In this document: positions 1 through 64,000 of the stretch, in pieces | How positions within the stretch are numbered: position 1 is the stretch's first letter | Layout of the letters: the number at the start of each line of letters is the position of its first letter | Source of the DNA: an uncultured Dehalococcoidaceae bacterium | GTDB taxonomy: Bacteria > Chloroflexota > Dehalococcoidia > Dehalococcoidales > RBG-16-60-22 | NCBI GenBank assembly: GCA_964597015.1 | Contig: CAZQWO010000001.1 | Coordinates: 1,291 to 65,290 of the forward strand | Direction: 5' to 3' | Length of the DNA stretch: 64,000 nucleotides | Program-made: the position numbers and the translations under genes | The notes under the pieces: model-generated | Seen by the model: the letters and a program-made list of their open reading frames with translations, nothing else | The model's database searches: none | Told to the model about the DNA's origin: nothing

Positions 1-971
1 TCATTCCACTGGGCATCAAGTCCGTAGCCTCCCGCCGTGACATCGCGGATAAGGCGGACATCGTTGGCAGCGCTCTCCCCGACGACATATACTTTTCGCT
101 TCAGGTTTTTAGCTTCATTATGCACCGAGTGCGCCAGTTCTTCTATGAAGGTGAAGGGGGACATATCAAGTATGGAATGGAGGGCATCCAGCCTCAGGGC
201 ATCAACGTGGAACTCCCGTATCCAGTAAAGCGCGTTTTCAATGAAGAAGCGGCGAACCTCATCGCTATCGGGCCCGTCAAAGTTCAGCGCTCGCCCCCAC
301 GGCGTCTGGTAGCGCCCGGTGAAGTACGGCCCAAAATCGGCAAGATAATTGCCCTCCGGCCCGAGGTGGTTATACACCACGTCCAGAATAACGGCCATCC
401 CCTGACGGTGGCAGGTGTCAACGAGCTGCTTCAAGCCCTCGGGGCCTCCATATGATTCCTGCACGGCGAAAGGGTATACCCCGTCATAACCCCAGTTACG
501 GTTTCCCGGGAACTGCGCCACCGGCATGAGCTCCAGGGCGGTAACCCCCAGCTCCCTGAGCATATCGAGGTGTGGGATAATGGCGGTGAAGGTGCCCTCT
601 GTGGTGAACGTTCCCGTATGCAGCTCGTAGATAATATAGTCCTCAAGCGGCGGGCCGGTCCAGCCTTCATCCTCCCATGAGAAGTTGCTGTCCACCACCT
701 GGGAGGGGCCATGGACACCCTGCGGCTGGAACCTGGAGGCGGGGTCAGGGTGCTCAGTCTTTCCATTCAGGCGGTAGAAGTAAAGGCTGCCCGGCGTCAC
801 GTTTTCGACGATGGTGCGATGATATCCTTTGCCATCTCTTTCAAGGGAAAGAACACGCTCATCGGGCGCAGTAAGACGGACTTCAACCTTGTCCGCAAAT
901 GGTGCCCAGACAAGAAATCGGCAGCGTCTATTGCCGAGATAGGTGGCACCAAGTCGGTCTTGACCTTTCAT
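1..971 (-). CDS. treZ: malto-oligosyltrehalose trehalohydrolase (TreZ-like GH13), 5' part; continues beyond the left edge
   Basis: Open on the minus strand to position 1, so it has no stop in the window and is absent from the ORF track. Own translation from ATG 971: [92 protein letters not shown]. The ATG overlaps the glgB stop (ATGA). Confidence 0.8.
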
Positions 972-2929
972 TTGCCTCGTTTCCTTGGTTTGAAGAAAAC
1001 GATGGCCAGCGACGGAAGGGTTATGGTGAGAGAATAGGGACGGCCGTGGCAGCCCTGCGATGAGGCTTTAATGCTTTTCGGATTTCCCTGGCCGCTACCG
1101 CCGTACTCGACAGCGTCGCTGTTCAGGACCTCAACCCACCGGCCGCCACAGGGGACGCCCACTTTATACTGGGTATGCATCGTCGGAGTGAAATTGCAGA
1201 CGACGAGAACAGGAGTATCATCTGACTTCCCCCGACGTATGAAGCTGAGGGTGCTCTGCAGAGCGTCGCTGGTATCAATCCACTCAAAACCGGCCGGCTC
1301 GCAGTCAAGCTCATGCAGTGCTGGCTCGCTGCGGTAGACGCGGTTGAGCGCCTGCACCCAGTGCTGCACGGCGGCGTGCCGGTCATAGTCCAGCAGGTCC
1401 CAGTCGAGGCTGCCGTCGTGGCGCCATTCACTCCACTGTCCGAACTCGCCTCCCATGAAGAGCAGCTTCTTTGCCGGCTGCGCATACATGTAACCGAAGA
1501 GGAGTCTCAGGTTGGCCATTTTCTGCCAGTCATCCCCGGGCATCTTGCCCAAGAGGGAGCCCTTGCCGTAGACCACCTCATCGTGGGAGAGGGGCAGAAT
1601 GAAATTTTCACTGAAGGCGTATAGCATGCGGAAGGTGAGGTCATTTTGGTGGTATTTGCGGTGGACGGGGTTTCGGCGCATGTACTGCAAGGTATCATGC
1701 ATCCAGCCCATGTCCCATTTCATGCCGAAGCCGAGTCCGCCGAGGTAGGTCGGCCGCGATACCATGGGCCAGGCAGTGGACTCTTCGGCAATGGTCTGCA
1801 CGTCGGGGAAGCGCAGATATATCTCCTCATTGAGCTTGCGCAGGAAATCGAGGGCTTCCAGGTTCTCCCGCCCCCCGTATTGGTTCGGTATCCACTCCCC
1901 TTTCTTCCGCGAGTAATCCAGGTAGAGCATGGAGGCAACGGCGTCCACGCGCAGTCCGTCAACGTGGTACTTGTCCAGCCAGTAAAGGGCGTTGCTGATG
2001 AGGAAGTTGCGCACCTCGCTGCGCCCGTAGTTGAAGATATAGCTTTTCCAGTCGGGGTGAAAGCCCTTCCGCATGTCGGCGTGTTCATAAAGGTGCGTGC
2101 CATCAAAGAAGCCCAGCCCGTGCTCATCGGTGGGGAAATGGGAGGGCACCCAGTCCAGAATGACGCCGATGCCCTGCTGGTGCAGGTAGTCAATCAGGTA
2201 CATGAAGTCCTGCGGGGTTCCGTGGCGGCTGGAGGGGGCAAAGTAGCCGGTTATCTGGTAGCCCCACGAGCCGAAGAAGGGGTGCTCCATCACCGGCAGG
2301 AATTCCACGTGGGTAAACCCCATCTTGTTCACGTAATCAGCCAGAAGCGGTGCCAGTTCACGGTATGAGAGCGAGCGATAATTTTCGGCAGGCACCCTTT
2401 GCCAGGAGCCAAGGTGCACCTCGTAGACGGAGATGGGGGCAGCAAGCGCATTGCGACCACGTCGATTTGCCATCCATTCTCCGTCCCCCCAGGAGTAATC
2501 CAGGTCCCAGGTAACACACGCCGTCTTGGGTGGGATTTCGGTGAAAATGGCAAACGGGTCAGCCTTGTCAACCTGGTATCCCTTGTAGCGGGAGACAATG
2601 TGGTACTTGTAAAGGCGGCCCCTGCCCAGCTTTGGAATAAATCCCTCCCATATGCCGGACTGTCCCCGGGTTCGAAGAAGGTGACTGGTGTTGTTCCAGC
2701 CGTTGAAATCGCCAGCGACGGAGACCTGCCGGGCATCAGGTGCCCACACGGCAAAGTATGTCCCCTGCTCGGCACCGGCGGTGGCCGGGTGCGCGCCCAG
2801 CTTCTCATAAAGCCGGTGGTGTGAGCCTTCGTTGAACAGGTAGAGGTCGTCATCGGAAAGAAATGTCACCTCATAGGACACGGCTTCAGTATTCTTCAAG
2901 CCCGTTTGTGTTTCCTTTTTCCGTGTCAT
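968..2929 (-). CDS. glgB: 1,4-alpha-glucan branching enzyme
   Basis: Track ORF 968-3001 trimmed to Met MTRKKETQ at 2929, whose ATG overlaps the malQ stop (ATGA). GH13 branching-enzyme motifs: [39 protein letters not shown]. Confidence 0.9.
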
Positions 2930-5058
2930 CACCGAGGTTCTCCTCTCCTTCGGATTCGGTCCACCATACGTAGTGTAGCAACTACCCGGGGCATCTGGCA
3001 AAGTTCGTCAAGGCGATAGCGGGCCTTGTGGCGCCAGTTGGGATAGATGTCATCAGTAGTGGTCGGTATGTTCTGTGGCCTGGTCTCAAGCCAGAGGTCT
3101 TCCATGTTAACCAGCACCATCCCGGCGTCGCTGGTGCTCAAAAACGCCAGACAGGCCTTCAGAACTTCTTCAGCGCTGGCCGGTGTCCTATCCAGAAATC
3201 CCTTTGCCTGCAACAGTCTGACCAGTGCTCTTTTCTTTTCCTCCCAGAGCCTTCTCTCGCGGTTAGCCGCTACCCTGCCCAGAAGACCAAGGGCTGCCCT
3301 TTGCTCTATGTCTGTCCCGTTCCAGACAGCGGCAAAGGGAAACATATCGTGGGTATTAAGGCTGGCGATGGAGTCGCCGGGAACGGGTTTGAGGATTTTC
3401 CCTTTGTCAGCGGAGGCGAGTTCGTAGTGCAGAACGTACATACGGTAGACACCATGCTTTTTCATCGCCGGTCGGACATAGTGAGGCACTGTGCCCAGGT
3501 CCTCCCCGACGATTACTGTCCGGCTGCGATGGGACTCAAGGGATAAAATGGCGTAGAGCTCATCAGGATGGTAACGCACGTATGTACCCTCGCTGGCAGC
3601 CATACCTTTCGGTATGCAGAAGAGGCGGTGCAGCCCCATGACGTGGTCAATACGCAGCACGCCGGTGGACCTGAGGTGGTGGCGCAGGTAGGCAATGAAG
3701 TAGCGGTAGCCTTGATTCCGTATCCTTTCAGGGTGCAACGGCGGGAAGCCCCAGTTCTGTCCCTTGCTGAAAACGGCATCTGGAGGTGCCCCCGCGGAGA
3801 TGCCGGAAATGAAGGCATCGCGCTCCCGCCAGACGTCATAGCCCTCGGGGTGAATCCCAAGCGGGAGGTCCAGGTACAGCGTAACGTTACCGGATTGCGC
3901 TGTTTTTAACAGGCTGTTCATCTGTTCCTGTATCAACCACTGCGAGTAGAGATAATAACGTTTTGTCCCCTCGTCATAATCTCCTTCTTTGATAACACCA
4001 TTCGAGAGCGGTCGAGGCCACGCTTTCCATGAGGGCCCATGCCGTTCTCTGGCGGCACGGAAACAGGCGTAGTCCTCAACGACCGGGTTGGTTTTAATGA
4101 AGCGTAAAAGCGCATCGCGACGTTTTGAGGGTACGGCGAACAGGCACCGACATAACTCTTCCAGAATCTGCCGTTTCTTTATCATAATGCGGTGGTAATC
4201 CACTTGAGAGGCGCTACGCAGCGCCTCAATCTCCTTCTGAAACGACGCCGAGTCGAAAAGGGCCCGGGCTTTCGGGCAACTCCCCAGCTCCGGGACACTC
4301 ATAATGTCGAGGTAGAACTCATTCCAGAGAAGCCGGCTGGCCGGAATGTACGGACTCGGGTCTGTGGTATCGTCGAGAAAGGACGCGAGCATCGGCAGCA
4401 TGCCGACAATATTTCCACCCATCTCGCCCACCCAAGAAACGAGAGCCTGGAGGTCGGAAAGGTCGCCGCTGCCCCACCCCTTTCCTCTGGTGAGGGCATA
4501 CAGGGGTATAAAAACGCCCCATTTCCGATATGCTTCTGCTTCAGGGAGGTGATAGAACCGGGATGGGGCGGAGATGACCAGAGTCTCGGCAGTCTCACCG
4601 TTGACCTGGACCGAAAGCCGGTGGTATCCGAGTGGCAATATGCCTTTCCAGCGGAGCTCCTTTACTTCGTATTTCATCCCTTCCAGTTCTGCTATTTCCA
4701 GCGTCTTGAGGTCGCGGGCGAGATATGACTGTTCCCGGCACTCGCCGTTCTCCAGCGTCAGATGGCAGGTTAACGCAACTTCAGCCAGAGAGGCAGGAAG
4801 CCGTAAACTGAGTGAAGAGAGGTTGCCATTCCAGACCACGGTCACCGGCTCGAGGGGGCGCTGCCAGAGCTCTTTTCGCCGCGCCCGCAGGGCCGAGGGA
4901 ACGTCCTCCAGCCTTTCCAGAGGAGCCCCCAGGGCTTTCAGGATGATAAGCAGCGCGTCCACGGAGGTTGGCCGGCGCTGGTGAAGAACGCTGTAGTATG
5001 CCGTTTGCACACCATAGAGGTAGGCAAGTTCGTGGAGAGGCCCTGTAGCCGTACCCAT
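2929..5058 (-). CDS. malQ: 4-alpha-glucanotransferase (amylomaltase, long form)
   Basis: 709-aa ORF. GH77-like C-terminal half ([42 protein letters not shown]) with a long N-terminal extension. Confidence 0.85.
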
Positions 5059-5059
5059 C

Positions 5060-8000
5060 TCACTCTTCAGCTTCCAGTATCTGCAGGACGCCCTGAAGTG
5101 GCAGATTAACCCAGTCTGGCCGGTTGTTCAGCTCGTAGTTTATCTCGTAAAGGGCTTTCTCCATGAGATACGCATCAAGGAGGACCTTTTTACCTTCCTT
5201 GGCTGCTGGCAGTATTGGTAAGTCAGAAATCAATTCCAGATAAGCCTTGAGAAACGCCACCGATACCCACAGGTACCAGGCTTTAGACCACTCCTCCAGT
5301 ATGGGGAGGTCCTCCTCCCGAAGCACTGTGGCTGCCCGGCTGCGCAGCGCGGCGTATGCGGCGTAATGGAAGGAACGTATCATGCCCGCCACATCCCTGA
5401 GCGGGGAGCGCTTGATGCGTCGTTCGGTGAGATAGCGGGCAGGTTCGCCTTCAAAGTCAATGATGACGAAGTCATCGCCCGTATAGAGCACCTGCCCCAA
5501 GTGGTAGTCACCGTGGCAGCGGATGCGCATACCCGTGATACTTTGCCTGGTAATTCTCTGAAAACGCTGGATAATGGTGCTTTCCTCATCGAGAATCGTC
5601 CTGGCAATAGGCCCGGCATCATCCGGCAGCTTTGGCAATCGCTGCTGCAGAAGGCGCAACACCCGATTGGCGAAACTTCTCATCGAATGGAAGAGAGAAC
5701 GCTGGTAGGCAAGAGAAAATGGCTCCGGCGTGAACCGGGCGTCAACACTGGCCGACGCCAGCATCAGGTGCAGCTCGGCGGTACGTTGCGCCAGACGCTG
5801 TGCTGATGTAAGGTAGGGGCCAATGGTCTCCTCCGCTGTCGACGGTATGCTCATTTCAATAATGTCTAACAAAGAACCTTTTATAAGCGGCGGCGACTCT
5901 ACTTCCGGGTGGGCTAACGCCCGGTCGAAGAAAAAGCCGAGCTCATCCAGAGTATAGCGCCAGGCGTCTCCCTCGTTGGGTATATAGCCGTGAAGTATAC
6001 CGAGTGTTACCGGTTCCGGGATGAACCGGTTGTGGTATTCAAGGGCGCCGGCCACAGGAGGCGCATTGGGGAAAGACGCTTTCTCGGTGAGAAACCGGCC
6101 TATCTCAAGTTCCGGGCTTATCCCTTCTTGCATGCGGCGGAAGAGTTTGAGCATCAAGCGGTCACCGTACATGATTGAGGTGTTGGTCTGCTCCGCCTTC
6201 AGAACAGTCTGAGACAGAGTTTCGGTAGCTGGCCCCAGTAATTTATGGAAAGCACGGGTTGGGAAGGCAGCTATCCTTCCCTCCTGTCCTTTCCAGCGTC
6301 GGCGCCGGGCTATGGCCTCAAGAAGAGCAGCGGTGAAATCATCCTCAATCAGGGCGTCAAAGATGACGCCTTCACTGTTTTCACCCCTGCGCTTTGACTC
6401 TAGCCGCGCGATTACGGACTGCGGCGATCCGCTTGTTATTTCACTGGCCCGTTCCCCAGAGGCGAAGGCAATGGGGATTAGGTAGGTTTCAGGGTCGCCC
6501 TCGGTATATTCTATATTCAAGAAAATAAACTGGGCGCTGGAACCATCACACGGTATGCTGACAAAGTCTCTTATGCTCGCAGCACGAGGGTGGCGCGCCT
6601 TGCCGCCAAACCAGCGCTTCTGACGCACATAGCTGAGCAGCACTGTGGCCAAAAAGGGCCGGATTTCACGTTTGAGCAGGTCCGCCCAGCCTCCCCTGAT
6701 GCTGAGCACGGGTACAGAGAGCTCGGCCGGTATCGCCGTTGGGCTTATCACAACTGGCTGTCTCGATTCCAGGGAAAACCAGTAGAAGGCGAAAGGGCCT
6801 AAAGTGAGCGGGTAGGGAGAGTCCTCAATGGCGGGGAATTCGGACTGCCCGAAGGCCTCAACAGGTATCTTGCCTCCATCGTTAGAAAGGTCAAGGTTGG
6901 CATGCTGTGCCAGTCGGGAGAGGTTGGCCACCACCAGAACGGTTTCTTCCTGAAAGCGGCGTATAAAGGCCAGAACCTTTCGGTTATCAGCCTGTACAAA
7001 TTCAAGGCTCCCCCGTCCGAAGGCCCGGAACCGTTTCCTCTGGGTAATCAAGTGCTTTGTCCACCAGAGCAGGGAATCGGCGTTATTCTGCTGGTTTTCC
7101 ACGTTGATTGCCTGGTAGTTATATTCAGGGTCGATAATCGGTGGCAGGTAGAGCCGCTGGGGGTTGGCACTGGAGAAGCCAGCATTCTTCTCCGGGCTCC
7201 ACTGCATCGGAGTGCGGACACCGTTGCGGTCGCCGAGGTAGAAGTTGTCCCCCATGCCGATTTCGTCCCCGTAATAGAGTACCGGCGTGCCGGGCAGTGA
7301 AAACAAAAGCCCATTCATTAATTCTATTTTCCGACGGTCGTTGTTGAGCAGAGGGGCGAGCCGTCGTCTTATGCCCAGATTTACCCTTGCCTGGGGGTCA
7401 AAGGCGTAAACCCGGTACATATAGTCCCGCTCTTCGTCGGTTACCATCTCAAGCGTGAGCTCATCGTGGTTACGCAGGAACAAAGCCCACTGAGAGGTGT
7501 CTGGAATGGCCGGCGTATGCTGCAGGATGTCCATGATGGGGAAGCGATCCTCCATGCGGATAGCCATGAACAGACGTGGCATCAGCGGGAAATGGTAAGC
7601 CATGTGGCACTCATCTCCATCACCGAAGTAAGCTATCGCGTCCTCCGACCACTGGTTAGCCTCGGCAAGCAACATGCGATTCTGGAATTGCCCGTCAACC
7701 TCATGGCGCAATTTTTTCAGGAAGGCGTGCGTTTCTTCAAGGTTCTCGCAATTCGTCCCTTCTCGCTCGAAGAGATAAGGCACGGCATCAAGGCGCAGCC
7801 CGGATACCCCCATATTCATCCAGAAATTGACGGCTCTTATAAGAGCCTTCTGGACCTGCTCATTATCGAAATTCAGGTCGGGCTGGTGAGAGTAAAACCG
7901 GTGCCAGTAATAGGCTTTGGCGATGGGGTCAAAGGACCAGTTTGATGATTCGAAATCCTTGAAAATAATCCGCGCATCCTTGTATTTATCCGGTGAATCG

Positions 8001-8425
8001 CTCCAGACATAGAAGTCCCGGAAGCCGCTTCGCTTCTTGGCGCGGCGTGCCCGCTGGAACCACGGGTGCTGGTCAGAGGTATGGTTGAGCACGAGCTCGG
8101 TGATGACGCGCAGGCCACGGGCATCGGCCTCTCGCAGTAAAATCCTGAAATCCCGTATCGTCCCGTATACGGGCTGGATACCGGTGTAATTGGAAATATC
8201 GTAGCCGTCGTCTTTGAGAGGAGACGGATAGAAAGGTAGAAGCCAGATGGTATTAATCCCCAGGTCCTGTAGATAATTGAGCTTCTCGGTGAGCCCGGGA
8301 AAGTCACCTACACCATCTCCATCACTGTCGTAGAAAGCCCGGGGATGGAGCTCGTAGATGATGGCGTCCTTATACCAGAGAGGGTCACTATCCTGCCAGA
8401 AATATTCTTTGTTTCTAGGTGACAT
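5060..8425 (-). CDS. treS: trehalose synthase fused to maltokinase (TreS-Pep2/Mak)
   Basis: 1121-aa ORF. N-terminal GH13 trehalose-synthase pattern (WYKDAIIYELHPRAFYDSDGDGVGDF, GLRLDAVPYL, LRNHDELTLEMV). C-terminal kinase-like half (RCHGDYHLGQVL, IIDFEGEP). Confidence 0.9.
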   Translation of the reverse strand: MSPRNKEYFWQDSDPLWYKDAIIYELHPRAFYDSDGDGVGDFPGLTEKLNYLQDLGINTIWLLPFYPSPLKDDGYDISNYTGIQPVYGTIRDFRILLREADARGLRVITELVLNHTSDQHPWFQRARRAKKRSGFRDFYVWSDSPDKYKDARIIFKDFESSNWSFDPIAKAYYWHRFYSHQPDLNFDNEQVQKALIRAVNFWMNMGVSGLRLDAVPYLFEREGTNCENLEETHAFLKKLRHEVDGQFQNRMLLAEANQWSEDAIAYFGDGDECHMAYHFPLMPRLFMAIRMEDRFPIMDILQHTPAIPDTSQWALFLRNHDELTLEMVTDEERDYMYRVYAFDPQARVNLGIRRRLAPLLNNDRRKIELMNGLLFSLPGTPVLYYGDEIGMGDNFYLGDRNGVRTPMQWSPEKNAGFSSANPQRLYLPPIIDPEYNYQAINVENQQNNADSLLWWTKHLITQRKRFRAFGRGSLEFVQADNRKVLAFIRRFQEETVLVVANLSRLAQHANLDLSNDGGKIPVEAFGQSEFPAIEDSPYPLTLGPFAFYWFSLESRQPVVISPTAIPAELSVPVLSIRGGWADLLKREIRPFLATVLLSYVRQKRWFGGKARHPRAASIRDFVSIPCDGSSAQFIFLNIEYTEGDPETYLIPIAFASGERASEITSGSPQSVIARLESKRRGENSEGVIFDALIEDDFTAALLEAIARRRRWKGQEGRIAAFPTRAFHKLLGPATETLSQTVLKAEQTNTSIMYGDRLMLKLFRRMQEGISPELEIGRFLTEKASFPNAPPVAGALEYHNRFIPEPVTLGILHGYIPNEGDAWRYTLDELGFFFDRALAHPEVESPPLIKGSLLDIIEMSIPSTAEETIGPYLTSAQRLAQRTAELHLMLASASVDARFTPEPFSLAYQRSLFHSMRSFANRVLRLLQQRLPKLPDDAGPIARTILDEESTIIQRFQRITRQSITGMRIRCHGDYHLGQVLYTGDDFVIIDFEGEPARYLTERRIKRSPLRDVAGMIRSFHYAAYAALRSRAATVLREEDLPILEEWSKAWYLWVSVAFLKAYLELISDLPILPAAKEGKKVLLDAYLMEKALYEINYELNNRPDWVNLPLQGVLQILEAEE

Positions 8426-8431
8426 TTTTAA

Positions 8432-10414
8432 TTAACCTCGCTTTCTCCGGCTTCGTTTTTCCACCCGGAAAATATGAGCGGGTAGTTTCACAGGGTTGAG
8501 CTCCACGTAGTTGCGCGGGCCCTTCCATGTGTAAGTGGCATCATCGAGGAGGTCATGTACCTGGTACTGCTGGTCCTGAGCAATCCCCAGTTCATCGAGA
8601 GAGAGGGTTACCCAGCCCGATTGCTGGTATCGGTAGTCCAGATTCACGACAACCAGCACTACGTTTGAGTAATCCTGAGTGCATTTGCTGTAGCAGATAA
8701 GCTGGTCATTGTCCACGGCATGAAAACGCAGGCTTTGGTCGCTCTGGAGCGCCGGGTTTTCCCGGCGAGCTTTATTGATAAGGCTTATAATACCCTTCAA
8801 GCTATCCTGCCGTTCAATGTCCCAGCGTTTGATTTCATATTTCTCCGAGTCCAGATATTCCTCGCTTACGGTATCCTTGCGGCGGTTTTCGCAGAGCTCA
8901 AAAGCGGGTCCGTAAATTCCATAGTTTGCCCCAAGGGTGGCGGCCAGGACCAGTCTTGCTATGAAAGCAGGCCTGCCTCCGTCGCGGAGGTGATTGCTCA
9001 GGATATCGGGGGTATTTGGCCAGAGACTGGAGCGGTAGAACTCCCTCACCGGTGTCCGGGTCAGTTTGGTAAAGTACTGCTCCAGCTCCCACTTGACATT
9101 GCGCCAGGTGAAGTACGTGTAGGACTGGCTGAAACCGAGCTTGGCAAGCTGGTACATGATTTTGGGACGGGTAAACGCTTCGGCCAGAAAGATGACATCA
9201 GGGTGGTCAGCTTTGATACCGCCGATTAACCACTCCCAGAACGCGAACGGTTTGGTGTGGGGATTGTCAATGCGGAAGATGCACACGCCGTTTTCTATCC
9301 AGAACAGCAGCACGCTCTTCATCTCCTCCCAGAGCTCCTGCCAGTTCTCGGACTCAAAATCCAGGGGGTAGATGTCCTGATATTTTTTGGGCGGGTTTTC
9401 CGCGTACTGAATCGTGCCATCGGGTCGCCGCTGGAACCATTCCGGATGCTCCCTGACATAGGGATGGTCGGGAGAACATTGAAAGGCGATATCAAGCGCA
9501 ACTTCGATGCCGTAATCGCTGGCCTTATGGACAAGTCTCTGGAAGTCATTCAGTGTGCCGAGCTGTGGCTGGATGGCTTTATGTCCCCCTTCCTCGGAGC
9601 CGATGGCCCAGGGAGTTCCGGGGTCGTCCGGTGCCGCGGTGAGGGCATTGTTCTTCCCCTTGCGGTTGGTGTGCCCAATAGGATGAACAGGCGGTAAGTA
9701 GAGGACATCGAATCCCAGTTCCGCGATATAAGGCAGGCGGGCTTCGCAATCCCGGAAGGTCCCGTGCCGGTCCGGCTTCGGGGAACAGGAGCGGGGAAAC
9801 ATCTCGTACCACGAACTGAAACGTGCTTTCTCGCGGTCAACTGTTACCACCAGTTCCCTGGGATAGGTAACGGCAAATCGCCGGTCAGCGTAACGCTCCA
9901 TAATCCGGCCTACAGCGTCGCTCAGCGCCAGCCGCACTTTTTCTTTCTGGGCGACCTGCTTCGACTGCAGGGTGTCTATCCACTCCGCTATCAGCCTGCT
10001 GTCCCGGCTGGAGGCTCCTGGCTGTGCCCCCGCAATTATATTGGCACCAATCAAGAGATTGACCCCGATGTCCCTCTGGCGGGCATCCACGCGTTTAACC
10101 AGGTCCTGGCGCCATGATTTGAACTTGTCAACCCAGGCGATTATGGTATATCGGTAACACCCGATTTTTTCCACAGCGAAATAGCCACGCCATCGGTCGT
10201 TTACCAGGGACTCCATAGGCGTCTCGGTCCAGTCTGGCTCGTCCTCACCGCGGTGCAGCAGGCATGCCGAGAGGGATTCATGGCCATCGGCGAATATGTC
10301 TGCCTCTACCGTAACCTCCTCGCCAATCACCCGTTTAATGGGGAAACGCCCCCCATCGATTTCAGGCTGGACTCCTTCAATAATTACTCTTGTTTTACCT
10401 TCTACAATCGGCAT
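8432..10414 (-). CDS. glgE: alpha-1,4-glucan:maltose-1-phosphate maltosyltransferase
   Basis: GlgE-type GH13 motifs (FRIDNPHTKP, FLAEAFTRPK, WPNTPDIL). First ATG is at 10414 (MPIVEGK); the track start at 10426 is a TTG 4 codons upstream. Confidence 0.88.
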   Translation of the reverse strand: MPIVEGKTRVIIEGVQPEIDGGRFPIKRVIGEEVTVEADIFADGHESLSACLLHRGEDEPDWTETPMESLVNDRWRGYFAVEKIGCYRYTIIAWVDKFKSWRQDLVKRVDARQRDIGVNLLIGANIIAGAQPGASSRDSRLIAEWIDTLQSKQVAQKEKVRLALSDAVGRIMERYADRRFAVTYPRELVVTVDREKARFSSWYEMFPRSCSPKPDRHGTFRDCEARLPYIAELGFDVLYLPPVHPIGHTNRKGKNNALTAAPDDPGTPWAIGSEEGGHKAIQPQLGTLNDFQRLVHKASDYGIEVALDIAFQCSPDHPYVREHPEWFQRRPDGTIQYAENPPKKYQDIYPLDFESENWQELWEEMKSVLLFWIENGVCIFRIDNPHTKPFAFWEWLIGGIKADHPDVIFLAEAFTRPKIMYQLAKLGFSQSYTYFTWRNVKWELEQYFTKLTRTPVREFYRSSLWPNTPDILSNHLRDGGRPAFIARLVLAATLGANYGIYGPAFELCENRRKDTVSEEYLDSEKYEIKRWDIERQDSLKGIISLINKARRENPALQSDQSLRFHAVDNDQLICYSKCTQDYSNVVLVVVNLDYRYQQSGWVTLSLDELGIAQDQQYQVHDLLDDATYTWKGPRNYVELNPVKLPAHIFRVEKRSRRKRG

Positions 10415-10517
10415 GATGCAACTCAATCTGTAACGATTTATATTCTGCTATTATACTATATATTTCCGCCTATTTTAGCTACTGGATGTATATACTGCGG
10501 TAGAGTTGGATATATGC

Positions 10518-11252
10518 TCATCCTGCGGCGTTTCCGCGCAATCTGGCTAATTCGCCACGCAGGCTTTCTATTTCTTTCGACAACTGGGACAGGGCTTTCT
10601 TTTCCGTGTCACTTCCTTTAACCAGAAACGAAGCCAGGTTTGCCGTCACCCCGCTGAAAAAGGCCACTCCCCCCAGCATCAGTACAGTAGCCACCGCTCT
10701 ACCGGCTGCTGTTACGGGCACCATGTCCCCGTAGCCGACAGTGGTAATCGTAACCACCGCCCACCAGAGCGCATCGCCGAAAGAATTAATGGAAGCCTGT
10801 TCCCCTCCTTCAACAGAGGCTGTCACTGTCGCAGCAATAATAACAAGGCCTATTCCGTAAACCAGCAGGAAATCAACGTGCACCAAACGTCTGAAGCCAA
10901 TCCAGGCCCGGGAACCGAAAATAAATATCCTGATAATGCGTAGCGGCCGGAAAAAGGGCACGACAACAACCAGTACTTCAAGCCAGTGCCTGCGGAGATA
11001 GGGCAATCTGTGGGGAGCAATGGCTGTTTTGATAATCAGGTCAACCGCAAACAGTGCCCATATTAATGAATCAAGGGTAAGAAACAAACTTTCTTCCTGC
11101 GCGGAGAGCTCCCATAAGAAAGGACCAACCAGAAGCGGAATCATAACGAAAGACAGAATCAGCAGCGGCGCTTCGGTTATCCTCTCTATTCGCAGCAGTA
11201 AAGCTTCCCTCTGGGAAATATCCGGTCGGTGAATGTTCGCCAGTTTTTTCAT
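10518..11252 (-). CDS. voltage-gated-type potassium channel (ion transport family)
   Basis: K+ selectivity filter TTVGYGD. S4-like arginine ladder RPLRIIRIFIFGSRAWIGFRR. Start moved to ATG 11252 (MKKLANI), which follows an AAGGAGGA Shine-Dalgarno. Confidence 0.85.
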   Translation of the reverse strand: MKKLANIHRPDISQREALLLRIERITEAPLLILSFVMIPLLVGPFLWELSAQEESLFLTLDSLIWALFAVDLIIKTAIAPHRLPYLRRHWLEVLVVVVPFFRPLRIIRIFIFGSRAWIGFRRLVHVDFLLVYGIGLVIIAATVTASVEGGEQASINSFGDALWWAVVTITTVGYGDMVPVTAAGRAVATVLMLGGVAFFSGVTANLASFLVKGSDTEKKALSQLSKEIESLRGELARLRGNAAG

Positions 11253-11317
11253 GGCATCCTCCTTACTTTGGTTACAACTGCCTGGCAAGTTGTATGTTTA
11301 TACTATAACTATACCTA

Positions 11318-11509
11318 ATATTTAACCTCTCTTGCCACGTCAAGGCATTTGCTCAGGGCGCGGACGGGGTGCTTGTCTGCGGCAGACATCCCGGCGAGTG
11401 TCATTACCGGGACGGTAATATGCAGACGAAGCGCTGCATACCTCTCCTGAAGAAGATGCCGGAACAGTTTGGCATTATCGTTCTATCCATTAATATGGCA
11501 CGTCGCTAA
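11318..11509 (+). pseudogene. remnant of an MvhD/FlpD-family (hydrogenase/heterodisulfide-reductase-associated) gene
   Basis: Frame open from the stop at 11315, with no start codon. It reads YFNLSCHVKAFAQGADGVLVCGRHPGECHYRDGNMQTKRCIPLLKKMPEQFGI, then diverges to a stop at 11507. It matches the family core (..AF.EGADGVLV.GCH.GDCHY..GN....R...LKK....GI) but lacks the N-terminal Cys-rich ~75 aa and the C-terminus. Confidence 0.5.
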
Positions 11510-11753
11510 CTTTGGTTAATTCCCGACAAACAAGTAAAAACACTGCCCGGCACAGCTTCTATATTTCTTCAGTTCAGTCAAGCAACGGGTAACCAAGTTA
11601 AGTATTAATAACTAGTCTTGGCCAAGAGAATAAGTGTAAATACCAATACTTTTGGAAGCTGAAAATAGGCAACATAGCGGAAGTCTAGAGGGATAGTCAG
11701 GTGTTAAACTGAAAATAGAAAAGGGGGGAAGTTAAACAAAGGAGGGCAAGAAG

Positions 11754-11933
11754 ATGGAGTGGCAAATTATAGTAGCTCTAGTGATAGCAATACCGATCAT
11801 CCTTATACCGGTAGTATTCGTCTGGTACCTGAATGCGGGAGGAGTCTACCATGCTCTTCAAGTATCTAGACAAAGGAGAAGAGCAGCTCGGGAGAGGATG
11901 GTGGAAGCTGCATCTGAGACTGATTCGAGGTAG
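11754..11933 (+). CDS. small single-pass membrane protein (59 aa, below the ORF-track cutoff)
   Basis: Own translation: MEWQIIVALVIAIPIILIPVVFVWYLNAGGVYHALQVSRQRRRAAREREMVEAASETDSR. Strong SD AAAGGAGGG sits 6 nt upstream. One hydrophobic helix is followed by a basic tail. Confidence 0.45.
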   Translation: MEWQIIVALVIAIPIILIPVVFVWYLNAGGVYHALQVSRQRRRAARERMVEAASETDSR

Positions 11934-12098
11934 TAATTGTCCGGGATTTTGATTTTAGCTGTTTTCAGTATGGCTATCACGGAAATAGAATCTATCTCCG
12001 ATAAGCTGCCGCTATGGTTAAAGAATAATCATTAGGATTAGCTGATTTGTCCTTATTTAATCGAAGTAAGGGGTTGACATGAGAGGAAGTTTGCCCAC

Positions 12099-12127
12099 TT
12101 GTCAGCCCCTCTCTTGTGCAGTAAAAT
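12099..12127 (+). promoter_or_regulatory. putative sigma-70 promoter of the formate dehydrogenase operon
   Basis: TTGTCA, 17-nt spacer, TAAAAT, about 25 nt upstream of the GTG start. A second TTGACA hexamer lies at 12074. Confidence 0.35.
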
Positions 12128-12152
12128 CTGAGCAGAAAGGAGGGGATACTTT

Positions 12153-15100
12153 GTGGAACTGAACCGCAGAGATTTTTTGAAGCTATCAGGAACCGGCGTC
12201 GGTGCCGCCGTGGCTCTCAGCTTCCTACCCGACGGAACCGTGATGGCTGCCCCCAGAGAGTTTCCGCTAACAAGGAAGGTTAAAGAGACCTCTACCATCT
12301 GCTGTTACTGCTCTGTTGGTTGCGGAGCAATTGTAACGGCATATGAGGATGGAATCATCAAGATTGAGGGCGATCCTGACCATCCCATCAATGAGGGTGC
12401 ACTATGTCCTAAGGGGCTTGCCATGTCTCAGATTCGTCAGGTAAATGGCAAGATTAATCCATACCGGCTTACCAAGCCACTCTACAGGGCTCCAAACGCT
12501 ACCGACTGGGAAGAGAAGCCGTGGGACTGGATGATAGAGACAATCGCCAAGCGAGCTAAAGACACGCGCGACAATAACTGGAATACTGTGGCAAACCGAA
12601 CCGACGCCCTAGCCAGCCTTGGTGGTGGTGAGCTGGACAATGAGGAATGTTACCTTCTGTCCAAGATGGACCGTGCCCTTGGAGTAGTCTATTTGGAGCA
12701 CTGTGCCCGTATATGACATTCCTCTACTGTCGCCAGTCTGGCGGAAAGCTTCGGCAGGGGGGCAATGACCAATCATTATATTGACCTCAGAAATGCGGAC
12801 TGCGTGATGATTATTGGCTCCAACGCAGCTGAGAATCATCCCATATCTTTCAAATGGATTACCAGGGCGATGGAGAAGGGCGCCAAACTCATCAGCGTTG
12901 ACCCGCGCTTCACCCGCACCTCTTCCAAGGCAGATATCTATGCTCCGATAAGGTCGGGGACTGACATCGCCTTTATTGGTGGAATGATTAAATATGTACT
13001 GGATGACATGGAGAGAAATCCTGATAACTACAATATGGAATACGTGAAGCAGTATACCAATGCCGCTCTCATTATCAATCCTGAATTTACCTTCAATGAT
13101 GGGCTATTCGGCGAAGTAAAGGACGGCAAATATACCACCGATGCCAAGAATACCTGGAAGTATGCCGACACTAAGACTCCCGCCGCTGACCTGTCCCTGG
13201 AAGACCCCGATTGCGTCTTCCAGCTGTTGAAGAAACATTATTCCCGCTATGACGTGGATACGGTCTGCAATATTACCGGGACACCAAAGGATGTTTACCT
13301 TGAGGTAATAAAGACTTATACCGCAACAGGCAAAAGGGATAAGGCAGGTACCATTTGTTATGCCATGGGCGCTACTCAGCATACATATGGCACCCAGAAT
13401 ATCAGGACCTATGCGATACTTCAGCTCTTGCTGGGGAATATGGGTGTGGCCGGTGGTGGCATCAACGCCTTGCGAGGTACATCCAATGTTCAAGGGTCAA
13501 CTGATATGTGCCTGTTAAGTCATATTCTTCCTGGCTATCTTAATGTTCCGTTGGAAAGCGATACTGATCTTGAGGCATATTTGAAGCGAACTGGTAAACA
13601 CCCGGGCGACACCATCACACCTCGGGGCCTGGCCGGGGACAAAAGCGCCAACTGGTGGGGCAATGCCAAGAAGTACATGGTCAGCTTGCTCAAGGCCTGG
13701 TACGGAAATGCCGCTAACCAAGATAATGACTTCTGCTTTAATTACCTGCCCAAGGTTGACCCCGGTGTAAACTATACTCACATCGGGATGTTTGAGGCGA
13801 TGGGCCAGGGCAAAATCAAGGGGCTCTGGGTCTGGGGACAGAACCCGGCAGCGGGTGGTCCTAATTCTAACGGGGAGCGAGAGGCCCTGGGGAACTTAGA
13901 CTGGCTTGTTGCCGCCGACATATGGATGAATGAAACCTCAGAGTTCTGGAAGAGACCGGGGGTAGATCCGTCTGGCATCAAGACCGAAGTCTTCGTTCTC
14001 CCTGCTGCCTGCTCCTATGAAAAGGAGGGGAGCATCAGTAATAGCGGTCGCTGGGCACAATGGCGCTACAAGGCAGTGGAGCCACCGGGAGAAGCCATGG
14101 CCGACCTGGAGATTATGAACCTCGTTATGCTGAAGCTGAAGGAACTTTATCAGGCAGAGAGCACCCCACAGGCCAGGCCAATCATAGACCTGGACTGGAA
14201 TTACGGGGAGCATATTACTGCTGATGCCATAGCAAGAGAGGTCAATGGCTACGACCTGACCACCGGCAAGCTGGCCGCCAGCTTTACGGCACTAAAGGAC
14301 GACGGTACTACCACGTCCGGCAACTGGCTGTACTGCAATCAGTACACCGAGGAGGACGGGAATAAATGCGCCCGGCGTGGCACGGTGGATACACATCCCA
14401 AGCAAATAGGTCTGTATTCCGACTGGTCCTGGTGCTGGCCGCTTAACCGGAGGATTATCTACAACCGGGCATCCGTTGACCTTGATGGGGTGGCTTGGGA
14501 TAGCGAGCAGCCTGTTATCTATTATGATGCCGCAGCGAAGAAATGGGAGGGTGATGTTCCCGATGGAGGCTGGCCACCGATAAACCAGGCTAAAGAAGGA
14601 GAGAAGTACCTGCCCTTTATTATGAAGCCGGAAGGCGTTGCTCGTCTCTGGGGCTACGGCCTTGCAGAAGGACCGGTACCCGAGGTCTACGAGCCGTGGG
14701 AAAGCCCGTTAGATAAAAACTTGATGTCAGGTACCAATAACAATCCCTGTGCCTTCATTGGCACCTATATGAATAAGCGAGGCACATCTAATCAATATCC
14801 TTATGTGGGCACCACCTATCGCTGCACCGAGCACTGGCAGACCGGCATCATGACTCGAAACCTGCCCTGGCTGGTAGAACTCATGCCCAATATGTACGTG
14901 GAAATGGGCCAGGAACTGGCTGCCGAGAAGGGCATTGAAAGCGGAGATAATGTCGTTGTGAGCTCGGCGCGGGGAGCGATTACGGCAGTAGCTGTGGTCA
15001 CCAGACGCCTCCAGCCACTCAGAGTGGCAGGGAAGACCATTCACCATGTCGGCGTTATCTGGCACTTTGGTTACAGTGGCATGGCGAAAGGCGACAGTGG

Positions 15101-15185
15101 CAACATTCTCACTCCCCACGTTGGTGATGCCAACACGACCATCCCGGAGTATAAGACATTCCTGTGCAATGTAAGGAGGGCATAA
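12153..15185 (+). CDS. fdnG: formate dehydrogenase catalytic subunit; molybdopterin enzyme, Tat-exported, selenocysteine-containing
   Basis: Track ORFs 12153-12716 and 12765-15185 are in the same frame (offset 612 nt) and are joined by TGA 12714-12716. Read-through gives ..[29 protein letters not shown].., the FDH Sec/His active-site motif. Twin-arginine signal MELNRRDFLK. N-terminal 4Fe-4S motif CCYCSVGC. GTG start follows AAAGGAGGGG. Confidence 0.9.
12717..12761 (+). promoter_or_regulatory. SECIS-like hairpin downstream of the UGA
   Basis: Apical hairpin CGCCA-GUC-UGGCG at 12731-12743, beginning 15 nt after the UGA. From memory, E. coli fdhF has GCAGGUCUGC at the equivalent place. A possible lower stem pairs UCCUCU (12720-25) with AGGGGG (12756-61), including G-U pairs. 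Confidence 0.55.
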
Positions 15186-15187
15186 TT

Positions 15188-15991
15188 ATGAGTAAAGGAG
15201 TGCTGTATGACGCAACCAAATGCATAGGATGCCGGGCATGTCAGGTGGCCTGCAAGCAGTGGAATGAACTGCCAGCAGTGGCGACTACCAACACTGGCAC
15301 ATACGAGAATCCTCCGAAAATGGATGCCTACACCTTTACCAGGATACACTTTACCGAGACAGAATATAATGGCAAGTTCCGTTGGGTCTTTAACAAGCTC
15401 CAGTGCATGCACTGTGAGCATCCAGCGTGTGTAGAGGCCTGTATTGTAGGCGCTTTAGAGAAGAGGTCAGATGGACCGGTAACCTACGATGATAGCAAGT
15501 GCATCGGTTGCCGCTACTGCCAGGTTGCCTGTCCCTTTGGCATACCGAACTTTGAGTGGGATAAGCCGATACCCTGGATACGCAAGTGTACCTTTTGCGC
15601 TGACCGGCAGGGTGCGGGACTCAAGCCAGCCTGTGTCACTGCCTGTCCCACCGGTGCCCTCAAGTTCGGCGAGCGTGATGACCTCATCGCCGAAGCCAGG
15701 GAACGTATCGCGGCTGTACCGGGCAGATATGTAGACCATATCTATGGAGAGAAAGAGGTAGGCGGCACGTCCTGGCTATATCTCTCCCCCGTCCCCTTTG
15801 AGCAGCTGGGGTTTGCCAGTCACAGTTCCGAACCGGTGACTGTCAATGCGGCGCGTGCCATGGGTGCAGTTCCGCCAGTGCTCTTGGGCGTAGCGGCGGT
15901 TATGACTGGCATCTACTGGCTCACCAAACGCCGGCAGAAGATTAGCCAGACAGAGGATAGCGACAAAGAAAAAACAGGGGTGACGAAATGA
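15188..15991 (+). CDS. fdnH: formate dehydrogenase iron-sulfur subunit (4x 4Fe-4S ferredoxin-type, C-terminal membrane helix)
   Basis: Repeated CxxCxxCxxxCP motifs (CIGCRACQVAC, CMHCEHPACVEAC, CIGCRYCQVACP, CTFC..CVTACP). C-terminal helix VLLGVAAVMTGIYWL. Start moved to ATG 15188 behind AAGGAGGG. Confidence 0.85.
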   Translation: MSKGVLYDATKCIGCRACQVACKQWNELPAVATTNTGTYENPPKMDAYTFTRIHFTETEYNGKFRWVFNKLQCMHCEHPACVEACIVGALEKRSDGPVTYDDSKCIGCRYCQVACPFGIPNFEWDKPIPWIRKCTFCADRQGAGLKPACVTACPTGALKFGERDDLIAEARERIAAVPGRYVDHIYGEKEVGGTSWLYLSPVPFEQLGFASHSSEPVTVNAARAMGAVPPVLLGVAAVMTGIYWLTKRRQKISQTEDSDKEKTGVTK

Positions 15992-17157
15992 TACAGCAGA
16001 AACGCGCCTTTCCCTGGGGCATATCTGTCCTGACTATCCTGGTCATCCTTGGTATCATCCCCATAATCATTCGCTACATCAATGGGCTTGGTGCCGTCAG
16101 CAACCTGAGCGATGGCCGTCCCTGGGGGTTCTGGATCAGTTTTGACCTGTACTGCGGCGTTGCCTTGGCAGCAGGAGGTTTTACTCTGGCGGGGTGGGTC
16201 TACCTCTTTAACCGGGAAAAATATCATGCTGTAGCCAGGCCAGCGGTCCTGACTGCTTTCCTGGGTTACACGCTGGTTATCCTGGCTCTGCTGGTAGACC
16301 TGGGACAACCCTGGTACATCTGGCATGCCATGATATACTGGAACATCCGTTCCCCACTGTTCGAAGTAGCAATATGCGTGATGACATACACTGCGGTGCT
16401 GGCCCTGGAATTTAGCCCCGCGGTCTTTGAGGGCTTAAGCAAGAGCAACCTCCCCGTTGTTAGGCGATTCAACTGGCACATCCCTTTGCGAGTTATTCGG
16501 ACGATTCAGATTCCCCTGGTAATTGCTGGCGTTGTTCTCTCAACTTTACACCAGTCCTCCCTGGGCTCAATGTTGTTGATGATGCCGGAAACATTGCATC
16601 CCCTGTGGTACACGCCGATACTGCCGATATTGTTCCTCACTTCGGCAATAGCCGTAGGGCCAGCTATGGTCATCTTCGAAACTACACTTAGCAGCAGGGT
16701 CTTTGGCCATAAGTTACCTATGGATATCCTTAGCGGCCTGGGCAGGGCAATTCCCTATATTCTCGGAGTATACCTGCTGCTCAAATTAATGGACCTGACG
16801 GCTACAGGAGAAACAGGCCTAATCTTTACTGCATATCCGCAAAATTTGCTGTGGTGGGGTGAAATAATCATCGGGGTCATTTTGCCCTTAATCCTCTTCT
16901 CCATGCCCAGTGTGAGACATAGTGGGAGAGGGGTATTCTGGAGCGCAGTGCTGGTTGTCCTGGGGCTGGTATTTAACCGCTTCAACGTGAGCATGCTGGC
17001 TCTGGCTATGCGACCGGGCTTTGCTTACTTCCCCCACTGGATGGAGGTCGCCATTTCGGTAGCGCTCGTCGCCGATGCCTTGCTCGTAATTTGGTTGGCC
17101 TACCGGTTTTTGCCCATGACTCATAGTGAAGAAGTAGTGGAGATGAATGTACAGTGA
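15988..17157 (+). CDS. NrfD/PsrC/HybB-family integral membrane quinone-interacting subunit
   Basis: 389-aa polytopic membrane protein. N-terminus ..LGAVSNLSDGRPWGFWISFDLYCGVALAAGGF is typical of the NrfD family. ATGA overlap with the upstream gene. Confidence 0.8.
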   Translation: MIQQKRAFPWGISVLTILVILGIIPIIIRYINGLGAVSNLSDGRPWGFWISFDLYCGVALAAGGFTLAGWVYLFNREKYHAVARPAVLTAFLGYTLVILALLVDLGQPWYIWHAMIYWNIRSPLFEVAICVMTYTAVLALEFSPAVFEGLSKSNLPVVRRFNWHIPLRVIRTIQIPLVIAGVVLSTLHQSSLGSMLLMMPETLHPLWYTPILPILFLTSAIAVGPAMVIFETTLSSRVFGHKLPMDILSGLGRAIPYILGVYLLLKLMDLTATGETGLIFTAYPQNLLWWGEIIIGVILPLILFSMPSVRHSGRGVFWSAVLVVLGLVFNRFNVSMLALAMRPGFAYFPHWMEVAISVALVADALLVIWLAYRFLPMTHSEEVVEMNVQ

Positions 17158-17393
17158 CAGGATGGAGAAAAGTATGCTGCTTTGCGGATGGTGTCATTTA
17201 TGTTTGGGGAAACAAACGTAAGGTTATTACCCCTGGGATACTATGCTGCTGGCATTTTACGCATTGGGGATGAAAACACTCTACTTCAGGCTGCATATTG
17301 AACAATAGCAAGTAGGGCGCAACTCCTGGATATCTTGTTGAATATCCGAGACTGAATGATCGATATCAGTATCCTGCGGCAATGGGCGGCCGT

Positions 17394-17437
17394 CACTCTT
17401 AATCAGCCGGTTGGGGGTTCGAGTCCTCCGCGGCTCA
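17394..17437 (+). other. tRNA-Lys(CUU) 3' fragment (anticodon loop to discriminator); not a complete tRNA
   Basis: A-CTCTTAA-TCAGC-CGGTT-GGGGG-TTCGAGT-CCTCC-GCGGCTC-A corresponds to anticodon loop, 3' anticodon stem, variable loop, T arm and 3' acceptor strand. No complementary 5' acceptor strand (GAGCCGC or wobble variants) and no 5' anticodon-stem strand (GCTGA) occur upstream. Confidence 0.55.
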
Positions 17438-17523
17438 CGTTCAACCAGGAGAATTTTTTCACCAATTTATGTTAGTATTGCAGTGAATTGCCAGCGCTGC
17501 ATTTTTATGGAGGTTAATTCATT

Positions 17524-19386
17524 ATGAGCGATGCTATCCGCGGCGGCTATTCTGGAACGACCGTCAGGGTCAACCTTACCGAAAACCGGATTTCAGCGGA
17601 AAAAACCGATGATGAGCTCTGCAAGAAATACCTCGGGGGAGCCGGTTTTGTCGCCCACTACCTCTGGAAGGAAATTGCCCCCAGAGTTGACGCCCTGGGG
17701 CCTGATAACAAGCTGATTTTCGCCTGCGGGCCTCTCACGGGCGTGCCATTTCCGGGAAACGGACGCAATTGCATTGGCGCCAAATCGCCGCTGACCGGCG
17801 GCGTGGCCAAATCAGAGGTGGGGGAGTTCTGGGGAGCTGAACTCAAGCGCGCCGGCATCGATGTCCTCATTGTTGAGGGTAAGTCAGCCAAGCCGGTTTA
17901 CCTGTGGGTCAACGATGGCGAAGTCAGCATAAGAAATGCGGCACACCTGTGGGGCAAGAACACCAAGGAAACGCAGCAAAAAATCAGGAATGAGCTCGGC
18001 GATGACCGGATAAGAGTGGCCAGCATCGGGCCCGCAGGAGAGAACCTGGTTCTTTATGCCTGCGCGATGAACGGCCTGTATGATGCCGCCGGAAGGGGCG
18101 GAATAGGTGCGGTCATGGGCTCCAAGAACCTGAAAGCAGTCGCCGTCAGGGGCCATAAAGCACCAAAGGTCATTGATGCCAAGCCGGCCAAAGACATTGC
18201 GAAATGGCTGAAGGCTAACTGGGAGTCGATGCGGGGTTTCTGGGAAGTCGGTACCGGATTACCCATGGACGGCTTTGAGGCTATGGGCAACCTGCCGGTG
18301 AGAAACTTCCGCGACGGTCTCTTCCCGGCGGTTAAAAAGATAGACGCTCCGGCCGTTATGAAAACCATCGGTATCAAGATGGACGCGTGTTATGCCTGCC
18401 CGGTGCGCTGCAAGAAAGTGGTAAAAATGGACAAGCCCTATAAAGTGGACCCCGATTACGGCGGCCCCGAATATGAAACACTGGCTTCACTGGGCTCCAA
18501 CTGCGGCATCGAAGACCTGCCAGCCATCGCCAGGGGCAACGAGCTCTGCAATGCCTATTCACTGGACACGATTTCCACCGGAGAGGTCATCGCCTTCGCC
18601 ATGGAGTGCTTTGAGAACGGATTGCTCACCGCCAAGGATACCGGTGGCATAGAACTCAGGTTCGGCAATGCGGAAGCGATGCTCAAACTTATTGACCTTA
18701 TTGCCCATCGTGAAGGAATCGGCGACCTCCTTGCCGATGGTGTTACCAGAGCCGCACAGAAAATCGGCAACGGTGCGGAAAAATTCGCCATTGCCGTGAA
18801 GGGCCTGGAGGCTGGTATGCACGAGCCCAGGGCAAAACCCGGGCTTGGCATCGGCTACATGGTGAATCCGCACGGCGCCGACCACTGCTTTAACCTTCAC
18901 GACCATGCGTACTCAAATCAGGACAGCCTGCAGGTGAAAGATGTTGAAGCTGTGGGACTGCGCGGTCCGTTTCCGGTTGATGATATCGGGCCGAAAAAGG
19001 TCGAGCTTTTCCAGTACAGGCAACGCCTGATGGCCATATTTGATTCCCTGATAGTCTGTCTATTCTTTCCATACAGTCTGACACAATTAGCCGGGCTGCT
19101 TAACGCGGTTACCGGCCAGAATGTGACTGTTAAAGAACTGCTGGAAATTGCCGACCGAACGATAACAACCTTACGGCTTTTTAACCTCCGCGAAGGGTTT
19201 TCGGCGGCCGATGACAAGCTGCCCCAGCGCTTCTATGAGCCGAAAACTGACGGCGTGCTGGCAGACAAACCCCTTGACCCGGCCAGAATGGAAGAGGCAA
19301 AGCACTACTATTATTCCCTGATGGGCTGGGATGAAACCACCGGTGAGCCTGAAGAGGAGACATTAAAGGCACTGGGTATAAAATAA
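17524..19386 (+). CDS. aor: aldehyde:ferredoxin oxidoreductase (tungstopterin AOR family)
   Basis: 620-aa ORF. N-terminus GGYSGTTVRVNLTENRISAEK..YLGGAGF; 4Fe-4S ligand region CYACPVRC. Length is typical of the AOR family. SD GGAGG present. Confidence 0.88.
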   Translation: MSDAIRGGYSGTTVRVNLTENRISAEKTDDELCKKYLGGAGFVAHYLWKEIAPRVDALGPDNKLIFACGPLTGVPFPGNGRNCIGAKSPLTGGVAKSEVGEFWGAELKRAGIDVLIVEGKSAKPVYLWVNDGEVSIRNAAHLWGKNTKETQQKIRNELGDDRIRVASIGPAGENLVLYACAMNGLYDAAGRGGIGAVMGSKNLKAVAVRGHKAPKVIDAKPAKDIAKWLKANWESMRGFWEVGTGLPMDGFEAMGNLPVRNFRDGLFPAVKKIDAPAVMKTIGIKMDACYACPVRCKKVVKMDKPYKVDPDYGGPEYETLASLGSNCGIEDLPAIARGNELCNAYSLDTISTGEVIAFAMECFENGLLTAKDTGGIELRFGNAEAMLKLIDLIAHREGIGDLLADGVTRAAQKIGNGAEKFAIAVKGLEAGMHEPRAKPGLGIGYMVNPHGADHCFNLHDHAYSNQDSLQVKDVEAVGLRGPFPVDDIGPKKVELFQYRQRLMAIFDSLIVCLFFPYSLTQLAGLLNAVTGQNVTVKELLEIADRTITTLRLFNLREGFSAADDKLPQRFYEPKTDGVLADKPLDPARMEEAKHYYYSLMGWDETTGEPEEETLKALGIK

Positions 19387-19398
19387 TTTAGTTCGGAA

Positions 19399-20595
19399 TC
19401 AGCCCAGCGCGCTGACCAGCGAGGGTGCTGGCTCGTCCGGTTCTTCCAGGTGGGGAATGAACGAGGCCTGCTTTTCCCACTCCAGCATACCCTGAAACCA
19501 GATATACTGGGCAGCCCTCGATGTTACCACCCTCATCTTCCTCAGCATCCGCATGGAATCGATGCTGTGCTCACGCCTGGCTTCAGTTATTCGCTGTGCT
19601 GATACCGGGCCGATGCCGGGCACGCGCAGCAGCTCCCCATAGCTCGCCCGGTTGACATCCACCGGAAACAGCCAGGGCTGATTTTCGGCAATGACCAGCT
19701 TCGGGTCCTTCCGTAACGACAGGTCTCCTTTCTCGCCGAGCGCCAGCTCGACCTCCGGCAGCGGGAAGCCATATATTCTGAGCAGCCAGTCCGACTGGTA
19801 AAGCCGATGGGCGCGCAGCGGATTGGCCGGCGGCCGACCTTCCAGCGGCGAGTTCCGCACCGGACGGAAGGGGCTGAAATAAGCCCTCCGCAGGTCGACT
19901 TCATGGTAAAGGGCAGCGGTGGTTCGCAGTAAATCCCGGTCGCTTTCACCGGCCGCCCCGATGACAAACTGCGTGGTCTGCCCGGACGGCACCAGCCTCT
20001 CGTCGGATGCGGTAAGTTTCTTAACCCAGCGCATCGGTGCCACGATATTATTATGCAGGTCCTTGCGCTTGCTCAGTCGAGAAAGGTGCTGGACGGTGGG
20101 TGCTTCCATATTTACCGAGACGCGGTCGGCCAGCTTACATCCTTCGGCAACGCAGTCGAACGACGCTCCGGGCAGTATCTTGAGGTGAATGTAACCTTTA
20201 AAACCATAGCGGTAGCGCAGGATTTCCACCGTCTTGACCATGGCCTCCATGGTGCGGGTGGGGTTATCGGCGATGCCGGAACTGAGGAAGAGCCCCCGTA
20301 CCATTCTCCGCTCGTAGAGCTGCATAAAAACCCGGGCCAGTTCTTCGGGTAGAAAAGCGTGTCGCGGAACGTCCCTGGCGACGCGATTGCTGCAGTAGGC
20401 GCAGTCATTCATGCAGACGTTGGTCAGCAGTACCTTGAACAGGCAGACCGAGCCGCCGCCGGGCAGCGTTGAGCGGTAGATGAAGCGCTGCGGCGACGGT
20501 ATAAAATCGCGCACGCCGCTGTAGCCGCAGATGTCAAACTTCGCCGCCGCCGTCAGGGCTCTTAGTTTATCTTCAACCTCCATCTTCCCTATCAC
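19399..20595 (-). CDS. radical SAM protein of the putative DNA modification/repair type, with C-terminal helix-hairpin-helix
   Basis: CAYCSNR radical-SAM cluster motif. C-terminal VDVNRASYGELLRVPGIGPVSAQRI HhH motif. Confidence 0.75.
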   Translation of the reverse strand: MIGKMEVEDKLRALTAAAKFDICGYSGVRDFIPSPQRFIYRSTLPGGGSVCLFKVLLTNVCMNDCAYCSNRVARDVPRHAFLPEELARVFMQLYERRMVRGLFLSSGIADNPTRTMEAMVKTVEILRYRYGFKGYIHLKILPGASFDCVAEGCKLADRVSVNMEAPTVQHLSRLSKRKDLHNNIVAPMRWVKKLTASDERLVPSGQTTQFVIGAAGESDRDLLRTTAALYHEVDLRRAYFSPFRPVRNSPLEGRPPANPLRAHRLYQSDWLLRIYGFPLPEVELALGEKGDLSLRKDPKLVIAENQPWLFPVDVNRASYGELLRVPGIGPVSAQRITEARREHSIDSMRMLRKMRVVTSRAAQYIWFQGMLEWEKQASFIPHLEEPDEPAPSLVSALG

Positions 20596-20731
20596 CCTTT
20601 TAATAGAACACTTGTACTATAGCACAGAGGGAAAAAGGGGTCAATAGCTGGAAGAAGTGGGGGTGATACTTGTATCCGTGGCGGTGTCAGATACAGTCAA
20701 TATTATGAAGTCGCGAAATCGCCGAAGGCGC

Positions 20732-21367
20732 TTATTTTTTCTCTTCTTCCTTCTTCTGCCCGGACAGCTGCTCCCGCTGCCAGCGGTGAATTTCGTCGAG
20801 CGCCGGCGGCGAAACGCTGAACACCTCTATATCTTCGGGGAACTGCGCCAGGTGGCCTTCCCGGATGAAGAGCAGTCCCGCCTGGTCTGCTTCCAGTGTC
20901 CCATCAATCTGCTTGACAATATGTTCATAGCGCTTGCGCAGCGCCTCGACGTATAGCTCAGAGACCTGCTGCGCCACCTTCTGGCTGATAAAGCCCGTGA
21001 GGATGAACCGCTCCCAGTCAATGCTCTCCTCGGCCAGGGCCCTGTCCTCAACGGCTTCAATCAGGGCACCGGCCTCGCTCTTCTCTTTAACGACCCGGCC
21101 GCTATCGGTGTTGAATTTCTGTATCGCCTCAAGCCCTTCCTTGCCCGCCTGATAGACAGACTCGTGATAGACGTGCCCCACTTTGCCGAGCTTGGCCTCC
21201 AGGTTCGCCAGCTGTTCGCCGACCTGCTGCCAGTAACGCTGGTACTTTTCCGCGTAATCTTCCGGCGCGTTCTTTCCCGTGAAAAGCAGTGGCACAAGAT
21301 AAAGCTTCCTTTTACTGGCGAATTCCTTCGCTTCCGGTTTCTCAATCTTACCCAGCGGCTCTGCCAT
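20732..21367 (-). CDS. hypothetical protein (211 aa), Lys/Glu-rich C-terminal tail
   Basis: Track ORF trimmed to ATG 21367 (MAEPLGKIEKPE) behind GAAAGGA. No family recognised by eye. Confidence 0.55.
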   Translation of the reverse strand: MAEPLGKIEKPEAKEFASKRKLYLVPLLFTGKNAPEDYAEKYQRYWQQVGEQLANLEAKLGKVGHVYHESVYQAGKEGLEAIQKFNTDSGRVVKEKSEAGALIEAVEDRALAEESIDWERFILTGFISQKVAQQVSELYVEALRKRYEHIVKQIDGTLEADQAGLLFIREGHLAQFPEDIEVFSVSPPALDEIHRWQREQLSGQKKEEEKK

Positions 21368-21471
21368 GGCGCACCATCCTTTCTCTCCACCCATTCTACC
21401 CTCTGTTCTCTCCCTGAACAAGAGGCACAGGCTGTGATATACTTATACTTTCAGAGAGGCGATAATCAATC

Positions 21472-22140
21472 ATGGTCAAGGACTACTACCAGATTCTGGG
21501 CGTACCGAGGAACGCCAGCCAGGACCAGATTAAAAAGGCATACCGGAAGCTGGCGATGCAGTACCATCCCGACCGCAATCCGGGCAAGGAATCTTGGGCC
21601 AACGAGAAGTTCAAGGAAATCAATGAGGCCTTCGGCGTTCTCGGTAACCCGCAGAAGCGGCAGCAGTTCGACCAGTTTGGCACCGTCGGCAACATCGGTG
21701 ATATCTTCGGCAGCCCCTTTACCAGGACAACTTTTGAAGACCTGATGAAGGACTTCGGCGGCTCCGGGCTGGGCTTCGATTTCCTGGACAATATCTTCGG
21801 TGATGCTTTAAGAGGCCGGGGATTTTCTTTCCGGACGTTCAGTCGTGGCGCTCGCGGCCCGGGAAGAGGCATCAGGTTTGAGGCGCCGGGCGGCATAAAC
21901 CTAGAGGAGATATTCGGTCGGCCCCGGCCGACACGCCGCCCCGAAGTACGCTATGAGGTAGTCATTTCCAGAGAGCAGGCCGCTCAGGGATTGGAAAAAG
22001 ACCTTGTGCGGAGGGGTAAAAAGCTGAGGGTGAAAATCCCCGCCGGCGTGAAGAACGGCGGTAAAGTGAGGCTGCGCAACGCCCGCCAACTCACCGATGG
22101 GCAGCCGGGTGACATTATTATAGTGGTCAGGGTAAAGTAG
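21472..22140 (+). CDS. J-domain protein (DnaJ/CbpA-like, no zinc-finger region)
   Basis: [34 protein letters not shown]-domain with the HPD motif. Gly/Phe-rich linker. Short DnaJ-C-like end. Confidence 0.85.
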
Positions 22141-22280
22141 GATGAACTCCTGGGCTTAAAGAATGTAGGTTAGAACATTAGATACAGAACCAACCTCGTC
22201 AATCTAACAATGTAATATTAACAGGATATGTCACCTATCTCGTGGTAAATTAAATTCCGCCACTAATTGAGTTTGCTAGT

Positions 22281-22466
22281 TCAGGTAGTCCTGTCTTCTA
22301 CGGGGGCTGTTGCAGCATTTTTTTTAACAGATTCAATCCCATTTATCGCGTTGGCTTTCGTCGTGTAACCTTCTCCTGAATCAGCAACTATCTGTCCGTT
22401 TTCGTGGCGAAGCCTCCACCGATACTCTCCTGCTCTGTCCTTGTAGAGCTCAAATGTTGCTGCCAT
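22281..22466 (-). CDS. YegP/DUF1508 family protein
   Basis: MAATFELYKDRAGEYRWRLRHENGQIVADSGEGYTTKANAINGIESVKKNA matches the single DUF1508 repeat pattern. Confidence 0.8.
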   Translation of the reverse strand: MAATFELYKDRAGEYRWRLRHENGQIVADSGEGYTTKANAINGIESVKKNAATAPVEDRTT

Positions 22467-22676
22467 AATACGTACCTCCTTTTACTTAAATTAAAAATGG
22501 CGCCAGCCACGCATTCTATTTAGCGGTCACTGACACCCCTTTTCCATCACCGCAACTCCATTAGTCTATGTTTTTCAGGTCTCTTTCATATCAGGTAAGT
22601 GCTATTATAGTCCCATCTGATTAAATGTCAATACTCTAAAATGCCGGATAAACAGTAAAATAGCTAATATAATTTC

Positions 22677-22705
22677 TTGCAACCCTGCCTTCCTTGAACT
22701 ATAAT
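22677..22705 (+). promoter_or_regulatory. putative sigma-70 promoter for hyi and the reductase gene
   Basis: TTGCAA, 17-nt spacer, TATAAT. Confidence 0.5.
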
Positions 22706-22773
22706 GCTGTTTGGACTTTCCGTAGATAATATCACCGCAAACTGTTAAAACTGTCGTGTAAGGAGGGATGAGT

Positions 22774-23553
22774 ATGCCCAAGTTCAGTGCCAATCTGTCC
22801 ATGCTGTTTACCGAAGTTGGTTTTGCTGACCGTTTTGAACGGGCGGCCAGAGCTGGTTTCAAAGCCGTGGAATGCCAGTTTCCTTATGAGCTGCCCAAGG
22901 AAAATATCGCCGAGACGCTGGATAAATACGGCCTGCAAATGGTCCTGCACAACGTGCCATCGGGCGACTGGGCGGCCGGGGAGAGGGGCATCGCCGTCCT
23001 GCCGGGACGGGAGAGTGAGTTCCAGGATGGGGTGGGGAAAGCCATTGAATACGCCAAAGCGCTCAAGTGCCCCCGCCTCAACTGTCTGGTCGGCCTTACC
23101 CCGAAGGGCGTTCCGGCGGACAAGGTGCGCCAGACCGTGATAAGCAACCTTAAATTCGCCGCCGGGGCAATGCAGAAAGAAGGCATCGCCACGCTGGTTG
23201 AATCACTTAACAGCTATGATGTCGCCGGCTTTAACCTGACCTGCTCCGCGGAAGTATTTCAACTCATTGATGAAGTCAATCATCCCAACCTTTCATATCA
23301 GTATGACATCTACCATATGCAGGTCATGGAAGGCAACCTGACCAAGACAATCCGGGATAACATCAAGCGTATCGGTCATATCCAGCTCGCCGATGTGCCG
23401 GGCAGGCATGAACCGGGTACCGGCGAGATTAACTTCCCCAATCTGTTCAAGTTCATTGACGAGGCAGGATACACCGGCTGGATTGGCTGCGAATACAAGC
23501 CGGCCGGTGCTACTGAAGCTGGCCTGGGATGGGTCAAACCTTATCTAAAATAA
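22774..23553 (+). CDS. hyi: hydroxypyruvate isomerase
   Basis: MPKFSANLSMLFTEVGFADRFERAARAGFKAVE.. is a Hyi/TIM-barrel pattern. The second ATG (22774) is chosen because AAGGAGGG directly abuts the first ATG (22768). Confidence 0.85.
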   Translation: MPKFSANLSMLFTEVGFADRFERAARAGFKAVECQFPYELPKENIAETLDKYGLQMVLHNVPSGDWAAGERGIAVLPGRESEFQDGVGKAIEYAKALKCPRLNCLVGLTPKGVPADKVRQTVISNLKFAAGAMQKEGIATLVESLNSYDVAGFNLTCSAEVFQLIDEVNHPNLSYQYDIYHMQVMEGNLTKTIRDNIKRIGHIQLADVPGRHEPGTGEINFPNLFKFIDEAGYTGWIGCEYKPAGATEAGLGWVKPYLK

Positions 23554-23581
23554 TAAAGGAAAAGGAGGAAAGATATACAAA

Positions 23582-24472
23582 ATGGCAAATCTTGGATTCA
23601 TTGGCGTAGGCATAATGGGCAAGCCGATGGCCGGTCACCTGATGGAGGCAGGCCATAAAGTCCACGTTTACGACGTGGTTGACGCGCCGGTCAAAGAGCT
23701 GGCGGCAAAAGGGGCCGTTGCCTGTGGCACCTGCAAAGAGGTGGCCGAGAAAGCGGATATCGTCTTCATGATGGTACCCGATACGCCAGACGTGGAAGCC
23801 GCTCTCTTCGGTAAAGGCGGCGTTATCGAAGGTGTCAAGAAGGGCTCGATTGTGGTGGATATGAGCTCCATCTCCCCGATCGCCACCAAAGAGTTCGCCA
23901 AGAAGCTCGCGGAAAAGGGCGTGGAAATGCTCGACGGCCCGGTTTCCGGCGGCCAGGTGGGCGCACAGAACGCCACCCTGTCTATAATGGTCGGCGGCAA
24001 GCCGGCGGTATTCGCCAAGATAAAGCCCTACTTCGAGCTTATGGGCAAGAACATCGTCCACATTGGCGGCAACGGTGACGGTCAGACCTGCAAGGTGGCC
24101 AACCAGATTGTGGTCGGCGAGACCATCATGGCCATCAGCGAAGCCCTTTTATTCGCCTCCAAGGCTGGCGCTGACCCGAGCAAGGTGCGAGAGGCGCTGC
24201 TCGGCGGCTTCGCGCAGAGTCGCATCCTCGACCTGCACGGCAAGCGGATTATCGAGCGGACTTTTCAGCCGGGCTTCCGCATTCGCCACCAGCAGAAGGA
24301 CCTGAACAACGCTCTGCAGGGCGCCCGCAGCCTGGGCATGAGCCTGCCGGGTTGCGCGGTAGCGCAGGAACTTTTCAATGCCCTCGCCGCCCAGGGCGAT
24401 AGCGACCTTGACCATTCCGCGCTGGTGCTGGCACTGGAGAAGCTCGCCAACCACAAGGTCGCCGGTAAATAG
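23582..24472 (+). CDS. 2-hydroxy-3-oxopropionate (tartronate semialdehyde) reductase
   Basis: NAD-binding N-terminus LGFIGVGIMGKPMAGHL. Beta-hydroxyacid dehydrogenase family length. Adjacent to hyi. Confidence 0.85.
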   Translation: MANLGFIGVGIMGKPMAGHLMEAGHKVHVYDVVDAPVKELAAKGAVACGTCKEVAEKADIVFMMVPDTPDVEAALFGKGGVIEGVKKGSIVVDMSSISPIATKEFAKKLAEKGVEMLDGPVSGGQVGAQNATLSIMVGGKPAVFAKIKPYFELMGKNIVHIGGNGDGQTCKVANQIVVGETIMAISEALLFASKAGADPSKVREALLGGFAQSRILDLHGKRIIERTFQPGFRIRHQQKDLNNALQGARSLGMSLPGCAVAQELFNALAAQGDSDLDHSALVLALEKLANHKVAGK

Positions 24473-24504
24473 ACAAGCCGGTTCTTAATTGAATACGGGA
24501 ATCA

Positions 24505-24536
24505 GGAGAGAGGCGGTGCCTCTCTCCAATTTTTTT
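24505..24536 (+). terminator. rho-independent terminator
   Basis: GGAGAGAGG-CGGTG-CCTCTCTCC (perfect 9-bp stem) followed by AATTTTTTT. Confidence 0.75.
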
Positions 24537-24703
24537 ACCTTGCCCCGGATACCGCAAGACAAATGGCATGCGAATTTTAGAAAATATTTAGAAATCGGGC
24601 TCGCATCTTTACCTTTTATTTAGCATCATGGCCTTATCCTGTAAAGGCGAATAAAGCAAACGCATGTATGGAATAACGCTTATTACCTATGACTAAAGAG
24701 CTA

Positions 24704-24732
24704 TTGTCATTTGCCATTTGGCTAGATAAGAT
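24704..24732 (+). promoter_or_regulatory. putative promoter of pilus gene set 1
   Basis: TTGTCA, 17-nt spacer, TAAGAT, about 45 nt upstream of the pilB start. Confidence 0.3.
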
Positions 24733-24778
24733 AGCTTCAGTGAGCGTGCGTTAAACAGCTTAACGGGAGAAACAGCCA

Positions 24779-26317
24779 TTGACGCCTGAAGTAAATATTG
24801 AAGAAGCTCAAATCGAGACGCCGCAGACCAGGCTGCACAAGCACCTGATCCAGCCGGAAGCGCTGCGCCTTATCCCTGAAGCTGTGGCGAGAAAGCACGC
24901 CGCCATTCCTCTGGAAATAAGCGGCAATGTGCTCCACGTTGCCATGGTCAACCCATCCGACATCATTGCCCTGGAGGCGCTGGCCACCCGAAGCCAGATG
25001 CACGTTGTGCCGGTGAAAGCCAGCGCGCAGGAAATCCAGGACGCCATAGATTTCAACTACCAGTCATATGAAGAAATTGAAAAACAGATATCCAGCATCT
25101 CGCTGGAAGAAGAGAAAACCGAGCCGCAGGTAAAGCTGGACACGGTAACCGATGCCCCGGTGGCCATGGCACTCGCCCTCATTATCGACGAAGCGGTTAA
25201 AGCCCGCGCCTCGGACATACATCTCCAGCCCCAGGAAGATAAGCTGCTGGTACGCTACCGCATCGATGGCACGCTGCACACCATGCTGTCGCTGCCGCTG
25301 TCAACGGCCACGCCGCTTATTTCTCGCATCAAGGTTCTGGCCAATATGAATATCGCCGACCATCACCGTCCTCAGGACGGTCATCTTTCGGTGCGAACCA
25401 AAAGCGGGCAGGCAATAGATATCCGCGTCGGCACCGTGGCCACGGTGTATGGAGAGATGGGTGCCTTGAGGCTCCTCGACAAGTCCAGGGCCATCATGAC
25501 CCTGACTGACCTCGGTTTTCTGTCCCAGAGCCTGTCCAAGTACGAAGAGATGCTCAAAATCCCGTACGGCATGCTTCTGGCCAGCGGACCCACCGGCGCC
25601 GGTAAAACCACCACCCTTTACGCTTCCATAAACTGCCTGGACTGCGTGGGCCGGAACATTATTACCATCGAGGACCCGGTGGAATACCGGTTCAAGCACA
25701 TTAACCAGATTCAGGTTAATCCACGTGCTGGACTCACCTTTGCCAGCGGGCTCAGGTCCATACTGCGCCTCGACCCGGACGTTATCCTGGTCGGTGAGAT
25801 ACGTGACGCGGAAACAGCCCGCATCGCCATTCAGTCGGCGCTCACCGGTCACCTGGTACTGTCTTCAATCCATGCCAATGATGCCGTTGGGGTGGTGTTC
25901 CGACTCCTGGACCTTGGTATTGAGCCTTTCCTGGTCGCCTCAGCGCTTATTGGTGTCATCGCCCAGCGGATGGTGCGGCGGGTCTGCCCCGACTGCGGGC
26001 AGATGACCCCGGTTCCACTCGTGGAGCAGATGGGTTATGAGAAAGAAATAGGCGAAGAACGAAAAGAGTTTCACAGCGGCAAGGGCTGCAAGTCATGTTC
26101 CAATACCGGCTACCACGGTCGGTTGGGGCTGTTTGAGATTCTGCAGGTCAGTGATGAAATACGGATGATGCTGCTCAACGGCACCACCACCGCCGAGCTT
26201 AGAAATCAAGCAACCAAGGATGGGATGGTGCCTTTAGTCAAGGACGGTATGTTGAAGGTTAAAGAGAATTTGACCACCCCTGCTGAAGTTCTCCGCAACG
26301 CATACTCCGTGGACTAG
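24779..26317 (+). CDS. pilB: type IV pilus assembly ATPase (GspE/PilB family), copy 1
   Basis: Walker A GPTGAGKTTTL. T2SSE N-domain LIPEAVARKHAAIPLE. Tetracysteine CPDC..CKSC. TTG start. Confidence 0.9.
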   Translation: MTPEVNIEEAQIETPQTRLHKHLIQPEALRLIPEAVARKHAAIPLEISGNVLHVAMVNPSDIIALEALATRSQMHVVPVKASAQEIQDAIDFNYQSYEEIEKQISSISLEEEKTEPQVKLDTVTDAPVAMALALIIDEAVKARASDIHLQPQEDKLLVRYRIDGTLHTMLSLPLSTATPLISRIKVLANMNIADHHRPQDGHLSVRTKSGQAIDIRVGTVATVYGEMGALRLLDKSRAIMTLTDLGFLSQSLSKYEEMLKIPYGMLLASGPTGAGKTTTLYASINCLDCVGRNIITIEDPVEYRFKHINQIQVNPRAGLTFASGLRSILRLDPDVILVGEIRDAETARIAIQSALTGHLVLSSIHANDAVGVVFRLLDLGIEPFLVASALIGVIAQRMVRRVCPDCGQMTPVPLVEQMGYEKEIGEERKEFHSGKGCKSCSNTGYHGRLGLFEILQVSDEIRMMLLNGTTTAELRNQATKDGMVPLVKDGMLKVKENLTTPAEVLRNAYSVD

Positions 26318-26382
26318 CGCTGCCCTGAGCCCATATTAAATCACCGCAAACATAGAGCAGGAGTGCCTCTGGGGAGAGACAG

Positions 26383-27603
26383 ATGGTTTTCCGATACATC
26401 GCCTATAACGAAAAGGGAGAGGTAGTTAAAGGCAAACTGCCGGCGGTCAATGAAGAAGCCGCCAACGACCTGCTTGGCTATGCCGGCTATCTGGCAATTA
26501 GCCTCAAGCCTTATATTCCTTTCCTTAATCCTTTCCTTAATATCGATAAGCTGACGTCCGGTCTGTCGCAGGTTAAGCCCGGCGATATCATCCTCGTGTA
26601 CCGGCAGATGGCCATGCTTCTGGAGTCGGGCATCGATATCGTGACGGCACTGGAACTGCTGCAGGAGCAGGCTACCAATCGGGCACTGAAGAGGGTCCTC
26701 GACGACGTAATCGCAGAACTGCGCGCTGGTCATCAGCTCTCCAGGGCGCTGAGCAAGCACCCCCATGTCTTTTCCCCCATTTACTGCAAACTGATAGGCG
26801 TCGGTGAGCAGAGCGGAGACCTTGAGACGATTCTCAGACAGGTGGCCGATTATATGGAAAAAGAAGTTACCACCGCCAAGGAGACCAAGAGCGCCTTGAT
26901 GTATCCGGCGATTACTTCGGTAGTGACGGTCGTGGTCATCGCGATCCTGGTGACGTTTGTCTTACCCAGCTTTGGCAGTCTGTACAGCTCGCTTGGCGTT
27001 GACATGCCCGCATCCGCCCAGCTGCTCATCGACCTGTCCGGTAAGCTGAAGGAGTACTGGACCTATCTCATGCTGGGCACACTGGCGGCTCTCGGCCTGA
27101 CTTATGTCTACATCAAAACGCCGAAAGGTCGCGCCAAACGGGACCGGCTGATTCTGCGCCTGCCATTGCTCGGGCGCGTGTGCCACCTGAACGAACTCGC
27201 CCGGATATGCCGGAGCATGTCGCTGCTGTTTCGCACCGGGCTGCCACTGACGGAAATACTCCCCCTGCTCATCCAGAGCAGCCGGAACCGGGCACTATCC
27301 CAGGCGCTGACCAATGTCCAGCAGGACATGATAAAGGGCGAGGGCATATCAAAGCCAATGTCCAAGAACCATCTCTTCCTGCCCATGATGGTGCAGATGG
27401 TAAGGGTCGGCGAGGAAACAGGCAACCTTGACGCCACACTGCTGGCAGTGTCCCGAAGTTACGAAGCCGAGGCCGAGGACAAGACACGCTCCCTCATCGC
27501 GCTAATCCAGCCGGTGATGACGCTGATTATCGGCATGATTATCGCTGGCATGGCCTTTTCCCTGGTTTCGGCGATGTATTCCATCTATGGACAGGGGTTC
27601 TAA
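26383..27603 (+). CDS. pilC: type IV pilus platform protein (GspF/PilC family), copy 1
   Basis: 406-aa protein with duplicated T2SSF domains and three membrane segments. Confidence 0.9.
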   Translation: MVFRYIAYNEKGEVVKGKLPAVNEEAANDLLGYAGYLAISLKPYIPFLNPFLNIDKLTSGLSQVKPGDIILVYRQMAMLLESGIDIVTALELLQEQATNRALKRVLDDVIAELRAGHQLSRALSKHPHVFSPIYCKLIGVGEQSGDLETILRQVADYMEKEVTTAKETKSALMYPAITSVVTVVVIAILVTFVLPSFGSLYSSLGVDMPASAQLLIDLSGKLKEYWTYLMLGTLAALGLTYVYIKTPKGRAKRDRLILRLPLLGRVCHLNELARICRSMSLLFRTGLPLTEILPLLIQSSRNRALSQALTNVQQDMIKGEGISKPMSKNHLFLPMMVQMVRVGEETGNLDATLLAVSRSYEAEAEDKTRSLIALIQPVMTLIIGMIIAGMAFSLVSAMYSIYGQGF

Positions 27604-27617
27604 CCGGGGAATTGATT

Positions 27618-28019
27618 ATGAGATTCTGGCAGAAAATTATGAATATCTATCGGCGGGAGTCAGGCATAACCTTTATGGAAACGGTTATTGCTCTGGCCAT
27701 CCTGGGCACTGTTTCCGTTTGTTTTCTCCACGGCTTAACCACGGCTTCCAAATCCGTTTTCATCACTGATGAGCATTCCACCGCCGAAAGCCTGGCCCAG
27801 AGCCAGATGGCATGGGTGAAAGATGCCAGCTATTCCTACAACGCCACCTCATACTCCGCCGCGCCGATTCCCGGCGGCAAGGATTACCGACAATACTCGG
27901 CCACGGTGTTAGCCGAGCCGCTACATACGCCGGATGATGGCCTCCAGAAAATCACCATAACCATTGAGCGCTCCGGCAAAGGAATATTTAATCTTGCAGG
28001 GTATAAGGTCAACCGATGA
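27618..28019 (+). CDS. prepilin-type minor pilin/pseudopilin
   Basis: ..RRESG/ITFMETVIALAILG is a class III signal with Gly-1 and Glu+5. Start is ambiguous among TTG 27612, ATG 27618 (GGGGA SD) and ATG 27639. Confidence 0.75.
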   Translation: MRFWQKIMNIYRRESGITFMETVIALAILGTVSVCFLHGLTTASKSVFITDEHSTAESLAQSQMAWVKDASYSYNATSYSAAPIPGGKDYRQYSATVLAEPLHTPDDGLQKITITIERSGKGIFNLAGYKVNR

Positions 28020-28546
28020 AACGCGGTGAGAAAGGGTACACACTTATCGAATTAGCCGTAGCTGTCACCATCATGGTGCTGGTGAGCGGTGCCGCCTCCA
28101 TAGCCATAATTCAGATTTTAAAGGGTACGGAGACGAACAATACCCATATGAACGCCGTGCGCCAAGTGCAGAATGCCGGTTACTCGATATGCCGTGATGC
28201 GAGAATGGCACAGAGCATTGATACGGATAATTTGACGGCACCGGATTTCCTGGTCTTCAACTGGACGGAATGGGATAGCGAAGACGAGGAAATATATCAT
28301 TCGGCTACCTATTCTTTTGAAGGCCTGGCCGAAGGTATAGGTAGCCTGAAAAGAGCTCACTGGAGCAGCGCCGGGGCAAATGAACAGACCCTTATCGCAC
28401 AGCATATTTATTACAGTCCGGCGAACCCGGATGACAGCAGTAAAGCTGCCTATCCGGCCCCATTGCTGACCCTGCAACTCACCTCCATCGTTGGGGATGA
28501 AATGGAGATAAGAGAATACCGCATCAAACATCGACCCAATATCTAG
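28016..28546 (+). CDS. prepilin-type minor pilin
   Basis: MKRGEKG/YTLIELAVAVTIMVLV N-terminal methylation motif. ATGA overlap with the upstream gene. Confidence 0.8.
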   Translation: MKRGEKGYTLIELAVAVTIMVLVSGAASIAIIQILKGTETNNTHMNAVRQVQNAGYSICRDARMAQSIDTDNLTAPDFLVFNWTEWDSEDEEIYHSATYSFEGLAEGIGSLKRAHWSSAGANEQTLIAQHIYYSPANPDDSSKAAYPAPLLTLQLTSIVGDEMEIREYRIKHRPNI

Positions 28547-28560
28547 CGGGTGGAAAACCA

Positions 28561-29415
28561 ATGCGTAGAATCTGGCGATTAATAATGAAAGGAGAACTGG
28601 GGCAGGCTTTCCCGATTACGCTGGCCTTCTTAATTATCGGCGGGCTGACCATTCTGCCCAGCCTGAACCTGACTTATTCCAGTGCCAAAACAAGTAACAT
28701 GCTTCAGGACGGCATAAAGGGCACCTATGCGGCCGATGCCGGTATTGAAGATACTCTGTGGGCGCGGGCACACGACGCGGAGCCTTCCAGCCAGCTATCA
28801 GAAAATATCAACGGCATGCCGGTAAATATCCAGACCGTAGACGAAGGCGAATATACCCTTTATCTTGGTGAATTTATTGAACCCGGTGACCACAATGACT
28901 ATCTTGACGTGGCCGGTAATATTACCTGGGATGCCGGAGCCGGTGCTTGCAAATATACCATTACCGTCATCTGGCAGCCGGAATCCGGATTACCGAAAAT
29001 ACATCTGGTGGGAGTTGGCGCCAGGATTCCTCCCGGCTACAGTTATGTGGCGGGGTCGGCGGCTGATTTTACGGAAAACCTGTCCACTGATGAACCGGAT
29101 GAAACCCTGGATTCGCAGGGCGCGTACCTGCTGGACTGGGAACTGGACTCGCCATATCCCTACGTGACCGAGACCGAACCGGTGAAAACACAGATTTTCT
29201 ACATAACCGGAAGCGGAGACCTGGAGGGATATTACGCCTGGGTGGTCGCCAACCGGAATGATATCGGTGCGGTGGGTGAAATCACCGGCACATTCTACGA
29301 AATCACCGCCACCGCCCTTAATCCAGAGAATAACCAGGCCTCGGCAACAATCGTTGCCAAGGCAATGATTGGCGGTGGAAACACGTATATTACATCACGG
29401 CATATCAGCAATTAA
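28561..29415 (+). CDS. PilX-like pilus-associated protein
   Basis: N-terminal hydrophobic segment GQAFPITLAFLIIGGL followed by YAADAGIEDTLW, resembling the PilX N-terminal pattern. No Glu+5. Confidence 0.5.
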   Translation: MRRIWRLIMKGELGQAFPITLAFLIIGGLTILPSLNLTYSSAKTSNMLQDGIKGTYAADAGIEDTLWARAHDAEPSSQLSENINGMPVNIQTVDEGEYTLYLGEFIEPGDHNDYLDVAGNITWDAGAGACKYTITVIWQPESGLPKIHLVGVGARIPPGYSYVAGSAADFTENLSTDEPDETLDSQGAYLLDWELDSPYPYVTETEPVKTQIFYITGSGDLEGYYAWVVANRNDIGAVGEITGTFYEITATALNPENNQASATIVAKAMIGGGNTYITSRHISN

Positions 29416-29436
29416 TGGAAAAACCGGGAAGTAAGA

Positions 29437-29988
29437 ATGAAGATTAGTAAGAAAAGCTGGTTGTCCATCGGCGTCGGCCTGTTCCTCATTGCCTTGGTGG
29501 GCCTGTGGACGGTCTATTCACAACAGTCCGGCGAGAAGAACCAGCTGAAAGAAGAGCTTGCCCAGGCCAAGGCAAGGCTGACCTTGATTCAGATCGAGCA
29601 GCTGGCGAACCAGCAGAGTGAGCTCGAGTGGCAACTCGATGAAACAATGCGGCAGTCTGAATCTGCCCGGGAAACGCTCTCACAGCCGATGAACAGCATA
29701 ATCATCAGCGATATTTTATTCCGCACGGCCGAGGCCAACAGCGTGAATATCACCACGATAAGCTCCTCAGGGGCAAGCCAGATGACCCTGGCTGGCGTTC
29801 CCTGCCAGGCGCTGCCTCTCACCGCCAATATCGAGGGAGAAGTGGCCGACCTGGTTGCTTTCATCACCGAGCTCAATGGCGACCTTGCTACTATTAATTT
29901 AAAGGCAGTGAGCATGGAAATACCCGCTGGAGACAGGAAGCCCACTGCCAGCATTCAGATAGAAGCTTACACGTACGAAGGAAGTTAG
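29437..29988 (+). CDS. PilO-like pilus alignment protein
   Basis: One N-terminal TM helix, a coiled-coil (QLKEELAQAKARLTLIQIEQL), and a C-terminal ferredoxin-like segment ..IEGEVADLVAFITELN.. Confidence 0.6.
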   Translation: MKISKKSWLSIGVGLFLIALVGLWTVYSQQSGEKNQLKEELAQAKARLTLIQIEQLANQQSELEWQLDETMRQSESARETLSQPMNSIIISDILFRTAEANSVNITTISSSGASQMTLAGVPCQALPLTANIEGEVADLVAFITELNGDLATINLKAVSMEIPAGDRKPTASIQIEAYTYEGS

Positions 29989-29991
29989 GCG

Positions 29992-31446
29992 ATGTCAGAT
30001 AGAGTAATCACTTTATATATCGACGATACCAGCATCCGGCTTCTGGTAACCGGCGGCAAACGGATCAAGAAATGGGCGGATGTAGCTCTGGAACCGGGCA
30101 TGGTGAAAAATGCCGTGGTGCTGAAGCAGGAAGAGGTTGCCACTAAAATAAAGCAGCTTTTCAAAGTCCGGAAGATAAACGCGAAGAGAGTTACCCTTGG
30201 CATCAGTGGGCTGCACTGCCTCACCCGGCCGATTCTACTGCCTCAGATGCCAAAAGACATGCTGCAGGAAGCAGTAAGGCGGGAGGCAAACCGGGTACTG
30301 CCGGTTTCTTCCGAGCAGCTTTATCTCCAGTGGCAGTCCATCCCCGCACCGGAGGGAAAACTGCAGGTCTTCCTGGTAGCGATTCCCCGTACTGCCACCG
30401 ATGCCCTGTTCAGTACGCTGCGGCTGGCTGGCCTCAAGCCAGACCTGATGGACCTGAAACCGATGCTCCTGGCCAGAATGGTAAAGGATACCATGGCGGT
30501 TATCGTGGATGTTCAGCCAAACGAATTTGATATCGTTGTCATGGCGGGCGGAATTCCCCAGCCCATCCGCTCCGTCCATTTCCCCGATGAAGCACCATCT
30601 TGGGCGGAAAAGATGACAATGATTAAAGACGATGTCAGCCGGACCATTGAATTCTACAACACCAACAATCCGGAAATGCCACTGGCGACAACGCTGCCTA
30701 TCTGGGTTTCCGGGGAACTGGCCAATGAAGCCGAACAGTGCCAGGTACTCTCCGATGGACTTAAGCGGCCGGTCCTGCCTCTGGCGCCACCGTTTGAGAG
30801 CCCCGATGGACTTGACCCGAATCGTTACACGGCGAATATGGGCCTGGTTCTCAAGAAAACCGCCCCAACAAACGGCACGGGACTTCTGGTAAACGAGCTC
30901 AATGTACTGCCCGCTGCCTACCAGCCCGAGCCCATTTCTCTCACCAGAATCCTGATGGTGCCCGGTGTGGTCGTCGCCATCAGCCTGCTCCTGTTCCTGG
31001 CGCTTATGATTCAAAACACTACCGCTGACACCGCCGAAATGCGGGACCAGTTAAATACTACCAATCAGCTCCTGCAGCAGAAAATGGCCCAGAAGCAAGA
31101 ATATGCCGATGCTATCGCTGAGCTGCAGAAGAAAAATAAAAATGCTGAGACCTCTGGCGGTAATTTTGCCCTCGCCGTGTCTAACCTGAAAACACAGAGC
31201 AAAGCAGTGAACGGCAACCTGGAAATAACCGTTAACAGCCTGCCGGAGACGGTGAGCCTGAGTGGTATCAGCCAAGCTCAGAATTCAATGACCATCAGGG
31301 GACAGGCCCAGAGCGAGGAGCATATCCTGTCATACCTGAGAGGGCTTGAAGCCAGTGAGCGCTTCTCCAGCATTACCATTACCAGTCTCACCAGAACATC
31401 TGGCGGGAATATCGGTTTCAATGCCATTCTTAAGGCGGGAGAATAA
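29992..31446 (+). CDS. PilM-PilN fusion protein, copy 1
   Basis: Actin-like PilM N-terminal ~310 aa, a TM helix (MVPGVVVAISLLLFLALMI), then a coiled-coil/PilN-like C-terminus. Confidence 0.75.
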   Translation: MSDRVITLYIDDTSIRLLVTGGKRIKKWADVALEPGMVKNAVVLKQEEVATKIKQLFKVRKINAKRVTLGISGLHCLTRPILLPQMPKDMLQEAVRREANRVLPVSSEQLYLQWQSIPAPEGKLQVFLVAIPRTATDALFSTLRLAGLKPDLMDLKPMLLARMVKDTMAVIVDVQPNEFDIVVMAGGIPQPIRSVHFPDEAPSWAEKMTMIKDDVSRTIEFYNTNNPEMPLATTLPIWVSGELANEAEQCQVLSDGLKRPVLPLAPPFESPDGLDPNRYTANMGLVLKKTAPTNGTGLLVNELNVLPAAYQPEPISLTRILMVPGVVVAISLLLFLALMIQNTTADTAEMRDQLNTTNQLLQQKMAQKQEYADAIAELQKKNKNAETSGGNFALAVSNLKTQSKAVNGNLEITVNSLPETVSLSGISQAQNSMTIRGQAQSEEHILSYLRGLEASERFSSITITSLTRTSGGNIGFNAILKAGE

Positions 31447-31449
31447 GCT

Positions 31450-32520
31450 ATGGATATTTTTAATCTGGTTCGATCGGCCGCGGAAAAGGGTGCTTCAGAC
31501 CTGCATCTGGTGGCAGATAATGCTCCCATTTTCCGCATCAACGGCCTGCTTCAGCCTGAAGCCGACCTTCCACTCCTGACACCGGATGACATCACTCAGG
31601 CCTTCCAGCAAGTTACCTCGGAAAAAGAAAGGGCTGATTTTCATCGCCGGATGGAGCTTGACTTTGGCCATACACTACCTGATGTTGGCCGAATGCGCTG
31701 CAACGCTGGCAGACAGCGCGGCACCCTTACCCTTACCATCAGGCTCATCCCCCTGGTCATTCCCACTCTGGAAGAACTTGGTTTGCCGGCGATATGCCGG
31801 GACCTCATCATGAAGCCCAGGGGACTGGTGGTGGTCAGCGGACCCAGCGGCAGCGGCAAATCCACCACGCTGGCGGCCATGATTAATTATCTGAACTCCA
31901 CGGAAAACAGGCGCGTGATTACCCTTGAAGACCCGATTGAATATATTTATGCCAACAACCGGTGTACCATCACACAGCGTGAACTGGGCAGTGACACCCT
32001 GTCGTTCGCTGATGCTCTGAAGCATATACTGCGTCAGGACCCGGATATCATTCTGGTGGGCGAGATGAGAGACCCGGAAACAGCCGCGGCCGTGCTTACT
32101 GTGGCCGAGACCGGCCACCTGGTCCTGACCACCGGGCATGCTACCAGCGCCGCGCAGGCGGTGGAAAGAATCATTGACCTTTTCCCCACCCATGAACGGG
32201 ACCTTGCCCAGACCCGGCTGGCTTCCCTGCTCATCGGCATTCTATGCCAGACACTGGTCCCCAAATTGGATGGCGCCGGGAGGGCGGCCGCGATTGAGGT
32301 CATGCTGGCCCTGCCGGCCGTGAAAAACATCATCCGCGAGGGCAGAATTCACCAGCTGCCCAACACCATCGCGACACAGACCCAATCGGGGATGATGCTG
32401 CTGGACCATGCCCTGTTAAACCTTTACCGCAGTGGCATCATCAGCGGCGATAGCCTGTTTTCGGTATGTAACGACCGTGAAGAGGTGGCCAAGCTCATGG
32501 GCAAAGTCGGGGTGGAGTAA
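31450..32520 (+). CDS. pilT: twitching-motility retraction ATPase
   Basis: ASDLHL..PIFRINGLL. Walker A GPSGSGKST. ILVGEMRD. 356 aa, PilT-sized. Confidence 0.9.
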   Translation: MDIFNLVRSAAEKGASDLHLVADNAPIFRINGLLQPEADLPLLTPDDITQAFQQVTSEKERADFHRRMELDFGHTLPDVGRMRCNAGRQRGTLTLTIRLIPLVIPTLEELGLPAICRDLIMKPRGLVVVSGPSGSGKSTTLAAMINYLNSTENRRVITLEDPIEYIYANNRCTITQRELGSDTLSFADALKHILRQDPDIILVGEMRDPETAAAVLTVAETGHLVLTTGHATSAAQAVERIIDLFPTHERDLAQTRLASLLIGILCQTLVPKLDGAGRAAAIEVMLALPAVKNIIREGRIHQLPNTIATQTQSGMMLLDHALLNLYRSGIISGDSLFSVCNDREEVAKLMGKVGVE

Positions 32521-32565
32521 AGTCAACCAAAGGCCTCGCCTCCCCCGGCCACTTCCTCATCACCC

Positions 32566-32601
32566 AGTCCCCTCCTGCTCTCCCGGGAGGGGACTTTTTT
32601 A
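32566..32601 (+). terminator. rho-independent terminator after pilT
   Basis: AGTCCCCTCC-(10-nt loop)-GGAGGGGACT, a perfect 10-bp stem, followed by TTTTTT. Confidence 0.7.
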
Positions 32602-32644
32602 TAAATCTTGACTAATTGAGGAAAAACGCTCAAAATACGGCGAA

Positions 32645-33457
32645 ATGGATGTAATTCTGGCTATTGTCTTGGCCATGTTCGGTGCTGCCGTAGGCAGCTT
32701 CCTGAATGTGTGCATTGACCGCCTGCCCGTGGGCAAGTCAATACTTCGCCCGCCCTCGCACTGTGACTCCTGCCAGCACCCGCTTTCCCCCGCCGACCTG
32801 GTTCCTCTATTCAGCTACCTGTGCCTGCGCCGTCGCTGCCATTACTGCAATGCGCCCATTCCCTGGCGGCCCTTCTGGGTGGAACTGGGCACGGCGCTGC
32901 TCTTCGCCCTGAGCTACTGGTTCTTTGGGCTGAGCGTTCAATTTGCGGTCATTGCTTTTTACGGCAGCTTATTTCTGGTCATCGGCATCATTGACCTGGA
33001 ACACCAGCTGATACTCAACAAAATCTCCTACCCCGCGATGGCGCTGGCGCTGGTTATTTCTATATTCCAGCCTCCACCGGGATTTGCAGATACCTTTTCT
33101 TTACCATGGCCTTTATATGGAATCATTAACGGCATCACGGGTGCTGCTATAGGATTGGTGTATATTCTGATTGTCTATTATATATACCTTTGGCTTCGTA
33201 AACGTGAGGGGTTTGGAATTGGAGATTTTAAACTGGTAATACTGATGGGCCTGGTAACGGGTTCAGGAATGATAATAGTAGCCATAACCCTGGGTGCGCT
33301 CATTGGTAGTGCCGCTGGCATTATTCTGCTTCTGATGAAGAAAAAGAAGTGGCTGGGCTGTCTTCCCTTCGGCACTTTTCTGGCCATCGCCACCATGCTC
33401 ACCCTCATCTGGGGAAATGACATCCTCGGCTGGTATCTGGGACTGCTGCATTTATAG
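32645..33457 (+). CDS. pilD: prepilin peptidase (A24 family)
   Basis: N-terminal GSFLNVCIDRLP, Zn-type cysteines CDSC..CHYC, polytopic membrane body. Confidence 0.88.
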   Translation: MDVILAIVLAMFGAAVGSFLNVCIDRLPVGKSILRPPSHCDSCQHPLSPADLVPLFSYLCLRRRCHYCNAPIPWRPFWVELGTALLFALSYWFFGLSVQFAVIAFYGSLFLVIGIIDLEHQLILNKISYPAMALALVISIFQPPPGFADTFSLPWPLYGIINGITGAAIGLVYILIVYYIYLWLRKREGFGIGDFKLVILMGLVTGSGMIIVAITLGALIGSAAGIILLLMKKKKWLGCLPFGTFLAIATMLTLIWGNDILGWYLGLLHL

Positions 33458-33569
33458 ATTCTCACCGACGCCGTGTCCTGACCAGCCAGATAAAGAGCCA
33501 AATGAGTCATTTTTAGTCTGCGGTAACAGGCCACAGTGGTTTCTTTCAGCTAAATTTCTTTCCATAATG

Positions 33570-33598
33570 TTGACAAATAGCCGAATGATTAGTACAAT
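33570..33598 (+). promoter_or_regulatory. near-consensus sigma-70 promoter
   Basis: TTGACA, 17-nt spacer, TACAAT, about 30 nt upstream of the wHTH gene. Confidence 0.55.
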
Positions 33599-33626
33599 AG
33601 TCCTGCCAATAAAGTAATGGAGGCCA

Positions 33627-33911
33627 GTGGTGAGGGTAAATCGGCGGCGTTCTGACATCGAGATTATTGCCGATATGTTAAAAGTGGGCGAGAATGGCGC
33701 GGGCAAGACCGAAATCATGTACAGCGCCAATATGAGCTATCGCCAGATACAGAAGTATCTCGGCTTCCTAGTGGGTCACGGCTTTATTGACAAGATGAAG
33801 ATGGGCAATCCCTCTGTGACCTACCAGATAACAGACAACGGCCTGAAACTCCTTCATCTGATAAACAATATCAAAGAAATGCTTGAGCCGGATGAGGATT
33901 ACAGTTTTTAG
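33627..33911 (+). CDS. small winged-helix DNA-binding protein
   Basis: 94 aa. RRSDIEIIADMLKVGENGAGKTEIMYSANMSYRQIQKYLGFLVGHGFI resembles archaeal-type wHTH. GTG start (33627 or 33630). Confidence 0.6.
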   Translation: MVRVNRRRSDIEIIADMLKVGENGAGKTEIMYSANMSYRQIQKYLGFLVGHGFIDKMKMGNPSVTYQITDNGLKLLHLINNIKEMLEPDEDYSF

Positions 33912-33935
33912 TCCTGGCATCGCATCGGCGATAAT

Positions 33936-33970
33936 GACCTGAGGACAGCCGGGTCTTCGGGTCGTTTTTT
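33936..33970 (+). terminator. rho-independent terminator
   Basis: GACCTGAGG-(10-nt loop)-CTTCGGGTC, a 9-bp stem including 2 G-U pairs, followed by GTTTTTT. Confidence 0.5.
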
Positions 33971-33988
33971 AAATACAGAATTAAGGAG

Positions 33989-34321
33989 ATGAGCGTGGCA
34001 GATAAAAGAATGTTAATCGTTGATGCCGACATCGCCAGAAAGATTGACGATAACCGCGGTGATATGAGCTACTCGGAGTTTCTGGACTTCCTGATTGACA
34101 GCCAGTTGAAAGCGCCGACCGGTAGCAACAATAATTACGTTGATAAAGATGAATTCAACCATTTCGCCGCGGGCATGAAAGAGCTGCTGCGCAATTTCCT
34201 GGAGTTTTTCCTCAGTTACGGGCTGGAACTGGGTAAACAGCCCCAGGACAAGACCTTTCAGGAGTTGAGCCACAAGCTACAGGAACTGGGCAGTTCCGGC
34301 AACAAAGGTAAAAACCTCTAA
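33989..34321 (+). CDS. hypothetical protein, possible ribbon-helix-helix N-terminus
   Basis: KRMLIVDADIARKIDDNRGDMSYSEFLDFLI fits a strand-helix-helix pattern. Start is ambiguous (ATG 33989 or GTG 33995). Confidence 0.45.
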   Translation: MSVADKRMLIVDADIARKIDDNRGDMSYSEFLDFLIDSQLKAPTGSNNNYVDKDEFNHFAAGMKELLRNFLEFFLSYGLELGKQPQDKTFQELSHKLQELGSSGNKGKNL

Positions 34322-34470
34322 CCCTCCCTCCCCCATTCCTTCGCGACCGTGCTTCCCTGACCAGACTAACCCACAGCTAAATAGAACTATGTTCTAGAAC
34401 ACAATCACTTCCCCACCCTATTTTTACGTGTCATAGTCAACTGATAGTGACGTTGGCTCGGGGGTGATTC

Positions 34471-36138
34471 GTGTTAAAAGCGGTCGAGCTTCTACAGCAG
34501 GGCAGGTCAGAAGAGCTATGGCAGATGTGCTGTGGCTACCTCAAGCTCTCTCTGGAGCAGTTTATGGATATACAGAAGAGGCTGCTCCTGGAACAGATAA
34601 GGTTGCTCAACGGGTGCACGCTGGGCAGAAAGCTCATGCGCGGCGCCAGACCGGAAACGGTAGAAGAATTCCGCGAGCAGGTGCCTCTGACGACCTACGC
34701 TGACTACTGCCCCGAGCTCAGCAAGAAAAGAGAGGCCCCGCTACCTGCCGACCCCGCCTTCTGGGTGCATACTTCAGGGCGTTCCGGCGATTATCCGAGC
34801 AAGTGGGTACCAATCACGCGGTCATTTGCTGAGGAACTGAGCTCCATAATGTACGGCGTGGGTATGCTTTCCAGCTGCAAGGAGTGGGGAGACACTTCCC
34901 AGATTAACGACCACCCCAAGTTCGTATACACGGTAGCGCCCCGACCTTACATGTCCGGTACCATGGCCGAAATGCTCGGCATGCAGACGCCGACGCATTA
35001 CATGCCCCCGCTGGAAGAAGCCGAGGAGCTCTCCTTCGAAGACAGGATAAAGCTGGGCTTCAAGCAGGCCCTGTCCCAGGGGCTTGATTACTTCTTCGGG
35101 CTGTCCATGGTCCTGGTGGTGGTGGGGAACAAGTTCAGCGATCCGTCCAATAAGGTTGACATTCGTCCCCTGCTCACCCAGCCCAGAGCCCTGTTTCGTC
35201 TGGCCAGGGGAATGGCCAGGAGCAAGCTGGCACAGCGCCAGATGCTGCCCAGGGACATCTGGCCGGTGAAGGGCATTATAAGCAGCGGCCTTGACAGTGG
35301 TGTCTACCGTGACAAGATAAAGGCGCTCTGGGGAAAATATCCGCTGGATATCTACTCCGGTACCGAGGGCGGCATCATCGCCACGCAGACCTGGGACTAC
35401 GAGAGCATGACCTTCGTTCCCAGCCTGAACTTCCTTGAGTTCATTCCGGAAAAGGAACACTTCAAGTGGCGTCTTGACCCTGAATATCAGCCCAAGACGG
35501 TGCTTCTTGACGAAGTGGAGGCTGGTGAAAATTACGAGATTGTCATCTCCAACTTCCATGGCGGGGTGATGACCAGGTACCGTCCCGGAGACATGATTCG
35601 CATCACCTCGCTACGCAATGAGCAGCTGGGCATCGAAATCCCGCAGATGACATTTGAGCGGCGCGCCGATGACCTGCTTGATTTCGTCTTTATCCGGCTC
35701 ACCGAAAAGACAATCTGGCAGGCAATTGAAAATACCGGCACCGCCTACGAAGACTGGACCGCCTTCAAGAAGGAGGGACAGCCAGTGCTCAGTTTGCACC
35801 TTGAGCTGAAAAACGGCTACCAGGGCAGCGAGGCGGAAGTCGCCACCGCCATACGGGAACAGATTATAAGGTCGGACAGCCAGAGCAAAGACACGGAAGC
35901 GCTGTACCGCAATGACTTTGCCGCCATGATAGACTTCAAGGTTGAGGTGAATGTGCTGTCGCCCGGGGCTTTCGCCCACTTCACGGAGCAACGACGGGCG
36001 GAGGGGGCCGACCTGGCACACCTCAAGCCGCCGCACATAAACCCATCTCAACGAGTGCTGGAGCTTCTGACGCAGAAACCAACGGAGGCGGTCAGGGTCA
36101 GCTCCGGGACCATGGTTGAGACAGCCGCGGTCAGGTAG
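34471..36138 (+). CDS. GH3-family acyl-acid amido synthetase-like (adenylate-forming) protein
   Basis: FREQVPLTTYADYCPEL and HTSGRSGDYPSKWVPIT match bacterial GH3 N-terminal and adenylation motifs. 555 aa. Confidence 0.75.
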   Translation: MLKAVELLQQGRSEELWQMCCGYLKLSLEQFMDIQKRLLLEQIRLLNGCTLGRKLMRGARPETVEEFREQVPLTTYADYCPELSKKREAPLPADPAFWVHTSGRSGDYPSKWVPITRSFAEELSSIMYGVGMLSSCKEWGDTSQINDHPKFVYTVAPRPYMSGTMAEMLGMQTPTHYMPPLEEAEELSFEDRIKLGFKQALSQGLDYFFGLSMVLVVVGNKFSDPSNKVDIRPLLTQPRALFRLARGMARSKLAQRQMLPRDIWPVKGIISSGLDSGVYRDKIKALWGKYPLDIYSGTEGGIIATQTWDYESMTFVPSLNFLEFIPEKEHFKWRLDPEYQPKTVLLDEVEAGENYEIVISNFHGGVMTRYRPGDMIRITSLRNEQLGIEIPQMTFERRADDLLDFVFIRLTEKTIWQAIENTGTAYEDWTAFKKEGQPVLSLHLELKNGYQGSEAEVATAIREQIIRSDSQSKDTEALYRNDFAAMIDFKVEVNVLSPGAFAHFTEQRRAEGADLAHLKPPHINPSQRVLELLTQKPTEAVRVSSGTMVETAAVR

Positions 36139-36219
36139 TACTTTAGTCCACAGCACTTTGGTCAAACGACTTTAGTTTTGCTTGACAGTCTCCATGAATG
36201 AGGTAATAATTACCTCGTA

Positions 36220-39200
36220 ATGAATGTTTACACCCTGTTCCCGTTAATCGCTGTAATTGCGTATATACCGCTGCTGATTACCACGTTGAGCAGCCGCCCC
36301 TGGCAGACGCGTCACAAGCTTTTCATCGTATTTCTGCTTGTCGCCATGAGCTGGAGCCTCACCTCTGTTTTCCTGCGCAGCAATTTTTTCCCGCAACATA
36401 ATTTCTTTCTACTTCAGCTTATTCTGGTTACCTATGCCTTTACGGCGATACAATTCTATGTCTTTCTCTCTTCTTTCTTTGTCCCAGGTGAAAAGCGCTG
36501 GCTTCCCCTCGCTTACGCAACTCTGGCCCTGGTCATCATTTTAATTGCGCTGGGTGTTATGCCGGAAGGGATTCACGCTGAGGGAGACAGACTCTATCTT
36601 GATTACGGAAAAGGTATTATCTTTCTGATTGCGCCCCTGATGGTCCTGGGGGGCAGAGCCGGGTTCCTCTTCTGGAGAAGGCTGAAGATTCTGGATAATC
36701 CCATGCTTCACAGTCAGATACTCTCCCTGCTTCTGGGCCTCTCTATGTTTGTTTTCTTCACTTTTGCGTCCCTTCTCCCATGGGGAAGAGAATATGCCGT
36801 GTCTCACCTTGGCAACGCAATTATGGCCGTCATCTTCAGCTACGCGGTTATCAGACATCAACTGGTCGACATCAGGATAGTTTTACGGCGTGGTTTGGGC
36901 TGGGTAAGCCTGGGGTTTATCGGCATTCTCTGTTATGGATTATTACTGGTTATCCTCAATGCAACCCTCGGCCTTAAGTTAGATGTGGTCACCGCTTCCT
37001 CGGCCACAGCCATTGCGATTGTCGTCGCCATAATCATATTCAAACTGCGTAACCTCCTCTTTGCTACTCTGGGGAAAGCCCTGCAGGGACAGAGCTATGA
37101 CTACCGCCAGAAGTTATCTGAATTCGCCCGCAGGATACACAATGTCTTCAGCTTGAAAGAACAGGGCGGCGAACTTCTCTCGCTGGTCACCAAGGCCGTT
37201 GGCTGCCGGCGGGCCCGCCTCCTCTTCGTGGAAGTGGGCGGGCAGGATTTTACCACCCAGTTTGTTGAGCCCAGGGTAAAAGACGACTCCCTGTATCAGT
37301 TCAGCCTGAGCAGTAAAAGTCCGATAGCCGATTACCTGCTACGGGAACGCAAGCTGCTGACCAAGGAGCGTCTGTCCATTCTGCCCGAATTGCGGGGGCT
37401 ATGGGAGGAGGAGAAAAGCGAAATAGATGCGCATGAGATAGAGCTCTTCATGCCGTTAATAAGTCGGGAACGACTCATCGGCATTCTGGTGCTGGACAAA
37501 AAAGCGTCCGGCCGGTACTCTCTGGAAGACCTCCGCCTGCTTGAGGAGGTTACCAACCAGGTAGCGGTCAGCATGGAAAAGGAATACCTCCGCGAGCGTC
37601 TCCGAGAACGTGAAGAGGAGCTATCGGTGATAAACCGCTGCAGCGCCATTATCACGTCAAGCATGAATATTCAGGAAATCTATGACAGCTTCATTGGTGA
37701 GTTGAAGAAAGTGGTGGACATTAGCTGGTCATCCATCGTCCTCATCGAGAACAGCCATCTCAGCCTCCTGACTCTTTATTCCGATATAGGCTCGGCCTGG
37801 AAGCTCGGTGAGCAAATTCCCATCAGAGGCACGGGAACGGAATGGGTAGCCATTAATAAAAAGGCTTTACTGGAATCCGACCTGAAACAGGGCGGGCAGT
37901 TTGTCACCGCAAAGTATCACTACAAGCAAGGGATACGCACCATCGCCTACCTCCCGCTCATCGCGAAAGGATTGGTCATCGGCAGTTTCATTGTCGCCAC
38001 CGTCAATCCGAATGCGTACTCTCAGAGACATCTAACGCTTCTCGAGCAACTGGCTGCCCAGATTGCCATGTCAATAGAGAACTCCCGCCTGTATACTGAA
38101 GCCGAAGAGAAGGCACGGATTGATGAGCTTACTGACCTGCTGAATCGCCGCTCCCTGAATGAACTGATGACTACGGAAATTAACCGGCACTCACGCTATG
38201 GCGGCGTCTTCTCGCTGATTATACTTGACCTGGACAATTTCAAAGCCTTTAATGATAACTACGGGCACGTGGCCGGCGACAAGCTGCTCAAGGAAATTGG
38301 CGGTGTCCTTAAGAGCACCATACGGAGCACTGACCAGGCTTTCCGTCACGGCGGCGATGAGTTTGCCATTCTATTGCCGAATACACCTATTGACGCCGCC
38401 TCTCAGGTGGCGGACCGTGCCCGCCGTCATGTTGCCGCCAATGTAAAGGCGGGGCATATCACCATAACCGTCAGCCTTGGCCTGGCAAACTGGCCTGCGG
38501 ACGGCACGGCTGCCGATGAAATAGTGGCGGCGGCTGATGGTGCGCTTTACCGCGCCAAGCGTGCAGGCGGCAATCGTTGTTACTGTGCTTCGGGAACTTT
38601 ACTGGAACTGGAAGATAAGCCACTCAGATTAATAGATAGCAAGGACGGCTATATGCTGAGCGCCATCTTTGCCCTGGCGGAAACTGTTGATGCCAAGGAA
38701 CATCATACCGAAAGTCACTGGAAAAAAGTGAGAGAGCAAGCTGTCTACCTGGCCACAGCCATGGAGCTTGATGAAGAGGAAATTCGCCAGCTTGAAACCA
38801 GTGCTTTACTGCATGACATTGGTAAAATCAGCATCAGTGAAAAAATATTGAATAAGCGCGACCCGCTGACGGCTGGAGAATGGGAAGTAATCAAAACACA
38901 TCCTCAGGTCGGGGTTAATATCGCCAGCCGTGCCCCGGAACTGGCCCCATGCCTTCCCGGCATCCTGCATCACCATGAGAGATATGATGGGACCGGATAT
39001 CCAATTGGTCTGAAAGGCGAGGAGATACCTCTGGAGGCCCGCATTCTGGCCATAGCTGATGCTTTTGCTGCCATGACCACGGTACGGAGCTACTCCGAGG
39101 CCCTGTCAACTGAGGAAGCTTTAGAAGAACTGAAACGAGGTGCCGGTACCCAGTTTGACCCGAATCTGGTGGAAATTTTTTATGCCGCTACTCAGAGCAC

Positions 39201-39270
39201 CTCGCAAACACCGAAGGATATGGAAAGCGAGGAGGTAGCCTCACCAGAGGCTGGCTCTGCAGAAAATTAA
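36220..39270 (+). CDS. membrane sensor with GAF domains, GGDEF diguanylate cyclase and HD-GYP phosphodiesterase domains
   Basis: About 7 N-terminal TM helices. Intact GGDEF (RHGGDEF) with an RSTD I-site 5 residues upstream. HD-GYP signature LLHDIGK..HHERYDGTGYP. Confidence 0.85.
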   Translation: MNVYTLFPLIAVIAYIPLLITTLSSRPWQTRHKLFIVFLLVAMSWSLTSVFLRSNFFPQHNFFLLQLILVTYAFTAIQFYVFLSSFFVPGEKRWLPLAYATLALVIILIALGVMPEGIHAEGDRLYLDYGKGIIFLIAPLMVLGGRAGFLFWRRLKILDNPMLHSQILSLLLGLSMFVFFTFASLLPWGREYAVSHLGNAIMAVIFSYAVIRHQLVDIRIVLRRGLGWVSLGFIGILCYGLLLVILNATLGLKLDVVTASSATAIAIVVAIIIFKLRNLLFATLGKALQGQSYDYRQKLSEFARRIHNVFSLKEQGGELLSLVTKAVGCRRARLLFVEVGGQDFTTQFVEPRVKDDSLYQFSLSSKSPIADYLLRERKLLTKERLSILPELRGLWEEEKSEIDAHEIELFMPLISRERLIGILVLDKKASGRYSLEDLRLLEEVTNQVAVSMEKEYLRERLREREEELSVINRCSAIITSSMNIQEIYDSFIGELKKVVDISWSSIVLIENSHLSLLTLYSDIGSAWKLGEQIPIRGTGTEWVAINKKALLESDLKQGGQFVTAKYHYKQGIRTIAYLPLIAKGLVIGSFIVATVNPNAYSQRHLTLLEQLAAQIAMSIENSRLYTEAEEKARIDELTDLLNRRSLNELMTTEINRHSRYGGVFSLIILDLDNFKAFNDNYGHVAGDKLLKEIGGVLKSTIRSTDQAFRHGGDEFAILLPNTPIDAASQVADRARRHVAANVKAGHITITVSLGLANWPADGTAADEIVAAADGALYRAKRAGGNRCYCASGTLLELEDKPLRLIDSKDGYMLSAIFALAETVDAKEHHTESHWKKVREQAVYLATAMELDEEEIRQLETSALLHDIGKISISEKILNKRDPLTAGEWEVIKTHPQVGVNIASRAPELAPCLPGILHHHERYDGTGYPIGLKGEEIPLEARILAIADAFAAMTTVRSYSEALSTEEALEELKRGAGTQFDPNLVEIFYAATQSTSQTPKDMESEEVASPEAGSAEN

Positions 39271-39283
39271 CTGGTAAAATAGG

Positions 39284-39967
39284 GTGCTGACAATGAACAA
39301 AATACAGGTAATTATCGTTAGCCAGCAGGTGCTTTTCCGGCAGGGAATAGAACACTCTCTTTCCAGAACAAAGGATATTCAGATTTCGGCCACGGCTGAT
39401 GTTTCAGATGAGGTGCTGTCGATAATCGATAACCTGCCACCTGATGTCGCCCTGCTGGATATTGACACTCCGTCTGACAACGGGCTGAAGCTGGCGCGCC
39501 GAATAAAACAGCGCCTGCCGACAATCGGCGTGGTGGTGCTTACCTCCGGCCTGGATGACGCCCAGCTGTTCCAGGCACTCAAAGCTCAGGCGGTTGCCTA
39601 TTTAAGCAAGGAGGTCACCGCCAGTGAGCTGGTCAATACCATAAGGCGCGTTTCCCGGGGTGAGCACCCCATAAATGAAAGCCTGACTGCCCGACCCAAG
39701 CTGGCCGAACAGGTGCTAAGGCAGTTTCAGGAACTGTCGCTGCGCAGCGAAGCGGAGCAGTTCATCGCCCCGCTTACTCCGAGAGAGATGGAAATCCTGA
39801 AATACATTGCTCAGGGCTATCTGAACAAGCAGATTGCCGCCGAGCTGGACATCAGCGAACAGACAATTAAAAACCATGTTACCTCCATTTTGCGCAAGCT
39901 GAATGCTAACGCCCGTACGGAAGCGGTCGTCGTCGCCATCAAGCAGGGTTTGATTTCCCTCACCTAA
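39284..39967 (+). CDS. NarL/LuxR-type response regulator with an atypical receiver domain
   Basis: C-terminal LuxR HTH (LTPREMEILKYIAQGYLNKQIA). The receiver keeps Asp (LLDIDTP), Thr (VLTS) and Lys (YLSKE), but the N-terminal acidic pair is VSQQ instead of DD. The start may be ATG 39293. Confidence 0.8.
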   Translation: MLTMNKIQVIIVSQQVLFRQGIEHSLSRTKDIQISATADVSDEVLSIIDNLPPDVALLDIDTPSDNGLKLARRIKQRLPTIGVVVLTSGLDDAQLFQALKAQAVAYLSKEVTASELVNTIRRVSRGEHPINESLTARPKLAEQVLRQFQELSLRSEAEQFIAPLTPREMEILKYIAQGYLNKQIAAELDISEQTIKNHVTSILRKLNANARTEAVVVAIKQGLISLT

Positions 39968-40030
39968 TGAGCAGCTTCTACCGCAAAGGTATCTGTCATC
40001 TTCCTGTAACTTAATTCTTTATGTCTAGTC

Positions 40031-40059
40031 TTGACATCGGGCGCGCCGCGAATTACCAT
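40031..40059 (+). promoter_or_regulatory. putative promoter of the kinase-regulator pair
   Basis: TTGACA, 17-nt spacer, TACCAT. Confidence 0.35.
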
Positions 40060-40092
40060 TGAAACGGATAAAGGTGCAGCAAAAGGTGTAAA

Positions 40093-41262
40093 ATGCGTTA
40101 CCGCTACGAAAAAGAGGCGTACCAGTTTCTCGCCGTTTACCGCTTCCTGGGGTTTGCGCTGGCGGTGCTCTTCTCACAGGTTACGCCGGTAATGAGCGCA
40201 TTACCTCAGGTTCAGCTCATCACCATTTTCAGCACGCTTGGTATCTATACCATCCTGAAGGTTTTCTCACCCCTGCGCTGGCAGGCGAGGGGCACCATGA
40301 CCTACCTGATACTGAGCGGCGATTTTCTCCTCTGCATCCTGCTCGTCATCTACACAAATGGCCTGAACAGTAGCTTCCTGCTTTATTCCCTGACTCCCAT
40401 CATGACCGCAGCCCTGCTCTTTGAAGAAAAACTTGCCCTTGGTCTCGCTTCCACCGCATCCATTGTCCTTTCGCTCACGCACGTATTCCTTGCCCAGTTC
40501 ACATCACGATTTGCCTGGATTATGCAGGGGTATAACCTCACCCTCCTCATCGTCTATACGCTCTTCTCCCTGGTTGTGGCCACGGTGCCATACCGCATAA
40601 ACCTGAATATACGGCGCCGCATCGAAAGGGATGCCATAATTGAAGAGCGGCGCCGTATTGCCAGAGAGATACATGACGGTGTTGCTCAGTCATTAAGCTA
40701 TCTCAACCTGAAGACAAAGTCGGTAAGTGACCTGCTTACGTCAAAAGATACCGTGCAGGCAATTGCCGAGCTAACTGAAATCCGCGATGTGGTGCAGGAT
40801 ACCTACGAGGATATCCGGGAGTCAATCGACCAGTTAAGCACCGAAATAAAAAGCGTCTCCATTCTGGCCGCTCTGGGCAGCTATGTCCGGGAGTTCAGCA
40901 GCAACAATGGTATTCCGGTAAAGTTTGAGATTGCCAAGCCCTTTGCCCGGCTTTCCCCGGTTGCGGAACTGCAATTGCTGCGCATCGGCCAGGAAGCGCT
41001 GACCAATGTCCGGCGTCACGCGATGGCCAGCAGCGTTAAGGTAACGCTGAGAAACACCGCGGACGCGGTGGAAATGATAGTCAAAGACGATGGCCAGGGT
41101 TTTGACCTTAAAGTACTGGAGGAATACCCGCCCGGCTATCACGGTTTGGCCATCATCAAGGAGCGGGCCGAGGGGCTTGGTGGCAAAGTCTGGATTGAGA
41201 CTACTCCCGGCCAGGGTACAGAAGTAAAGGTCCATCTACCGGTGGAGAAAGTGAGGATGTGA
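40093..41262 (+). CDS. sensor histidine kinase (HisKA_3/NarX-DegS type) with polytopic membrane N-terminus
   Basis: H-box IAREIHDGVAQSL. HATPase region with GYHGLAIIKERAEGLGG. Five predicted TM helices. Confidence 0.85.
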   Translation: MRYRYEKEAYQFLAVYRFLGFALAVLFSQVTPVMSALPQVQLITIFSTLGIYTILKVFSPLRWQARGTMTYLILSGDFLLCILLVIYTNGLNSSFLLYSLTPIMTAALLFEEKLALGLASTASIVLSLTHVFLAQFTSRFAWIMQGYNLTLLIVYTLFSLVVATVPYRINLNIRRRIERDAIIEERRRIAREIHDGVAQSLSYLNLKTKSVSDLLTSKDTVQAIAELTEIRDVVQDTYEDIRESIDQLSTEIKSVSILAALGSYVREFSSNNGIPVKFEIAKPFARLSPVAELQLLRIGQEALTNVRRHAMASSVKVTLRNTADAVEMIVKDDGQGFDLKVLEEYPPGYHGLAIIKERAEGLGGKVWIETTPGQGTEVKVHLPVEKVRM

Positions 41263-41263
41263 A

Positions 41264-41935
41264 ATGGAACCAGTAAAGGTACTGGTCGTAGATGACCACG
41301 CCCTTTTTCGTCGTGGCATTGTCGCCGTTCTGACAAATCAGGAGAATATACGTGTGGTGGGGGAGGCGACCAATGGGCTTGAGGCAATCGAAAAAGCGGC
41401 AGAACTGGTGCCTGATGTTATCGTGATGGACCTGAATATGCCGCAGTGCAGCGGGCTGGAAGCAACGCAGGCGCTCCAGGCCAAGATGCCTCATCTGAAT
41501 ATCCTGGTTTTAACGGTCTCCGATAATGAGGCTGACCTTTTCAGTGCCATCAAGTTCGGGGCTACCGGTTATATCCTGAAGAACACGGAGCCGGAGGAAC
41601 TCGTCCAGGCTATTTATCACATCGCTCACGGTGGCGTTATTATTTCCCCCGTTATGGCCATAAAACTGCTTGCCGAATTCAGAGATTCGACTACCGGTGC
41701 CCCGGCCAGGGTGACCGCCGATGAAGAGGCCAAGCTGAGTCCCCGGGAGGATGAAGTGCTGCGGCTGGTGTCCCAGGGCGCCACCAACAAGGAAATAGCT
41801 GACTCCCTGTTCATCTCGGAGAACACCGTGAAAACGCACCTGCGCAACATAATGGACAAGCTCCACCTGGCAAACCGCAGCCAGGCGGCCGCTTACGCCG
41901 TGAAACGAGGCCTTGTGCCCGACAGCCAGAAATAG
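41264..41935 (+). CDS. NarL/LuxR-type response regulator (canonical receiver)
   Basis: VLVVDDHALFR, VIVMDLNMP, LVLTVS, GYILKN, and a LuxR HTH. Starts 1 nt after the kinase stop. Confidence 0.88.
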   Translation: MEPVKVLVVDDHALFRRGIVAVLTNQENIRVVGEATNGLEAIEKAAELVPDVIVMDLNMPQCSGLEATQALQAKMPHLNILVLTVSDNEADLFSAIKFGATGYILKNTEPEELVQAIYHIAHGGVIISPVMAIKLLAEFRDSTTGAPARVTADEEAKLSPREDEVLRLVSQGATNKEIADSLFISENTVKTHLRNIMDKLHLANRSQAAAYAVKRGLVPDSQK

Positions 41936-42016
41936 CCGGTTATCAGGCAACAAGTACTGTGTCCACTCACCCGAAAGGATTAGTACCCCACGCGTGAAAA
42001 TCACCTCTTCGCAGGA

Positions 42017-42045
42017 TTGTAAGTGAAATCGCCATGCTCTATGAT
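42017..42045 (+). promoter_or_regulatory. putative pilin promoter
   Basis: TTGTAA, 17-nt spacer, TATGAT, about 65 nt upstream of the first pilin ATG. Confidence 0.35.
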
Positions 42046-42109
42046 GCAAGTGTTGCCTCGTAATTTCTTTTTAGCACAAGGTAATAATCGCGAATAAGGA
42101 GGTGAAGAA

Positions 42110-42583
42110 ATGAGGTTACCAAAGAGAGGCGAGAAGGGGTTCACACTGATTGAGTTGCTCATCGTGGTCGCCATCCTGGGCGTGCTGGCGGCGGTGGTCA
42201 TCCCCAATGTGGGCCGGTTCATCGGCCGCGGTGAAACGGAGGCGGCGCAAACGGAGTTTGCCAACGTCCAGGCAGCGACGGTCGCCATGATGACCGACAA
42301 CGAGGTAAGTGTGCTGAGAAATGCCCGCGACGGCGCTGCCAACGCCACCAGAAACATGAGCATCTTTCCCGATGACAGCGCAGTCGGCGACAAGTACCCG
42401 GACGCCAATGGAGTCAACTTCTCAGCCGGTGACGGCATCGGCTTCGTGCTCTACCAGCACGATATAGACGCTGACGCCGCCAACACCAGCCTGGTCAACT
42501 ACGTTGCCACGCAGTACACCAAGGGCACCTACTATGTTAATGCGCAAGGCACGGTAACGCAGCACACCACCGGGTATGAGTAA
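42110..42583 (+). CDS. type IV major pilin, paralog 1 (no cysteine)
   Basis: MRLPKRGEKG/FTLIELLIVVAILGVLAAVVIP is a canonical prepilin leader with Glu+5. SD AAGGAGGTG. Confidence 0.9.
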   Translation: MRLPKRGEKGFTLIELLIVVAILGVLAAVVIPNVGRFIGRGETEAAQTEFANVQAATVAMMTDNEVSVLRNARDGAANATRNMSIFPDDSAVGDKYPDANGVNFSAGDGIGFVLYQHDIDADAANTSLVNYVATQYTKGTYYVNAQGTVTQHTTGYE

Positions 42584-42623
42584 AGCAATCTTATTCCTAT
42601 AGAGGAGAGGAGGAGGTGAAGCA

Positions 42624-43097
42624 ATGAGGTTACCGAAAAGAGGCGAGAAGGGGTTCACGCTGATTGAGCTGCTCATCGTGGTCGCCATCTTGGGCGTACT
42701 GGCGGCGGTGGTCATCCCCAATGTGGGGCGGTTCATCGGCCGCGGCGAATCGGAGGCGGCGGATACCGAGCTGAGCAACGTCCAGTCTGCGGTGGTCGCC
42801 ATGATGGTTGACAACCAGATATCCACACTAAGAAATGCCAAGGACGGCGCTGCCAACGCCACCAGAAATATGTGCATCTTTCCCGATGACAGCGCAGTCG
42901 GCGACAAGTACCCGGACGCCAATGGTGATAACTTCTCAGCTGGTGACGGCATCGGCTTCGTGCTCTACCAGCACGATATGAATGCTGACGCCGCCAACAC
43001 CAGCCTGGTCAACTATGTCGCCACGCAGTACACCAAGGGCACCTATACGTGTGACGCGTCAGGCACGGTGACCCAGCGTGAGACGGGGTATGATTAA
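42624..43097 (+). CDS. type IV major pilin, paralog 2 (two cysteines)
   Basis: First 42 residues identical to paralog 1. C-terminal ..NMCIFPDD.. and ..TYTCDASG... Confidence 0.9.
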   Translation: MRLPKRGEKGFTLIELLIVVAILGVLAAVVIPNVGRFIGRGESEAADTELSNVQSAVVAMMVDNQISTLRNAKDGAANATRNMCIFPDDSAVGDKYPDANGDNFSAGDGIGFVLYQHDMNADAANTSLVNYVATQYTKGTYTCDASGTVTQRETGYD

Positions 43098-43175
43098 AAT
43101 CGCTTACATGTGACGGGCGGTGGAAGTTGGGCGGCGGAGAATAAGCTAGGAGAGGTGGTTGAGGGGGTGAGGTCA

Positions 43176-43209
43176 GAGAGAAGCCCGAAATGGGCTTCTC
43201 TCTCTTTTT
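43176..43209 (+). terminator. rho-independent terminator after the pilin pair
   Basis: GAGAGAAGCCC-GAAAT-GGGCTTCTCTC, a perfect 11-bp stem, followed by TCTTTTT. Confidence 0.8.
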
Positions 43210-43295
43210 ATGGCCATTTTGACCTGAAGTATTCGGGTAGCAAAGGCAGGATGGTCTATCTATCAATCAATAATTCACGCCGTGCCGATAACTCA

Positions 43296-44837
43296 CTACC
43301 CGCTGGTTTGAGTCGTCAGCTGGATAGAACCACCGGAGGTATACGGGTAACCTTCCGGAGGGGGTATGGGCGTGGCAAAGCGTCCGCTTTCCTCAAGTGC
43401 CGTAAGATAGTATCGAAAAGACAGGTAATCACCCGCCATACAGTTAATACTTATATCGTTACCCTTGTGTGATAATGTACTCACCTCGACGCCCAGTTTT
43501 TCCGCCTCCTGTACAATTACCCTGATATCATCGTTGAAACTCTTGTCCCTGACAATAATGGAACTATATTCACTGATGGCCTGCTGCAGAGGTTCACGCC
43601 GCTCTATTTCCGCTTTCTTCCTTAACAACTGGGCATTGAGGGCAACATCTTTCATTGCCATAACTGACGTCTTCCTCATTTCCTCGCCCGTAAGCTGCCA
43701 TAATGGAAAGACAAGGGCAATGGCGGCTATGATAGTAACGACTGAGTAGACCTGCTTTAAGGTTGGCCGCCAGGGCATATAAGTCTGGGGAAGCAGATTC
43801 ATATCGAGCGTTACGGCTCCAGCATCACCATTGCCATTGACATCTCGCATTGCCATTTCCTTACGCATGGCAAGCCCGATATTCGCCGCATACTGGGATA
43901 TCGGCAGGAACTCGGGACAATCCAGCGGTGGTGCCAGTGGCTCTATATTAAATTCAAGCCCGCCCAGCAGCTTCTCCATCAGTTCCGGATTAACAGACAT
44001 CTGCCCGGTGATGTAGAGTGGAGTGGCCATATCAAACGGCGTAGCAACATGACCGGCGTTATAATGTTCAACTATCATACCAAGTTGTGCCGCCAGATAC
44101 TCGGCGGCATCTTCAATGCTCATATTATCCGGCCGCCACGCCAGTGAATGCATGACTTCAGGCACACCTTTAACCAAAATGACAATGTCGAAGTTTGTGG
44201 GTTCAATATTCAGAATCAGAGCCTCCTTTTTACCGACGGCCCTGGCCAGTGCCATCGTCTTGAGCTCAATGCTCTGGGTAGTGATACCGGCCGCCTTCAA
44301 GGCAAGCACTATGTCATCAATAATCTCTCTGGGCACACCGACTGTGAATACATGGCTATCCTTCTCATCAGCGCTCAGTGTCTGCCAGAAAAAGTAGAGG
44401 ATTTCCTTGGGAACAGGCATTATATCCCGGGCAATCTCATCGACCGACTCCGCAAGGGTTGGTGCTGGTGGCAGGCTGGGCGTGGGTATGAGACGGCTTA
44501 TTGTGTAGAGACCACTTATGCTGATATTTACCTTGCTGGCTTTGATACCGCTTGAATTCATTAGCCGCTTGACGAAGACACCCAGGTCGGGCTCGACTCT
44601 GTCACCTATTTGCTCTGCTTCTTCCGATTCAAACGGGGCATCAGCCCATCTTTTAACCACCCCGCCACTCGTCTCCATGATGCTTACGCCGGTTGTGCTG
44701 ATATCAAGAGTAACAACCTTCCCAGAAACAAACCGCGCCAGCACTCTCTCCATTGTTTTCAGGAGCTTCTTAATCGCGGTGCTTAAGTCAAGAGCCAGCA
44801 CACCTTGAGATTTAACTTCGCTTTTCTGTTCCGCCAA
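43296..44837 (-). CDS. PilM-PilN fusion protein, copy 2
   Basis: Same architecture as 29992-31446: an actin-like N-terminal part, a TM helix (VYSVVTIIAAIALVFPLW), and a PilN-like end ..YLTALEESGRFA... TTG start behind GAGGTGG. Confidence 0.7.
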   Translation of the reverse strand: MAEQKSEVKSQGVLALDLSTAIKKLLKTMERVLARFVSGKVVTLDISTTGVSIMETSGGVVKRWADAPFESEEAEQIGDRVEPDLGVFVKRLMNSSGIKASKVNISISGLYTISRLIPTPSLPPAPTLAESVDEIARDIMPVPKEILYFFWQTLSADEKDSHVFTVGVPREIIDDIVLALKAAGITTQSIELKTMALARAVGKKEALILNIEPTNFDIVILVKGVPEVMHSLAWRPDNMSIEDAAEYLAAQLGMIVEHYNAGHVATPFDMATPLYITGQMSVNPELMEKLLGGLEFNIEPLAPPLDCPEFLPISQYAANIGLAMRKEMAMRDVNGNGDAGAVTLDMNLLPQTYMPWRPTLKQVYSVVTIIAAIALVFPLWQLTGEEMRKTSVMAMKDVALNAQLLRKKAEIERREPLQQAISEYSSIIVRDKSFNDDIRVIVQEAEKLGVEVSTLSHKGNDISINCMAGDYLSFRYYLTALEESGRFATPIPPPEGYPYTSGGSIQLTTQTSG

Positions 44838-44873
44838 GATAAACCACCTCTTATCGCATCGCCGCCAGTCTAG

Positions 44874-45824
44874 TTACCCTTGGGGCGGTTTAGAATACAA
44901 TTCAATAGCTAACTTAGCCACAGTGTCATAGACAGTCTCTTCACTGCCAAAGAATTCCTCTGCTGTTTCCACATCCGACCCATCAAACTGCCGGACAGTG
45001 CCATCGGCCTCGCAGGTGTAATAATATTCAGTAACCGGTATGTCAATATAACTCATCTTCTGATAACTAGATGTATTGTCCGCTGTAATCCGGTCATGCT
45101 CATACAGCAAATAACCAGCTGACGGTGTTCCTTCTCCGGTATACCCCTTTTCCCCAGCGGTGGTGATAGCATCGGGAAAAGCTGTCATATCGTTAATCGC
45201 AATTCCGTCTTCAAAATATGTCGGGTTAGGAATCTCATCAAGGCCGTTGTCCGCCATCATATCGGACACGGCCTGTATTACAGCGCTGAATTCAGCTCTT
45301 CGCATCGCTTCCTCTTCCTCTAATTGCACTTGTACCCAATTGAGCTCCACTTTTTTAAGAATCATGGTTTCCAACGTTTTGCCGGCATCAAGGTCGGCTA
45401 TGAAAGCCATAATGGTATCAAAGTCAGCCTGTACCCTGATATCACCAAAGGATAGAACGTGATAGGTGCGCTCACCCATTTTTTTGGCTGAGGGTTTGCC
45501 GGGGGCAGAAATATGAAACTTGCCGCTTTCTGGAGTAACATCGATGCCGTTTTCCCTGGCGATATCAACGATTTTCGCCAGGGCATCAGGCGTTTCTATT
45601 GGCTCCAGAGCTTCGTTTACCTTATCATATTTGTCCTGCAATTCCTCCATACTAGGTAAAGGCTTGTTCACCACCACCAGGGTTTTATTTATCTTTTCAT
45701 TAAGTTCCTTCTGTTGTGGTCCCTGCTGGATGTAAACAAAGCCAAGTCCAATGTATATAATGACGCAGACACCCACTACGACGAGAAATCCTACGCGGCG
45801 TATTCTGGTCAATATTTCCTGCAT
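44874..45824 (-). CDS. PilO-like membrane protein with a C-terminal pilin-head-like extension
   Basis: N-terminal TM helix, coiled-coil, and a ..VQADFDTIMAFIADLDAG.. segment parallel the set-1 PilO-like protein. The last ~110 aa contain GYLLYEHD..ADNTSS..YYYTCEADGTVRQ, colinear with pilin paralog 2 GFVLYQHD..ADAANTS..GTYTCDASGTVTQ. Confidence 0.6.
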   Translation of the reverse strand: MQEILTRIRRVGFLVVVGVCVIIYIGLGFVYIQQGPQQKELNEKINKTLVVVNKPLPSMEELQDKYDKVNEALEPIETPDALAKIVDIARENGIDVTPESGKFHISAPGKPSAKKMGERTYHVLSFGDIRVQADFDTIMAFIADLDAGKTLETMILKKVELNWVQVQLEEEEAMRRAEFSAVIQAVSDMMADNGLDEIPNPTYFEDGIAINDMTAFPDAITTAGEKGYTGEGTPSAGYLLYEHDRITADNTSSYQKMSYIDIPVTEYYYTCEADGTVRQFDGSDVETAEEFFGSEETVYDTVAKLAIELYSKPPQG

Positions 45825-45898
45825 TTCCGCCTGCTCCTCGGTCTTCCGCTCTTTACTCCATATTCGTCAATGAAGTACAAGGTAAATACTCTCCTCGC

Positions 45899-46294
45899 TT
45901 ACTTCCACCGCTCGCGCAGTGCCCGCTGTACCGTCTCCTCAATCGTTTCTTCTAAGGTCTTGGTTACTTTCTTATCTCTCTTGTCTTTCTCTTCCGCTTC
46001 TTTTGCTTCCCTCTGCAACCTGACGAGCTCATCATCGTAGAAAGTCCAGTATAGCTGTCGTCCACGCCTCCAACCTACTATCCAGACCATTACCAGGCCA
46101 AAGATGGCAACCGGCGCCACAATCCCAATGTTGATATCCTGAAAGAGCAGGATGATAACGATGATTAATACGACAAAGAGAAATACCGCCACATCAAGGT
46201 CCCACCTGGCAACCCTGGCCCTCTCTTTCGCCCGGCGAGCCGCTTCCCGTCTTATTTCTTCTCTTACTGGCCAGGGTGTGCTCTCTTGGCTCAA
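45899..46294 (-). CDS. hypothetical two-helix membrane protein with charged termini
   Basis: 131 aa. Two hydrophobic helices flanked by Arg/Glu/Lys-rich segments. TTG start behind AAGGAGGGG. Confidence 0.55.
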   Translation of the reverse strand: MSQESTPWPVREEIRREAARRAKERARVARWDLDVAVFLFVVLIIVIILLFQDINIGIVAPVAIFGLVMVWIVGWRRGRQLYWTFYDDELVRLQREAKEAEEKDKRDKKVTKTLEETIEETVQRALRERWK

Positions 46295-46521
46295 CGTGCC
46301 CCTCCTTTCGCCCGGTCGATACAGGCCACAGGTTTGAAATTATTATACTCCATTAATCATCAGCTCAAATATGGGAATTTTTGGTATTAACGGAAAAGTA
46401 TCCTGACGCTTTTCTATTTCAGCAAGTCCGGCGTTCTTCACCTCTAATACCGGCAGCTTCCGAAGCCGCACAGAGTCCATATTTCTGCCATCAGTGTAAT
46501 GGGTGAATTGCCTTCTGTCAA

Positions 46522-47772
46522 TTATCCGAAGGCACCAGTAAGCGTATACATAGGCATAACAACGGAGAGAGCAATGAATCCAACCATAAGGGCGATGCCG
46601 ATAGTGCTGACAGGGCCTATCATGCCCACCATGGCAGATATCTTCTCTTCCGCCGTCGTTTCAAAGAAATCCGCCACCACCCCCATGGTGAAATCAAGGG
46701 TATTGCTTTCCTCTCCCACGGCAACCATCTGCACCAGTAAAGGCGGAAACACGCTTATTCGGGACATCGGTCCCGCTAATCCCTCACCGAGAAGCAACCG
46801 TTCGTTCACCCTGTTCAGGGCGTCACGGAAGACCATATTGGTGGTCGACTGTGGCAGTATCTCCATTGTTTCCTGCAGTTTAATTCCAGCACTGACCATC
46901 ACTGACAGCGTTCTGGCGAAGCGTCCCAGTTCTGACATGAGTGCCGGGGGGCCGATAATCGGCATGCTTATGCGCAGACGGTCAAGTATCCGTTTCCCGG
47001 ACGGCCTTTTCATCATCCAGAGCGCGACGGCAAATAATACCGCGCCGCCAACGACAAGATGCAGCGGATAATTCTGCACAAACTCGGTCAGCGCAATGAG
47101 TATTCTGGTGGGTAAAGGTAATTCAACACTCATCGCGGTGAACATATCGAGCATCTTGGGCATGACAAAGGTAATCATCAGAATGACCACAGCGACGCCA
47201 ACGCCCATGACTATCATTGGGTAACTCAACGCTTTTTTAACCCTCTGGGTCATCGCCGAGTGCCGCTCCAAGTAATCAGCCATCTGGTTGAGTACTGAGT
47301 CCAGATTGCCTGTTTCCTCACCAACAGCAATGGTACGGCAGTAAATTTCACTAAAGGCTTTCGGGTGCTTCTTTACTGCCTGTGAGAAAGAACCTCCGGA
47401 ACGGATGTCATTTAATACGCTGGATAAAATGCTTTTGAAAGCGCGGCTGCTGGCCACCTGTCCCTGCAGTATTTCCAGCGCTGGCAGCAGTGAAATGCCG
47501 GAGCGCAGCAAAGTGGCCATCTGGCGGGAAAAAACGACGATATCACGGGACTTTAGCGTGAAGAGCGAAGGCAAAGCCTCCTCCAGGCTGAACATGGACG
47601 GGGCAACTTCAACATGCTCCGGAATATATCCCTTGGCGATTAGCTGTCGCTCGGCAGCAATCTCACTGGTTGCCTTAATATTGCCCTTTACCAGATTGCC
47701 TTCTCTGGTGGTCGCTATATAGCGGTAGTTAATTTCTTTCAGTTTTCCGGGCGCTTCAATCGTTCCCGCCAT
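46522..47772 (-). CDS. pilC: type IV pilus platform protein (GspF/PilC family), copy 2
   Basis: 416 aa with duplicated T2SSF domains. Confidence 0.9.
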   Translation of the reverse strand: MAGTIEAPGKLKEINYRYIATTREGNLVKGNIKATSEIAAERQLIAKGYIPEHVEVAPSMFSLEEALPSLFTLKSRDIVVFSRQMATLLRSGISLLPALEILQGQVASSRAFKSILSSVLNDIRSGGSFSQAVKKHPKAFSEIYCRTIAVGEETGNLDSVLNQMADYLERHSAMTQRVKKALSYPMIVMGVGVAVVILMITFVMPKMLDMFTAMSVELPLPTRILIALTEFVQNYPLHLVVGGAVLFAVALWMMKRPSGKRILDRLRISMPIIGPPALMSELGRFARTLSVMVSAGIKLQETMEILPQSTTNMVFRDALNRVNERLLLGEGLAGPMSRISVFPPLLVQMVAVGEESNTLDFTMGVVADFFETTAEEKISAMVGMIGPVSTIGIALMVGFIALSVVMPMYTLTGAFG

Positions 47773-47781
47773 TGCTTCCCC

Positions 47782-49485
47782 TTAAGTGATTGAGAATACG
47801 TTACGCAGGATCTCATATGGAGTGGTAACTCCCTCTTTAACCTTCATCATCCCGTCATGCCACAGAGAGATCATGCCTTCCTTGTTGGCTTCCTGGCGCA
47901 TTTCATCGGAATCGGTACCTTTGATAATTATGCGGCGGATGGCCTCAGTGACTACTAGAACTTCAAAGATGCCGGTTCGCCCCAGATAGCCTGTACCGGC
48001 GCAGAAATTACAACCGGCACCAATAATAAATTCAGAGCGTTTTTCTCCCATTTCTTCTTCATAAGCTTCCCGCTCGTCAGGGGCTATCTCAGTGGGGTGA
48101 GAACAGTACGGGCAGACACGCCGTACCATTCTCTGGGCAATAACGCCAATCAACGCCGAAGAAATGAGGAATGGCTCAATACCCAGGTCAACCATTCGGA
48201 TAATGGTGCTCACGGTATCATTGGCGTGGACTGAAGACAACACCAGATGGCCGGTAAGGGCCGCCTGCGTGGAAATCTGCGCCGTTTCCGCGTCACGTAT
48301 CTCACCGACCAGTATCACGTCAGGGTCAAGCCGCATTGTGGCTCTCAGTCCGGTGGCGAAGGTAACAGCGGCTGACGGATTGACCTGCATCTGATTGATA
48401 TTGGCAAAATGATATTCCACCGGGTCTTCAATGGTGATAATCTTGCGTCCAACCGAGTCCAGCGTGTTTACCGAGGCATACTGGGTAGTCGTTTTACCGG
48501 AACCGGTGGGACCGCTGATCAGTATCATGCCAAAAGGCGTCTTCAGCATCATCATGTATTTTCCCAGTGATTCCGGCAGGAATCCGATTTCCGGCAATGG
48601 CATGAAGGCGAAAGCCTTGTCCAGGATTCTCATCACCGCCATCTCACCGTATATCGTGTTGGAAGTAGCCACACGGATATCCACCTCACGGTCACCCATA
48701 TCAAAGGTAATCTGACCGTCCTGAGGTCGACGGCGCTCGGCGATGTTCAACGCCGCCATGATTTTCACGCGGGAAAGTAGCGGCGCATGCACGCTTAACG
48801 GCAGGGCCATCACCTCGTTCAGGATACCGTCAATCCGGTAGCGAACGCGCAACCTGTCTTCTTGAGGTTCAACATGTACATCGGAGGCACGGTCCCGTAC
48901 CGCCTGTTTTATCAGCAGGTCAATAGCACGCACCACCGGGGCCTGGGCGATTATTTCCGGTGAAACCCGTGCTTCTCTCATCCCGGCGGCGCCACGGTAC
49001 CGGGTGGGAATCTGACTCAGCTGTTCTTCAAGTTCACCACCGATGCGGTAGTTCAGGTCTATCATTTCCTGAATGTCCTGAGCCGTACTGATAACCGGCT
49101 CAATTCTTCTCATGGTTATTGCCGCCAGGTCTTCAATCGCCTCTATATCCTTGGGGTCTTCCATGGCAATCACGATGGCCCCGTCTTTCAAGGCCACCGG
49201 GATGATGCCGTATTTCCTGGCCACTGATTCCGGGATTAATTTCACCGCATCGGTCTTTACACCTTCTCTTCTCAGGTTGATGAACGGTATTCCCAGCTGC
49301 AGACTGATAAAGAATGCCAGTTGCTGCTGCGTAACCATACGTTGCTGAACCAAAATATGCTCTAGCCGGTCACCCGTCTTCTGCTGCAGCTCATGGGCAC
49401 GCTGTACCTGCTCATCGTTTATAATTCCGGCCTCAACCAGAATATTCAGGACATTTCTCTTCACGCTTTTTGCCGGCGCTTCCAT
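47782..49485 (-). CDS. pilB: type IV pilus assembly ATPase (GspE/PilB family), copy 2
   Basis: Walker A GPTGSGKTTTQ. Tetracysteine CPYC..CNFC. N-terminal T2SSE_N domain. Confidence 0.9.
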   Translation of the reverse strand: MEAPAKSVKRNVLNILVEAGIINDEQVQRAHELQQKTGDRLEHILVQQRMVTQQQLAFFISLQLGIPFINLRREGVKTDAVKLIPESVARKYGIIPVALKDGAIVIAMEDPKDIEAIEDLAAITMRRIEPVISTAQDIQEMIDLNYRIGGELEEQLSQIPTRYRGAAGMREARVSPEIIAQAPVVRAIDLLIKQAVRDRASDVHVEPQEDRLRVRYRIDGILNEVMALPLSVHAPLLSRVKIMAALNIAERRRPQDGQITFDMGDREVDIRVATSNTIYGEMAVMRILDKAFAFMPLPEIGFLPESLGKYMMMLKTPFGMILISGPTGSGKTTTQYASVNTLDSVGRKIITIEDPVEYHFANINQMQVNPSAAVTFATGLRATMRLDPDVILVGEIRDAETAQISTQAALTGHLVLSSVHANDTVSTIIRMVDLGIEPFLISSALIGVIAQRMVRRVCPYCSHPTEIAPDEREAYEEEMGEKRSEFIIGAGCNFCAGTGYLGRTGIFEVLVVTEAIRRIIIKGTDSDEMRQEANKEGMISLWHDGMMKVKEGVTTPYEILRNVFSIT

Positions 49486-49564
49486 TTCTCCCCCCTCAAA
49501 TTATCCCCATAGTATAAACCTGAAATTTCTTCAGCTCAGTGTTTACCCTGCCGGTGACTAACGG

Positions 49565-50470
49565 CTATTGACTCCTCGGTGAAATGGTTATTCGGCGCAC
49601 CCCTCTTCTTTCCGGCACGTTATCCTTTCCTTCCGGTCGCTCCGGTGAAATGTTAGCCTCGGGCAATTTGGCAACGAGCCCGGCAAGCAAGGGAGCAGGC
49701 TTATCCAGCACTATGGTTATGATGCTTCCCTTATTCCAGGAACCTGCGGTACGGACAAATTTTAGTTCAGGTGTGGTCTGCAGGTAGCTATACAATTTGG
49801 CCACCATTGTTGGCTCAATCGGCACTTCAACGTTTAACTCAACCTCGCCAGTATACAGTGACTCGCTTTCCTCCTTGGTTAAAACCACCGCTGGCGCTTC
49901 TTTCGCCACTGCCCTCCGTTCTTTGCCAGTCTTTTTGGGCTCTATTACTTCCGCTGCTGGCTCAACAACAGCCGACACCTCAGGCAGCGGCACCGCTTCT
50001 TCGGCCACCGGTTCTTCAACCTGACTCTCAAGCGGCTCCGGTTTTTCCTCCTCCGCAACCACTTCTTCTGGAGCCGGGACTGGCTCTGCCATTTTCTCCT
50101 CAGCGACCGGCTCGGCTATGGAAGCAATATCTTCTGCGGTCTCTTTCTGCACTGGCCTCTTTTGGCTTTTTACCTTCTCCGCTTCCTTTTTAGCCTCCGC
50201 AATAATCTTGTCTGCTTCCTGCCGGGCCTCTGCCGCCACCTGCGTTTTTACGCTGTCAACAATCTGCTCGGCACTGCTGATTGCCGCCTTGAGTATAGAG
50301 CGGACCGAAGACGAAGAAGAAGTGTCGCGCTGCTCCACGAGACCGTTCACCTGGTCAAACAGCTGTTCCGCATTTCCCTTATCTTCAGCAATCTCTCCCC
50401 CGCTGCTTTCCGCCTGCGGTTTGCTTTCCGTTCCCTTTGCTTCACGTTTCCGTCCGAGCAACCTGAACAT
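49565..50470 (-). CDS. hypothetical Glu/Ala/Pro-rich protein leading pilus gene set 2
   Basis: ATG 50470 lies 10 nt after GGAGGA; the track start at 50479 is TTG. An N-terminal helical AEARQEADKIIAEAKKEAEKV segment, an acidic proline-rich linker, and a ~100-aa C-terminal globular segment. Confidence 0.55.
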   Translation of the reverse strand: MFRLLGRKREAKGTESKPQAESSGGEIAEDKGNAEQLFDQVNGLVEQRDTSSSSSVRSILKAAISSAEQIVDSVKTQVAAEARQEADKIIAEAKKEAEKVKSQKRPVQKETAEDIASIAEPVAEEKMAEPVPAPEEVVAEEEKPEPLESQVEEPVAEEAVPLPEVSAVVEPAAEVIEPKKTGKERRAVAKEAPAVVLTKEESESLYTGEVELNVEVPIEPTMVAKLYSYLQTTPELKFVRTAGSWNKGSIITIVLDKPAPLLAGLVAKLPEANISPERPEGKDNVPERRGVRRITISPRSQ

Positions 50471-50761
50471 GCCGTACAATTCCTCCGCTCTTCCCCAGGC
50501 CGTTTTCAGTTCGATTTACCATAAATAATATTAGTTTGATGAGTGTCAAATGTCAAGTAAACCAAGTGTAGGTCGTCGGCCCGTAATTGTCAATGTAACC
50601 ATCAGTTAAGATAACGGTGCCACATGCCTGTGAAGCTGATATCCATAATAAAATCCAGGTACCGGCAAGCCAGATTCCGCTTCCTATTTGAAAAGATGGT
50701 GTTTTTGCGTTATAAATATAAGAGCATTCTACACAAATGAATAATTAAGAAGGATTTAAAC

Positions 50762-52021
50762 TTGGCCAAGAAAAAACCGGATAAACCACAGCATATACTA
50801 ACGCCGCGCCAGATTTCACGCTGGGAGCAGCAGAGAAAGCGACAGCGCATTATCTTTATAACGGGCATCTCCATCATCGCTCTAGTGCTGGCTTTCGTCG
50901 GCATGGGCTGGTATTATGGCCAGTATAAACCATTCCGTGAGACCGCCATCGAGGTCAATGGCACTGAGTTCACCATGGGTTATTTTGTGGAAATGCTGAA
51001 ACTGGAAGGCGCTGACCAGCCGGAAGAGAGCCTGCCCACCATTGCCGATAACGTGCTGGAAAACATAAAGCGCAACGAATTAATCAGACAGGGCGCTCTG
51101 GAGCTGGGCATCAGCGTCACCGAGGAAGAAGTGAAAAAGGTTATCAAGGACAATGACCTGCCTGATAAAGAGGTCTATCGTGCCCTGGTCAGCTATCAGC
51201 TGCTCATTGAGCGCCTGCTGGACTCCCATTTTGATTCCCAGGTGCCAATGTATGCTGAGCACAGGCAGGTTTTGGCGATGATGCTGGAGAACGAACCGCA
51301 GGCCCTTGAAGTTAGAAGCAAACTGGTGAATGGAGAGGACTTCGGCGAGCTCGCGGAAGAGATGAGCCTGGAACTGTTTTCCAAGAATAAAGGGGGCGAC
51401 TTTGGCTGGGTCCCCAGGGCTATTTTACAGGACATGCTGAAGACGTCGATAGTCGATGAAATCTTCAGTCACAAAATAGGCGAGCTGAGCCAGCCGATAT
51501 ATGATGAAGAAGCGGAGAAATGGGTTGGCTACTGGCTGGTAAAGGTCCTGGAGCGAAACGAGGAGGAAGATGAGACCCATCTTCAGATAATGCTCCTGGG
51601 TAACGAAGAAGAAGCGTGGAGCATCAGGAAAGAACTGGAGGCGGGCGCTGATTGGGGTGACCTTGCCGTGGCGCATTCCCAGATAAAGGGAGTCGAGGAA
51701 AACCTCGGTGAGTATCAGTTATCAAAGGGCATGGCGGCGCCGCCGATAGATGAATATGCCCACAGCCCGGATACAGAAATAGGCGAAATCAGCGAGCCGC
51801 TCCGTGACGAGGATGTATCCACCAAGGGTGGCTACTGGCTGATAAAGGTTCTCGACGAAGATAACGAGCGACGTGTCGATGCTGATTACAGGGATTACCT
51901 GAAAGCCAAAGCCCTTGATGAGTGGGCGGCTACAATTATCGACAACAAAGACAATGAAATCATAAATTACATTGAACCGGAGAAGAAGTCCTGGGCGATT
52001 GAACAGGCGCTGAGAGGCTAG
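50762..52021 (+). CDS. membrane-anchored parvulin-type peptidyl-prolyl isomerase (PrsA/SurA-like)
   Basis: N-terminal TM anchor. Two PpiC-like segments (..GEDFGELAEEMS..GGDFGWV.. and ..GADWGDLAVAHS..). TTG start. Confidence 0.75.
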   Translation: MAKKKPDKPQHILTPRQISRWEQQRKRQRIIFITGISIIALVLAFVGMGWYYGQYKPFRETAIEVNGTEFTMGYFVEMLKLEGADQPEESLPTIADNVLENIKRNELIRQGALELGISVTEEEVKKVIKDNDLPDKEVYRALVSYQLLIERLLDSHFDSQVPMYAEHRQVLAMMLENEPQALEVRSKLVNGEDFGELAEEMSLELFSKNKGGDFGWVPRAILQDMLKTSIVDEIFSHKIGELSQPIYDEEAEKWVGYWLVKVLERNEEEDETHLQIMLLGNEEEAWSIRKELEAGADWGDLAVAHSQIKGVEENLGEYQLSKGMAAPPIDEYAHSPDTEIGEISEPLRDEDVSTKGGYWLIKVLDEDNERRVDADYRDYLKAKALDEWAATIIDNKDNEIINYIEPEKKSWAIEQALRG

Positions 52022-52044
52022 AGACAAAGCGAGGTACGGGTGGT

Positions 52045-53349
52045 ATGAAAAACAGAAGCATAGGCATCGGCATGATGGGGCTGGGGATAATCGGCGGGCA
52101 GGTAGCCAGGGTCCTGACGGAAAAAGTTGACATGCTTGCCGAACAGGCCGGCTGTGCACTGGTCCTGCGCAAGGTAAAGGTGCTGCCCGTCGACCTGGAA
52201 AGGCCGCTGGCCAAGGAGATGCCCGCGGAGCTCCTCACCACGGATGACGATGAGTTTTTCAATGAGCCCGGGCTTGATATCATGATTGAGGCCATCGGTG
52301 GCGAGAACCCGGCCCGCGAGTACCTGAAGCGGGCCATCACCAGCGGCCGATACGTGGTAACCTCAAACAAGGAAGTCATCGCCAAGCACGGCGCCGAACT
52401 TCAGGCCCTGGCCCAGAAACATAATGTCGGGCTGCGCTATGAAGCCAGCGTCGGCGGCGGCATCCCGCTGATTGCACCGTTCAAGTACGACCTGGTGGCC
52501 AACGATATCACCGGCATTTACGCCATCATCAACGGCACGACCAACTACATCCTCACCCGGATGGCGCGCGAGGGCATCGATTTCCCCATAGCGCTGAAGA
52601 GCGCCCAGGAGCTGGGCTATGCCGAAGCCAACCCCGAAAATGATATCGAGGGCATTGACGCCAACTACAAGCTGGCCATCATGGCCTCGCTGGCCTTTCA
52701 GACCGTGGTCAAGCCGGAAGACATCTACCGGGAAGGTATCTCCCGGATTGGCAGCCGGGACTTCCTCTACGCCCGCGAACTGGGCCTGGCCATCAAGCTC
52801 CTGGCCATCGCCAAACGCGCTGACAACTCGATTGAGGTAAGGGTGCATCCGGTCCTTATTCCGGAGGACTCGCTTCTGGCCAAGGTCGATGGCGTCTACA
52901 ATGGCATTCTGGTGGAAGGCGACCTCATCGGCAAGATTATGTTTTACGGCCAGGGCGCCGGTCCGCTGGCCACCAGCAGCGCCGTGGTCGCCGACATTGT
53001 GGCCTCGGCGCAGGACATCACCTTCAACGTGGGCAACCGACTGAAATGGAAGCCGGAGTCAGGAAAGCGAATCAAGCCCATGGCTGAGATTGAGACCCAG
53101 TACTACCTCCGGCTGAACTGCGCCGACCGCCCCGGCGTGCTGGCCCAGATTGCCAAGATACTGGGTGATAATATGATTAGCATCGCCTCGGCGATTCAGA
53201 AAGAGGCCGACGCTGCCGCCCAGACCGCAGAGGTTGTCCTGACCACCCACCCGTCATCAGAAAAAGCGATGCGGCGGGCTTTAAATAAGATTGAACAGCT
53301 AGAGATGGTGAAGGAAATAAGCAACTTCATCCGCATAGAACACATTTAG
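52045..53349 (+). CDS. hom: homoserine dehydrogenase
   Basis: [17 protein letters not shown]-binding site, a catalytic core, and a C-terminal ACT-like segment. Confidence 0.9.
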
Positions 53350-53377
53350 TGAATACGGAAATCAGGTGTTCAGCCCG

Positions 53378-54433
53378 ATGATAAAATCAGGTGTCCTGCA
53401 CAGATATAAAGACCTCCTCCCCATCACCCCTAAAACACCGCTGTTTTCCCTGGGAGAGGGAAACACGCCACTGGTTAAAGCCGACCGGCTGGCGGGGGAA
53501 ATCGGCTGCGGGGAACTGTACCTCAAACTGGAGGGGTGCAATCCCACCGGTTCCTTCAAGGACAGAGGTATGGTGGTGGCGGTGGCCAAGGCATTAGAAG
53601 AGAAAAGCCAGGCCATCATGTGCGCTTCCACGGGCAACACCAGTGCCTCCGCGGCTGCCTATGCCGCCTGCTGCGACCTGACGGCCATCATCGTTGTCCC
53701 CGGGGGCAAAATCGCCCTAGGCAAACTGGCGCAGGCGATTGTCTATGGCGCCAAAATCCTGACCATCGACGGCAACTTTGACCAGGCGCTGCAGATTGTC
53801 CGCGCACTTACCGAGAAGCACCCGGTCACCCTGGTGAACTCGCTGAACCCGCACCGTATCGAAGGGCAGAAGACGGCTGCTTTTGAAATCATCGACGTAC
53901 TGGGCGACGCCCCCGACTTCCTGTTCATCCCCGTGGGTAACGCCGGCAATATCACCGCCTACTGGAAGGGATTTAAAGAATATTATGAAATGGGCAAGGC
54001 GAGTAAAAAGCCGGTGATGATGGGCTTCCAGGCGGAAGGCGCCGCCCCCATTGTCCACGGCCATCCGATTGAAAAGCCGGAGACGGTGGCCACGGCGATA
54101 CGCATCGGCAACCCGGCCAGCTGGCAGAAAGCGGAGGCGGCGCGTGATGAATCCGGCGGCCTAATTGACATGGTCAGCGACGCTGAAATCCTGTCGGCGC
54201 AGAAGCTGCTCGCCACCAGGGCCGGCGTCTTTGGCGAGCCGGCGTCGGCGGCTTCCATAGCCGGGCTGGTCAAGCTGTCCGGACAGGGCCGGGACTTTAA
54301 GAATAAAAGGATTGCCTGCGTCATCACGGGCACCGGACTGAAGGATACCGATACCGCCCTGAAAGATGCCCCGCCATTTCTCCGATTACCTGCCGATATA
54401 AAAGAAGTGGAGAAGGCACTGGGCTGGGGATAA
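53378..54433 (+). CDS. thrC: threonine synthase
   Basis: ..LGEGNTPLV.. and the PLP lysine motif [13 protein letters not shown] 53378 is preferred over GTG 53366. Confidence 0.9.
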
Positions 54434-54452
54434 AACCGGGTTTCAGGAGAAG

Positions 54453-55022
54453 ATGATGTTTGACGAGGCTAAAATCAGGAAGGCGATAAATGACATAATT
54501 GAGGCCATCGGGGAAGACCCCAAGCGTGAGGGTCTGGTGGGTACGCCGGAACGTGTGGCCGAGATGTATGCCGAGCTTTTCGGCGGGCTGCACCAGAACC
54601 CGACCGAGGAGCTGAAGGTTGGTTTTGAACTCGGCCACCGCGAGATGGTGGTGCTGCGGGACATCCCTTTCTACTCAATGTGCGAGCATCATCTGCTGCC
54701 ATTTTACGGCGTCGCCCACATCGGCTACATCCCCAACGAAGAGGGTCGAATCGTCGGCATCAGCAAGCTGGCCCGTGTGGTGGAAGTCATTTCCAAGCGA
54801 CCCCAGCTTCAGGAAAGGATGACCACCGAGATTGCCGACGCCATCATGGACGCCATCAAGCCGGACGGGGTGGCAGTGGTCATTCAGGCAGAACACCTGT
54901 GCATGATTATGCGCGGCATCAAAAAGCCGGGCAGCAACGTGATTACCTCAGCCCTAAGGGGCATCTTCAGTCGCAAAGCGGCCAGCCGGGCGGAGTTTTT
55001 CTCCATAATTCAGGGGAAGTAG
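54453..55022 (+). CDS. folE: GTP cyclohydrolase I
   Basis: [28 protein letters not shown] motifs. Confidence 0.92.
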
Positions 55023-55036
55023 GGTTACCTTTACCC

Positions 55037-56971
<1,935 letters not shown>

Positions 56972-57133
56972 TTAAGCCCCCTAAGAAAAAAGCAAGCTCT
57001 CAGATAATCAAGAGCCTGCCTTTAACACGCGTGTGAATTTTGCATTTACGCACGTTTAAGTGTAGCACAAATCAGCTTCAAAGTAAAGGCGGGGGAACAT
57101 ATGATTATTTGCTTTAAAAACACACGAATTATA

Positions 57134-57162
57134 TTGAACAAAATTTCTAGTTGTGTTATATT
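57134..57162 (+). promoter_or_regulatory. putative pyr operon promoter
   Basis: TTGAAC, 17-nt spacer, TATATT. Confidence 0.4.
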
Positions 57163-57176
57163 AATTCAGGACAAAA

Positions 57177-57268
57177 CCTTTAAGCTGGTCCGGTGAGGCT
57201 GGCAAGGACATAAAAGAGACACACCGCAACGTTGACCTCTTGCCAGCCCCGGCAGGGGGTTATTTTTA
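57177..57268 (+). promoter_or_regulatory. PyrR-binding attenuator leader
   Basis: PyrR-box-like GUCCGGUGAGGCU (57188-57200) lies within hairpin 57177-57207. Alternative antiterminator pairing: GGCTGGCAAG (57197-206) with CTTGCCAGCC (57239-248). Terminator/SD-sequestering hairpin CCTCTTGCC-AGCCCC-GGCAGGGGG (57236-57259) is followed by TTATTTTTA. Confidence 0.6.
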
Positions 57269-57873
57269 TGGCTAAAAAAGTCGTTATGACCCGGGAAGAC
57301 ATACGACGCACCCTGGCGCGCATCGCCCATGAAATCATCGAGCAGAACAAAGCGATAGACCAGCTGATACTGGTGGGGATGCGGACGCGGGGCGTGCCGC
57401 TGGCCAGGCGCCTGGCCGCCAATATTCAAAAGTTCGAAAATACGGCTGTCCCCGTGGGCGCCCTCGATTTCAGCCTCTACCGCGATGACATCTCCCACCT
57501 GGACAAGCAGCCCGTCGTCCAGCACACGGATATCCCGACGAGCGTCGACGGCAAGTCCATCGTGCTCGTTGACGACGTGCTGTACACCGGGCGCAGCACG
57601 CGGGCGGCCATGGACGCGCTCATTGACCGCGGCCGCCCCCGGCAGATTCAGCTGGCAGTGCTCATTGACCGCGGCCACCGCGAGATGCCAATACGTCCCG
57701 ACTACATCGGCAAGAACATACCCAGCGCCCGTCATGAGGAGATACAGGTCCACCTGGTGGAGACCGATGGCGTTGACGAGGTGGCCATTATCAGCGACCA
57801 GCCAAGCGCAGGCGATAATCAAATGCAGCCGGCCAGCGCCGGGAAAAGGAGGGGCCATGACACTGGCAAATAG
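57268..57873 (+). CDS. pyrR: bifunctional pyr operon regulator/uracil phosphoribosyltransferase
   Basis: Track ORF trimmed to [27 protein letters not shown] motif [13 protein letters not shown]. Confidence 0.9.
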
Positions 57874-59278
57874 AAGTCTGGTCACCATTGACGACCTTTC
57901 TTACGGGGAAATCGAAGCGCTCTTCAACCTGGCGGACGAGATGTCCGGGGCCATGGATGAGCAGTACGGGCTGTGCCGGGGCAAGATTATGGCCAGCCTC
58001 TTCTTTGAGCCCAGCACCCGTACGCGTCTCTCCTTTGAGACGGCCATGCACCGCCTCGGTGGGAGCGTCATCACCGCCGCCGATGTCGGGGCAACATCAC
58101 TGGCCAAGGGCGAGAGCATCGCCGATATGGCCAGGGTGGTCGGCAGCTACGTTGACATGATTGTCATCCGCCATCCCTGGGAGGGGGCGGCCAAGGTGGT
58201 GTCTGACTATGCCGGCGTGCCGGTCATAAATGCCGGCGATGGCGGGCACCAGCACCCCACTCAGACGCTGCTCGACCTCTATACCATTAAAAAGGAGAAG
58301 AAGACCTTAAAAGGGCTGAAGATAGGGCTGTGGGGCGACCTCAAGTACGGGCGGACGATACACTCGCTGATTTTCGCCCTGGCCAAGTTCGGGGCCAATA
58401 TATTCTTCTACCCCACCCGGGGCCTGGAAGTACCCGAGCACGTACTGGAAAAACTCACCACCGAATACGGCGGCGAGCTGGAGACTTATGAGGCTCTCAA
58501 CCCGACAGCTAGAGAAAGTCTACTTCCCCTTGACGCTATCTATCTAACGCCGAGCAGTCCGCACCAGCTGGCCATGATGCCCGACGTGAATATCCAGGTT
58601 GAACTGAAGACGGGAATCGATGCTCTCTACGTCACCCGGCCCCAGAAGGAACGGTTTTCCGCCGCCGAGAAAGGCAAGGAGATGAAAGGGCAATTCTCCG
58701 TGGTGGACAAGAAACTGCTCAGGGGCAAGGAGTTCAAAAAGACGCTGGTGATGCACCCGCTGCCCCGCGTCGACGAGCTGGCCCTGGAGCTGGATGCCGA
58801 CCCGAGGAGCATGTATTTCAAGCAGGCGGCGCGCGGGGTGCCGGTGCGGATGGCGCTCATCGCCCTGCTGCTGGGTTTGAAAGAGGCAGCCATTCCGCAG
58901 GAAAAAACGCCGCCAGTAACATACCCCGTTTACCATCGTGATTACGGCCCCAGGTGCCCCAACCCGCGCTGTGTCTCGGTGCAGGAGACGGAAATCAAAT
59001 ACCTCAAGCCCGAATATAAAATCGTCAACCGCAGACCGCTCACCCTGCGCTGCACTTACTGCGAGCACGGCTTTGAGCCGGAGTATGTTGCCAGTTCCGA
59101 CTGGTATGAGGGCAAAACGGCCACCAAGAAGTACCACAGCGCGGCCAGCCACTGGGCGAGGAAAATCAGGCCCGGGAACCTGATTGCCTTCCGCTCGGAA
59201 CACGACGCGGAAACACTCGGCTTCAAGCCGAGTCGATACGTTAAAGTGCGACGACGCAGAAAGGGCGACACGAAATGA
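57857..59278 (+). CDS. pyrB: aspartate carbamoyltransferase catalytic chain fused to a PyrI-type zinc domain and a C-terminal tail
   Basis: Track ORF 57485-59278 trimmed to ATG 57857 ([14 protein letters not shown]) behind AAAGGAGGGG. ATCase motifs [18 protein letters not shown]. Followed by CPNPRC..(26 aa)..CTYC. Confidence 0.88.
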
Positions 59279-60579
59279 AACCATTACTGATTAAAGACGG
59301 CCAGATTATTGACCCGAGCCGGGGCATAGACGAGCGGGGCAGCCTGCTGCTCAGCGAAGGTAAAATAGAGTGGCATGGTGTGACCCCACCTCAGATTGAT
59401 TGCGAAATTCTGCACGCGCAGGGGATGGTGGTCTGCCCGGGGTTCGTTGACCTGCACTGCCACCTCAGGCAGCCCGGTTTTGAACAGAAGGAGACAATCG
59501 CCACCGGCACCCAGGCGGCGGCACGGGGAGGCTTCACCACCGTCTGCGCCATGCCCAATACCAGCCCGCCGCTGGACAATAAGGAAACCATAGACTATGT
59601 CATATCTGAGGCTGAGAAATCGGGGATTGTCCGCGTGCTGCCCATTGGCTGCGTCACCAGGGGCAGGGAGGGAAAAGAGCTGGCGGACATGGCGGCACTG
59701 GCTCAGGCGGGAGCCATCGGTTTCAGCGACGACGGCAGCCCGGTGAAAGACCCGGAAATAATGCGCCAGGCGCTGGAAAAGAGCAACGAGCTCGGCCTGC
59801 CGGTCATAGACCACTGCGAGGAGCCCTCACTCGTTGAGGGCGGGCAGATGAACGAAGGGGAGCTTGCCAAAAGGCTCGGCCTGCGCGGCATATCGTCGGC
59901 CTCCGAAGAGATTATGGTATCGCGGGACATTATGCTCGCCGGAATGACCGGGGGGCATGCGCACATCGCCCACGTCAGCACCGCGGGCGCGGTCGCCCTC
60001 ATCCGCGACGCCAAAAAGCGGGGAGTAAAGGTTACCGCCGAGGTCACCCCCCACCACCTCACCCTCACCGAGGAAGAGTGCAACGGCTACAACACCAACG
60101 CCAAGGTCTCGCCGCCTCTGCGCACGCGACGGGACAACCAGTCGCTGCTCAGGGGACTGAAAGACGGCACCATCGATATCATCGCCACCGACCATGCCCC
60201 GCACGCGCGGTCGGACAAGGAGTGCGATTTTGTCAAAGCGGCCTGCGGCATCGCCAATTTTGAGACCGCGCTGGGCAGCCTGCTCATTATAGTGCACAGC
60301 GGGCAGCTTGCGCTGGACCGACTCATCGCCAGGCTCACCTGTGAGCCAGCTAAACTTTTGAAAGACGACCTGCTCGGGACGCTGAAAATCGGGGCGCCCG
60401 CGGACGTAACCATCTTCGACCCGTATAAAGAGTGGACGGTCGACCCGGCGTCGTTCGTCTCTAAAGGAAAGAACACGCCGCTGGCCGGCCGGGTGCTCAA
60501 GGGCAAAACGATGGTCACCATCTACGGCGGCAAGCTGGTCTATAAAGATATCGCCGTTACCTTTATCGGGGAATACTAG
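59275..60579 (+). CDS. pyrC: dihydroorotase
   Basis: GFVDLHCHLRQPG metal-binding motif. DHAPH. ATGA overlap with pyrB. Confidence 0.9.
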   Translation: MKPLLIKDGQIIDPSRGIDERGSLLLSEGKIEWHGVTPPQIDCEILHAQGMVVCPGFVDLHCHLRQPGFEQKETIATGTQAAARGGFTTVCAMPNTSPPLDNKETIDYVISEAEKSGIVRVLPIGCVTRGREGKELADMAALAQAGAIGFSDDGSPVKDPEIMRQALEKSNELGLPVIDHCEEPSLVEGGQMNEGELAKRLGLRGISSASEEIMVSRDIMLAGMTGGHAHIAHVSTAGAVALIRDAKKRGVKVTAEVTPHHLTLTEEECNGYNTNAKVSPPLRTRRDNQSLLRGLKDGTIDIIATDHAPHARSDKECDFVKAACGIANFETALGSLLIIVHSGQLALDRLIARLTCEPAKLLKDDLLGTLKIGAPADVTIFDPYKEWTVDPASFVSKGKNTPLAGRVLKGKTMVTIYGGKLVYKDIAVTFIGEY

Positions 60580-60628
60580 AGGAGCTAATTTTAAAATCGG
60601 GGTGTTTAAGAGAGGCACAAATATAAGC

Positions 60629-60713
60629 AGGGAGTTTTAGAGGGGCGCAGCCCCTCTTCCCAGAATATCCCCCCTCTCCTTTGAAGGAGAGGGGGACACA
60701 GGGGGTAAGGTAG
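60629..60713. repeat. A-type twin-hairpin element, copy 1
   Basis: GTTTTAGAGGGGC-GCA-GCCCCTCT..CCCCCTCTCC-TTTGAA-GGAGAGGGGG..AGGGGGT. Near-identical to 62445-62532. A degenerate half copy (GGGGTGTTTAAGAGAGGC) lies at 60599-60616. Confidence 0.85.
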
Positions 60714-61841
60714 ATTACAAATAAAAAGACATCGCTGGTACTGGCCGACGGCTCGGTATACGAGGGCTTATCATTCGGCGCTGAGGTTGACGCCTACGGC
60801 GAGGTGGTCTTCAACACCAGCATGATAGGCTACCAGGAGATGCTGACCGACCCCTCTTACGCCGGGCAGATTGTGGTGCCCACTTACCCATTAATCGGCA
60901 ACTACGGCACCAGCCAGCAGGACGTTGAGTCGAATAGAATCCAGGTCAGGGGCTTCGTCGTCAGGGAGGAGTGCGTGCAGCCGAACCACTACCTGAACCA
61001 GAAGACCCTCCACGATTATCTGCTGGAAAATCATATCCCCGGCCTCCACGGCATTGACACGCGGTCGCTCACCCGCAAGCTGCGCTCGCACGGGGTGATG
61101 ATGGGCTACCTCACCGCCGAAAAGTCTCCCGAAGAGGCTCTGGCAGCCCTGAAAAGGTTGCCCGACTACGGCAGCGTTGATTTTGTAAGAAAGGTATCCA
61201 CCCCCCACCCCTACACCTGGGAGCCGGAGGCTGATGATGAAACCCTGCCTCATATCGTCGTGCTGGACTGCGGGCTGAAGTACAACATTTTGAGACTGTT
61301 AAAGAAGCAGGGCTGCCGCGTCACCGCCGTGCCCTGCGCCACATCGGCCAAAGACATATTGGGAATGAACCCCGACGGCATTTTGCTGTCCCCCGGCCCC
61401 GGCGACCCCGAGCTTTTGGATTATATCGTTGAAACGGTGAAGGGGCTGCTGGACAAAAGACCGATGATGGGCATCTGTCTGGGGAACCAGCTTATCGCCC
61501 GCGCCTTCGGCGGGAAGAATTTTAAGCTGAAGTTCGGCCACCGCGGCGGCAACCACCCCGTCAGGGATTTGAAAACGAGCCGGATACACATCACCGCCCA
61601 GAACCACGGCTACGCCGTTGACCCGGACACGTTGAAAGACGGCCTCGAGGTAACGCATATCAACCTGAACGACGGCACGGTGGAGGGTTTAAAACACAAG
61701 GAACTGCCCATCTTCTGCATCCAGTACCACTCCGAGGCCTCCCCCGGCCCCCTGGATAATACCTACCTCTTTGCGGATTTTATGAAGATGGTGATGGGAT
61801 TAATCCCCCTTAATCCCCCTTTTACAAAGGGGGAAATATAG
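60714..61841 (+). CDS. carA: carbamoyl-phosphate synthase small (glutaminase) subunit
   Basis: GYQEMLTDPSYAGQI, GICLGNQL, QYHSEASPGP. The conserved N-terminal strand KKTSLVLADGSVYEGLSFGA is encoded upstream of the first canonical start (GTG 60804). The frame opens after TAG 60711 and the only start-like codons are ATT 60714 and CTG 60735/60741, so the 5' end is uncertain. Confidence 0.8.
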   Translation: MTNKKTSLVLADGSVYEGLSFGAEVDAYGEVVFNTSMIGYQEMLTDPSYAGQIVVPTYPLIGNYGTSQQDVESNRIQVRGFVVREECVQPNHYLNQKTLHDYLLENHIPGLHGIDTRSLTRKLRSHGVMMGYLTAEKSPEEALAALKRLPDYGSVDFVRKVSTPHPYTWEPEADDETLPHIVVLDCGLKYNILRLLKKQGCRVTAVPCATSAKDILGMNPDGILLSPGPGDPELLDYIVETVKGLLDKRPMMGICLGNQLIARAFGGKNFKLKFGHRGGNHPVRDLKTSRIHITAQNHGYAVDPDTLKDGLEVTHINLNDGTVEGLKHKELPIFCIQYHSEASPGPLDNTYLFADFMKMVMGLIPLNPPFTKGEI

Positions 61842-61855
61842 CATGAGGGGGATTT
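61797..61855. repeat. B-type hairpin element, short copy (B0)
   Basis: TAATCCCCCTTAATCCCCC-TTTTACAAA-GGGGG..GAGGGGGATTT. It shares the 5' ~35 nt and the terminal GGGATT with units B1/B2, and it encodes the carA C-terminus IPLNPPFTKGEI. Confidence 0.75.
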
Positions 61856-61856
61856 A

Positions 61857-62267
61857 ATGTTGCCCTACAACAGGAACCTGAAACAGTATTCAAGGCAACT
61901 CAGAGAGAATATGACCGATGCGGAAAGGCAACTCTGGGCGAAGATAAGGGTGAAACAACTTAAGGGACACCAGTTCTACCGGCAGAAACCCATCGGCGAT
62001 TACATAGTCGACTTCTTTTGTCCCAGGGCAAAGCTGGCTATCGAAATCGACGGTAGCCACCACCTCGTTGGTGAGACGATTGAGTATGACAGGATAAGGG
62101 ATGATTACCTGAGCAGTCTTGGTCTGAGAGTGCTGAGGTTTAGTAACACCGATGTACTGACAAATATCGAGGGCGTCGCTAAGAGAATAGAGGAGAAAAT
62201 CCCCCTTAATCCCCCTTTTTCAAAGGGGGAGACGGCAACTTCTCCCTCTGCGAAGGGGGAGACATGA
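61857..62267 (+). CDS. DUF559 (Vsr-like endonuclease fold) domain protein
   Basis: MTDAERQLWAKIR..FYRQKPIGDYIVDFFCPRAKLAIEIDGSHH..DRIRDDYLSSLGLRVLRFSNTDV is the DUF559 pattern. The last ~22 aa (IPLNPPFSKGETATSPSAKGET) are read from repeat B1. Confidence 0.8.
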   Translation: MLPYNRNLKQYSRQLRENMTDAERQLWAKIRVKQLKGHQFYRQKPIGDYIVDFFCPRAKLAIEIDGSHHLVGETIEYDRIRDDYLSSLGLRVLRFSNTDVLTNIEGVAKRIEEKIPLNPPFSKGETATSPSAKGET

Positions 62268-62439
62268 TAGCTTCTCCCTTTGGTAAAGGGAGAATGAGAG
62301 GGATTGTAGAAATCCCCCTTTGTCCAGAGAAAATCCCCCTTAATCCCCCTTTTTCAAAGGGGGAGATGGCAACTTCTCCCTTTGCGAAGGGGGAGACATG
62401 ATAGCTTCTCCCTTTGGTAAAGGGAGAGTGAGAGGGATT
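62195..62439. repeat. two tandem B-type 111-nt units (B1 62195-62305, B2 62329-62439), 134-bp period
   Basis: By direct comparison the units differ at 3 of 111 positions. Each contains hairpins CCCCC-TTTTTCAAA-GGGGG, TCTCCC..GGGAGA and TTCTCCCTTT-GGT-AAAGGGAGAA, with termini AAAATCCCCC...GAGGGATT. Confidence 0.85.
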
Positions 62440-62444
62440 TCAAC

Positions 62445-62532
62445 GGGGGTGTTTTAGAGGGGCTGCGCCCCTCTCCCAAAAACCTCCCCCCTCTCCTTTG
62501 AAGGAGAGGGGGACTAAGGGGGTGAGATAGAG
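62445..62532. repeat. A-type twin-hairpin element, copy 2
   Basis: Same as copy 1 except that the hairpin-1 loop is TGC instead of GCA, a few spacer changes, and 2 extra nt before the ATG. Confidence 0.85.
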
Positions 62533-62955
62533 ATGAACAATAAGAAGAAAATTAAAATATTAAATCAACTACTTGATGATGGCAAGCAATTAATCGGATT
62601 ATCTCGCAATAATCAACGCTACCCGCAATGGTTAGCGCAAGTCAGAAAAACGTTAGAAATGTTGTTCAATAATAATTCAAGAGAAGCGATTAATTTTAAT
62701 GAGCATGTGCGAAGTTGGAATGCTTTTACACCACCAACCGAACAGGAAAAGCAAGAAAGATATGATAAAGAGTTAGCAATAAACTTGGATTACGCACAAG
62801 AACTAATCAGTGGGTTAGAGAGTGAAATAGAAATTCGTAAAAAATTTCGTCTGGAACTTGCTTGTCAAAAAGCAAGCCAATGCTTGCGCAAGTTCTGGCA
62901 AGTTACCGTAGAAGCCGCGGTTGAAGGCTTAATTAATAACCTTAAGAAACACTGA
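62533..62955 (+). CDS. hypothetical protein encoded by a strikingly AT-rich orphan ORF
   Basis: 140 aa (MNNKKKIKILNQLLDDGKQ..). The ATG immediately follows A-element copy 2. Composition is visibly far more AT-rich than all flanking genes. Confidence 0.55.
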   Translation: MNNKKKIKILNQLLDDGKQLIGLSRNNQRYPQWLAQVRKTLEMLFNNNSREAINFNEHVRSWNAFTPPTEQEKQERYDKELAINLDYAQELISGLESEIEIRKKFRLELACQKASQCLRKFWQVTVEAAVEGLINNLKKH

Positions 62956-62976
62956 CAACTTAAAGGAGTAAAATTT

Positions 62977-64000
62977 TTGAAACTCTCTAAAGTCTTGATT
63001 ATAGGGTCGGGGCCCATCATAATCGGGCAGGCGGCGGAGTTTGACTACGCCGGCACGCAGGCCTGCAAGGCCATGCGCGAGGAGGGCGTCATTTCGGTAC
63101 TGGTCAACTCCAACCCGGCCACCATCATGACCGACGAGGACATCGCCGACGTCGTCTACATTGAGCCGCTCACCGTGGAGGTGATTTCCCGCATCATAGA
63201 AAGGGAGCGACCCGACGGCCTTTTGCCCACTCTCGGCGGGCAGACCGGCCTGAATCTGGCCGTGGCCCTGGCCGACGCCGGTGTTCTGGACAAGTACAAT
63301 GTGAAATGCCTCGGCACGCCCATCCAGACCATCCGCAACGCCGAGGACAGGGAGCTTTTCAAGCAATTATTAATCAGAATCGGCCAGCCGGTGCCGCCCA
63401 GCAAAACGGTCAACACGCTGGAAGATGCCCGCAAAGTGGCGGCGGAAATCGGTCTGCCGGTCATCATCCGCCCCGGCTACACGCTGGGGGGGACGGGGGG
63501 CGGCATGGCCTATACCTGGGACGAGCTCGACCAGGTGGCCAGAAGCGGGCTCGCCGCCAGCCCCATCCACCAGGTGCTCGTCGAACAATCGGTCGTTGGC
63601 TGGAAGGAAATCGAGTACGAGGTCATGCGCGACGCCGCCAATACCTGTATCACCGTCTGCAACATGGAGAACATCGACCCCATGGGCGTGCACACCGGCG
63701 ACAGCATCGTGGTCGCCCCCAGCCAGACGCTGACCAACAAGGAATACCAGATGCTGCGCACCGCCGGCCTGGATATAATCCGGGCGCTGGGGATTGAGGG
63801 GGGCTGCAATGTCCAGTTCGCCCTGGACCCCAAAAGCCAGCAGTACTACGTTATCGAGGTCAACCCCCGCGTCAGCCGCTCTTCCGCCCTGGCCAGCAAG
63901 GCCACCGGCTACCCCATAGCCCGCGTCGCCTCCAAGATAGCGGTGGGCAAACGGCTTGACGAGATACCCAACGCCGTCACCGGCAAGACCATGGCCTCCT
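62977..64000 (+). CDS. carB: carbamoyl-phosphate synthase large subunit, 5' part; continues beyond the right edge
   Basis: Not in the track because there is no stop in the window. Own translation from TTG 62977 behind AAAGGAG: [71 protein letters not shown].. Confidence 0.9.

Follow-up and report, generated by a model that had tools for sequence, protein, structure and literature searches.

We analyzed a 64-kb window, that is, the whole stretch of 64,000 nucleotides considered here, from an uncultured Dehalococcoidales (Chloroflexota) bacterium. Judged by its gene content, a region of approximately 26 kb within the window is a single type IVa-like pilus super-locus, and a comparison of loci among relatives found its layout conserved across Dehalococcoidales MAGs. 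Searches with Pfam and NCBIfam bore out the positions and named families of all 17 genes listed in a preliminary description of this DNA. Two sets of pilus genes, set 1 on the plus strand and set 2 on the minus strand, flank a group of intervening genes, and the components that mark the monoderm form of a type IVa pilus are all found: PilB; PilC, PilM, PilN, and PilO; and pilins, a prepilin peptidase, and PilT. The absence of a secretin from the window, noted previously, was upheld, as ORF and domain scans of its 64 kb found no secretin-like (PilQ) ORF and no PilP; Chloroflexota are described as monoderm (PMC12488501). Ten large ORFs scanned beyond the locus encode glycogen/trehalose, molybdopterin oxidoreductase, aldehyde:ferredoxin oxidoreductase, radical SAM, and pyrimidine enzymes, and the existing annotation of an identical contig places GyrB in the window as well.

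The two gene sets

Set 1 opens with genes for the extension ATPase PilB1 (24779..26317; T2SSE E 7e-121, plus MshEN) and the platform protein PilC1 (26383..27603; two T2SSF matches, E 3.7e-61). Two minor pilins follow, both carrying prepilin-type G/xxxxE signals with predicted cleavage after G. Minor pilin 1 (27612..28019; G/ITFME) scores 17.1 bits with N_methyl, which is under the cutoff, and is kept in those set-1 loci that span its position. Minor pilin 2 (28016..28546; 176 aa, G/YTLIE), whose start overlaps the preceding gene by 4 nt, matches N_methyl at 26.5 bits (E 4.5e-6) and is 29% identical to PilA1. The third member of this triad (28561..29415) is a GspK/PilX-style minor pilin without Glu5 (G/QAFPI) that has a hydrophobic N-terminus with one TM segment; it had no Pfam, NCBIfam, or PDB sequence match, and weak homologues (27 to 42%, 379 to 1002 aa) occupy the equivalent place in set 2 of relatives. 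The operon continues with a PilO-like bitopic protein (29437..29988), which had no direct Pfam or PDB sequence match and was recognized by hhalign against the set-2 316-aa family (probability 97.2%, E 2.9e-11), and with the PilM-PilN fusion PilMN1 (29992..31446; PilM_2 E 2.4e-11, PilN E 2e-10), which has a single TM segment at residues 314-332. The retraction ATPase PilT (31450..32520; TIGR01420 412 bits, cutoff 319) closes the operon and is followed by a strong terminator (32566-32595). Across approximately 20 loci the operon of set 1 keeps its composition, and in none of them does a major pilin adjoin it.

The sole PilD prepilin peptidase in the window (32645..33457, plus strand; A24_N_bact E 6e-32, Peptidase_A24 E 1.6e-11) had been counted as a set-1 gene. 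It is its own transcription unit, standing alone between the two modules with one terminator before it (32566-32595) and another after it (33933-33966). In loci that hold only set 2, PilD is directly upstream of the kinase described below, and because of this adjacency we do not consider it specific to set 1. The pilin pair, PilD, and PilT each occur once per locus rather than once per set, and in the window the sole minor-pilin triad and the sole PilT belong to set 1.

Set 2 converges on pilA and the kinase/regulator pair that precedes it and, as far as sequence can tell, represents the central pilus cluster of the Dehalococcoidales. Its first gene (49565..50470) encodes a conserved cytoplasmic protein for which an AF2 model predicts a long helix, an acidic disordered linker, and a C-terminal ferredoxin-like domain; a fold search with this model gave generic matches only, and all named members among its 116 homologues come from Dehalococcoidia or unclassified Chloroflexi MAGs. 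PilB2 (47782..49485; T2SSE E 3.4e-122), which is a type IVa PilB of full length whose N-terminal MshEN domain is complete, and PilC2 (46522..47772; T2SSF E 1.7e-55) follow, then a gap of 228 bp (46295..46521) where relatives hold three set-2 minor-pilin genes, and a 131-aa protein with two TM segments (45899..46294) that is present in every set-2 locus spanning its position. The next gene (44874..45824) encodes a PilO-like protein interrupted by a pilin-head domain (residues ~170-296), to which the pilin family aligns at residues 172-286 (hhalign probability 99.8%, E 1.9e-30). The top PDB folds for its AF2 model were P. aeruginosa PilO (2RJZ), with probabilities of 0.89 to 0.95 but an E value of 0.15. 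The PilO-like proteins of both sets had no Pfam match to the PilO family, and their assignment rests on topology, gene position, the hhalign match between copies, and this weak fold match. With it, the three set-2 proteins previously left unassigned become assignable in part. The last gene encodes the PilM-PilN fusion PilMN2 (43296..44837), which is homologous to PilMN1 along its full length (28% identity over 487 aa), gives just a sub-threshold PilM_2 match in Pfam, and has a TM segment at residues 358-376.

The intervening genes and the major pilins

The approximately 10 kb that separates the sets belongs to the system, with a PilS-like kinase, a NarL-type regulator, and a GAF-GGDEF-HD-GYP enzyme. 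In this respect we correct the preliminary description, since the intervening stretch at 33.5-42.1 kb is part of the pilus system. All genes in it are on the plus strand. Set-1-bearing loci retain, in the interval from pilD to the GGDEF gene, both a small 110-aa protein and a GH3-like protein (33989..36138 in the window). Pfam identified the product of the GGDEF gene (36220..39270) as a GAF-GAF-GGDEF-HD-GYP multi-pass membrane protein predicted to synthesize and break down c-di-GMP; it has approximately nine TM segments, and its GGDEF, HD, HHE, and GYP motifs are intact. A domain search assigned the next gene to RR1, a response regulator with LuxR-type output (39284..39967). The PilS-like histidine kinase and its NarL-type response regulator (40093..41935) come last; the kinase combines 6TM_PilS (PF25323; 29.7 bits, cutoff 27) with HisKA_3 and HATPase_c and has five hydrophobic segments by hydropathy. 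This pair is directly 5' of pilA in nearly all related loci that reach past the regulator, the exception being L040. A 6-TM PilS membrane domain is thus encoded beside a pilin gene, as is characteristic of PilS-type kinases; pilin sensing by this kinase is putative.

Between the regulator and pilA lies a putative promoter/operator (41967..42045, plus strand), TCACCCGAAAGGATTAG ... AAAATCACCnnnTnGCAGGATTG ... TATGAT, which is conserved at ≥80% in an alignment of 27 intergenic regions. The pattern is unique in the window and had 0 matches in shuffles. The tandem major pilins PilA1 and PilA2 (42110..42583 and 42624..43097, plus strand; N_methyl E about 1e-9 each) are 86% identical, with a 10-residue leader, F+1, and E+5, and are followed by a terminator (43175-43203). 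The number of pilA copies among loci, one or two, does not track the number of sets. When every ORF of ≥60 aa in the window was scanned with a regex, no prepilin signal emerged beyond those described.

Age of the two sets and loss of a minor-pilin triad

By sequence comparison, the two sets are old, collinear paralogous modules, each with a PilB, a PilC, a PilO-like protein, and a PilM-PilN fusion. Identity between the sets is 53% for PilB, 36% for PilC, 28% for PilMN, and 24% for the PilO-like protein, whereas either copy shares 73% identity with its own orthologue in distant relatives; these values speak against recent duplication, which the preliminary description had named as grounds for abandoning its reading. 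The further possibility it raised for checking, that the two PilBs fall in different subfamilies, was not supported. The top PDB matches of both are type IVa PilBs (5ZFR, 5TSG, 3JC8, and 6F8L), although both stay below the TIGR02538 equivalog cutoff of 675 (500 and 542 bits), and cutoffs for ComGA, GspE, and TadA were not reached. We rejected a Com pilus (NF041000 263 and 252 bits against 300, NF040999 30.7 against 75; both sets have PilM and PilN), a type II secretion system (TIGR02533 507 and 523 bits against 630, and no secretin in the window), and a Tad or type IVc pilus (TIGR03819 51 and 47 bits against 373).

The MshEN domain is formed by two 24-residue RLGxx(L/V/I)(L/V/I)xxG(L/V/I)(L/V/I)xxxxLxxxLxxQ motifs with a 5-residue spacer between them. 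PilB1 lacks the first ~55-60 residues of this domain, and its PDB alignments begin at reference residue 57-80; the alignment of PilB2 starts at residue 7 of M. xanthus PilB. The short form is found in all 9 PilB1 orthologues and a full MshEN in all 11 PilB2 orthologues. In addition, PilB2 matches 5HTL in a structure search and the c-di-GMP motif domain NF053729 at 47.6 bits (cutoff 38). It has both motifs and the spacer, with NVL and RLE standing where the motif has RLG; in PilB1 this whole segment is missing.

Relatives clarify how set 2 came to lack minor pilins. The genes mp1', mp2', and PilK' lie between pilC2 and the 131-aa gene in seven loci (L014, L017, L020, L026, L031, L032, and L044), giving set 2 of these relatives the same gene order as set 1. 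The distance from pilC2 to the 131-aa gene is 2.2 to 5.2 kb in six of them (all except L014) and 64 to 241 bp in triad-less loci. The triad is absent from the clade of the window, from L037, and from L034, and L037 has a close relative in the same gene-tree clade, L031, that retains it. Mapped on a tree of the kinase and regulator, this distribution takes at least three losses. The comparison indicates that set 2 once had the triad and that it was deleted in the lineage of the window. The asymmetric split in the preliminary description, with minor pilins and PilT confined to set 1, therefore stands for the window, but it is a derived state; given the triad in relatives and its repeated loss, it represents a secondary reduction rather than a designed division of labor. 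Moreover, because the homologous set-2 triad coexists with a separate pilA, the pilin-like genes of set 1 are probably minor pilins needing a major pilin encoded elsewhere.

Known systems and competing readings

The asymmetric two-set layout is real, and it had been regarded as not a standard described one; nearly identical precedents have been published for other monoderm bacteria, Nanosynbacter lyticus TM7x (PMC11623550) and Clostridium perfringens (PMC6958937). In TM7x, locus 1 encodes PilB1, PilC1, PilT, PilM1N1O1, PilD, and five pilins, locus 2 encodes PilB2, PilC2, and PilM2N2O2 without PilT, and the authors discussed whether paralogous minor pilins of T4P-1 possibly stand in for those of T4P-2 (PMC11623550). 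TM7x is secretin-less, as is the window, and has two PilB/PilC/PilM/PilN/PilO sets; in TM7x PilT, PilD, and most pilins are likewise in locus 1 only. Unlike the present locus, TM7x has a separate major pilin for each system, and filaments of two types have been seen; its loci are scattered and T4P-2 does have minor pilins, whereas we found one locus, one near-identical pilin pair, and a set 2 without any minor pilins. In C. perfringens, PilM/N/O of the main locus are proposed to serve the pilB1-pilC1 operon as well, and a single pilT lies elsewhere; Clostridium PilB2 binds c-di-GMP (PMC6958937). These monoderm bacteria resemble ours in having two PilB/PilC pairs and one pilT, but their second set lacks PilM/N/O genes, of which each set here has its own. 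The type IV pilus loci of C. perfringens and C. difficile are reportedly covered in a review by Melville and Craig, and C. difficile has a PilMN fusion. C. difficile uses a c-di-GMP riboswitch, whereas the present locus has a PilS-like kinase and NarL-type regulator and we found no such riboswitch in it.

Vibrio cholerae makes several type IV pili per cell with one PilD and one PilT common to all, and activation of its MSHA motor, MshE, proceeds through a c-di-GMP domain of the MshEN type at the N-terminus. Its MSHA and competence pili resemble the present system in having one PilD and one PilT, and the MshEN type is retained in PilB2; in contrast, V. cholerae is a diderm that has secretins, and each of its systems has major and minor pilins of its own. 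As in the PilS-PilR system, by which Pseudomonas aeruginosa autoregulates its pilin, a 6-TM PilS-type kinase is encoded beside the major pilin gene; PilR is an NtrC/sigma-54 regulator, whereas a HisKA_3 transmitter and a NarL/LuxR-type regulator are found here.

Our preferred reading, to which we assign a probability of about one half, is that two old parallel machines share a single PilT, PilD, minor-pilin set, and pilin pair; as between shared parts and two filaments, the comparative data lean towards sharing, for which TM7x and C. perfringens offer precedents. PilD would process PilA1 and PilA2 together with the minor pilins of set 1, both platforms would polymerize the same PilA pool, the set-1 triad would prime assembly, and the single PilT would carry out retraction. 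The machines most likely differ in regulation, because PilB2 retains the N-terminal half of MshEN that PilB1 lacks; the two motors may be under different control, perhaps through c-di-GMP, and the gene for the GGDEF-HD-GYP enzyme sits between the two sets. Absence of the pilA operator pattern upstream of either set counts against sharing as far as co-regulation is concerned, and partial degeneracy of the c-di-GMP contact residues in PilB2 and the lack of any c-di-GMP riboswitch match count against c-di-GMP control. Our view spans 64 kb, and a second PilT, more pilins, or another minor-pilin set could be elsewhere in the genome. A more elaborate version, which we consider doubtful, has the PilB2 MshEN activated by c-di-GMP that the GGDEF-HD-GYP protein of the locus would make or degrade. 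PilB1, without a full MshEN and co-transcribed with PilT, would therefore drive dynamic, retractile pili, and the pilin-head insert in the set-2 PilO-like protein would mimic a pilin held in place where assembly occurs. If so, one PilA1/PilA2 pool and two motors would let the cell toggle between static adhesive and dynamic pili built from the same subunit.

Somewhat more plausible than such a switch, yet clearly behind sharing, is that there are two filaments: set 2 would assemble a PilA1/PilA2 pilus needing no minor pilins, and set 1 a separate short fiber or pseudopilus, retracted by PilT and used in, for example, DNA uptake, secretion, or twitching. This fiber would consist of the three pilin-like proteins of set 1, chiefly the 176-aa one. 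PilA would be tied to set 2, because pilA always adjoins it and the set-2 PilO-like protein has a copy of the pilin head; the ATPase-platform-pilins order of set 1 is that of Com and T2SS operons, with pilT last, and among its three pilin-like proteins the 176-aa one comes closest to PilA (29%). TM7x builds two distinct filaments from two such loci (PMC11623550). In L034 the triad is missing and the 10 kb upstream contain no set 1, a hint that set 2 can exist, and may work, without minor pilins, so that sharing would be unnecessary. However, the coexistence of a homologous set-2 triad with a separate major pilin in relatives makes the set-1 triad look like minor pilins, and the gene for the 176-aa protein lies in mid-operon with translational coupling. 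Scores for ComGA and ComGC fall short of their cutoffs (263 against 300 and 30.7 against 75), set 1 has the PilM, PilN, and PilO-like proteins that Com systems lack, and neither ComEA nor ComEC was noticed among the large ORFs of the window, which are housekeeping genes.

It is unlikely that the asymmetry is an artefact of viewing one contig, with further pilT, minor-pilin, or major-pilin genes elsewhere pairing cleanly with either set. The window is nearly the entire contig (the longest, 65,426 bp), leaving the rest of the MAG out of view; set 1 of L040 stands beside the kinase and regulator without a nearby pilin or set 2, so parts can be dispersed, and TM7x has two extra pilin loci (PMC11623550). 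Against this, the triad of relatives lies within the set-2 cluster, and its clean absence here, with a gap of 228 bp and a recurrence in three lineages, resembles loss more than relocation; moreover, Dehalococcoidia genomes are small, a closed relative (CP070693.1) measuring 1.12 Mb. Least probable by far is that set 2 is a redundant, decaying copy with minor-pilin loss as its first step, although it is short of three genes and its PilMN2 is barely recognized by Pfam. Its six remaining genes are all intact, PilB2 identity is 88 to 91% for the closest relatives and 82% for L013, and the triad-less state lasts across a clade with kinase identity down to 75%. Against L004 and L006, the dN/dS of set-2 genes is 0.07 to 0.38, similar to set 1 at 0.10 to 0.27; set 2 remains under purifying selection.

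Two pilus platforms in one locus

The locus holds two intact, selected, and paralogous type IV pilus platforms; PilT, PilD, and a minor-pilin triad are each encoded once, and there is a single pair of major pilins. All genes listed in the preliminary description were recovered where it had placed them, and all belong to the families it had named. Set 1 (24779-33457, plus strand) encodes PilB1 (T2SSE, E 7e-121, plus MshEN), PilC1 (T2SSF), two prepilin-type proteins (class III signals, G|ITFME and G|YTLIE), a 284-amino acid (aa) protein with a hydrophobic N terminus lacking Glu5, a bitopic 183-aa protein, a PilM-PilN fusion (PilMN1; PilM_2 plus PilN), PilT (TIGR01420, 412 bits; cutoff, 319), and, counted with this set, the A24 prepilin peptidase PilD. 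Set 2 (43296-50470, minus strand) encodes PilB2, PilC2, a homolog of PilMN1 (PilMN2, homologous along its whole length, 28% identity over 487 aa), and three further proteins. The tandem major pilins PilA1 and PilA2 (42110-43097, plus strand) are 86% identical to each other. A motif scan of the window found no prepilin signals beyond those of the named genes, and the claim that the systems lack a secretin holds for the window, with no secretin or PilP candidate within 64 kb. Chloroflexota have been described as monoderm (PMC12488501). The ten large open reading frames scanned outside the locus are housekeeping enzymes. GyrB was identified via the precomputed annotation of an identical contig, which is present in JGI metagenome 3300022553 and ENA metagenome ERZ27245787. 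The genes at 1-20595 have nothing to do with the pilus locus; they encode alpha-glucan and trehalose enzymes (branching-enzyme-like, MalQ, GlgE, and an alpha-amylase-family protein of 1121 aa), an aldehyde:ferredoxin oxidoreductase, and a molybdopterin oxidoreductase whose membrane subunit is of the NrfD type.

For comparison, we scanned GTDB species genomes with the gene for the PilS-like histidine kinase of the locus and obtained 41 loci with 10-kb flanks. Most are labeled as Dehalococcoidales, Dehalococcoidaceae, or Dehalococcoidia metagenome-assembled genomes (MAGs), and the remainder only as Chloroflexi/Chloroflexota or uncultured bacterium. Set 1 forms an eight-gene operon from pilB to pilT, tightly packed (gaps of -4 to 66 nt); a promoter-like site (24704-24732) precedes it and a strong terminator (32566-32595) closes it. 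The next gene, pilD, is transcribed separately and has its terminator at 33933-33966. Across about 20 genome and metagenome loci, set 1 is a fixed module that is never adjoined by a major pilin, and a 3-hydroxyisobutyrate-dehydrogenase-like gene precedes it in all loci reaching that far except L040. In that locus, from a groundwater Chloroflexi MAG (1029-11831), set 1 is inverted and lies directly beside the kinase and its regulator, with no pilin gene or set 2 in the 9 kb downstream. Where only set 2 is present, pilD lies immediately 5' of the kinase, so its tie to the pilA/set-2 module is no weaker than its tie to set 1.

Identities between paralogs of the two sets are 53% for PilB, 36% for PilC, and 28% for PilMN, and the 183-aa protein is similar to a 316-aa set-2 protein in the N-terminal half of the latter (24% by BLASTP, hhalign probability 97.2%). 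Distant orthologs are closer than the paralog, with PilB1 73% identical in L040 and PilB2 73% identical in the related locus L034. Judged by these comparisons, the two sets are old paralogs; the identity levels exclude a recent duplication. Both PilBs have solved type IVa PilBs as best matches (Geobacter, Myxococcus, Thermus PilF), and neither reaches the NCBIfam cutoffs for ComGA, GspE, or TadA. Membership of the two PilBs in different pilus subfamilies, raised in the preliminary description, is excluded for Com, T2SS, and Tad by these cutoffs and the PDB matches, and the divergence is therefore deep without a subfamily difference. The dN/dS values are 0.07 to 0.38 for set-2 genes (against the related loci L004 and L006) and 0.10 to 0.27 for set 1, and the set-2 genes are still under purifying selection.

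The two motors are asymmetric in their N termini. All nine PilB1 orthologs lack the first 55 to 60 residues of the MshEN domain, the segment with the two 24-residue c-di-GMP-binding motifs, and all 11 PilB2 orthologs retain it (PilB2 scores 47.6 bits with NF053729, above the cutoff of 38). Because the contact residues of the window's PilB2 are partly degenerate, c-di-GMP binding by this protein is only plausible. The PilB2 of Clostridium perfringens binds c-di-GMP (PMC6958937).

The region between the sets and the major pilins

The stretch between the sets is not filler. Behind pilD come two conserved genes (33989-36138, plus strand), one for a small protein of 110 aa and one for a protein of the GH3 family (acyl-acid amido synthetase-like). 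They are followed by genes for a GAF-GAF-GGDEF-HD-GYP membrane protein, whose motifs are intact, and for a LuxR-type response regulator. Loci without set 1 lack this GH3/GGDEF/regulator block and the 110-aa gene. The kinase (PilS-type six-transmembrane domain plus HisKA_3) and its NarL-type regulator (40093-41935, plus strand) lie directly 5' of pilA1. Between them and pilA1 is a strongly conserved element (41967-42045, plus strand), TCACCCGAAAGGATTAG ... AAAATCACCnnnTnGCAGGATTG ... TATGAT, kept in 27 aligned loci and occurring once in the window. Given its position right behind the kinase and regulator genes, this promoter/operator-like element is a candidate binding site for the regulator. 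An Rfam scan of the whole window gave no match, and thus no c-di-GMP riboswitch of the C. difficile kind.

A terminator (43175-43203) stands between pilA2 and the convergent set 2. The idea that the two tandem pilins serve one machine each is ruled out, since their first ~42 residues are identical and in relatives pilA copy number (one or two) bears no relation to how many sets a locus has. Of the two pilins only PilA2 contains cysteines, one in NMCIF and one in YTCDA.

Set-2 proteins of unassigned family

The PilO-like 316-aa protein (44874-45824, minus strand) has 298 homologs, none informatively named; the few with an organism label come from Dehalococcoidia or Chloroflexi MAGs. Its structure model shows an N-terminal transmembrane helix along with a coiled coil and a ferredoxin-like domain, and the best fold match is Pseudomonas aeruginosa PilO (2RJZ, probability 0.89 to 0.95 but E 0.15, with models at a mean pLDDT of 60 to 65); EpsM appears lower down. 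Profiles of the set-1 PilO-like and PilX-like families gave only noise against PDB sequences. Before its last strand, the 316-aa protein carries an insert (residues ~170-296) homologous to the soluble head of the major pilins encoded in the locus (hhalign probability 99.8%, E 1.9e-30); the insert was modeled at a pLDDT of about 30, and its fold is assigned from sequence profiles. Among related loci, the protein of L020 (192 aa) lacks the insert and those of L029, L031, and L037 (459 to 461 aa) have it twice. An exhaustive search turned up the head module in several further architectures, with protein lengths reaching 1238 aa. The motif YYTCEADGTV is common to PilA2 and the insert. We found no coevolution of insert and cognate pilin (mean rank 8.1; expectation, 8.5) except in L025, where the insert (5064-6035) matches its own pilin (2888-3400) with a local score of 431 versus about 110 to 190 in other loci; this likeness suggests recent gene conversion or recapture.

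In the conserved 301/304-aa protein encoded 5' of pilB2 (49565-50470, minus strand), an acidic disordered linker lies between a long helix and a confidently modeled C-terminal domain of ferredoxin-like fold; the named homologs of the protein all come from Dehalococcoidia or Chloroflexi MAGs. It has no transmembrane segment and is therefore presumably cytoplasmic. A fold search with the model found no specific structural relative; the long helix has weak, subthreshold matches to ATP synthase b and FliH/V-ATPase E, and the protein may interact with the PilB2 hexamer. The 131-aa protein (45899-46294, minus strand), to which no family could be assigned, has two transmembrane segments and is encoded in every set-2 locus covering the position. 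Its gene is tandemly duplicated in L025 (6052-6897).

Loss of the set-2 triad and a proposed sharing of parts

The window's layout is kept exactly in close relatives, as seen by synteny comparison. In set 2 of seven other loci (L014, L017, L020, L026, L031, L032, and L044), pilC2 and the 131-aa gene are separated by three additional genes, encoding two prepilin-type proteins and one PilK/PilX-style protein of 379 to 1002 aa without Glu5, with weak similarity (25 to 46%) to the set-1 triad. Ancestral set 2 would therefore have been ordered like set 1: B-C-mp-mp-K-(131)-O-MN, where mp is a minor pilin. At this position the window has a gap of 228 bp, and comparison of gene orders shows the triad loss in its set 2 to be secondary. 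The closed relative CP070693.1 lacks the triad as well. On a single-locus neighbor-joining tree of the kinase and regulator, the triad is absent from the window's clade, L037, and L034, and present in L014, at the base of the window's clade, and L031, a close relative of L037; absence in three tree positions implies at least three losses. Set 1 lies alongside in two of the three.

We propose that both platforms would draw from a common pool of PilD-processed PilA, that the set-1 triad would prime assembly and PilT drive retraction, and that the two motors may differ in c-di-GMP responsiveness. In Vibrio cholerae, PilD and PilT are common to several pili. The main rival is that the two sets build two different filaments, as in TM7x. 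Two observations leave room for it: pilA and the pilin-head insert connect PilA with set 2, and L034 is a hint that set 2 may not need a triad. The pilin-like genes of set 1 are best read as minor pilins and not as a separate fiber, because their set-2 homologs in relatives coexist with a separate major pilin and because set 1 in no locus comes with its own major pilin. Further pilus components may lie elsewhere in the genome, of which one contig was covered.

The asymmetric split had been regarded as not a standard described layout, but it has precedents. TM7x shows the same asymmetry, with PilT, PilD, and most pilins at locus 1 and no PilT at locus 2 (PMC11623550), and in C. perfringens, which has a single pilT, a second PilB/PilC pair was proposed to borrow PilM/N/O (PMC6958937). 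As asymmetric double systems like this one are described in Saccharibacteria and Clostridia, the layout itself is not new; the most original details are that a pilin head is inserted in a PilO-like protein and that one of the machines lost its minor pilins repeatedly. Dehalococcoides has been reported to bear filamentous appendages and to express pil genes (PMC13085523), and our literature searches found no paper describing Dehalococcoidia pilus loci or machinery. Dehalococcoidia matter in subsurface carbon and organohalide cycling, and the locus provides a clear pilus parts list for the order. The repeated loss of minor pilins from one of two coresident machines is a natural experiment that bears on whether paralogous type IV pilus platforms can share minor-pilin primers.

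The PilK/PilX-style tip proteins, together with a minor pilin in L068, range from 176 to 1002 aa across relatives (L026, 16950-19133; L032, 16251-19259; L063, 102-2411; L068, 62-1699), which suggests swapped adhesin domains.

Follow-up and report, generated by a model that had tools for sequence, protein, structure and literature searches.

What a GH3-family adenylate-forming enzyme is doing in an island of signalling genes between two sets of pilus genes is the question raised by this locus, which comes from a metagenome-assembled genome of an uncultured member of the Dehalococcoidales (Chloroflexota). The window, the whole stretch of DNA that was analysed, is 64,000 nucleotides long. Open reading frame calls and Pfam domains recovered all seven genes of the island as the first-pass annotation had described them, along with the two flanking pilus gene sets. 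It is moderately probable that the island comprises three separable modules: a GH3-sensor core, its placement after pilD, and a clade-specific kinase-regulator-pilin insert. The conserved core runs from a wHTH gene through orf110 and GH3 to the gene of a 7TM-GAF-GAF-GGDEF-HD-GYP sensor and that of a degenerate regulator of NarL type (aRR). The insert, found in 14 of 53 loci, encodes a HisKA_3 kinase and a canonical NarL regulator together with the tandem pilins and the second of the pilus sets; the first set makes up the third module. The features of the region are as follows.

33570..33598, + strand: wHTH promoter, TTGACA-17-TACAAT, 11/12 consensus positions
33627..33911, + strand: wHTH protein, 94 aa, HTH_45 / Sso10a family (PF14947, E 2.7e-23)
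33933..33966, + strand: intrinsic-terminator-like hairpin after the wHTH gene, 14-pair stem, then T run
33989..34321, + strand: orf110, small conserved protein whose N-terminal pattern is RHH-like (candidate fold)
34382..34401, + strand: palindromic operator-like element TAGAACTATGTTCTAGAACA, ~70 nt upstream of the GH3 start
34471..36138, + strand: GH3-family adenylate-forming enzyme, 555 aa (Pfam GH3, GH3_M)
36140..36177, + strand: ACTTTRGTY as three direct repeats (36140, 36155, 36169), immediately 5' of the sensor promoter
36182..36210, + strand: promoter of the sensor-aRR operon, TTGACA-17-AATAAT, 11/12 consensus positions
36220..39270, + strand: membrane sensor, 1016 aa, 7TM (HisKA_7TM-like), GAF, GAF, GGDEF (I-site), HD-GYP
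39284..39967, + strand: atypical NarL/LuxR-type regulator (aRR), REC and GerE
40031..40059, + strand: promoter-like site upstream of the kinase gene, TTGACA-17-TACCAT, 10/12 consensus positions
40093..41262, + strand: histidine kinase, PilS-like 6TM domain, HisKA_3, HATPase_c (PF25323, PF07730, PF02518)
41264..41935, + strand: canonical NarL-type response regulator, REC (103 bits) and GerE
41967..42022, + strand: conserved blocks TCACCCGAAAGGATTAG (41967-41983) and AAATCACC..CGCAGGATTGTAA (41998-42022), from an 11-locus alignment
42017..42045, + strand: pilin promoter, TTGTAA-17-TATGAT, weak -35; ATTG and TA..AT conserved
42110..43097, + strand: tandem pair of type IV pilin genes, products of 157 aa (N_methyl, TIGR02532)
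43175..43203, + strand: terminator-like hairpin after the second pilin gene, 13-pair stem, then T run

Membership of the enzyme in the GH3 family was confirmed by PF03321 (34.5 bits) and PF23571 (49.5 bits), each above its own cutoff, by matches to plant GH3 structures among PDB sequences (E 3e-12), and by a structure model (pLDDT 81) whose top Foldseek matches are plant GH3 amido synthetases (E ~1e-20). Motifs I-III (TSGRSGDYPSK, YSGTEG and RYRPGD) are conserved, as is the C-terminal K519, and one locus (L066) carries three intact GH3 paralogues in tandem; with this fold, these motifs and these paralogues, the predicted enzyme looks active. The plant amido synthetases JAR1/GH3.11, GH3.5, GH3.6, GH3.12 and GH3.15, its best PDB matches by sequence and structure, have the Pfam families, the fold and the three nucleotide-binding motifs in common with it, but structure-based identity is only 14-18%. 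Plant GH3s create or inactivate carboxylate hormones through amino-acid conjugation, often alongside carboxyl methyltransferases. Unlike them, the island enzyme is bacterial and its gene is coupled to that of a membrane receptor. It would be an acyl-acid amido synthetase, that is, an ATP-dependent ligase joining a carboxylic acid to an amine, and a dedicated partner of the sensor encoded next.

The sensor carries two GAF domains, GGDEF and HD_5 by Pfam, and its motifs, RSTD-x5-GGDEF (with I-site), HD and HHHERYDGTGYP, are each retained by 95% or more of 68 relatives, in agreement with the domains first assigned to it. To that assignment can be added the N-terminus, which is homologous to HisKA_7TM sensors: residues 2-462 are colinear with HisKA_7TM-GAF-HD-GYP proteins encoded beside GH3 in Anaerolineae (E 3e-39), and PF16927 matched eight of ten sensors scanned, plus the sensor of locus L173.

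The pairing of enzyme and sensor extends far beyond the window. A sensor lies directly 3' of GH3 in all 66 Dehalococcoidales species-representative loci, at GH3 identities of 55-89%, and a homologous HisKA_7TM-GAF sensor holds the same place next to distant GH3 relatives of 31-46% identity in Anaerolineae and other clades. The sensor follows GH3 in 3/3 Anaerolineae loci (42% GH3 identity, gaps of 0-12 nt), in 54/54 metagenomic loci of a third clade, and in both L173 (34%) and L174 (40%). The pairing has exceptions: a KSB1-bacterium homologue (39% identity) is found alone, and in the L172 lineage GH3 occurs but the sensor is absent. The outputs of the GH3-linked sensors vary, being histidine kinase, HD-GYP, or GGDEF with HD-GYP; 34 of 40 complete proteins are kinases, five are c-di-GMP enzymes and one is unclassified, and in the three Anaerolineae loci HD-GYP is the only output. 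Since the sensing module is constant while the output domain varies, the constant partner of GH3, as judged from sequence, is the 7TM-GAF sensing module irrespective of output, and not c-di-GMP or pili as such.

What the enzyme makes is suggested by its neighbours in other clades. In two proteins (P0125 and P0174) GH3 is fused to a PEMT/ICMT-like membrane domain; in L173 such a domain is encoded by a separate gene upstream of GH3, and in L174 it is encoded nearby. A UbiE-like methyltransferase gene is directly upstream of GH3 in Anaerolineae, and a ketoacyl synthase (KAS) gene adjoins GH3 in 15 loci. The window itself holds neither a methyltransferase nor a KAS. The view that GH3 enzymes have no known bacterial role is outdated, given OlsH, a planctomycete GH3 that yields N-acyl-ornithine and is the sole characterised bacterial member (PMC12493201); next to it, too, lies a methyltransferase with relatives among the phospholipid N-methyltransferases (PMC12493201, PMC12971839). 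Taken with OlsH as precedent, the PEMT-type fusions and neighbours suggest, by analogy, a lipophilic acyl-amino-acid product.

The same observations could be taken to mean that GH3 makes a bulk membrane aminolipid and that the 7TM sensor monitors membrane composition or stress, in a circuit for lipid homeostasis. The KAS adjacency, the methyltransferase partners, the large membrane domain of the sensor and the ornithine lipid pathway OlsH-OlsG-OlsI of Singulisphaera acidiphila (PMC12493201, PMC12971839) would all fit such a circuit, which is nonetheless unlikely. The enzyme scores 18 bits against the NCBIfam OlsH model, whose cutoff is 620, so that similarity is negligible; its partner is a sensor, whereas that of OlsH is a lipid acyltransferase, and no OlsI-like hydrolase or O-acyltransferase occurs near it or in any of the loci examined. 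Chloroflexota are not among the orders listed with OlsH homologues (PMC12971839). A housekeeping gene, moreover, would hardly stick to one sensor family across repeated output swaps, and the tandem paralogues of L066 suggest diversification of specificity, which is more typical of signals.

Alternatively, GH3 might act on the sensor protein itself, either as a regulatory subunit or by modifying a side-chain or C-terminal carboxylate in a CheR/CheB-like adaptation together with the methyltransferases. Near-obligate adjacency, with genes that overlap or abut, and the recurrence of methyltransferase partners are in keeping with this, but those methyltransferases are membrane PEMT-type or UbiE-type and not CheR-type, no GH3-sensor fusion occurs among the 150 representatives listed, and no GH3 or ANL enzyme is known to act on proteins in such a manner. 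The proposal is accordingly judged quite improbable.

The preferred reading, held to be moderately probable, is that of a signal-processing pair, in which GH3 would make the ligand of the sensor, or remove it by conjugation, the ligand being most likely a lipophilic carboxylate or N-acyl-amino-acid. The sensor would perceive it through the HisKA_7TM and GAF module and, in Dehalococcoidales, respond through its GGDEF domain (with I-site) as diguanylate cyclase and its HD-GYP domain as phosphodiesterase, so that the pair may convert a metabolite into a c-di-GMP level. The DSF/BDSF systems (RpfB-RpfF-RpfC-RpfG in Xanthomonas, RpfF-RpfR in Burkholderia) work alike: the gene for an enzyme of a fatty-acid-type signal adjoins that of its receptor, output is c-di-GMP turnover (by the HD-GYP protein RpfG or the GGDEF-EAL protein RpfR), an adenylate-forming enzyme, RpfB, takes part in turnover of the DSF signal, and pilus motility is one of the downstream targets. 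The signal enzymes (the crotonase RpfF as against GH3) and the sensor input domains are, however, non-homologous.

The core also appears to be tied together transcriptionally. The sensor is probably co-transcribed with aRR, whose gene starts 13 nt past the sensor stop codon and comes next after that of the sensor in 60 of 64 loci. As had been described, aRR is a LuxR-type regulator with an atypical receiver: S13-Q14 replace the acidic Mg-binding pair family-wide, Q15 being likewise conserved, and D59, T86 and K109 are kept. It resembles the VpsT/CsgD-type regulators, LuxR regulators with atypical receivers that respond to c-di-GMP, in joining a degenerate receiver to a LuxR-type HTH and in lying next to the gene for a c-di-GMP enzyme. 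Unlike them, it retains the phospho-acceptor Asp and lacks the c-di-GMP-binding motif W[F/L/M][T/S]R of VpsT, the protein containing no Trp at all.

Upstream, the wHTH gene precedes GH3 in 69/72 loci, and its product matches the NCBIfam Sso10a family NF053610 (75 bits, cutoff 60). Both its reported near-consensus promoter and its own terminator were found; the promoter is the top promoter-like match of the region, with TTGACAA and TAGTACAAT invariant in ten aligned relatives. For orf110, present in 75 of 78 loci with R23, G24, L35, F73 and F74 invariant, the label 'RHH-like' holds for the N-terminal pattern KRMLIVDADV..NRGDMSRSEF and goes no further, as profile searches gave no Pfam or NCBIfam match and the single-sequence structure model is of low confidence (pLDDT 57). 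The TAGAACTATGTTCTAGAACA pattern matches the window once, against 0.01 expected by chance, and occurs once in each of 54 loci, all from Dehalococcoidales and always just upstream of GH3, a position that holds in KAS-insert loci too. ACTTTRGTY is matched six times in the window, where 1.2 matches are expected, and three of the six cluster at 36140-36177; at least two copies occur in 62/68 loci, and the paired pattern is found only after GH3. Mean column identity in the GH3-sensor intergenic alignment is 77%, and TTGACA and ATAAT of the sensor-aRR promoter are invariant in nine loci. These operator-like elements are conserved equally to or better than adjacent coding DNA. The wHTH and orf110 proteins, both of DNA-binding type, may act with the three operator-like elements to place the core under joint transcriptional control.

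The link to pili is frequent. PilD is directly upstream of the core in 38/57 Dehalococcoidales loci, where PilD, wHTH, orf110 and GH3 are contiguous, and 18/57 have no pilus genes directly upstream. PilD, wHTH (HTH_45), an orf110 homologue (34% identity, E 2e-19) and GH3 are retained together in L172 at 43% GH3 identity, and in L111 PilB, PilC and PilT lie upstream of a GH3-sensor kinase pair. As the core stands just after pilD in about two-thirds of species, type IV pili are suggested as a main downstream target. The first-pass annotation raised the alternative that GH3 instead modifies some part of the pilus, as it would by amidating a carboxylate of a pilin; the contiguity with PilD speaks for it, as does the persistence of the link in L172 in the absence of the sensor, where a GH3-Ste14/PEMT-like fusion adjoins a pilin gene and PilD. 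It is very improbable all the same: the Anaerolineae pairs have no pilus genes within 8 kb, only 3 of 80 third-clade loci do, 18 of the 57 Dehalococcoidales loci lack them directly upstream, and the known GH3 substrates are small molecules. The other suggestion of that annotation, a signalling conjugate, is the better fit to the data.

The genes of the island keep together across relatives and are not scattered, and some of this synteny reflects shared ancestry, because the genome loci all come from one order; yet a chance juxtaposition preserved by phylogenetic inertia, for which it could also be said that signalling genes commonly adjoin pilus loci, is already disfavoured and scarcely credible, since core order is kept between changing flanks (upstream either pilus genes or unrelated ones, downstream either the kinase insert or UvrC), the pair persists to 31-46% identity across classes and through replacement of the output domain, and the intergenic operators are so well conserved.

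The remaining genes concern pilin expression. The kinase and canonical NarL-type regulator do stand upstream of the pilins, the distance to the first pilin being 174 nt and not 175. The regulator has the complete set of receiver residues (DD, D, T, K), and among NCBIfam models NarL fits it best, its 194 bits falling short of the cutoff of 250. To the earlier description can be added the kinase N-terminus, a PilS-like 6TM domain (PF25323; 29.7 bits, cutoff 27) found in 118 of 120 kinase homologues among those listed. The pilin genes (42110-42583 and 42624-43097) encode products 86% identical, and a pilin gene is directly 3' of the regulator in all ten non-duplicate loci with enough DNA. The conserved blocks lie upstream of the pilin -35 and overlap it; every one of the 14 loci with kinase, regulator and downstream DNA has a single copy of block A, and the 73 remaining loci have none. 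The PilS-like domain and these exclusive blocks support control of the pilins by the NarL-type system. The LuxR-type inverted repeat sought there is not present, the pilin leader containing no such palindrome.

In proteobacteria such as Pseudomonas the major pilin is under PilS-PilR control, and the island likewise has a 6TM kinase and a regulator directly upstream of major pilins. Unlike PilS, the kinase has HisKA_3 in place of HisKA as its dimerisation/phosphoacceptor domain and lacks a PAS domain; the regulator is NarL/LuxR-type, whereas PilR is a sigma-54-dependent NtrC-type activator, the pilin promoter is sigma-70-like with a weak -35, and the host is a monoderm. The canonical regulator probably activates this promoter through the conserved upstream blocks, and the kinase, like PilS, probably senses pilin within the membrane.

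A c-di-GMP input into pilin transcription, also proposed earlier, fares less well, and the earlier interpretation is thus upheld in part. With the insert in 14/53 loci only, and UvrC following aRR in 28 of the 39 loci in which the kinase is absent, the c-di-GMP and kinase-regulator-pilin modules are separable. The pilin leader holds neither a c-di-GMP riboswitch nor a conserved RNA structure; among candidate c-di-GMP receptors no PilZ match was found, and the N-terminal repeats of PilB2 match the MshEN motif only partially.

A literature search found no publication describing the GH3-sensor pairing. Its recurrence across Chloroflexota with other outputs points to an undescribed small-molecule signalling pair, putative as yet, that often adjoins type IV pilus genes.

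The island is bordered by pilD and a tandem pair of pilin genes, with type IV pilus gene sets on both sides, and the seven plus-strand genes that the first-pass annotation had described between them were all confirmed:

32645-33457, pilD, the upstream border of the island
33627-33911, + strand, wHTH gene (HTH_45; NCBIfam Sso10a family)
33989-34321, + strand, orf110, small conserved protein without a family match
34471-36138, + strand, GH3 gene (GH3 family)
36220-39270, + strand, sensor gene (1016 aa; two GAF, GGDEF, HD-GYP)
39284-39967, + strand, aRR gene, an atypical NarL/LuxR-type regulator (227 aa; REC and GerE)
40093-41262, + strand, kinase gene (HisKA_3 and HATPase_c)
41264-41935, + strand, canonical regulator gene (REC and GerE)
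42110-43097, two tandem pilin genes (157 aa each, 86% identical; leader MRLPKRGEKG/FTLIELL in each)

The window proteins were mapped onto 83 non-duplicate loci, mostly from GTDB species representatives, with GH3 at 55-89% identity; this set of genome loci covers one order of uncultured organisms, and all of the evidence is comparative. Homologues with a named source all come from Dehalococcoidales, Dehalococcoidia or Chloroflexota MAGs. The sensor gene lies directly 3' of GH3 in 66 of 66 loci, orf110 and wHTH lie 5' of it in 75 of 78 and 69 of 72 loci, respectively, and aRR follows the sensor in 60 of 64, which defines a core of wHTH, orf110, GH3, sensor and aRR. PilD directly precedes wHTH in 38 of 57 loci; one of the other 19 (L040) has different pilus genes in that position, and in the remaining 18 the upstream genes are unrelated, among them a 244-aa family, a 349-aa family and a further conserved set. 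A kinase gene occurs within 1.5 kb 3' of aRR in 14 of 53 loci, and UvrC follows aRR in 28 of the 39 kinase-less ones. Kinase and regulator, together with the pilins and the second pilus set, are a clade-specific insert. In more distant loci, and in relatives that lack kinase and regulator, a single pilin gene is found between pilT and pilD, on the opposite strand. Conserved synteny, proposed at first pass as a check on the island, holds for the five-gene core.

The sensor domains predicted earlier could be read directly in the sequence. The GGDEF domain (PF00990, 147 bits) contains RSTDQAFRHGGDEF, that is RSTD-x5-GGDEF, with the RxxD I-site five residues upstream, and the HD-GYP domain (PF13487, 135 bits) has LLHDIGK and HHHERYDGTGYP, the latter matching HHExxDGxGYP. 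At least 95% of relatives retain GGDEF and the I-site, and likewise the HD-GYP motifs, and the features of sensor and aRR are kept across 61-68 family members. The N-terminus of the window sensor has no Pfam match even at E values up to 10, PF16927 (HisKA_7TM) included. Residues 2-462, comprising the membrane domain and GAF1, are nevertheless colinear with GH3-adjacent proteins of Anaerolineae (E 3e-39 and 2e-28) that do match PF16927, and the HD-GYP domains of the two groups are 38-41% identical. On the strength of this alignment and identity, the Dehalococcoidales sensor looks like an Anaerolineae-type sensor into which GAF2-GGDEF has been inserted.

The same pairing recurs beyond the order. 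An exhaustive profile search gathered the GH3 subfamily as 187 clusters (50% identity) at E below 1e-30, the metagenomic loci among them carrying no taxonomy. In Anaerolineae (GH3 about 42% identical) a HisKA_7TM-GAF-HD-GYP gene without GGDEF begins 0-12 nt after GH3 in all three loci, where a UbiE-like methyltransferase gene precedes GH3 and pilus genes are absent within 8 kb. In a third, metagenomic clade (GH3 36-46% identical), 54 loci extend 1.5 kb or more downstream, and in each of them a homologous 7TM-GAF gene starts right after GH3. The complete sensors of this third clade, 40 in number, comprise 34 histidine kinases (23 HisKA, 5 hybrid, 4 HisKA_3 and 2 with the ATPase alone detected), three GGDEF-HD-GYP proteins, two HD-GYP proteins and one that is unclassified. 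At two further loci GH3 is followed by 7TM-GAF-GGDEF-HD-GYP (L173, 34% identity) or by GAF-HisKA-HATPase-REC (L174, 40%). The exceptions are a KSB1 bacterium, in which GH3 (39%) stands by itself, and locus L172 (43%), which retains PilD, HTH_45, the orf110 homologue and GH3 and has a B12 radical SAM gene in the sensor's place; this B12-binding radical SAM gene overlaps the stop codon of GH3. The constant partner of GH3 is a sensing module, not an output domain. A near-obligate GH3/7TM-GAF pair that persists through exchange of outputs is the pattern expected, and the usual mark, of an enzyme and a receptor that share a small molecule.

The evidence for this linkage is solid, and that for the chemistry of GH3 is indirect. 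The enzyme matches PF03321 (34.5 bits) and PF23571 (49.5 bits; cutoffs 23.6 each), the N-terminal and central domains of the family. Its nucleotide motifs TSGRSGDYPSK (101-111), YSGTEG (295-300) and GGVMTRYRPGD (364-374), which correspond to the reference motifs (S/T)SGT..G...K, YG.(S/T)E and G..RYR.GD (PMC12493201), are kept in relatives, as is the C-terminal Lys. The predicted model (pLDDT 81, pTM 0.81) has the two-domain fold of GH3 or ANL enzymes; its top 15 Foldseek matches were plant GH3 enzymes (E 1e-20 to 1e-18), and PaaK-type ligases ranked next. Before OlsH (2025) no function was known for a bacterial GH3 enzyme. OlsH, the only one characterised, joins fatty acids to ornithine, and its gene adjoins that of OlsG, which is related to phospholipid N-methyltransferases (PMC12493201, PMC12971839). 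Orthology of the window GH3 to OlsH was ruled out (NF052613, 18.2 bits; cutoff 620), and no gene for an OlsI-type alpha/beta-hydrolase O-acyltransferase was found in the window or the loci examined.

Methyltransferase genes recur around GH3. In two clades (protein representatives P0125 and P0174) GH3 carries an N-terminal fusion to a PEMT/ICMT-like membrane domain of about 190 aa, which in L173 (5425-5991) is encoded by a gene of its own directly upstream of GH3; fused and stand-alone domains are clearly homologous (E 3e-23, 2e-24) and have the motif G.Y.L.RHPG (L172:6001-8235; P0174; L173). L174 has a PEMT gene in the vicinity of GH3, and UbiE-like methyltransferases are encoded upstream of GH3 in several third-clade loci as well as in Anaerolineae. 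In 15 Dehalococcoidales loci a divergent pair of ketoacyl synthase (KAS) and HTH_17 genes is inserted between orf110 and GH3 (e.g. L003:8323-9784), and in L066 (9995-15257) three GH3 paralogues stand in tandem before one sensor gene, all of them intact and with the full set of motifs, at 67-86% identity. Within the window no homologue of UvrC, KAS, HTH_17 or PEMT/UbiE-type methyltransferases was found. At least nine third-clade loci also have an HTH_17-like region some 450-560 nt 5' of GH3 and on the same strand.

The methyltransferase, KAS and OlsH contexts hint at a lipophilic substrate. From neighbouring genes, fusions, OlsH and the L066 paralogues we infer that the product would be of the N-acyl-amino-acid type, or else that conjugation would remove a carboxylate ligand, the 7TM-GAF module perceiving the molecule in question. 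It is possible, if doubtful, that the GH3 subfamily makes a diffusible or membrane-resident acyl-amino-acid signal, sometimes methylated further, for which HisKA_7TM-GAF is the cognate receptor; such a signal would be a bacterial counterpart of plant conjugates of the jasmonoyl-isoleucine type. HisKA_7TM is a widespread sensor domain for which, to our knowledge, there has so far been no ligand. A full-text literature search returned no paper tying Gretchen-Hagen GH3 to GGDEF, HD-GYP or histidine kinase sensors, no HisKA_7TM ligand and no description of a PilS-like HisKA_3 system. The DSF/BDSF systems, in which the gene for a signal enzyme adjoins that of a receptor controlling c-di-GMP, are the nearest working analogues, and the closest analogy of logic is hormone conjugation by plant GH3. 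The GH3-sensor locus is classed with signal-enzyme and receptor gene pairs, as a variant of that known type. Given the pairing, both the GH3 product and the HisKA_7TM ligand are directly testable in a heterologous host.

A functional tie of the GH3-sensor module to type IV pili in Dehalococcoidia is supported by its placement after pilD, by the L172 arrangement and by L111, where PilB, PilC and PilT are encoded upstream of a GH3-sensor kinase pair. Both flanking PilB proteins (PilB1, 24779-26317; PilB2, 47782-49485, - strand) match PF05157. MshEN domains carry a tandem 24-residue motif, RLGxx(L/V/I)(L/V/I)xxG(L/V/I)(L/V/I)xxxxLxxxLxxQ, and residues 10-63 of PilB2 comprise two 24-residue repeats that match it in part, at the hydrophobic and Q positions but not at the Gly positions; PilB1 does not have this repeat-bearing N-terminal segment. 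As to other c-di-GMP receptors, no PilZ domain was seen, and an Rfam scan of the window gave no family at gathering score, the c-di-GMP riboswitch included. The first pilus set encodes a 484-aa PilM-PilN fusion (29992-31446; PilM_2 and PilN matches). The second encodes a probable counterpart of similar length, PilMN2 (513 aa; 43296-44837, - strand), without a Pfam match, a homologue of which in a relative matches PilM_2. No secretin gene was seen in the window, which is consistent with a monoderm-type pilus. A 120-aa plus-strand ORF (43110-43472) without a family match spans the pilin terminator and overlaps the convergent PilMN2 gene; it is unlikely to be a real gene. Farther upstream, before the pilus locus, aldehyde:ferredoxin oxidoreductase and radical SAM/HHH genes (17524-19386, 19399-20595) indicate an anaerobic host and are unconnected with the GH3-sensor finding.

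Within the insert, pilins follow the canonical regulator in all ten non-duplicate loci with enough DNA. The kinase resembles PilS in its N-terminal six-helix membrane domain (PF25323, 29.7 bits, cutoff 27, E 6.4e-7), which is precomputed for 118 of 120 kinase homologues among the matches listed; these matches are to close Dehalococcoidia relatives only. Unlike PilS-PilR, the kinase has HisKA_3 (PF07730) rather than HisKA and no PAS match, its partner is a NarL-type REC-GerE protein rather than a sigma-54-dependent NtrC-type regulator, and the promoter is sigma-70-like. Because of these differences the pair was not filed as a member of PilS-PilR, although it would probably work in a similar way.

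The two regulators also bore out their earlier description. The canonical one (REC 103 bits, GerE 80 bits) has VDDH, MDLNMP, LTVS and ILKN, which supply the acidic pair, phospho-Asp, Thr/Ser and Lys of NarL/FixJ receivers, and the aRR receiver has S13-Q14 in place of the acidic pair and retains D59, T86 and K109. Binding of c-di-GMP by aRR in the manner of VpsT/CsgD was rejected, since W[F/L/M][T/S]R is absent and there is no Trp in its 227 residues. For orf110, the suggestion of an RHH-like protein stands at the level of pattern: the alignment has a beta-alpha-alpha-like N-terminal pattern and a 'G-x-(S/T)-x-S-E' turn, but a Pfam scan of 43 members gave nothing consistent, VAPB_antitox in four members at E 0.066 being the sole RHH-related match, and the AF2 single-sequence model (pLDDT 57) was not good enough to support a structure search.

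Four conserved promoter- or operator-like elements were found, with aRR, wHTH, orf110 and the canonical regulator as candidate binders:

33570-33598, wHTH promoter TTGACA-17-TACAAT, invariant in relatives
34382-34401, palindrome TAGAACTATGTTCTAGAACA, some 70 nt before the start of GH3
36140-36177, three ACTTTRGTY direct repeats abutting the TTGACA-17-AATAAT promoter of the sensor-aRR operon
41967-42022, blocks that precede and overlap a weak pilin -35

The scan recovered both the wHTH promoter and the terminator (33933-33966) noted at first pass. The GH3-upstream palindrome, with TAGAAC-TAT-GTTCTA overlapping GTTCTAGAAC, is unique in the window, against 0.01 occurrences expected by chance. Its pattern occurs once per locus in 54 Dehalococcoidales loci and keeps its place beside GH3 in loci with the KAS insert; it was not found in Anaerolineae or third-clade loci. 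Of 68 loci, 62 have at least two copies of ACTTTRGTY; the paired pattern is confined to this position among 174 loci, and the GH3-sensor intergenic region (36139-36219) has a mean column identity of 77%. A palindrome in this region, GAGGTAAT-A-ATTACCTC, overlaps the -10 of the near-consensus sensor promoter. With an ATG only some 10 nt beyond this -10, the sensor transcript may have almost no leader. Block A, one of the blocks upstream of the pilins, is present as a single copy at every one of the 14 loci with kinase, regulator and downstream DNA, and the other 73 lack it. The LuxR-type palindrome sought in the pilin promoter was rejected, as the conserved blocks there contain none; the strong palindrome lies upstream of GH3 instead. 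The pilin leader has no conserved RNA structure.

With its four conserved elements, the locus provides a first map of how type IV pili are regulated in Dehalococcoidales, an order of environmental importance that is still largely uncultured, and a non-proteobacterial route to pilin control in which a PilS-like membrane domain is wired to a NarL-type regulator. If the proposed signal is real, Chloroflexota would possess a new family of signal synthase and receptor, the orphan HisKA_7TM domain would have its first ligand class, and the type IV pili of Dehalococcoidales would be under signal control via c-di-GMP.

Follow-up and report, generated by a model that had tools for sequence, protein, structure and literature searches.

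Type IV pilins share a generic layout, in which a long α-helix is followed by a small β-sheet. They are bound by the PilMNOP proteins, and pseudopilins are bound by GspM/PulM. The PilO protein of P. aeruginosa (2rjz/5uvr) and GspM/EpsM (1uv7) consist of an N-terminal anchor, a helical stalk and a small external α/β domain, the last hairpin of which is closed by a short turn. Outside the cytoplasmic membrane, PilN and PilO assemble into a ring around the base of the pilus (PMC6916266). The role of the two proteins is an open question, particularly in bacteria with a single membrane, where a secretin to "align" with is missing (PMC6916266). In monoderm bacteria, among them S. sanguinis (whose PilO was formerly named PilH), PilO is enlarged by an unexplained second part, for which a role beyond subunit polymerisation was proposed (PMC6916266). 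The modular pilins of S. sanguinis, PilB and PilC, combine a pilin-type module and another domain in one polypeptide, so that a functional domain is carried on a polymerisable pilin (PMC6916266, PMC10191384). Here, we describe a subunit in the PilO position of a type IV pilus operon from an uncultured Dehalococcoidaceae bacterium. It very probably consists of a transmembrane (TM) anchor, a stalk and an external PilO-like domain into which a domain homologous to pilin heads has been inserted, an ancient arrangement held under purifying selection.

The window, a stretch of 64,000 nucleotides analysed as a whole, contains two type IV pilus gene sets (Table 1). Set 1, from 24779 to 33457, encodes PilB, PilC, three minor pilins, a PilO-like protein, a PilM-N fusion, PilT and a prepilin peptidase. 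Set 2 is encoded on the minus strand and includes the target protein of this study, the gene for which is located downstream of pilB and pilC and immediately upstream of a PilM–PilN fusion, its presumed partner. Two pilin genes on the plus strand, 87% identical to each other in DNA, converge on set 2, and a response regulator and a histidine kinase are encoded beyond them. Both pilins match the N_methyl family with an E-value of about 1e-9.

Table 1. Features of the window that bear on the target protein, with the parts of the target listed along the chain.
Feature	Coordinates	Strand	Length or residues	Remarks
Set-1 plain PilO-like paralog	29437..29988	+	183 aa	No module; uninterrupted hairpin (…INLKAVSMEIPAGDRKPTASIQIEAYTYEGS)
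Type IV pilin paralog 1	42110..42583	+	157 aa	Head residues 39–156 homologous to module
Type IV pilin paralog 2	42624..43097	+	157 aa	Head residues 39–156 homologous to module
PilM–PilN fusion	43296..44837	−	513 aa	Immediately downstream of target; weak PilM and GspL matches
Target, PilO-position protein with nested pilin-head-like domain	44874..45824	−	316 aa	
Target: N-terminal TM anchor (single)	45726..45794	−	residues ~11–33	Read from sequence; not a prepilin signal
Target: helical stalk	45597..45725	−	residues ~34–76	AF2 helices 35–51 and 59–72; aligns with set-1 PilO-like protein
Target: PilO-like core, part 1	45327..45596	−	residues 77–166	Helix, strands, helix, strand
Target: inserted pilin-head-like module	44934..45326	−	residues 167–297	27-residue helix (= pilin α1-C), then β-strands
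Target: last β-strand of PilO-like core	44892..44933	−	residues 298–311	AF2 pLDDT about 87
Membrane protein	45899..46294	−	131 aa	Two hydrophobic stretches; conserved; directly upstream of target
PilC platform protein, set 2	46522..47772	−		Target's operon
PilB extension ATPase, set 2	47782..49485	−		Target's operon
Coiled-coil/acidic protein, set 2	49565..50479	−	304 aa	

Homologs of the target were found in 298 clusters (90% identity) at E ≤ 0.001. The 120 of these that were listed are mostly full length and 46–100% identical to the target; they are called hypothetical where they are named, and the named sources are Dehalococcoidia, Dehalococcoidales or Chloroflexi/Chloroflexota. When one genome was scanned for each species, the full protein was found in a conserved operon in 38 Dehalococcoidales/Chloroflexota genomes, so the fusion, for which the original prediction had proposed a search of related genomes, recurs in them. 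The gene is located between pilC (or minor pilins) and the pilM–pilN fusion, and its adjacency to the latter is kept in all 38 of the related Dehalococcoidales loci. The gene for the 131-residue membrane protein sits directly upstream of the target at every related locus.

This position is one reason to assign the target to the PilO slot, next to topology and weak fold matches. Another is paralogy: the N-terminal ~160 residues match the PilO-like protein of set 1 with an E-value of 2e-6 and 24% identity, in line with the parallel that had been drawn between the two proteins. The secondary structure of an AF2 model of the full protein, made from 32 sequences, agrees with a bitopic protein with a stalk and a ferredoxin-like α/β globular domain, in which the first part of the core, which aligns with the set-1 protein, has a pLDDT of about 76–88. 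The stalk is possibly a coiled coil. Since the anchor is preceded by the residues RIRR, the N-terminus is expected to be inside and the remainder of the protein outside. When the full model was compared to the PDB with Foldseek, PilO 2rjz was the top match (probability 0.84–0.89, TM 0.42–0.46), followed further down by EpsM/GspM 1uv7 and the PilO core 5uvr, at E-values of 0.19–3.7 overall, none of which is significant. The comparison with PilO profiles that had been suggested gave nothing: unlike classical PilO and GspM, the target has no sequence-profile match, as neither the full protein nor the module-free core was recognised by the PilO (PF04350 / IPR007445), GspM or T2SSM profiles in Pfam and NCBIfam scans. 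Searches with the family and core profiles likewise returned no sequence relatives in the PDB.

The sole Pfam and NCBIfam matches of the target were weak ones, to Amuc_1100 and DUF7361. Amuc_1100 and Amuc_1101 (NF038287 / NF045709) are similar to the present pair in that a protein of ~317 residues is encoded beside a PilM-like protein in a pilus-like cluster. The N-terminal region of the target matched Amuc_1100 at E = 0.01–0.02, and the PilM–PilN fusion matched Amuc_1101 at E = 6.7e-6. However, the score of the target was 15 bits against a cut-off of 180, and the match covers the anchor and stalk only, which makes it a lead and not a family membership. Because the fold matches are not significant and the PilO and GspM profiles do not match, we use the term "PilO-like". 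On this mixed evidence, the target is described as PilO-like by position, topology and probable fold, and not as a demonstrated member of the PilO family.

The pilin-related domain had been described as a C-terminal extension. The family alignment showed it to be an insertion at about residues 167–297, as it is followed by a conserved terminal segment, …ETVAxLxVDLYTKP, which reads YDTVAKLAIELYSKP in the target and corresponds to the last strand. In 19 of the 120 listed homologs (421–462 residues), the module is present as a tandem pair, and the same terminal segment comes after the second copy. Longer homologs of 440–462 residues might have been fusions with the upstream gene for the 131-residue membrane protein, but this was rejected: they have the same N-terminus and a second module instead. 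Nor does the number of modules follow that of the pilin genes, since there are two pilin genes both at a two-module locus (L001) and in the window, where the target has one module. The strands 154–166 and 298–311 of the full-length AF2 model follow one another in the core and flank the module (pLDDT about 80–87). Removal of residues 167–297 leaves 186 residues that align end to end with the 183-residue set-1 protein. In this core-only alignment, TVAKLAIELYSKP of the target is placed on TASIQIEAYTYEG of set 1, and the excision point falls on the short turn PAGDRKP of the set-1 protein. The conserved terminal strand and the end-to-end alignment of the core thus place the module within the last β-hairpin of the PilO-like domain. 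Where classical PilO and GspM and the set-1 paralog have a short turn, the target has a domain of ~130 residues.

The similarity of this domain to pilin heads was apparent already from pairwise comparison. In BLASTP, residues 178–279 of the target matched residues 49–151 of pilin 2 with an E-value of 1e-10 and 35% identity, and residues 170–279 matched pilin 1 with an E-value of 8e-8. The match spans nearly the whole globular part of the pilin and begins in the α1-C helix (EFSAVIQAVSDMMADN in the target vs. ELSNVQSAVVAMMVDN in the pilin). We then compared a profile of 134 modules, taken from 120 family members, with a profile of the heads of pilin homologs using hhalign, which gave a probability of 99.7% and an E-value of 6.7e-26 over 105 columns. 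The kinship with the pilin head that had been proposed from shared motifs therefore holds, over a longer stretch than the ~45 residues on which it was first drawn. Motifs common to the module and the pilins of the lineage are MM.DN, FPD, GY.LY.HD, NY and Y.T...GTV.Q. The element "SAG", listed with them originally, is aligned neither by BLASTP nor in the profile alignment and looks coincidental. As had been noted, the similarity exists at the protein level only: no significant nucleotide similarity between the module and the pilins was detected (best blastn E = 0.38). A module HMM, the envelope of which covers residues 168–295 of the target, found three copies only in the window, namely the target and the two pilins, and the concern that the motif might be a common low-complexity pattern can be set aside for the window. 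By sequence comparison, the module is a true homolog of the soluble globular head of the pilins.

The pairwise identities are modest (32–35%), which might suggest that the resemblance is due to chance or composition, or that two open reading frames were joined by a gene-calling error or a frameshift. We give this almost no credence. The profile–profile E-value, the 298 homologs at E ≤ 0.001, with the 120 listed ones mostly full length, the conserved last strand after the module and the confident AF2 model of the module (below) all speak against it, and both forms of the explanation were rejected.

The N-terminal boundary of the module lies just past the end of the hydrophobic helix of the pilins. 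In the pilin, the sequence on the two sides of the boundary is …IPNVGRFIGRG and ESEAADTEL…; in the target it is …NWVQVQL and EEEEAMRRAEF…. This boundary matches that of the N-terminally truncated soluble pilin constructs used in structural biology. The module is thus the outer half of the long helix together with the β-strands; the hydrophobic helix by which pilins are embedded in the membrane and in the core of the fibre is missing from it. Unlike both neighbouring pilins, the target has no N_methyl match in Pfam and hence no recognisable class III signal. Homologs have A, I or T instead of the Gly that precedes FLVVV at the N-terminus of the target, and a hydrophobic residue occupies position +5, in agreement with the earlier judgement that the protein is unlikely to be a processed pilin. 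Since the module comes without class III signal, hydrophobic α1-N helix or Glu5, pilin-like processing and polymerisation are impossible for it.

The module was poorly resolved in the full-length AF2 model, with residues 199–260 at a pLDDT below 50. We therefore refer to a model of the module by itself, made from an alignment with 33 other modules and 29 pilin heads, which had a mean pLDDT of 91.6 and a pTM of 0.85. This model consists of a helix (residues 2–28), followed by strands at 46–48, 79–83, 86–93, 100–107 and 113–116. Foldseek matched it to no solved pilin in the PDB (best E = 2), an HMM search of PDB sequences with the module profile found nothing, and no family in the Pfam and NCBIfam scans covers the module. 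For this reason, the assignment of a "pilin fold" to the module is based on its sequence homology and on the layout of its secondary structure.

Within the family, the mean pairwise identity was 66.7% for the module head, 64.4% for the module helix and 57.4% for the PilO-like core. Judging by these values, constraint on the module is no weaker than on the protein that carries it, consistent with purifying selection. Some of its invariant stretches (KGYTG, YYYTCEADGTVRQFDG and Cys271) are specific to the family and exceed the conservation in pilins. Cys271 is present in 97 of 97 sequences; at the position of its potential partner, pilin 2 has a Cys and the module has none. The module also has a conserved tail, FDG.D...A.EY, which is absent from pilins. 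These data bear on the idea that the module is a passive spacer, i.e., a stable, already secreted fold that was recruited without a specific partner and just makes the PilN/PilO ring larger or taller. Such a spacer would fit with the tolerance for either one or two tandem copies, and many of the residues shared with pilins, in the motifs FPD, HD and Y..Y.T..G.V.Q, could be structural. However, a spacer would not be expected to be more conserved than the core that carries it, and the family-specific invariant stretches suggest a specific surface. We consider this explanation unlikely.

We asked how the module relates to the pilins encoded beside it. Over 15 genomes, modules scored 54.0 bits against the pilins of their own operon and 55.5 bits against those of other genomes (permutation p = 0.95). 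The test thus gave no sign that the module and its cognate pilin evolve in concert or are co-adapted. Same-genome pairs are no closer than cross-genome pairs, as expected for ancient paralogs in the absence of gene conversion or co-adaptation. The insertion is therefore old, and changes in the module do not follow those in the cognate pilin. This agrees with the old paralogy that had been proposed, as do the lack of DNA similarity and the family-wide retention of the design. When 147 copies of the domain were placed in a neighbour-joining tree, the modules inserted in PilO-like proteins fell together, with the pilins P0258, P0265, P0290 and P0311 interleaved among them; the pilins of the window itself were far away. 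By eye, a pilin from locus L041 (…EDEARRTE…YYYTCEADGTIRQW), which is absent from the tree, resembles this P0258/P0265/P0290/P0311 subfamily. Compared to the type IV pilins of the lineage, of which the P0258/P0265/P0290 subfamily and the L041 pilin are closest, the module has a homologous α1-C helix and homologous β-strands. It differs from them in the missing class III signal, α1-N and Glu5, in the extra tail and in the invariant unpaired Cys. The description of the module as a mimic of the cognate pilin is weakened by the equal bit scores, by the different subfamily to which its nearest relatives belong and by the occurrence of the domain on non-pilus proteins.

This occurrence was revealed by a search with the module profile of 1.84 billion cluster representatives, which gave 214 proteins at E ≤ 0.001 (50% identity clusters). 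Among the best 150 of the 214, 21 are true pilins with an N_methyl match and about 15–25 belong to the PilO-like family. The remainder of the best 150 are lipoproteins and proteins that are secreted or anchored in the membrane, in which the module is present once to three times or more; its partner domains include DUF6612, CARDB, PD40, LRR, TPR and a Ser/Thr kinase. The few carriers with a named organism are from Chloroflexota. One example is a 409-residue DUF6612 lipoprotein with a C-terminal module (L039), which is encoded among leucine-biosynthesis and cysteine-synthase genes, with no pilus genes nearby. Another is a 144-residue protein (L042) made up of an ordinary membrane anchor and the module, the gene for which adjoins pilB. 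In two proteins (L040, 7926..8768, and P0358), the module is combined with an N-terminal TIR domain. The former has no signal peptide or TM segment on reading of its sequence, and these proteins appear to be cytoplasmic. The module family is thus a previously unannotated domain, in which the soluble part of a pilin is reused away from pilins. Given its promiscuity among lipoproteins, a kinase and TIR proteins, its role need not be pilin-specific.

The main rival explanation, which this distribution favours, is that the module is a general Chloroflexota adaptor, which binds an envelope or surface-layer component, or itself, and tethers the pilus machine to the envelope, not to pilins, akin to PilP/PilQ or to wall anchoring in other bacteria. 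The 214 cluster representatives with their many architectures, the lipoprotein gene far from any pilus genes and the lack of co-variation of the module with cognate pilins are all consistent with such a tether, and an anchoring role for the extra part of monoderm PilO was raised as a speculation in PMC6916266. On the other hand, TIR proteins without signal peptide or TM segment are a misfit for a ligand limited to the envelope, and since true pilins carry the same domain, pilus-related binding is the simplest common factor. On balance, we regard the adaptor as rather doubtful. A broader proposal is that the module is a portable unit for pilin or pilus recognition, acting through the head-to-head contacts on which the fibre itself depends. 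It would form a collar of tethered pseudo-subunits in the PilO ring, to guide or hold the base of the fibre where there is no secretin, and, elsewhere, would couple various activities to pilins or to pilin binders. If so, the TIR case could include the sensing of pilus-targeting phage proteins. We think it improbable that the whole of this proposal is correct.

PilN and PilO ring the base of the pilus and are reported to contact pilins, which makes a pilin-contacting collar or dock the most economical role for the inserted heads. We put this forward tentatively. The heads carried by the PilN/PilO ring would form a collar of pilin-like surfaces at the place where the subunits exit the membrane and join the fibre. 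Newly arriving pilins might dock on such a collar, or it might stabilise the fibre at its base, by contacts between heads of the kind that adjacent subunits make with each other. Cells of this type lack an outer-membrane secretin, and their cultured relatives lack a peptidoglycan wall, so that such a function may be of importance to them. Docking, chaperoning or gating of pilins had been proposed from the sequence, and such roles are conjectural. Taken as a whole, the architecture together with the collar or dock is the best explanation that we can offer, and it may well be right, although we would not call it probable.

A different role had been suggested, in which the module primes the fibre. 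The module would then be a built-in initiator that stands in for the minor pilins. The absence of minor-pilin genes from the set-2 operon of the window is consistent with this idea. However, the same genome has minor pilins in set 1, and in 9 of the 38 related loci the target's own operon includes all three minor-pilin genes, which follow pilC and directly precede the gene for the 131-residue protein upstream of the target, an arrangement that mirrors set 1. Moreover, a head that is tethered to the membrane cannot move with the tip of the fibre. An initiator that replaces the minor pilins is thus very unlikely, and the collar or dock remains our preferred reading.

The combination described here is set apart from the known systems in several ways. 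The similarity to classical PilO includes the adjacent pilM/pilN gene and 2rjz as the top, albeit not significant, fold match. Like PilO of S. sanguinis, which is far larger than PilN, the target may be regarded as the PilO of a single-membrane bacterium with an extra part; in S. sanguinis, however, this part is C-terminal and not described as pilin-like (PMC6916266), whereas in the target it is a nested homolog of the pilin head. By this description, the two topologies differ. The relationship to the modular pilins is one of reversal: there, a functional domain sits on a polymerisable pilin, whereas here a non-polymerisable head sits in a component of the machine, the N-terminus of which is an ordinary anchor, and the pilin-related part is internal and without α1-N. 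In other proteins, such a head is joined to lipoproteins, a kinase or TIR proteins. The original prediction knew of no described fusion of PilO and a pilin head, and our text searches of the accessible literature likewise turned up neither a PilO that carries a pilin-head domain nor the module family.

The practical value of these observations is modest, since the organisms are uncultured Dehalococcoidales and the function is only inferred. Their interest is for pilus specialists, because the design bears on the role of PilO in bacteria with a single membrane. The module family has members in 214 protein clusters or more and turns the familiar plan of the modular pilin around. A PilO variant with a built-in pilin head leads to a testable hypothesis, namely that the PilN/PilO ring may touch the pilin heads directly.

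The two window pilin genes share 87% DNA identity with each other and are recent tandem duplicates. Their products differ in a cysteine pair (MCIFPD … YTCDASG) that is found in paralog 2 and is missing from paralog 1; both cysteines of this pair occur in only three of 120 pilin homologs. In the module of the PilO-like protein, Cys271 occupies a position that is invariant among the single-module members of the family (97 of 97). No partner cysteine is found in the extracytoplasmic part of the protein, and the second cysteine, Cys20, which is nearly invariant, lies within the membrane anchor. An intermolecular disulfide or a metal contact at Cys271 is possible.

The gene for a small membrane protein of 131 residues lies directly upstream of the gene for the module-bearing PilO-like protein in every one of the related operons and is not present in set 1. 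Family searches with this protein gave no significant match. Its role may be that of a partner dedicated to the PilO-like protein that carries the module. Further upstream, a homolog of the 304-aa protein is kept 5′ of pilB in most of the related operons that include that region. The coiled coil of the 304-aa protein has weak similarity to the stalks of ATP synthase (subunit b) and V-ATPase (subunit E), and its relatives range in length from about 220 to 611 residues.

Coordinates of features in the window and in loci from other genomes (L0xx)
Feature	Location	Strand	Description
Pilus gene set 1	window 24779-33457		minor pilins, PilT, PilD, plain PilO-like protein
Response regulator, histidine kinase, response regulator	window 39284-41935	+	adjoin pilin genes
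Pilus gene set 2	window 42110-50479		major pilins, module-bearing PilO-like protein
Pilin genes	window 42110-43097	+	two paralogs
Module-bearing PilO-like protein	window 44874-45824	-	Cys271 codon at 45012-45014
131-aa protein	window 45899-46294	-	two hydrophobic stretches, charged ends
304-aa protein	window 49565-50479	-	coiled coil, acidic Pro/Glu-rich linker, conserved C-terminal domain
Predicted lipoprotein, 409 aa	L039:3336-4565	+	DUF6612 (E=1.3e-11); module C-terminal
Anchor plus pilin-head module, 144 aa	L042:3587-4021	+	ordinary membrane anchor, without GFTLIE motif
TIR-module fusion protein	L040:7926-8768	+	N-terminal TIR domain fused to pilin-head-like module

The module is also found on other non-pilin carriers. 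That of the L039 lipoprotein is 57% identical to residues 170-291 of the PilO-like protein, and the neighbours of its gene are leucine-biosynthesis, cysteine-synthase and RtcB-like genes, with no pilus genes among them. The gene for the 144-aa protein in L042 sits immediately 5′ of a 591-aa homolog of the 304-aa protein and of pilB; the product looks like a "pilin" that prepilin peptidase could not process.

The L040 protein and a second protein, P0358, carry the module joined to a TIR domain at the N-terminus (TIR_2, E=3.5e-13 and 2.8e-12, respectively). Neither a signal peptide nor a membrane segment was seen in the L040 protein when its sequence was read by eye. Abortive-infection defence proteins are usually laid out as a TIR domain followed by a sensor at the C-terminus; one lead is therefore that the module might act here as a pilin-head bait for pilus-binding phage proteins.

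In most of the related loci with sequence reaching that region, the pilin genes are flanked by response regulator and histidine kinase genes, which suggests that pilin expression is under dedicated two-component control. Beyond these two-component genes, a PilD homolog is found in five genomes, and in nine related genomes (L009, L015, L016, L024-L026, L028, L037 and L038) three minor pilins lie within the set-2-type operon. In the window genome, the pilus genes are divided over the two sets, which may be cooperating parts or else separate machines.

Follow-up and report, generated by a model that had tools for sequence, protein, structure and literature searches.

Two look-alike segments of a 64-kb stretch of Dehalococcoidia DNA (the window, by which we mean the whole stretch that was analyzed) are, we hold with good confidence, copies of a generic dispersed repeat, a non-coding element of ~100 nt that is abundant in Dehalococcoidia and in neighboring uncultured lineages. 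In it, a REP-like palindrome is joined to a triplex motif of the BoxC/PIT/TM type. A previous, sequence-only reading of this DNA had suggested that the element might be a leader or a cis-regulatory RNA and not a generic intergenic repeat; the many unrelated sites, both orientations and varied loop triplets that we found across the family largely refute that view.

The two segments lie where that reading had placed them, to within 1 to 2 nt, and each carries a hairpin 1, a hairpin 2 and then a G-run. The features of the two copies are as follows.

60629-60727, + strand: copy 1 of the composite repeat, comprising both hairpins, the G-rich third strand, and the A-rich tail; 98.6 bits, E = 2e-26 with covariance model R1, and membership in the repeat family.
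62446-62544, + strand: copy 2 of the composite repeat; 95.7 bits, E = 2e-25 with R1.
60639-60657, + strand: hairpin 1 of copy 1, AGAGGGGC-GCA-GCCCCTCT, from the repeat search.
62456-62474, + strand: hairpin 1 of copy 2, AGAGGGGC-TGC-GCCCCTCT, its loop reverse-complementary to that of copy 1.
60599-60616, + strand: degenerate extra half module resembling hairpin 1, GGGGTGTTTAAGAGAGGC, 5' of copy 1, recognized from the repeat family.

R1 was built from 26 family members and, when run on the 64 kb, returned both window copies at E about 1e-26 and everything else at 30 bits or less. The ungapped repeat (60630-60714 and 62447-62531) is 85% identical between the copies, or 87% with end gaps free. 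The copies do not differ in hairpin 2, CCCCCTCTCC-TTTGAA-GGAGAGGGGG (60670-60695 and 62487-62512), for which 100 shuffles give an expectation of 0 matches. GGGAGTTTT stands 5' of hairpin 1, and an AT-rich spacer leads into hairpin 2. The half module upstream of copy 1 is also present at loci L069, L104, L122, and L034. Copy 1 fills the spacer between pyrC and carA, and copy 2 ends at the ATG (62533) of an orphan open reading frame (ORF).

Two scans, which covered Dehalococcoidia and Chloroflexota genomes and metagenomes, yielded more than 170 copies among the matches listed. At least 120 genome stretches contain hairpin 2, and a scan for hairpin 1 by itself gave at least 120 more stretches, from metagenomes. 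R1 recovered another 54 full copies scoring at least 50 bits among the matches listed, with up to 4 to 5 per 8 kb in Dehalococcoidia metagenome-assembled genomes. The copies of the family adjoin unrelated genes, ispG, purE, and dnaJ among them, and occur in either orientation. The family unit consists of hairpin 1, which is a GC-rich perfect palindrome, followed by hairpin 2 with its pyrimidine and purine arms, then by a G-rich mirror segment 4 to 5 nt farther on, and finally by an A-rich tail with the consensus TAGATAAACAAT. Compensatory changes across the family support 8 of the 9 stem pairs of hairpin 1, and at least three coexisting subtypes of arm and third strand share this one hairpin. 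Mosaics and head-to-head doublets, or inverted pairs of two subtypes, occur, and the element coincides with assembly breaks. Our literature search did not find the composite Dehalococcoidia element described in the publications searched, which is no proof of absence.

The loops of hairpin 1 are not conserved, and many different triplets occur in the family. The GCA and TGC loops of the two window copies had been attributed to a single inversion of the whole palindrome, and this remains the best reading: the two 19-mers are 100% reverse-complementary, and reverse-complement loop pairs recur both family-wide and at one orthologous locus, where L154 has GAA and L233 has TTC. Across the family, GAA loops number 57 and TTC loops 12, significantly more than the 1.5 TTC loops expected; a global statistic for reverse-complement pairs gave P = 0.12 against a position-independent null that already contains flips. 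When read on the G-rich strand, hairpin 1 loops are GNA at 72 of 115 loci and TNC at 18 of 115. Hairpin 2 shows a comparable pair, TTTGAA in the window and TTCAAA in L252. Small inversions at perfect palindromes, which arise by template switching at quasi-palindromes, are well known in plastid spacers. The family resembles these in that the loop alone becomes its reverse complement while the stem is unchanged, and it differs from the plastid type in that the flip recurs within a multicopy bacterial repeat family.

Hairpin 2 and the "SD-like" AGGGGGTRAGG that follows it together are a predicted class II purine-motif intrastrand triplex motif of the BoxC/PIT/TM type. A scan allowing variable stem lengths, with the third segment 1 to 6 nt 3' of the purine arm and at most 1 mismatch, found seven such motifs in the 64 kb, all of which fall within 60670-62528, compared with 0 in 100 shuffles of the window.

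60670-60711, + strand: triplex motif of copy 1, CCCCCTCTCCT-TTGA-AGGAGAGGGGG-ACACA-GGGGGTAAGGT; 11 triads, 1 mismatch.
62487-62528, + strand: triplex motif of copy 2, third strand GGGGGTGAGAT; 11 triads, 1 mismatch.
61801-61834, - strand: triplex motif TCCCCCTTT-GTA-AAAGGGGGA-TTA-AGGGGGATT, over the carA stop; triplex scan.
62197-62230, - strand: triplex motif over the 3' end of DUF559; triplex scan.
62331-62364, - strand: triplex motif in the second copy of a 113-nt repeat; triplex scan and repeat search.
62272-62305, + strand: triplex motif TTCTCCCTTT-GGT-AAAGGGAGAA-TG-AGAGGGATT; triplex scan.
62407-62439, + strand: triplex motif, second copy of that at 62272-62305; triplex scan.

In both copies of the composite repeat, the homopyrimidine 5' arm CCCCCTCTCCT and the homopurine 3' arm AGGAGAGGGGG form a perfect hairpin, and the third strand, across a second loop of 5 nt, is antiparallel to the purine arm (G.GC, A.AT, and T.AT triads). 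The last segment of the copy 1 motif is the very sequence that had been called SD-like. Among 140 hairpins 2 picked regardless of the third strand, 113 (81%) have a third strand with at most 1 mismatch, compared with 0.6% of control positions. The third strand mirrors the purine arm across subfamilies (AAGGGGAAGGGGA with AGGGGATAGGGTT, AAGGGAGGGGGA with AGGGGGAGGGTT, and AAAGGGGG with GGGGGATT), and at least six distinct pairs of arm and third strand are found among related loci. What keeps the G-run conserved appears to be its mirror relation to the purine arm of hairpin 2, and not a match to the anti-Shine-Dalgarno (anti-SD) sequence.

The closest published relative is the E. coli BoxC/PIT/TM_ECO motif, a G/C-rich class II intrastrand triplex motif described by Holder et al. 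2015 (PMC4666352), who cite Hoyne/Maher 2000 on motifs of this class. TM_ECO is published as CCCTCTCCC-TGTG-GGAGAGGG-CCG-GGGTGAGGG, its triplex folding was shown in vitro and not in vivo, and it is more common upstream than downstream of ORFs (PMC4666352). The core of our element matches TM_ECO, and triplex folding is predicted for it. In both, a pyrimidine arm is followed by a loop, the purine arm, a second, short loop, and the G-rich mirror strand, and the cores are near-identical (CCCTCTCC / GGAGAGGG / GGGTGAGG); both are intergenic, multicopy, spread across many phyla, found as inverted pairs of two subtypes, and located at indel-prone loci. The differences are that the motif is fused here to hairpin 1 and an A-rich tail in a unit of ~100 nt, that its stems are 10 to 11 nt rather than 8 to 9 nt, that at least three subtypes of arm and third strand share one hairpin 1, that the GTTTTAGAGGGGC subfamily has a strong sense bias where TM_ECO has none, and that the third strand coincides with the host's extended SD and, in a subset of copies, lies at the spacing of a ribosome-binding site (RBS).

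REP, BIME, and REPIN elements are mobilized by RAYT (Y1/HUH) transposases. Our element resembles them in its short GC-rich palindromes, which are repeated, intergenic, and arranged in mosaics and head-to-head doublets, and it resembles REP in its GNA loops, which favor DNA hairpins, and in its association with assembly breaks. It differs in that a GTAG/CGTC tag lies 5' of neither palindrome, a lone GTAG being found 3' of the third strand (GGTGAGGTAGAT), and in that REP elements lack a third strand of the triplex type. Elements of the MITE-like kind (Correia/NEMIS, ERIC, pneumococcal BOX, and RUP) are likewise non-autonomous, ~100 nt long, co-transcribed with flanking genes, polymorphic for presence and absence, and able to supply downstream signals, and one pair of our loci has a 7-bp flanking repeat; our element, however, has no recognized terminal inverted repeats, and its flanking repeat is confined to that one example.

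Comparison with close relatives shows that, at both sites of the window, the hairpin block has been acquired or lost as one discrete piece.

60573-60703, + strand: block of 128 nt (3 nt of boundary ambiguity) present in the window and missing between the orthologous pyrC and carA of Dehalococcoidia bacterium SG8_51_3 (L252).
62449-62512, + strand: block of 64 nt, hairpin 1 plus hairpin 2, missing in L253 and L255; comparison of relatives.

At the pyrC-carA junction, L252 has the GGTGAGGTAGATA module only, and L253 and L255 have no element, their carA ATG lying directly against the stop codon of pyrC. At the site of copy 2, L253 and L255 retain just AyTAAGGGGGTGAGGTAGAAAAGATG. Further filled and empty sites are provided by L134/L244 and by L182/L203, the latter pair being our one example of a flanking direct repeat (7 bp, CTTGGTG); other indels are bounded by G-runs and fit slippage deletion equally well. 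Terminal inverted repeats are not evident in the element. The G-run module persists without the hairpins at L252, L253, L255, and L134, which suggests that the G-run may be a functional RBS by itself rather than merely a part of the repeat.

We propose that the window holds two independent copies of the repeat family, each made of hairpin 1, the triplex motif, and the A-rich tail, and that the family would spread as selfish or neutral DNA by a DNA-level mechanism, probably one that acts on single-strand hairpins. No mobilizing enzyme was identified from the 64 kb and the fragments of other loci. DUF559, considered as the mobilizing nuclease, was rejected as a general explanation, since it neighbors the element at just 3 of the 240 loci that carry one. 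Sense-oriented copies directly 5' of a gene would keep or supply its RBS, and they may be tolerated in operons because the third strand GGGGGTGAGG is near the extended SD of the host, GGAGGTGA.

Two genes of the window bear on this proposal.

60714-61841, + strand: carA, with an ATT start and with its last 13 codons entering a reverse-oriented triplex motif; Pfam and orthologues.
62533-62955, + strand: orphan ORF of 140 amino acids and 36% GC, in a variable slot that runs from a conserved RBS-ATG to the carB RBS.

Copy 1 had been said to end at the initiation position of carA, and it does: an in-frame TAG at 60711-60713 is followed by ATT at 60714. carA probably initiates at this ATT. The Pfam CPSase_sm_chain profile begins at residue 8 of the ATT-initiated translation, and orthologues start with MTNKKT, MSKKT, or MNKKT at the homologous codon; gene callers place the start 30 to 36 codons too late. 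The first six codons after the two copies had been reported to match at 13 of 18 bases, and the count is right if a 2-nt register shift is made. It does not speak for a shared unit of greater length, because orthologues that lack the element have these carA codons, which are thus native. Genes native to the window (42098 and 42612) have GGAGGTGA followed by 5 nt and ATG; copy 1 has GGGGGTAA, 5 nt, and ATT, and copy 2 has GGGGGTGA, 7 nt, and ATG, so that the SD spacing of both is native-like. A single G-U wobble separates the A-type third strand GGGGGTGAGG from the extended SD GGAGGTGA of the clade. Both copies probably act as RBSs, one for carA and the other for the orphan ORF. Under our proposal the co-opted RBS would drive both genes, with ATT now the start of carA, and the 128-nt block would break the translational coupling of carA to pyrC.

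A rather unlikely alternative is that the element is a portable leader for translation initiation, in which the whole element or its 3' module is kept as a strong RBS, sometimes with the start codon, and the hairpins keep the G-run single-stranded or stabilize the mRNA. Orientation favors it: the GTTTTAGAGGGGC subfamily, known from metagenomes, counts 69 sense copies against 26 with respect to downstream genes and 43 against 8 between co-directional genes (P = 7e-7). The genome-scan set, however, has 19 sense and 12 antisense copies, a bias that is not significant, and about 27 to 35% of copies are antisense or face the 3' end of a gene. The orientation of the GTTTTAGAGGGGC subfamily is not neutral, and either an RNA-level role or a replication-strand effect may underlie it; GC skew across the window is weak, too weak for a replication-strand assignment. 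Starts of long ORFs are enriched 1 to 12 nt after GGGGGTRA, following about 15 to 20% of the G-runs of the family (28 of 133) and 4% (5 of 134) in a reverse-complement control, but most sense copies lie more than 20 nt away from a start. A conserved module, AyTAAGGGGGTGAGGTAGA..ATG, stands 5' of four unrelated ORFs in four lineages and also 5' of purE in L134, L244, and L218, and the native-like spacing of both window copies points the same way. Against a leader, the third strand follows the purine arm and not the anti-SD, the C- and D-type third strands GGGGATAGGG and GGGGGAGGG are poorer SDs, and sequence comparison indicates that relatives express carA without the element. Of the claim that the copies provide an RBS, the G-runs at native SD spacing and the enrichment of starts are supported.

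A bolder scenario, which we consider improbable, makes the block of hairpins 1 and 2 a mobile unit that homes to the extended SD and builds the triplex motif from the RBS of its host (GGGGGTGAGG), perhaps by mirror-repeat or triplex recognition; linked to it is the idea that the RBS-ATG 5' of carB is a cassette-exchange slot for unrelated low-GC ORFans. Homing would explain the surviving G-run at L252, L253, L255, and L134, the sense bias, and the tolerance of the element in operons. A homologue search for the orphan ORF returned itself and one relative, at 81% identity. If such a slot exists, ORFan genes of low GC would be exchanged within a biosynthetic operon that is essential.

REP elements have roles in mRNA stabilization and processing, and the hairpins could by analogy be an intercistronic stabilizer, processing site, or insulator that sets the relative levels of pyrC, carA, the inserted genes, and carB. 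We think this very improbable. The RNA folds are strong (-56 and -45 kcal/mol, with z-scores of -3.8 and -2.7, for copy 1 and copy 2, in ViennaRNA folds that model Watson-Crick pairs alone), copies lie between co-directional cistrons, and the GTTTTAGAGGGGC subfamily is sense-biased, but stem mismatches of the G-T and A-C kinds are equally frequent (4 versus 4), a symmetry that gives no strand-specific RNA signal. Nor is there a U-tract or an excess of promoter- or terminator-like sites. As a terminator or promoter the element was rejected, consensus sites being no more numerous than in shuffles; the spacer of copy 2 contributes one terminator-like site on the minus strand. The E. coli triplex motifs, too, showed neither promoter nor terminator activity (PMC4666352).

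The element is not a dedicated regulator of the pyrimidine operon. A cis-regulatory RNA was one option of the sequence-only reading, and we give almost no credence to such an RNA dedicated to pyrimidine or arginine genes, whether as a riboswitch, as an attenuator of the PyrR type, or as a switch that sequesters the SD, even though the element sits in a pyrR-pyrB-pyrC-carA operon, its pyrimidine arms resemble the anti-SD, and the minimum-free-energy fold of copy 2 pairs CCUCC with the G-run. The comparison with Rfam that the reading had suggested, made with gathering thresholds on all 64 kb and with E values of up to 10 on 60400-62800, returned chance microRNA and snoRNA matches only and no family match. 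The same element adjoins unrelated genes in many genomes, the orthologous pyrC-carA junction lacks it in L253 and L255 and has a reduced form in L252, its loops are not conserved, and the + strand has no U-tract directly after either hairpin. A PyrR-binding attenuator was rejected in particular: AGAGAGGC resembles the PyrR loop and the operon starts with pyrR, but RF00515 has no match and relatives lack the element. Local duplication of the carA leader and first codons, with copy 2 recruited for the orphan ORF, is scarcely tenable and was rejected on pairwise identities: the copies are direct repeats 1817 nt apart with 13 of 18 first-codon bases matching, but each is nearer to unrelated loci (93%, in the case of copy 1 to L144, and 90.5%) than to the other (87%), the G-run and ATG of copy 2 are present in relatives without copy 1, and the carA codons are native.

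To our knowledge, the function of the BoxC/PIT/TM triplex motif has been an unanswered question since the 1990s. The Dehalococcoidia version adds clean filled and empty sites, co-varying subtypes, and a sense bias combined with a third strand that also reads as the extended SD of the clade, all of which make this old question more testable. For annotation, the dispersed repeat explains assembly breaks, odd C-terminal tails (IPLNPPFSKGE), and the miscalled start of carA, and the variable ORFan slot in the car operon should be flagged.

Both segments belong to a composite repeat, present in many copies, that joins a REP-like palindrome to a class II triplex motif. The sequence-only reading had described two copies, the first ending at the carA initiation position and the second at the ATG of an orphan ORF, and the repeat search, the Pfam profile, and the orthologues all confirm that description. 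They lie in a pyrimidine operon ordered pyrR, pyrB/I, pyrC, copy 1, carA, DUF559, two 113-nt repeats, copy 2, a 140-aa orphan ORF, and carB, in an uncultured Dehalococcoidia bacterium whose CarA shares 88% identity with its counterpart in "Dehalococcoidia bacterium SG8_51_3" (L252; L numbers denote fetched genome or metagenome loci).

60629-60727, forward strand: copy 1, before carA
62446-62544, forward strand: copy 2, before the orphan ORF
61857-62267: DUF559 gene (Vsr-like endonuclease fold), inserted between carA and carB
62193-62305 and 62327-62439: 113-nt direct repeat, 97% identity, period 134 nt

The repeat search of the window paired 60630-60714 with 62447-62531 as an 85-nt direct repeat (ungapped identity, 85%), in which hairpin 2 is identical and the hairpin-1 19-mers are mutually reverse-complementary (100%). 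The 26-nt hairpin 2 had no match in 100 dinucleotide-preserving shuffles. Copy 1 ends in an in-frame TAG (60711-60713) followed by ATT, and copy 2 ends at ATG 62533. We place carA initiation at ATT 60714 because the Pfam CPSase_sm_chain profile starts at residue 8 of the translation initiated there and because orthologous CarA N-termini (MTNKKT, MSKKT, or MNKKT) fall at the homologous codon. Automatic gene callers place the start 30-36 codons too late, cutting CarA by as many residues, because no ATG, GTG, or TTG occurs at the start (60711-60716; ATT in the window versus ATA at L252 2998-3003). In more distant relatives, carA starts with ATG immediately after the pyrC stop.

When one genome per species was scanned for the exact pattern CCCCCTCTCC-N6-GGAGAGGGGG, hairpin 2 turned up in at least 120 stretches from many phyla; among the matches listed, Dehalococcoidia, other Chloroflexota, and some "Deltaproteobacteria" MAGs set it in the window-type twin-hairpin unit, in both orientations. 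Hairpin 1 alone (GTTTTAGAGGGGC-N3-GCCCCTCT) occurred in at least 120 metagenome stretches in a pattern scan. From an alignment of 26 copies, RNAalifold recovered both hairpins, with compensatory changes in 8 of 9 hairpin-1 pairs, and the covariance model scored copies 1 and 2 at 98.6 and 95.7 bits, respectively. Apart from these two, the model detected no full copy in the window; in the fetched loci, another 54 copies scored at least 50 bits, as many as 4-5 per 8 kb. Genes next to family members are unrelated to pyrimidine synthesis (rseP/ispG in L069; purE, dnaJ, and others elsewhere). The element had been proposed to be something other than a generic intergenic repeat, a view not supported in light of its many copies, unrelated gene neighbors, and occurrence in either orientation; it matches no curated RNA family in Rfam. 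Several metagenome contigs of the same population (L002, L003, L009, L010) terminate within copy 2, the effect that a dispersed repeat has on assemblies. A hairpin at 24497-24590 (AGAGAGGC-GGT-GCCTCTCT, then a T-run) reaches 28 bits with the covariance model and looks like an ordinary intrinsic terminator resembling hairpin 1, not a family member.

The conserved words GGGGTGAGG and GGAGAGGGG pointed us to the E. coli triplex motifs of Holder et al. 2015, formerly named BoxC and PIT elements, whose consensus is CCCTCTCCC-TGTG-GGAGAGGG-CCG-GGGTGAGGG (PMC4666352). The window motif, CCCCCTCTCCT-TTGA-AGGAGAGGGGG-ACACA-GGGGGTAAGGT, is built like these: a pyrimidine arm is followed by a purine arm and then by a third strand mirroring the purine arm in antiparallel orientation, with G.GC, T.AT, and A.AT triads predicted from the window sequence. 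Our own ITxF-like scan assigned 11 triads with one mismatch to each copy and found five further motifs, all seven lying inside 60670-62528 (1.9 kb around carA), with none elsewhere in the 64-kb window and none in 100 shuffles. A compatible third strand stands within 1-7 nt of 113 of 140 hairpins selected without any third-strand condition, versus 0.6% of control positions, and it varies as the mirror of the purine arm (AAGGGGAAGGGGA with AGGGGATAGGGTT, AAGGGAGGGGGA with AGGGGGAGGGTT, AAAGGGGG with GGGGGATT). What had been described as a "Shine-Dalgarno (SD)-like AGGGGGT" is thus the third strand in an already known type of motif, and its conservation, judged by sequence, tracks the hairpin and not the anti-SD. 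Inverted pairs of type A and type B are reported for the E. coli motif and are paralleled by head-to-head doublets (L057 6098-6256, L110 3825-3982, L116 3255-3411), in which a single central hairpin 1 is common to an A-type motif and an opposite-side B-type motif (TCCCCCTTCCCTT.../AGGGGGATAGGT). The triplex-motif half is already known; the searchable literature yielded no description of the composite Dehalococcoidia unit of roughly 100 nt, with its shared hairpin 1, several subtypes that co-vary, a bias toward the sense orientation, and a third strand coincident with the SD.

Comparison of close relatives shows at the sequence level that the block is present or absent, gained or lost as a unit. 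In L253 and L255 (CarA 87-89% identical), the pyrC stop immediately adjoins the carA ATG, with no spacer and no element; the L252 junction (ATCGGGGAGGTGAGGTAG/ATAACAAAC) holds the 3' module alone, which also provides the final pyrC codons, the stop, and the ATA at the start position; and the window has 128 extra nt. At the copy 2 site, L253 and L255 have only AyTAAGGGGGTGAGGTAGAAAAGATG, which the window exceeds by a 64-nt block of hairpin 1 and hairpin 2, and the element of L252, complete at this site, has the hairpin-2 loop TTCAAA, the reverse complement of TTTGAA in the window. Two further orthologous pairs are filled in one locus and empty in the other: a 59-nt triplex-motif module 5' of purE distinguishes L134 (975-1050) from L244 (318-440), and a complete element of 88 nt, between 7-bp direct repeats, CTTGGTG, which resemble a target-site duplication, distinguishes L182 from L203. 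Indel boundaries at G-runs would fit insertion and slippage deletion equally.

We infer that the element behaves as selfish or neutral DNA, spreading or decaying via hairpin-prone single-stranded intermediates. No mobilizing enzyme was identified, DUF559 adjoining the element in just 3 of 240 loci. The A-type third strand is one G-U wobble from the extended SD of the clade; because of this near match, sense copies directly 5' of a gene would preserve translation initiation, and the element would therefore be tolerated inside operons. The window insertion would have broken the pyrC-carA stop/start coupling present in relatives and left carA with its ATT start (ATA in SG8_51_3) 5 nt 3' of the G-run.

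By crude ORF calls, 37 of the 56 model hits (the two window copies and 54 from genome-scan loci) point their 3' end at a gene start and 19 at a gene end; for the 5' end, the split is 26 and 26. Between co-directional genes, the genome-scan set is not significantly biased (19 sense versus 12 antisense). Among the metagenome matches listed for the GTTTTAGAGGGGC subfamily, the downstream gene is on the same strand in 69 and the opposite strand in 26, the upstream gene in 75 and 27, and copies between co-directional genes are 43 sense versus 8 antisense (P = 7e-7). The E. coli motif, TM_ECO, also lies upstream of ORFs more frequently, at variable distance, and showed neither promoter nor terminator activity (PMC4666352). 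The sense bias of the GTTTTAGAGGGGC subfamily could instead be a replication strand effect, as for single-stranded DNA transposons; GC skew across the window is weak and does not identify the replication strand.

A portable 5' leader, carrying ribosome binding site (RBS) and start, had also been proposed. Long ORFs start 1-12 nt past GGGGGTRA in 28 of 133 cases versus 5 of 134 reverse-complement controls, about six of the 28 being probably spurious TTG codons within the consensus GGTTGATAA. Native strong RBSs in the window read GGAGGTGA plus 5 nt plus ATG, copy 1 reads GGGGGTAA plus 5 nt plus ATT, and copy 2 reads GGGGGTGA plus 7 nt plus ATG. The exact position expected of an RBS is occupied by a minority of copies, both window copies among them; the majority lie away from it, and roughly a third are wrongly oriented. 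RBS use is plausible for the two window copies; selection for such a leader in the 3' module is unlikely. A REP-like role as mRNA stabilizer or insulator is more doubtful still. That the element is a riboswitch or PyrR attenuator specific to the pyr operon is highly improbable, as it stands beside unrelated genes and is missing from the pyrC-carA junction of relatives. Local duplication of copy 1 into copy 2 has equally little to recommend it: copy 1 shares 87% identity with copy 2 but 93% and 92% with family copies in the unrelated contigs L144 and L160, and copy 2 is closest to L212 (90.5%), so the two are independent members of the dispersed family.

For hairpin 1, 121 hits from the 120 metagenome stretches listed were grouped by their flanks into 106 locus clusters, and each loop type was counted once per cluster. 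Among the matches listed, the 115 loops comprise GAA (57), TTC (12), GTA (11), TAT (6), TAC (6), TTT (5), AAA (3), and others. TTC ranks second despite three differences from GAA (12 versus 1.5 expected under positional independence, P about 8e-8), and the orthologous loci L154 and L233 carry GAA and TTC, respectively, in flanks judged by eye to be about 90% identical; both observations support the proposal that the loop difference between the window copies arose by inversion. A global reverse-complement-pair statistic under the same null was not significant (P = 0.12). The loop itself is not a conserved signal. On the G-rich strand, 72 of the 115 loops listed are GNA and 18 are TNC, and in the stems A-C and G-T mismatches are equally common, a combination that leans weakly toward DNA-level rather than RNA-level structure; C(GNA)G triloops are reportedly exceptionally stable in DNA, in work by Hirao (1994) and Yoshizawa (1997).

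Several minor observations concern the surrounding locus. The 113-nt repeat comprises three hairpins, two being triplex motifs on opposite strands, and gives rise to a spurious 45-aa ORF (62264-62401). The C-terminal tails of CarA (LIPLNPPFTKGEI; 61800-61841) and of the DUF559 protein (IPLNPPFSKGETATSPSAKGET; 62190-62267) are translated reverse-oriented triplex-motif repeats, stop codons included, and an IPLNPP(F/L)(S/R)KGE tail also ends CarA orthologues P0004, P0005, P0012, and P0018. Triplex-motif repeats of 36 nt at 61802, 62198, and 62332 flank the DUF559 gene, which is kept at the orthologous site in L253 and L255 and missing from L252. From a conserved ...AAGGGGGTGAG(G/A)TAGA..ATG module to the carB RBS, four related lineages hold four mutually unrelated low-GC ORFs (36-40% versus 57%), none with a Pfam match, and the window ORF has one homologue among 5.8 billion proteins; the carA-carB interval looks like a variable ORFan slot within the operon.

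Table. Apparent ORFan slot between carA and carB (locus, slot coordinates, ORF length)
Window, 62533-62976, 140 aa
L252, 4281-4948, 220 aa
L253, 4701-5573, 282 aa
L255, 4831-5636, 268 aa

No PyrR-binding element was matched by Rfam anywhere in the window. A 31-codon ORF called just 5' of pyrR (L001 7827-7922; window about 57101-57196) could, by analogy with Thermus, encode a leader peptide for the operon. The carB start is apparently TTG at 62977, preceded by AAGGAGTAAAA; this TTG is kept in L252 and L253, and L255 has ATG one codon upstream.
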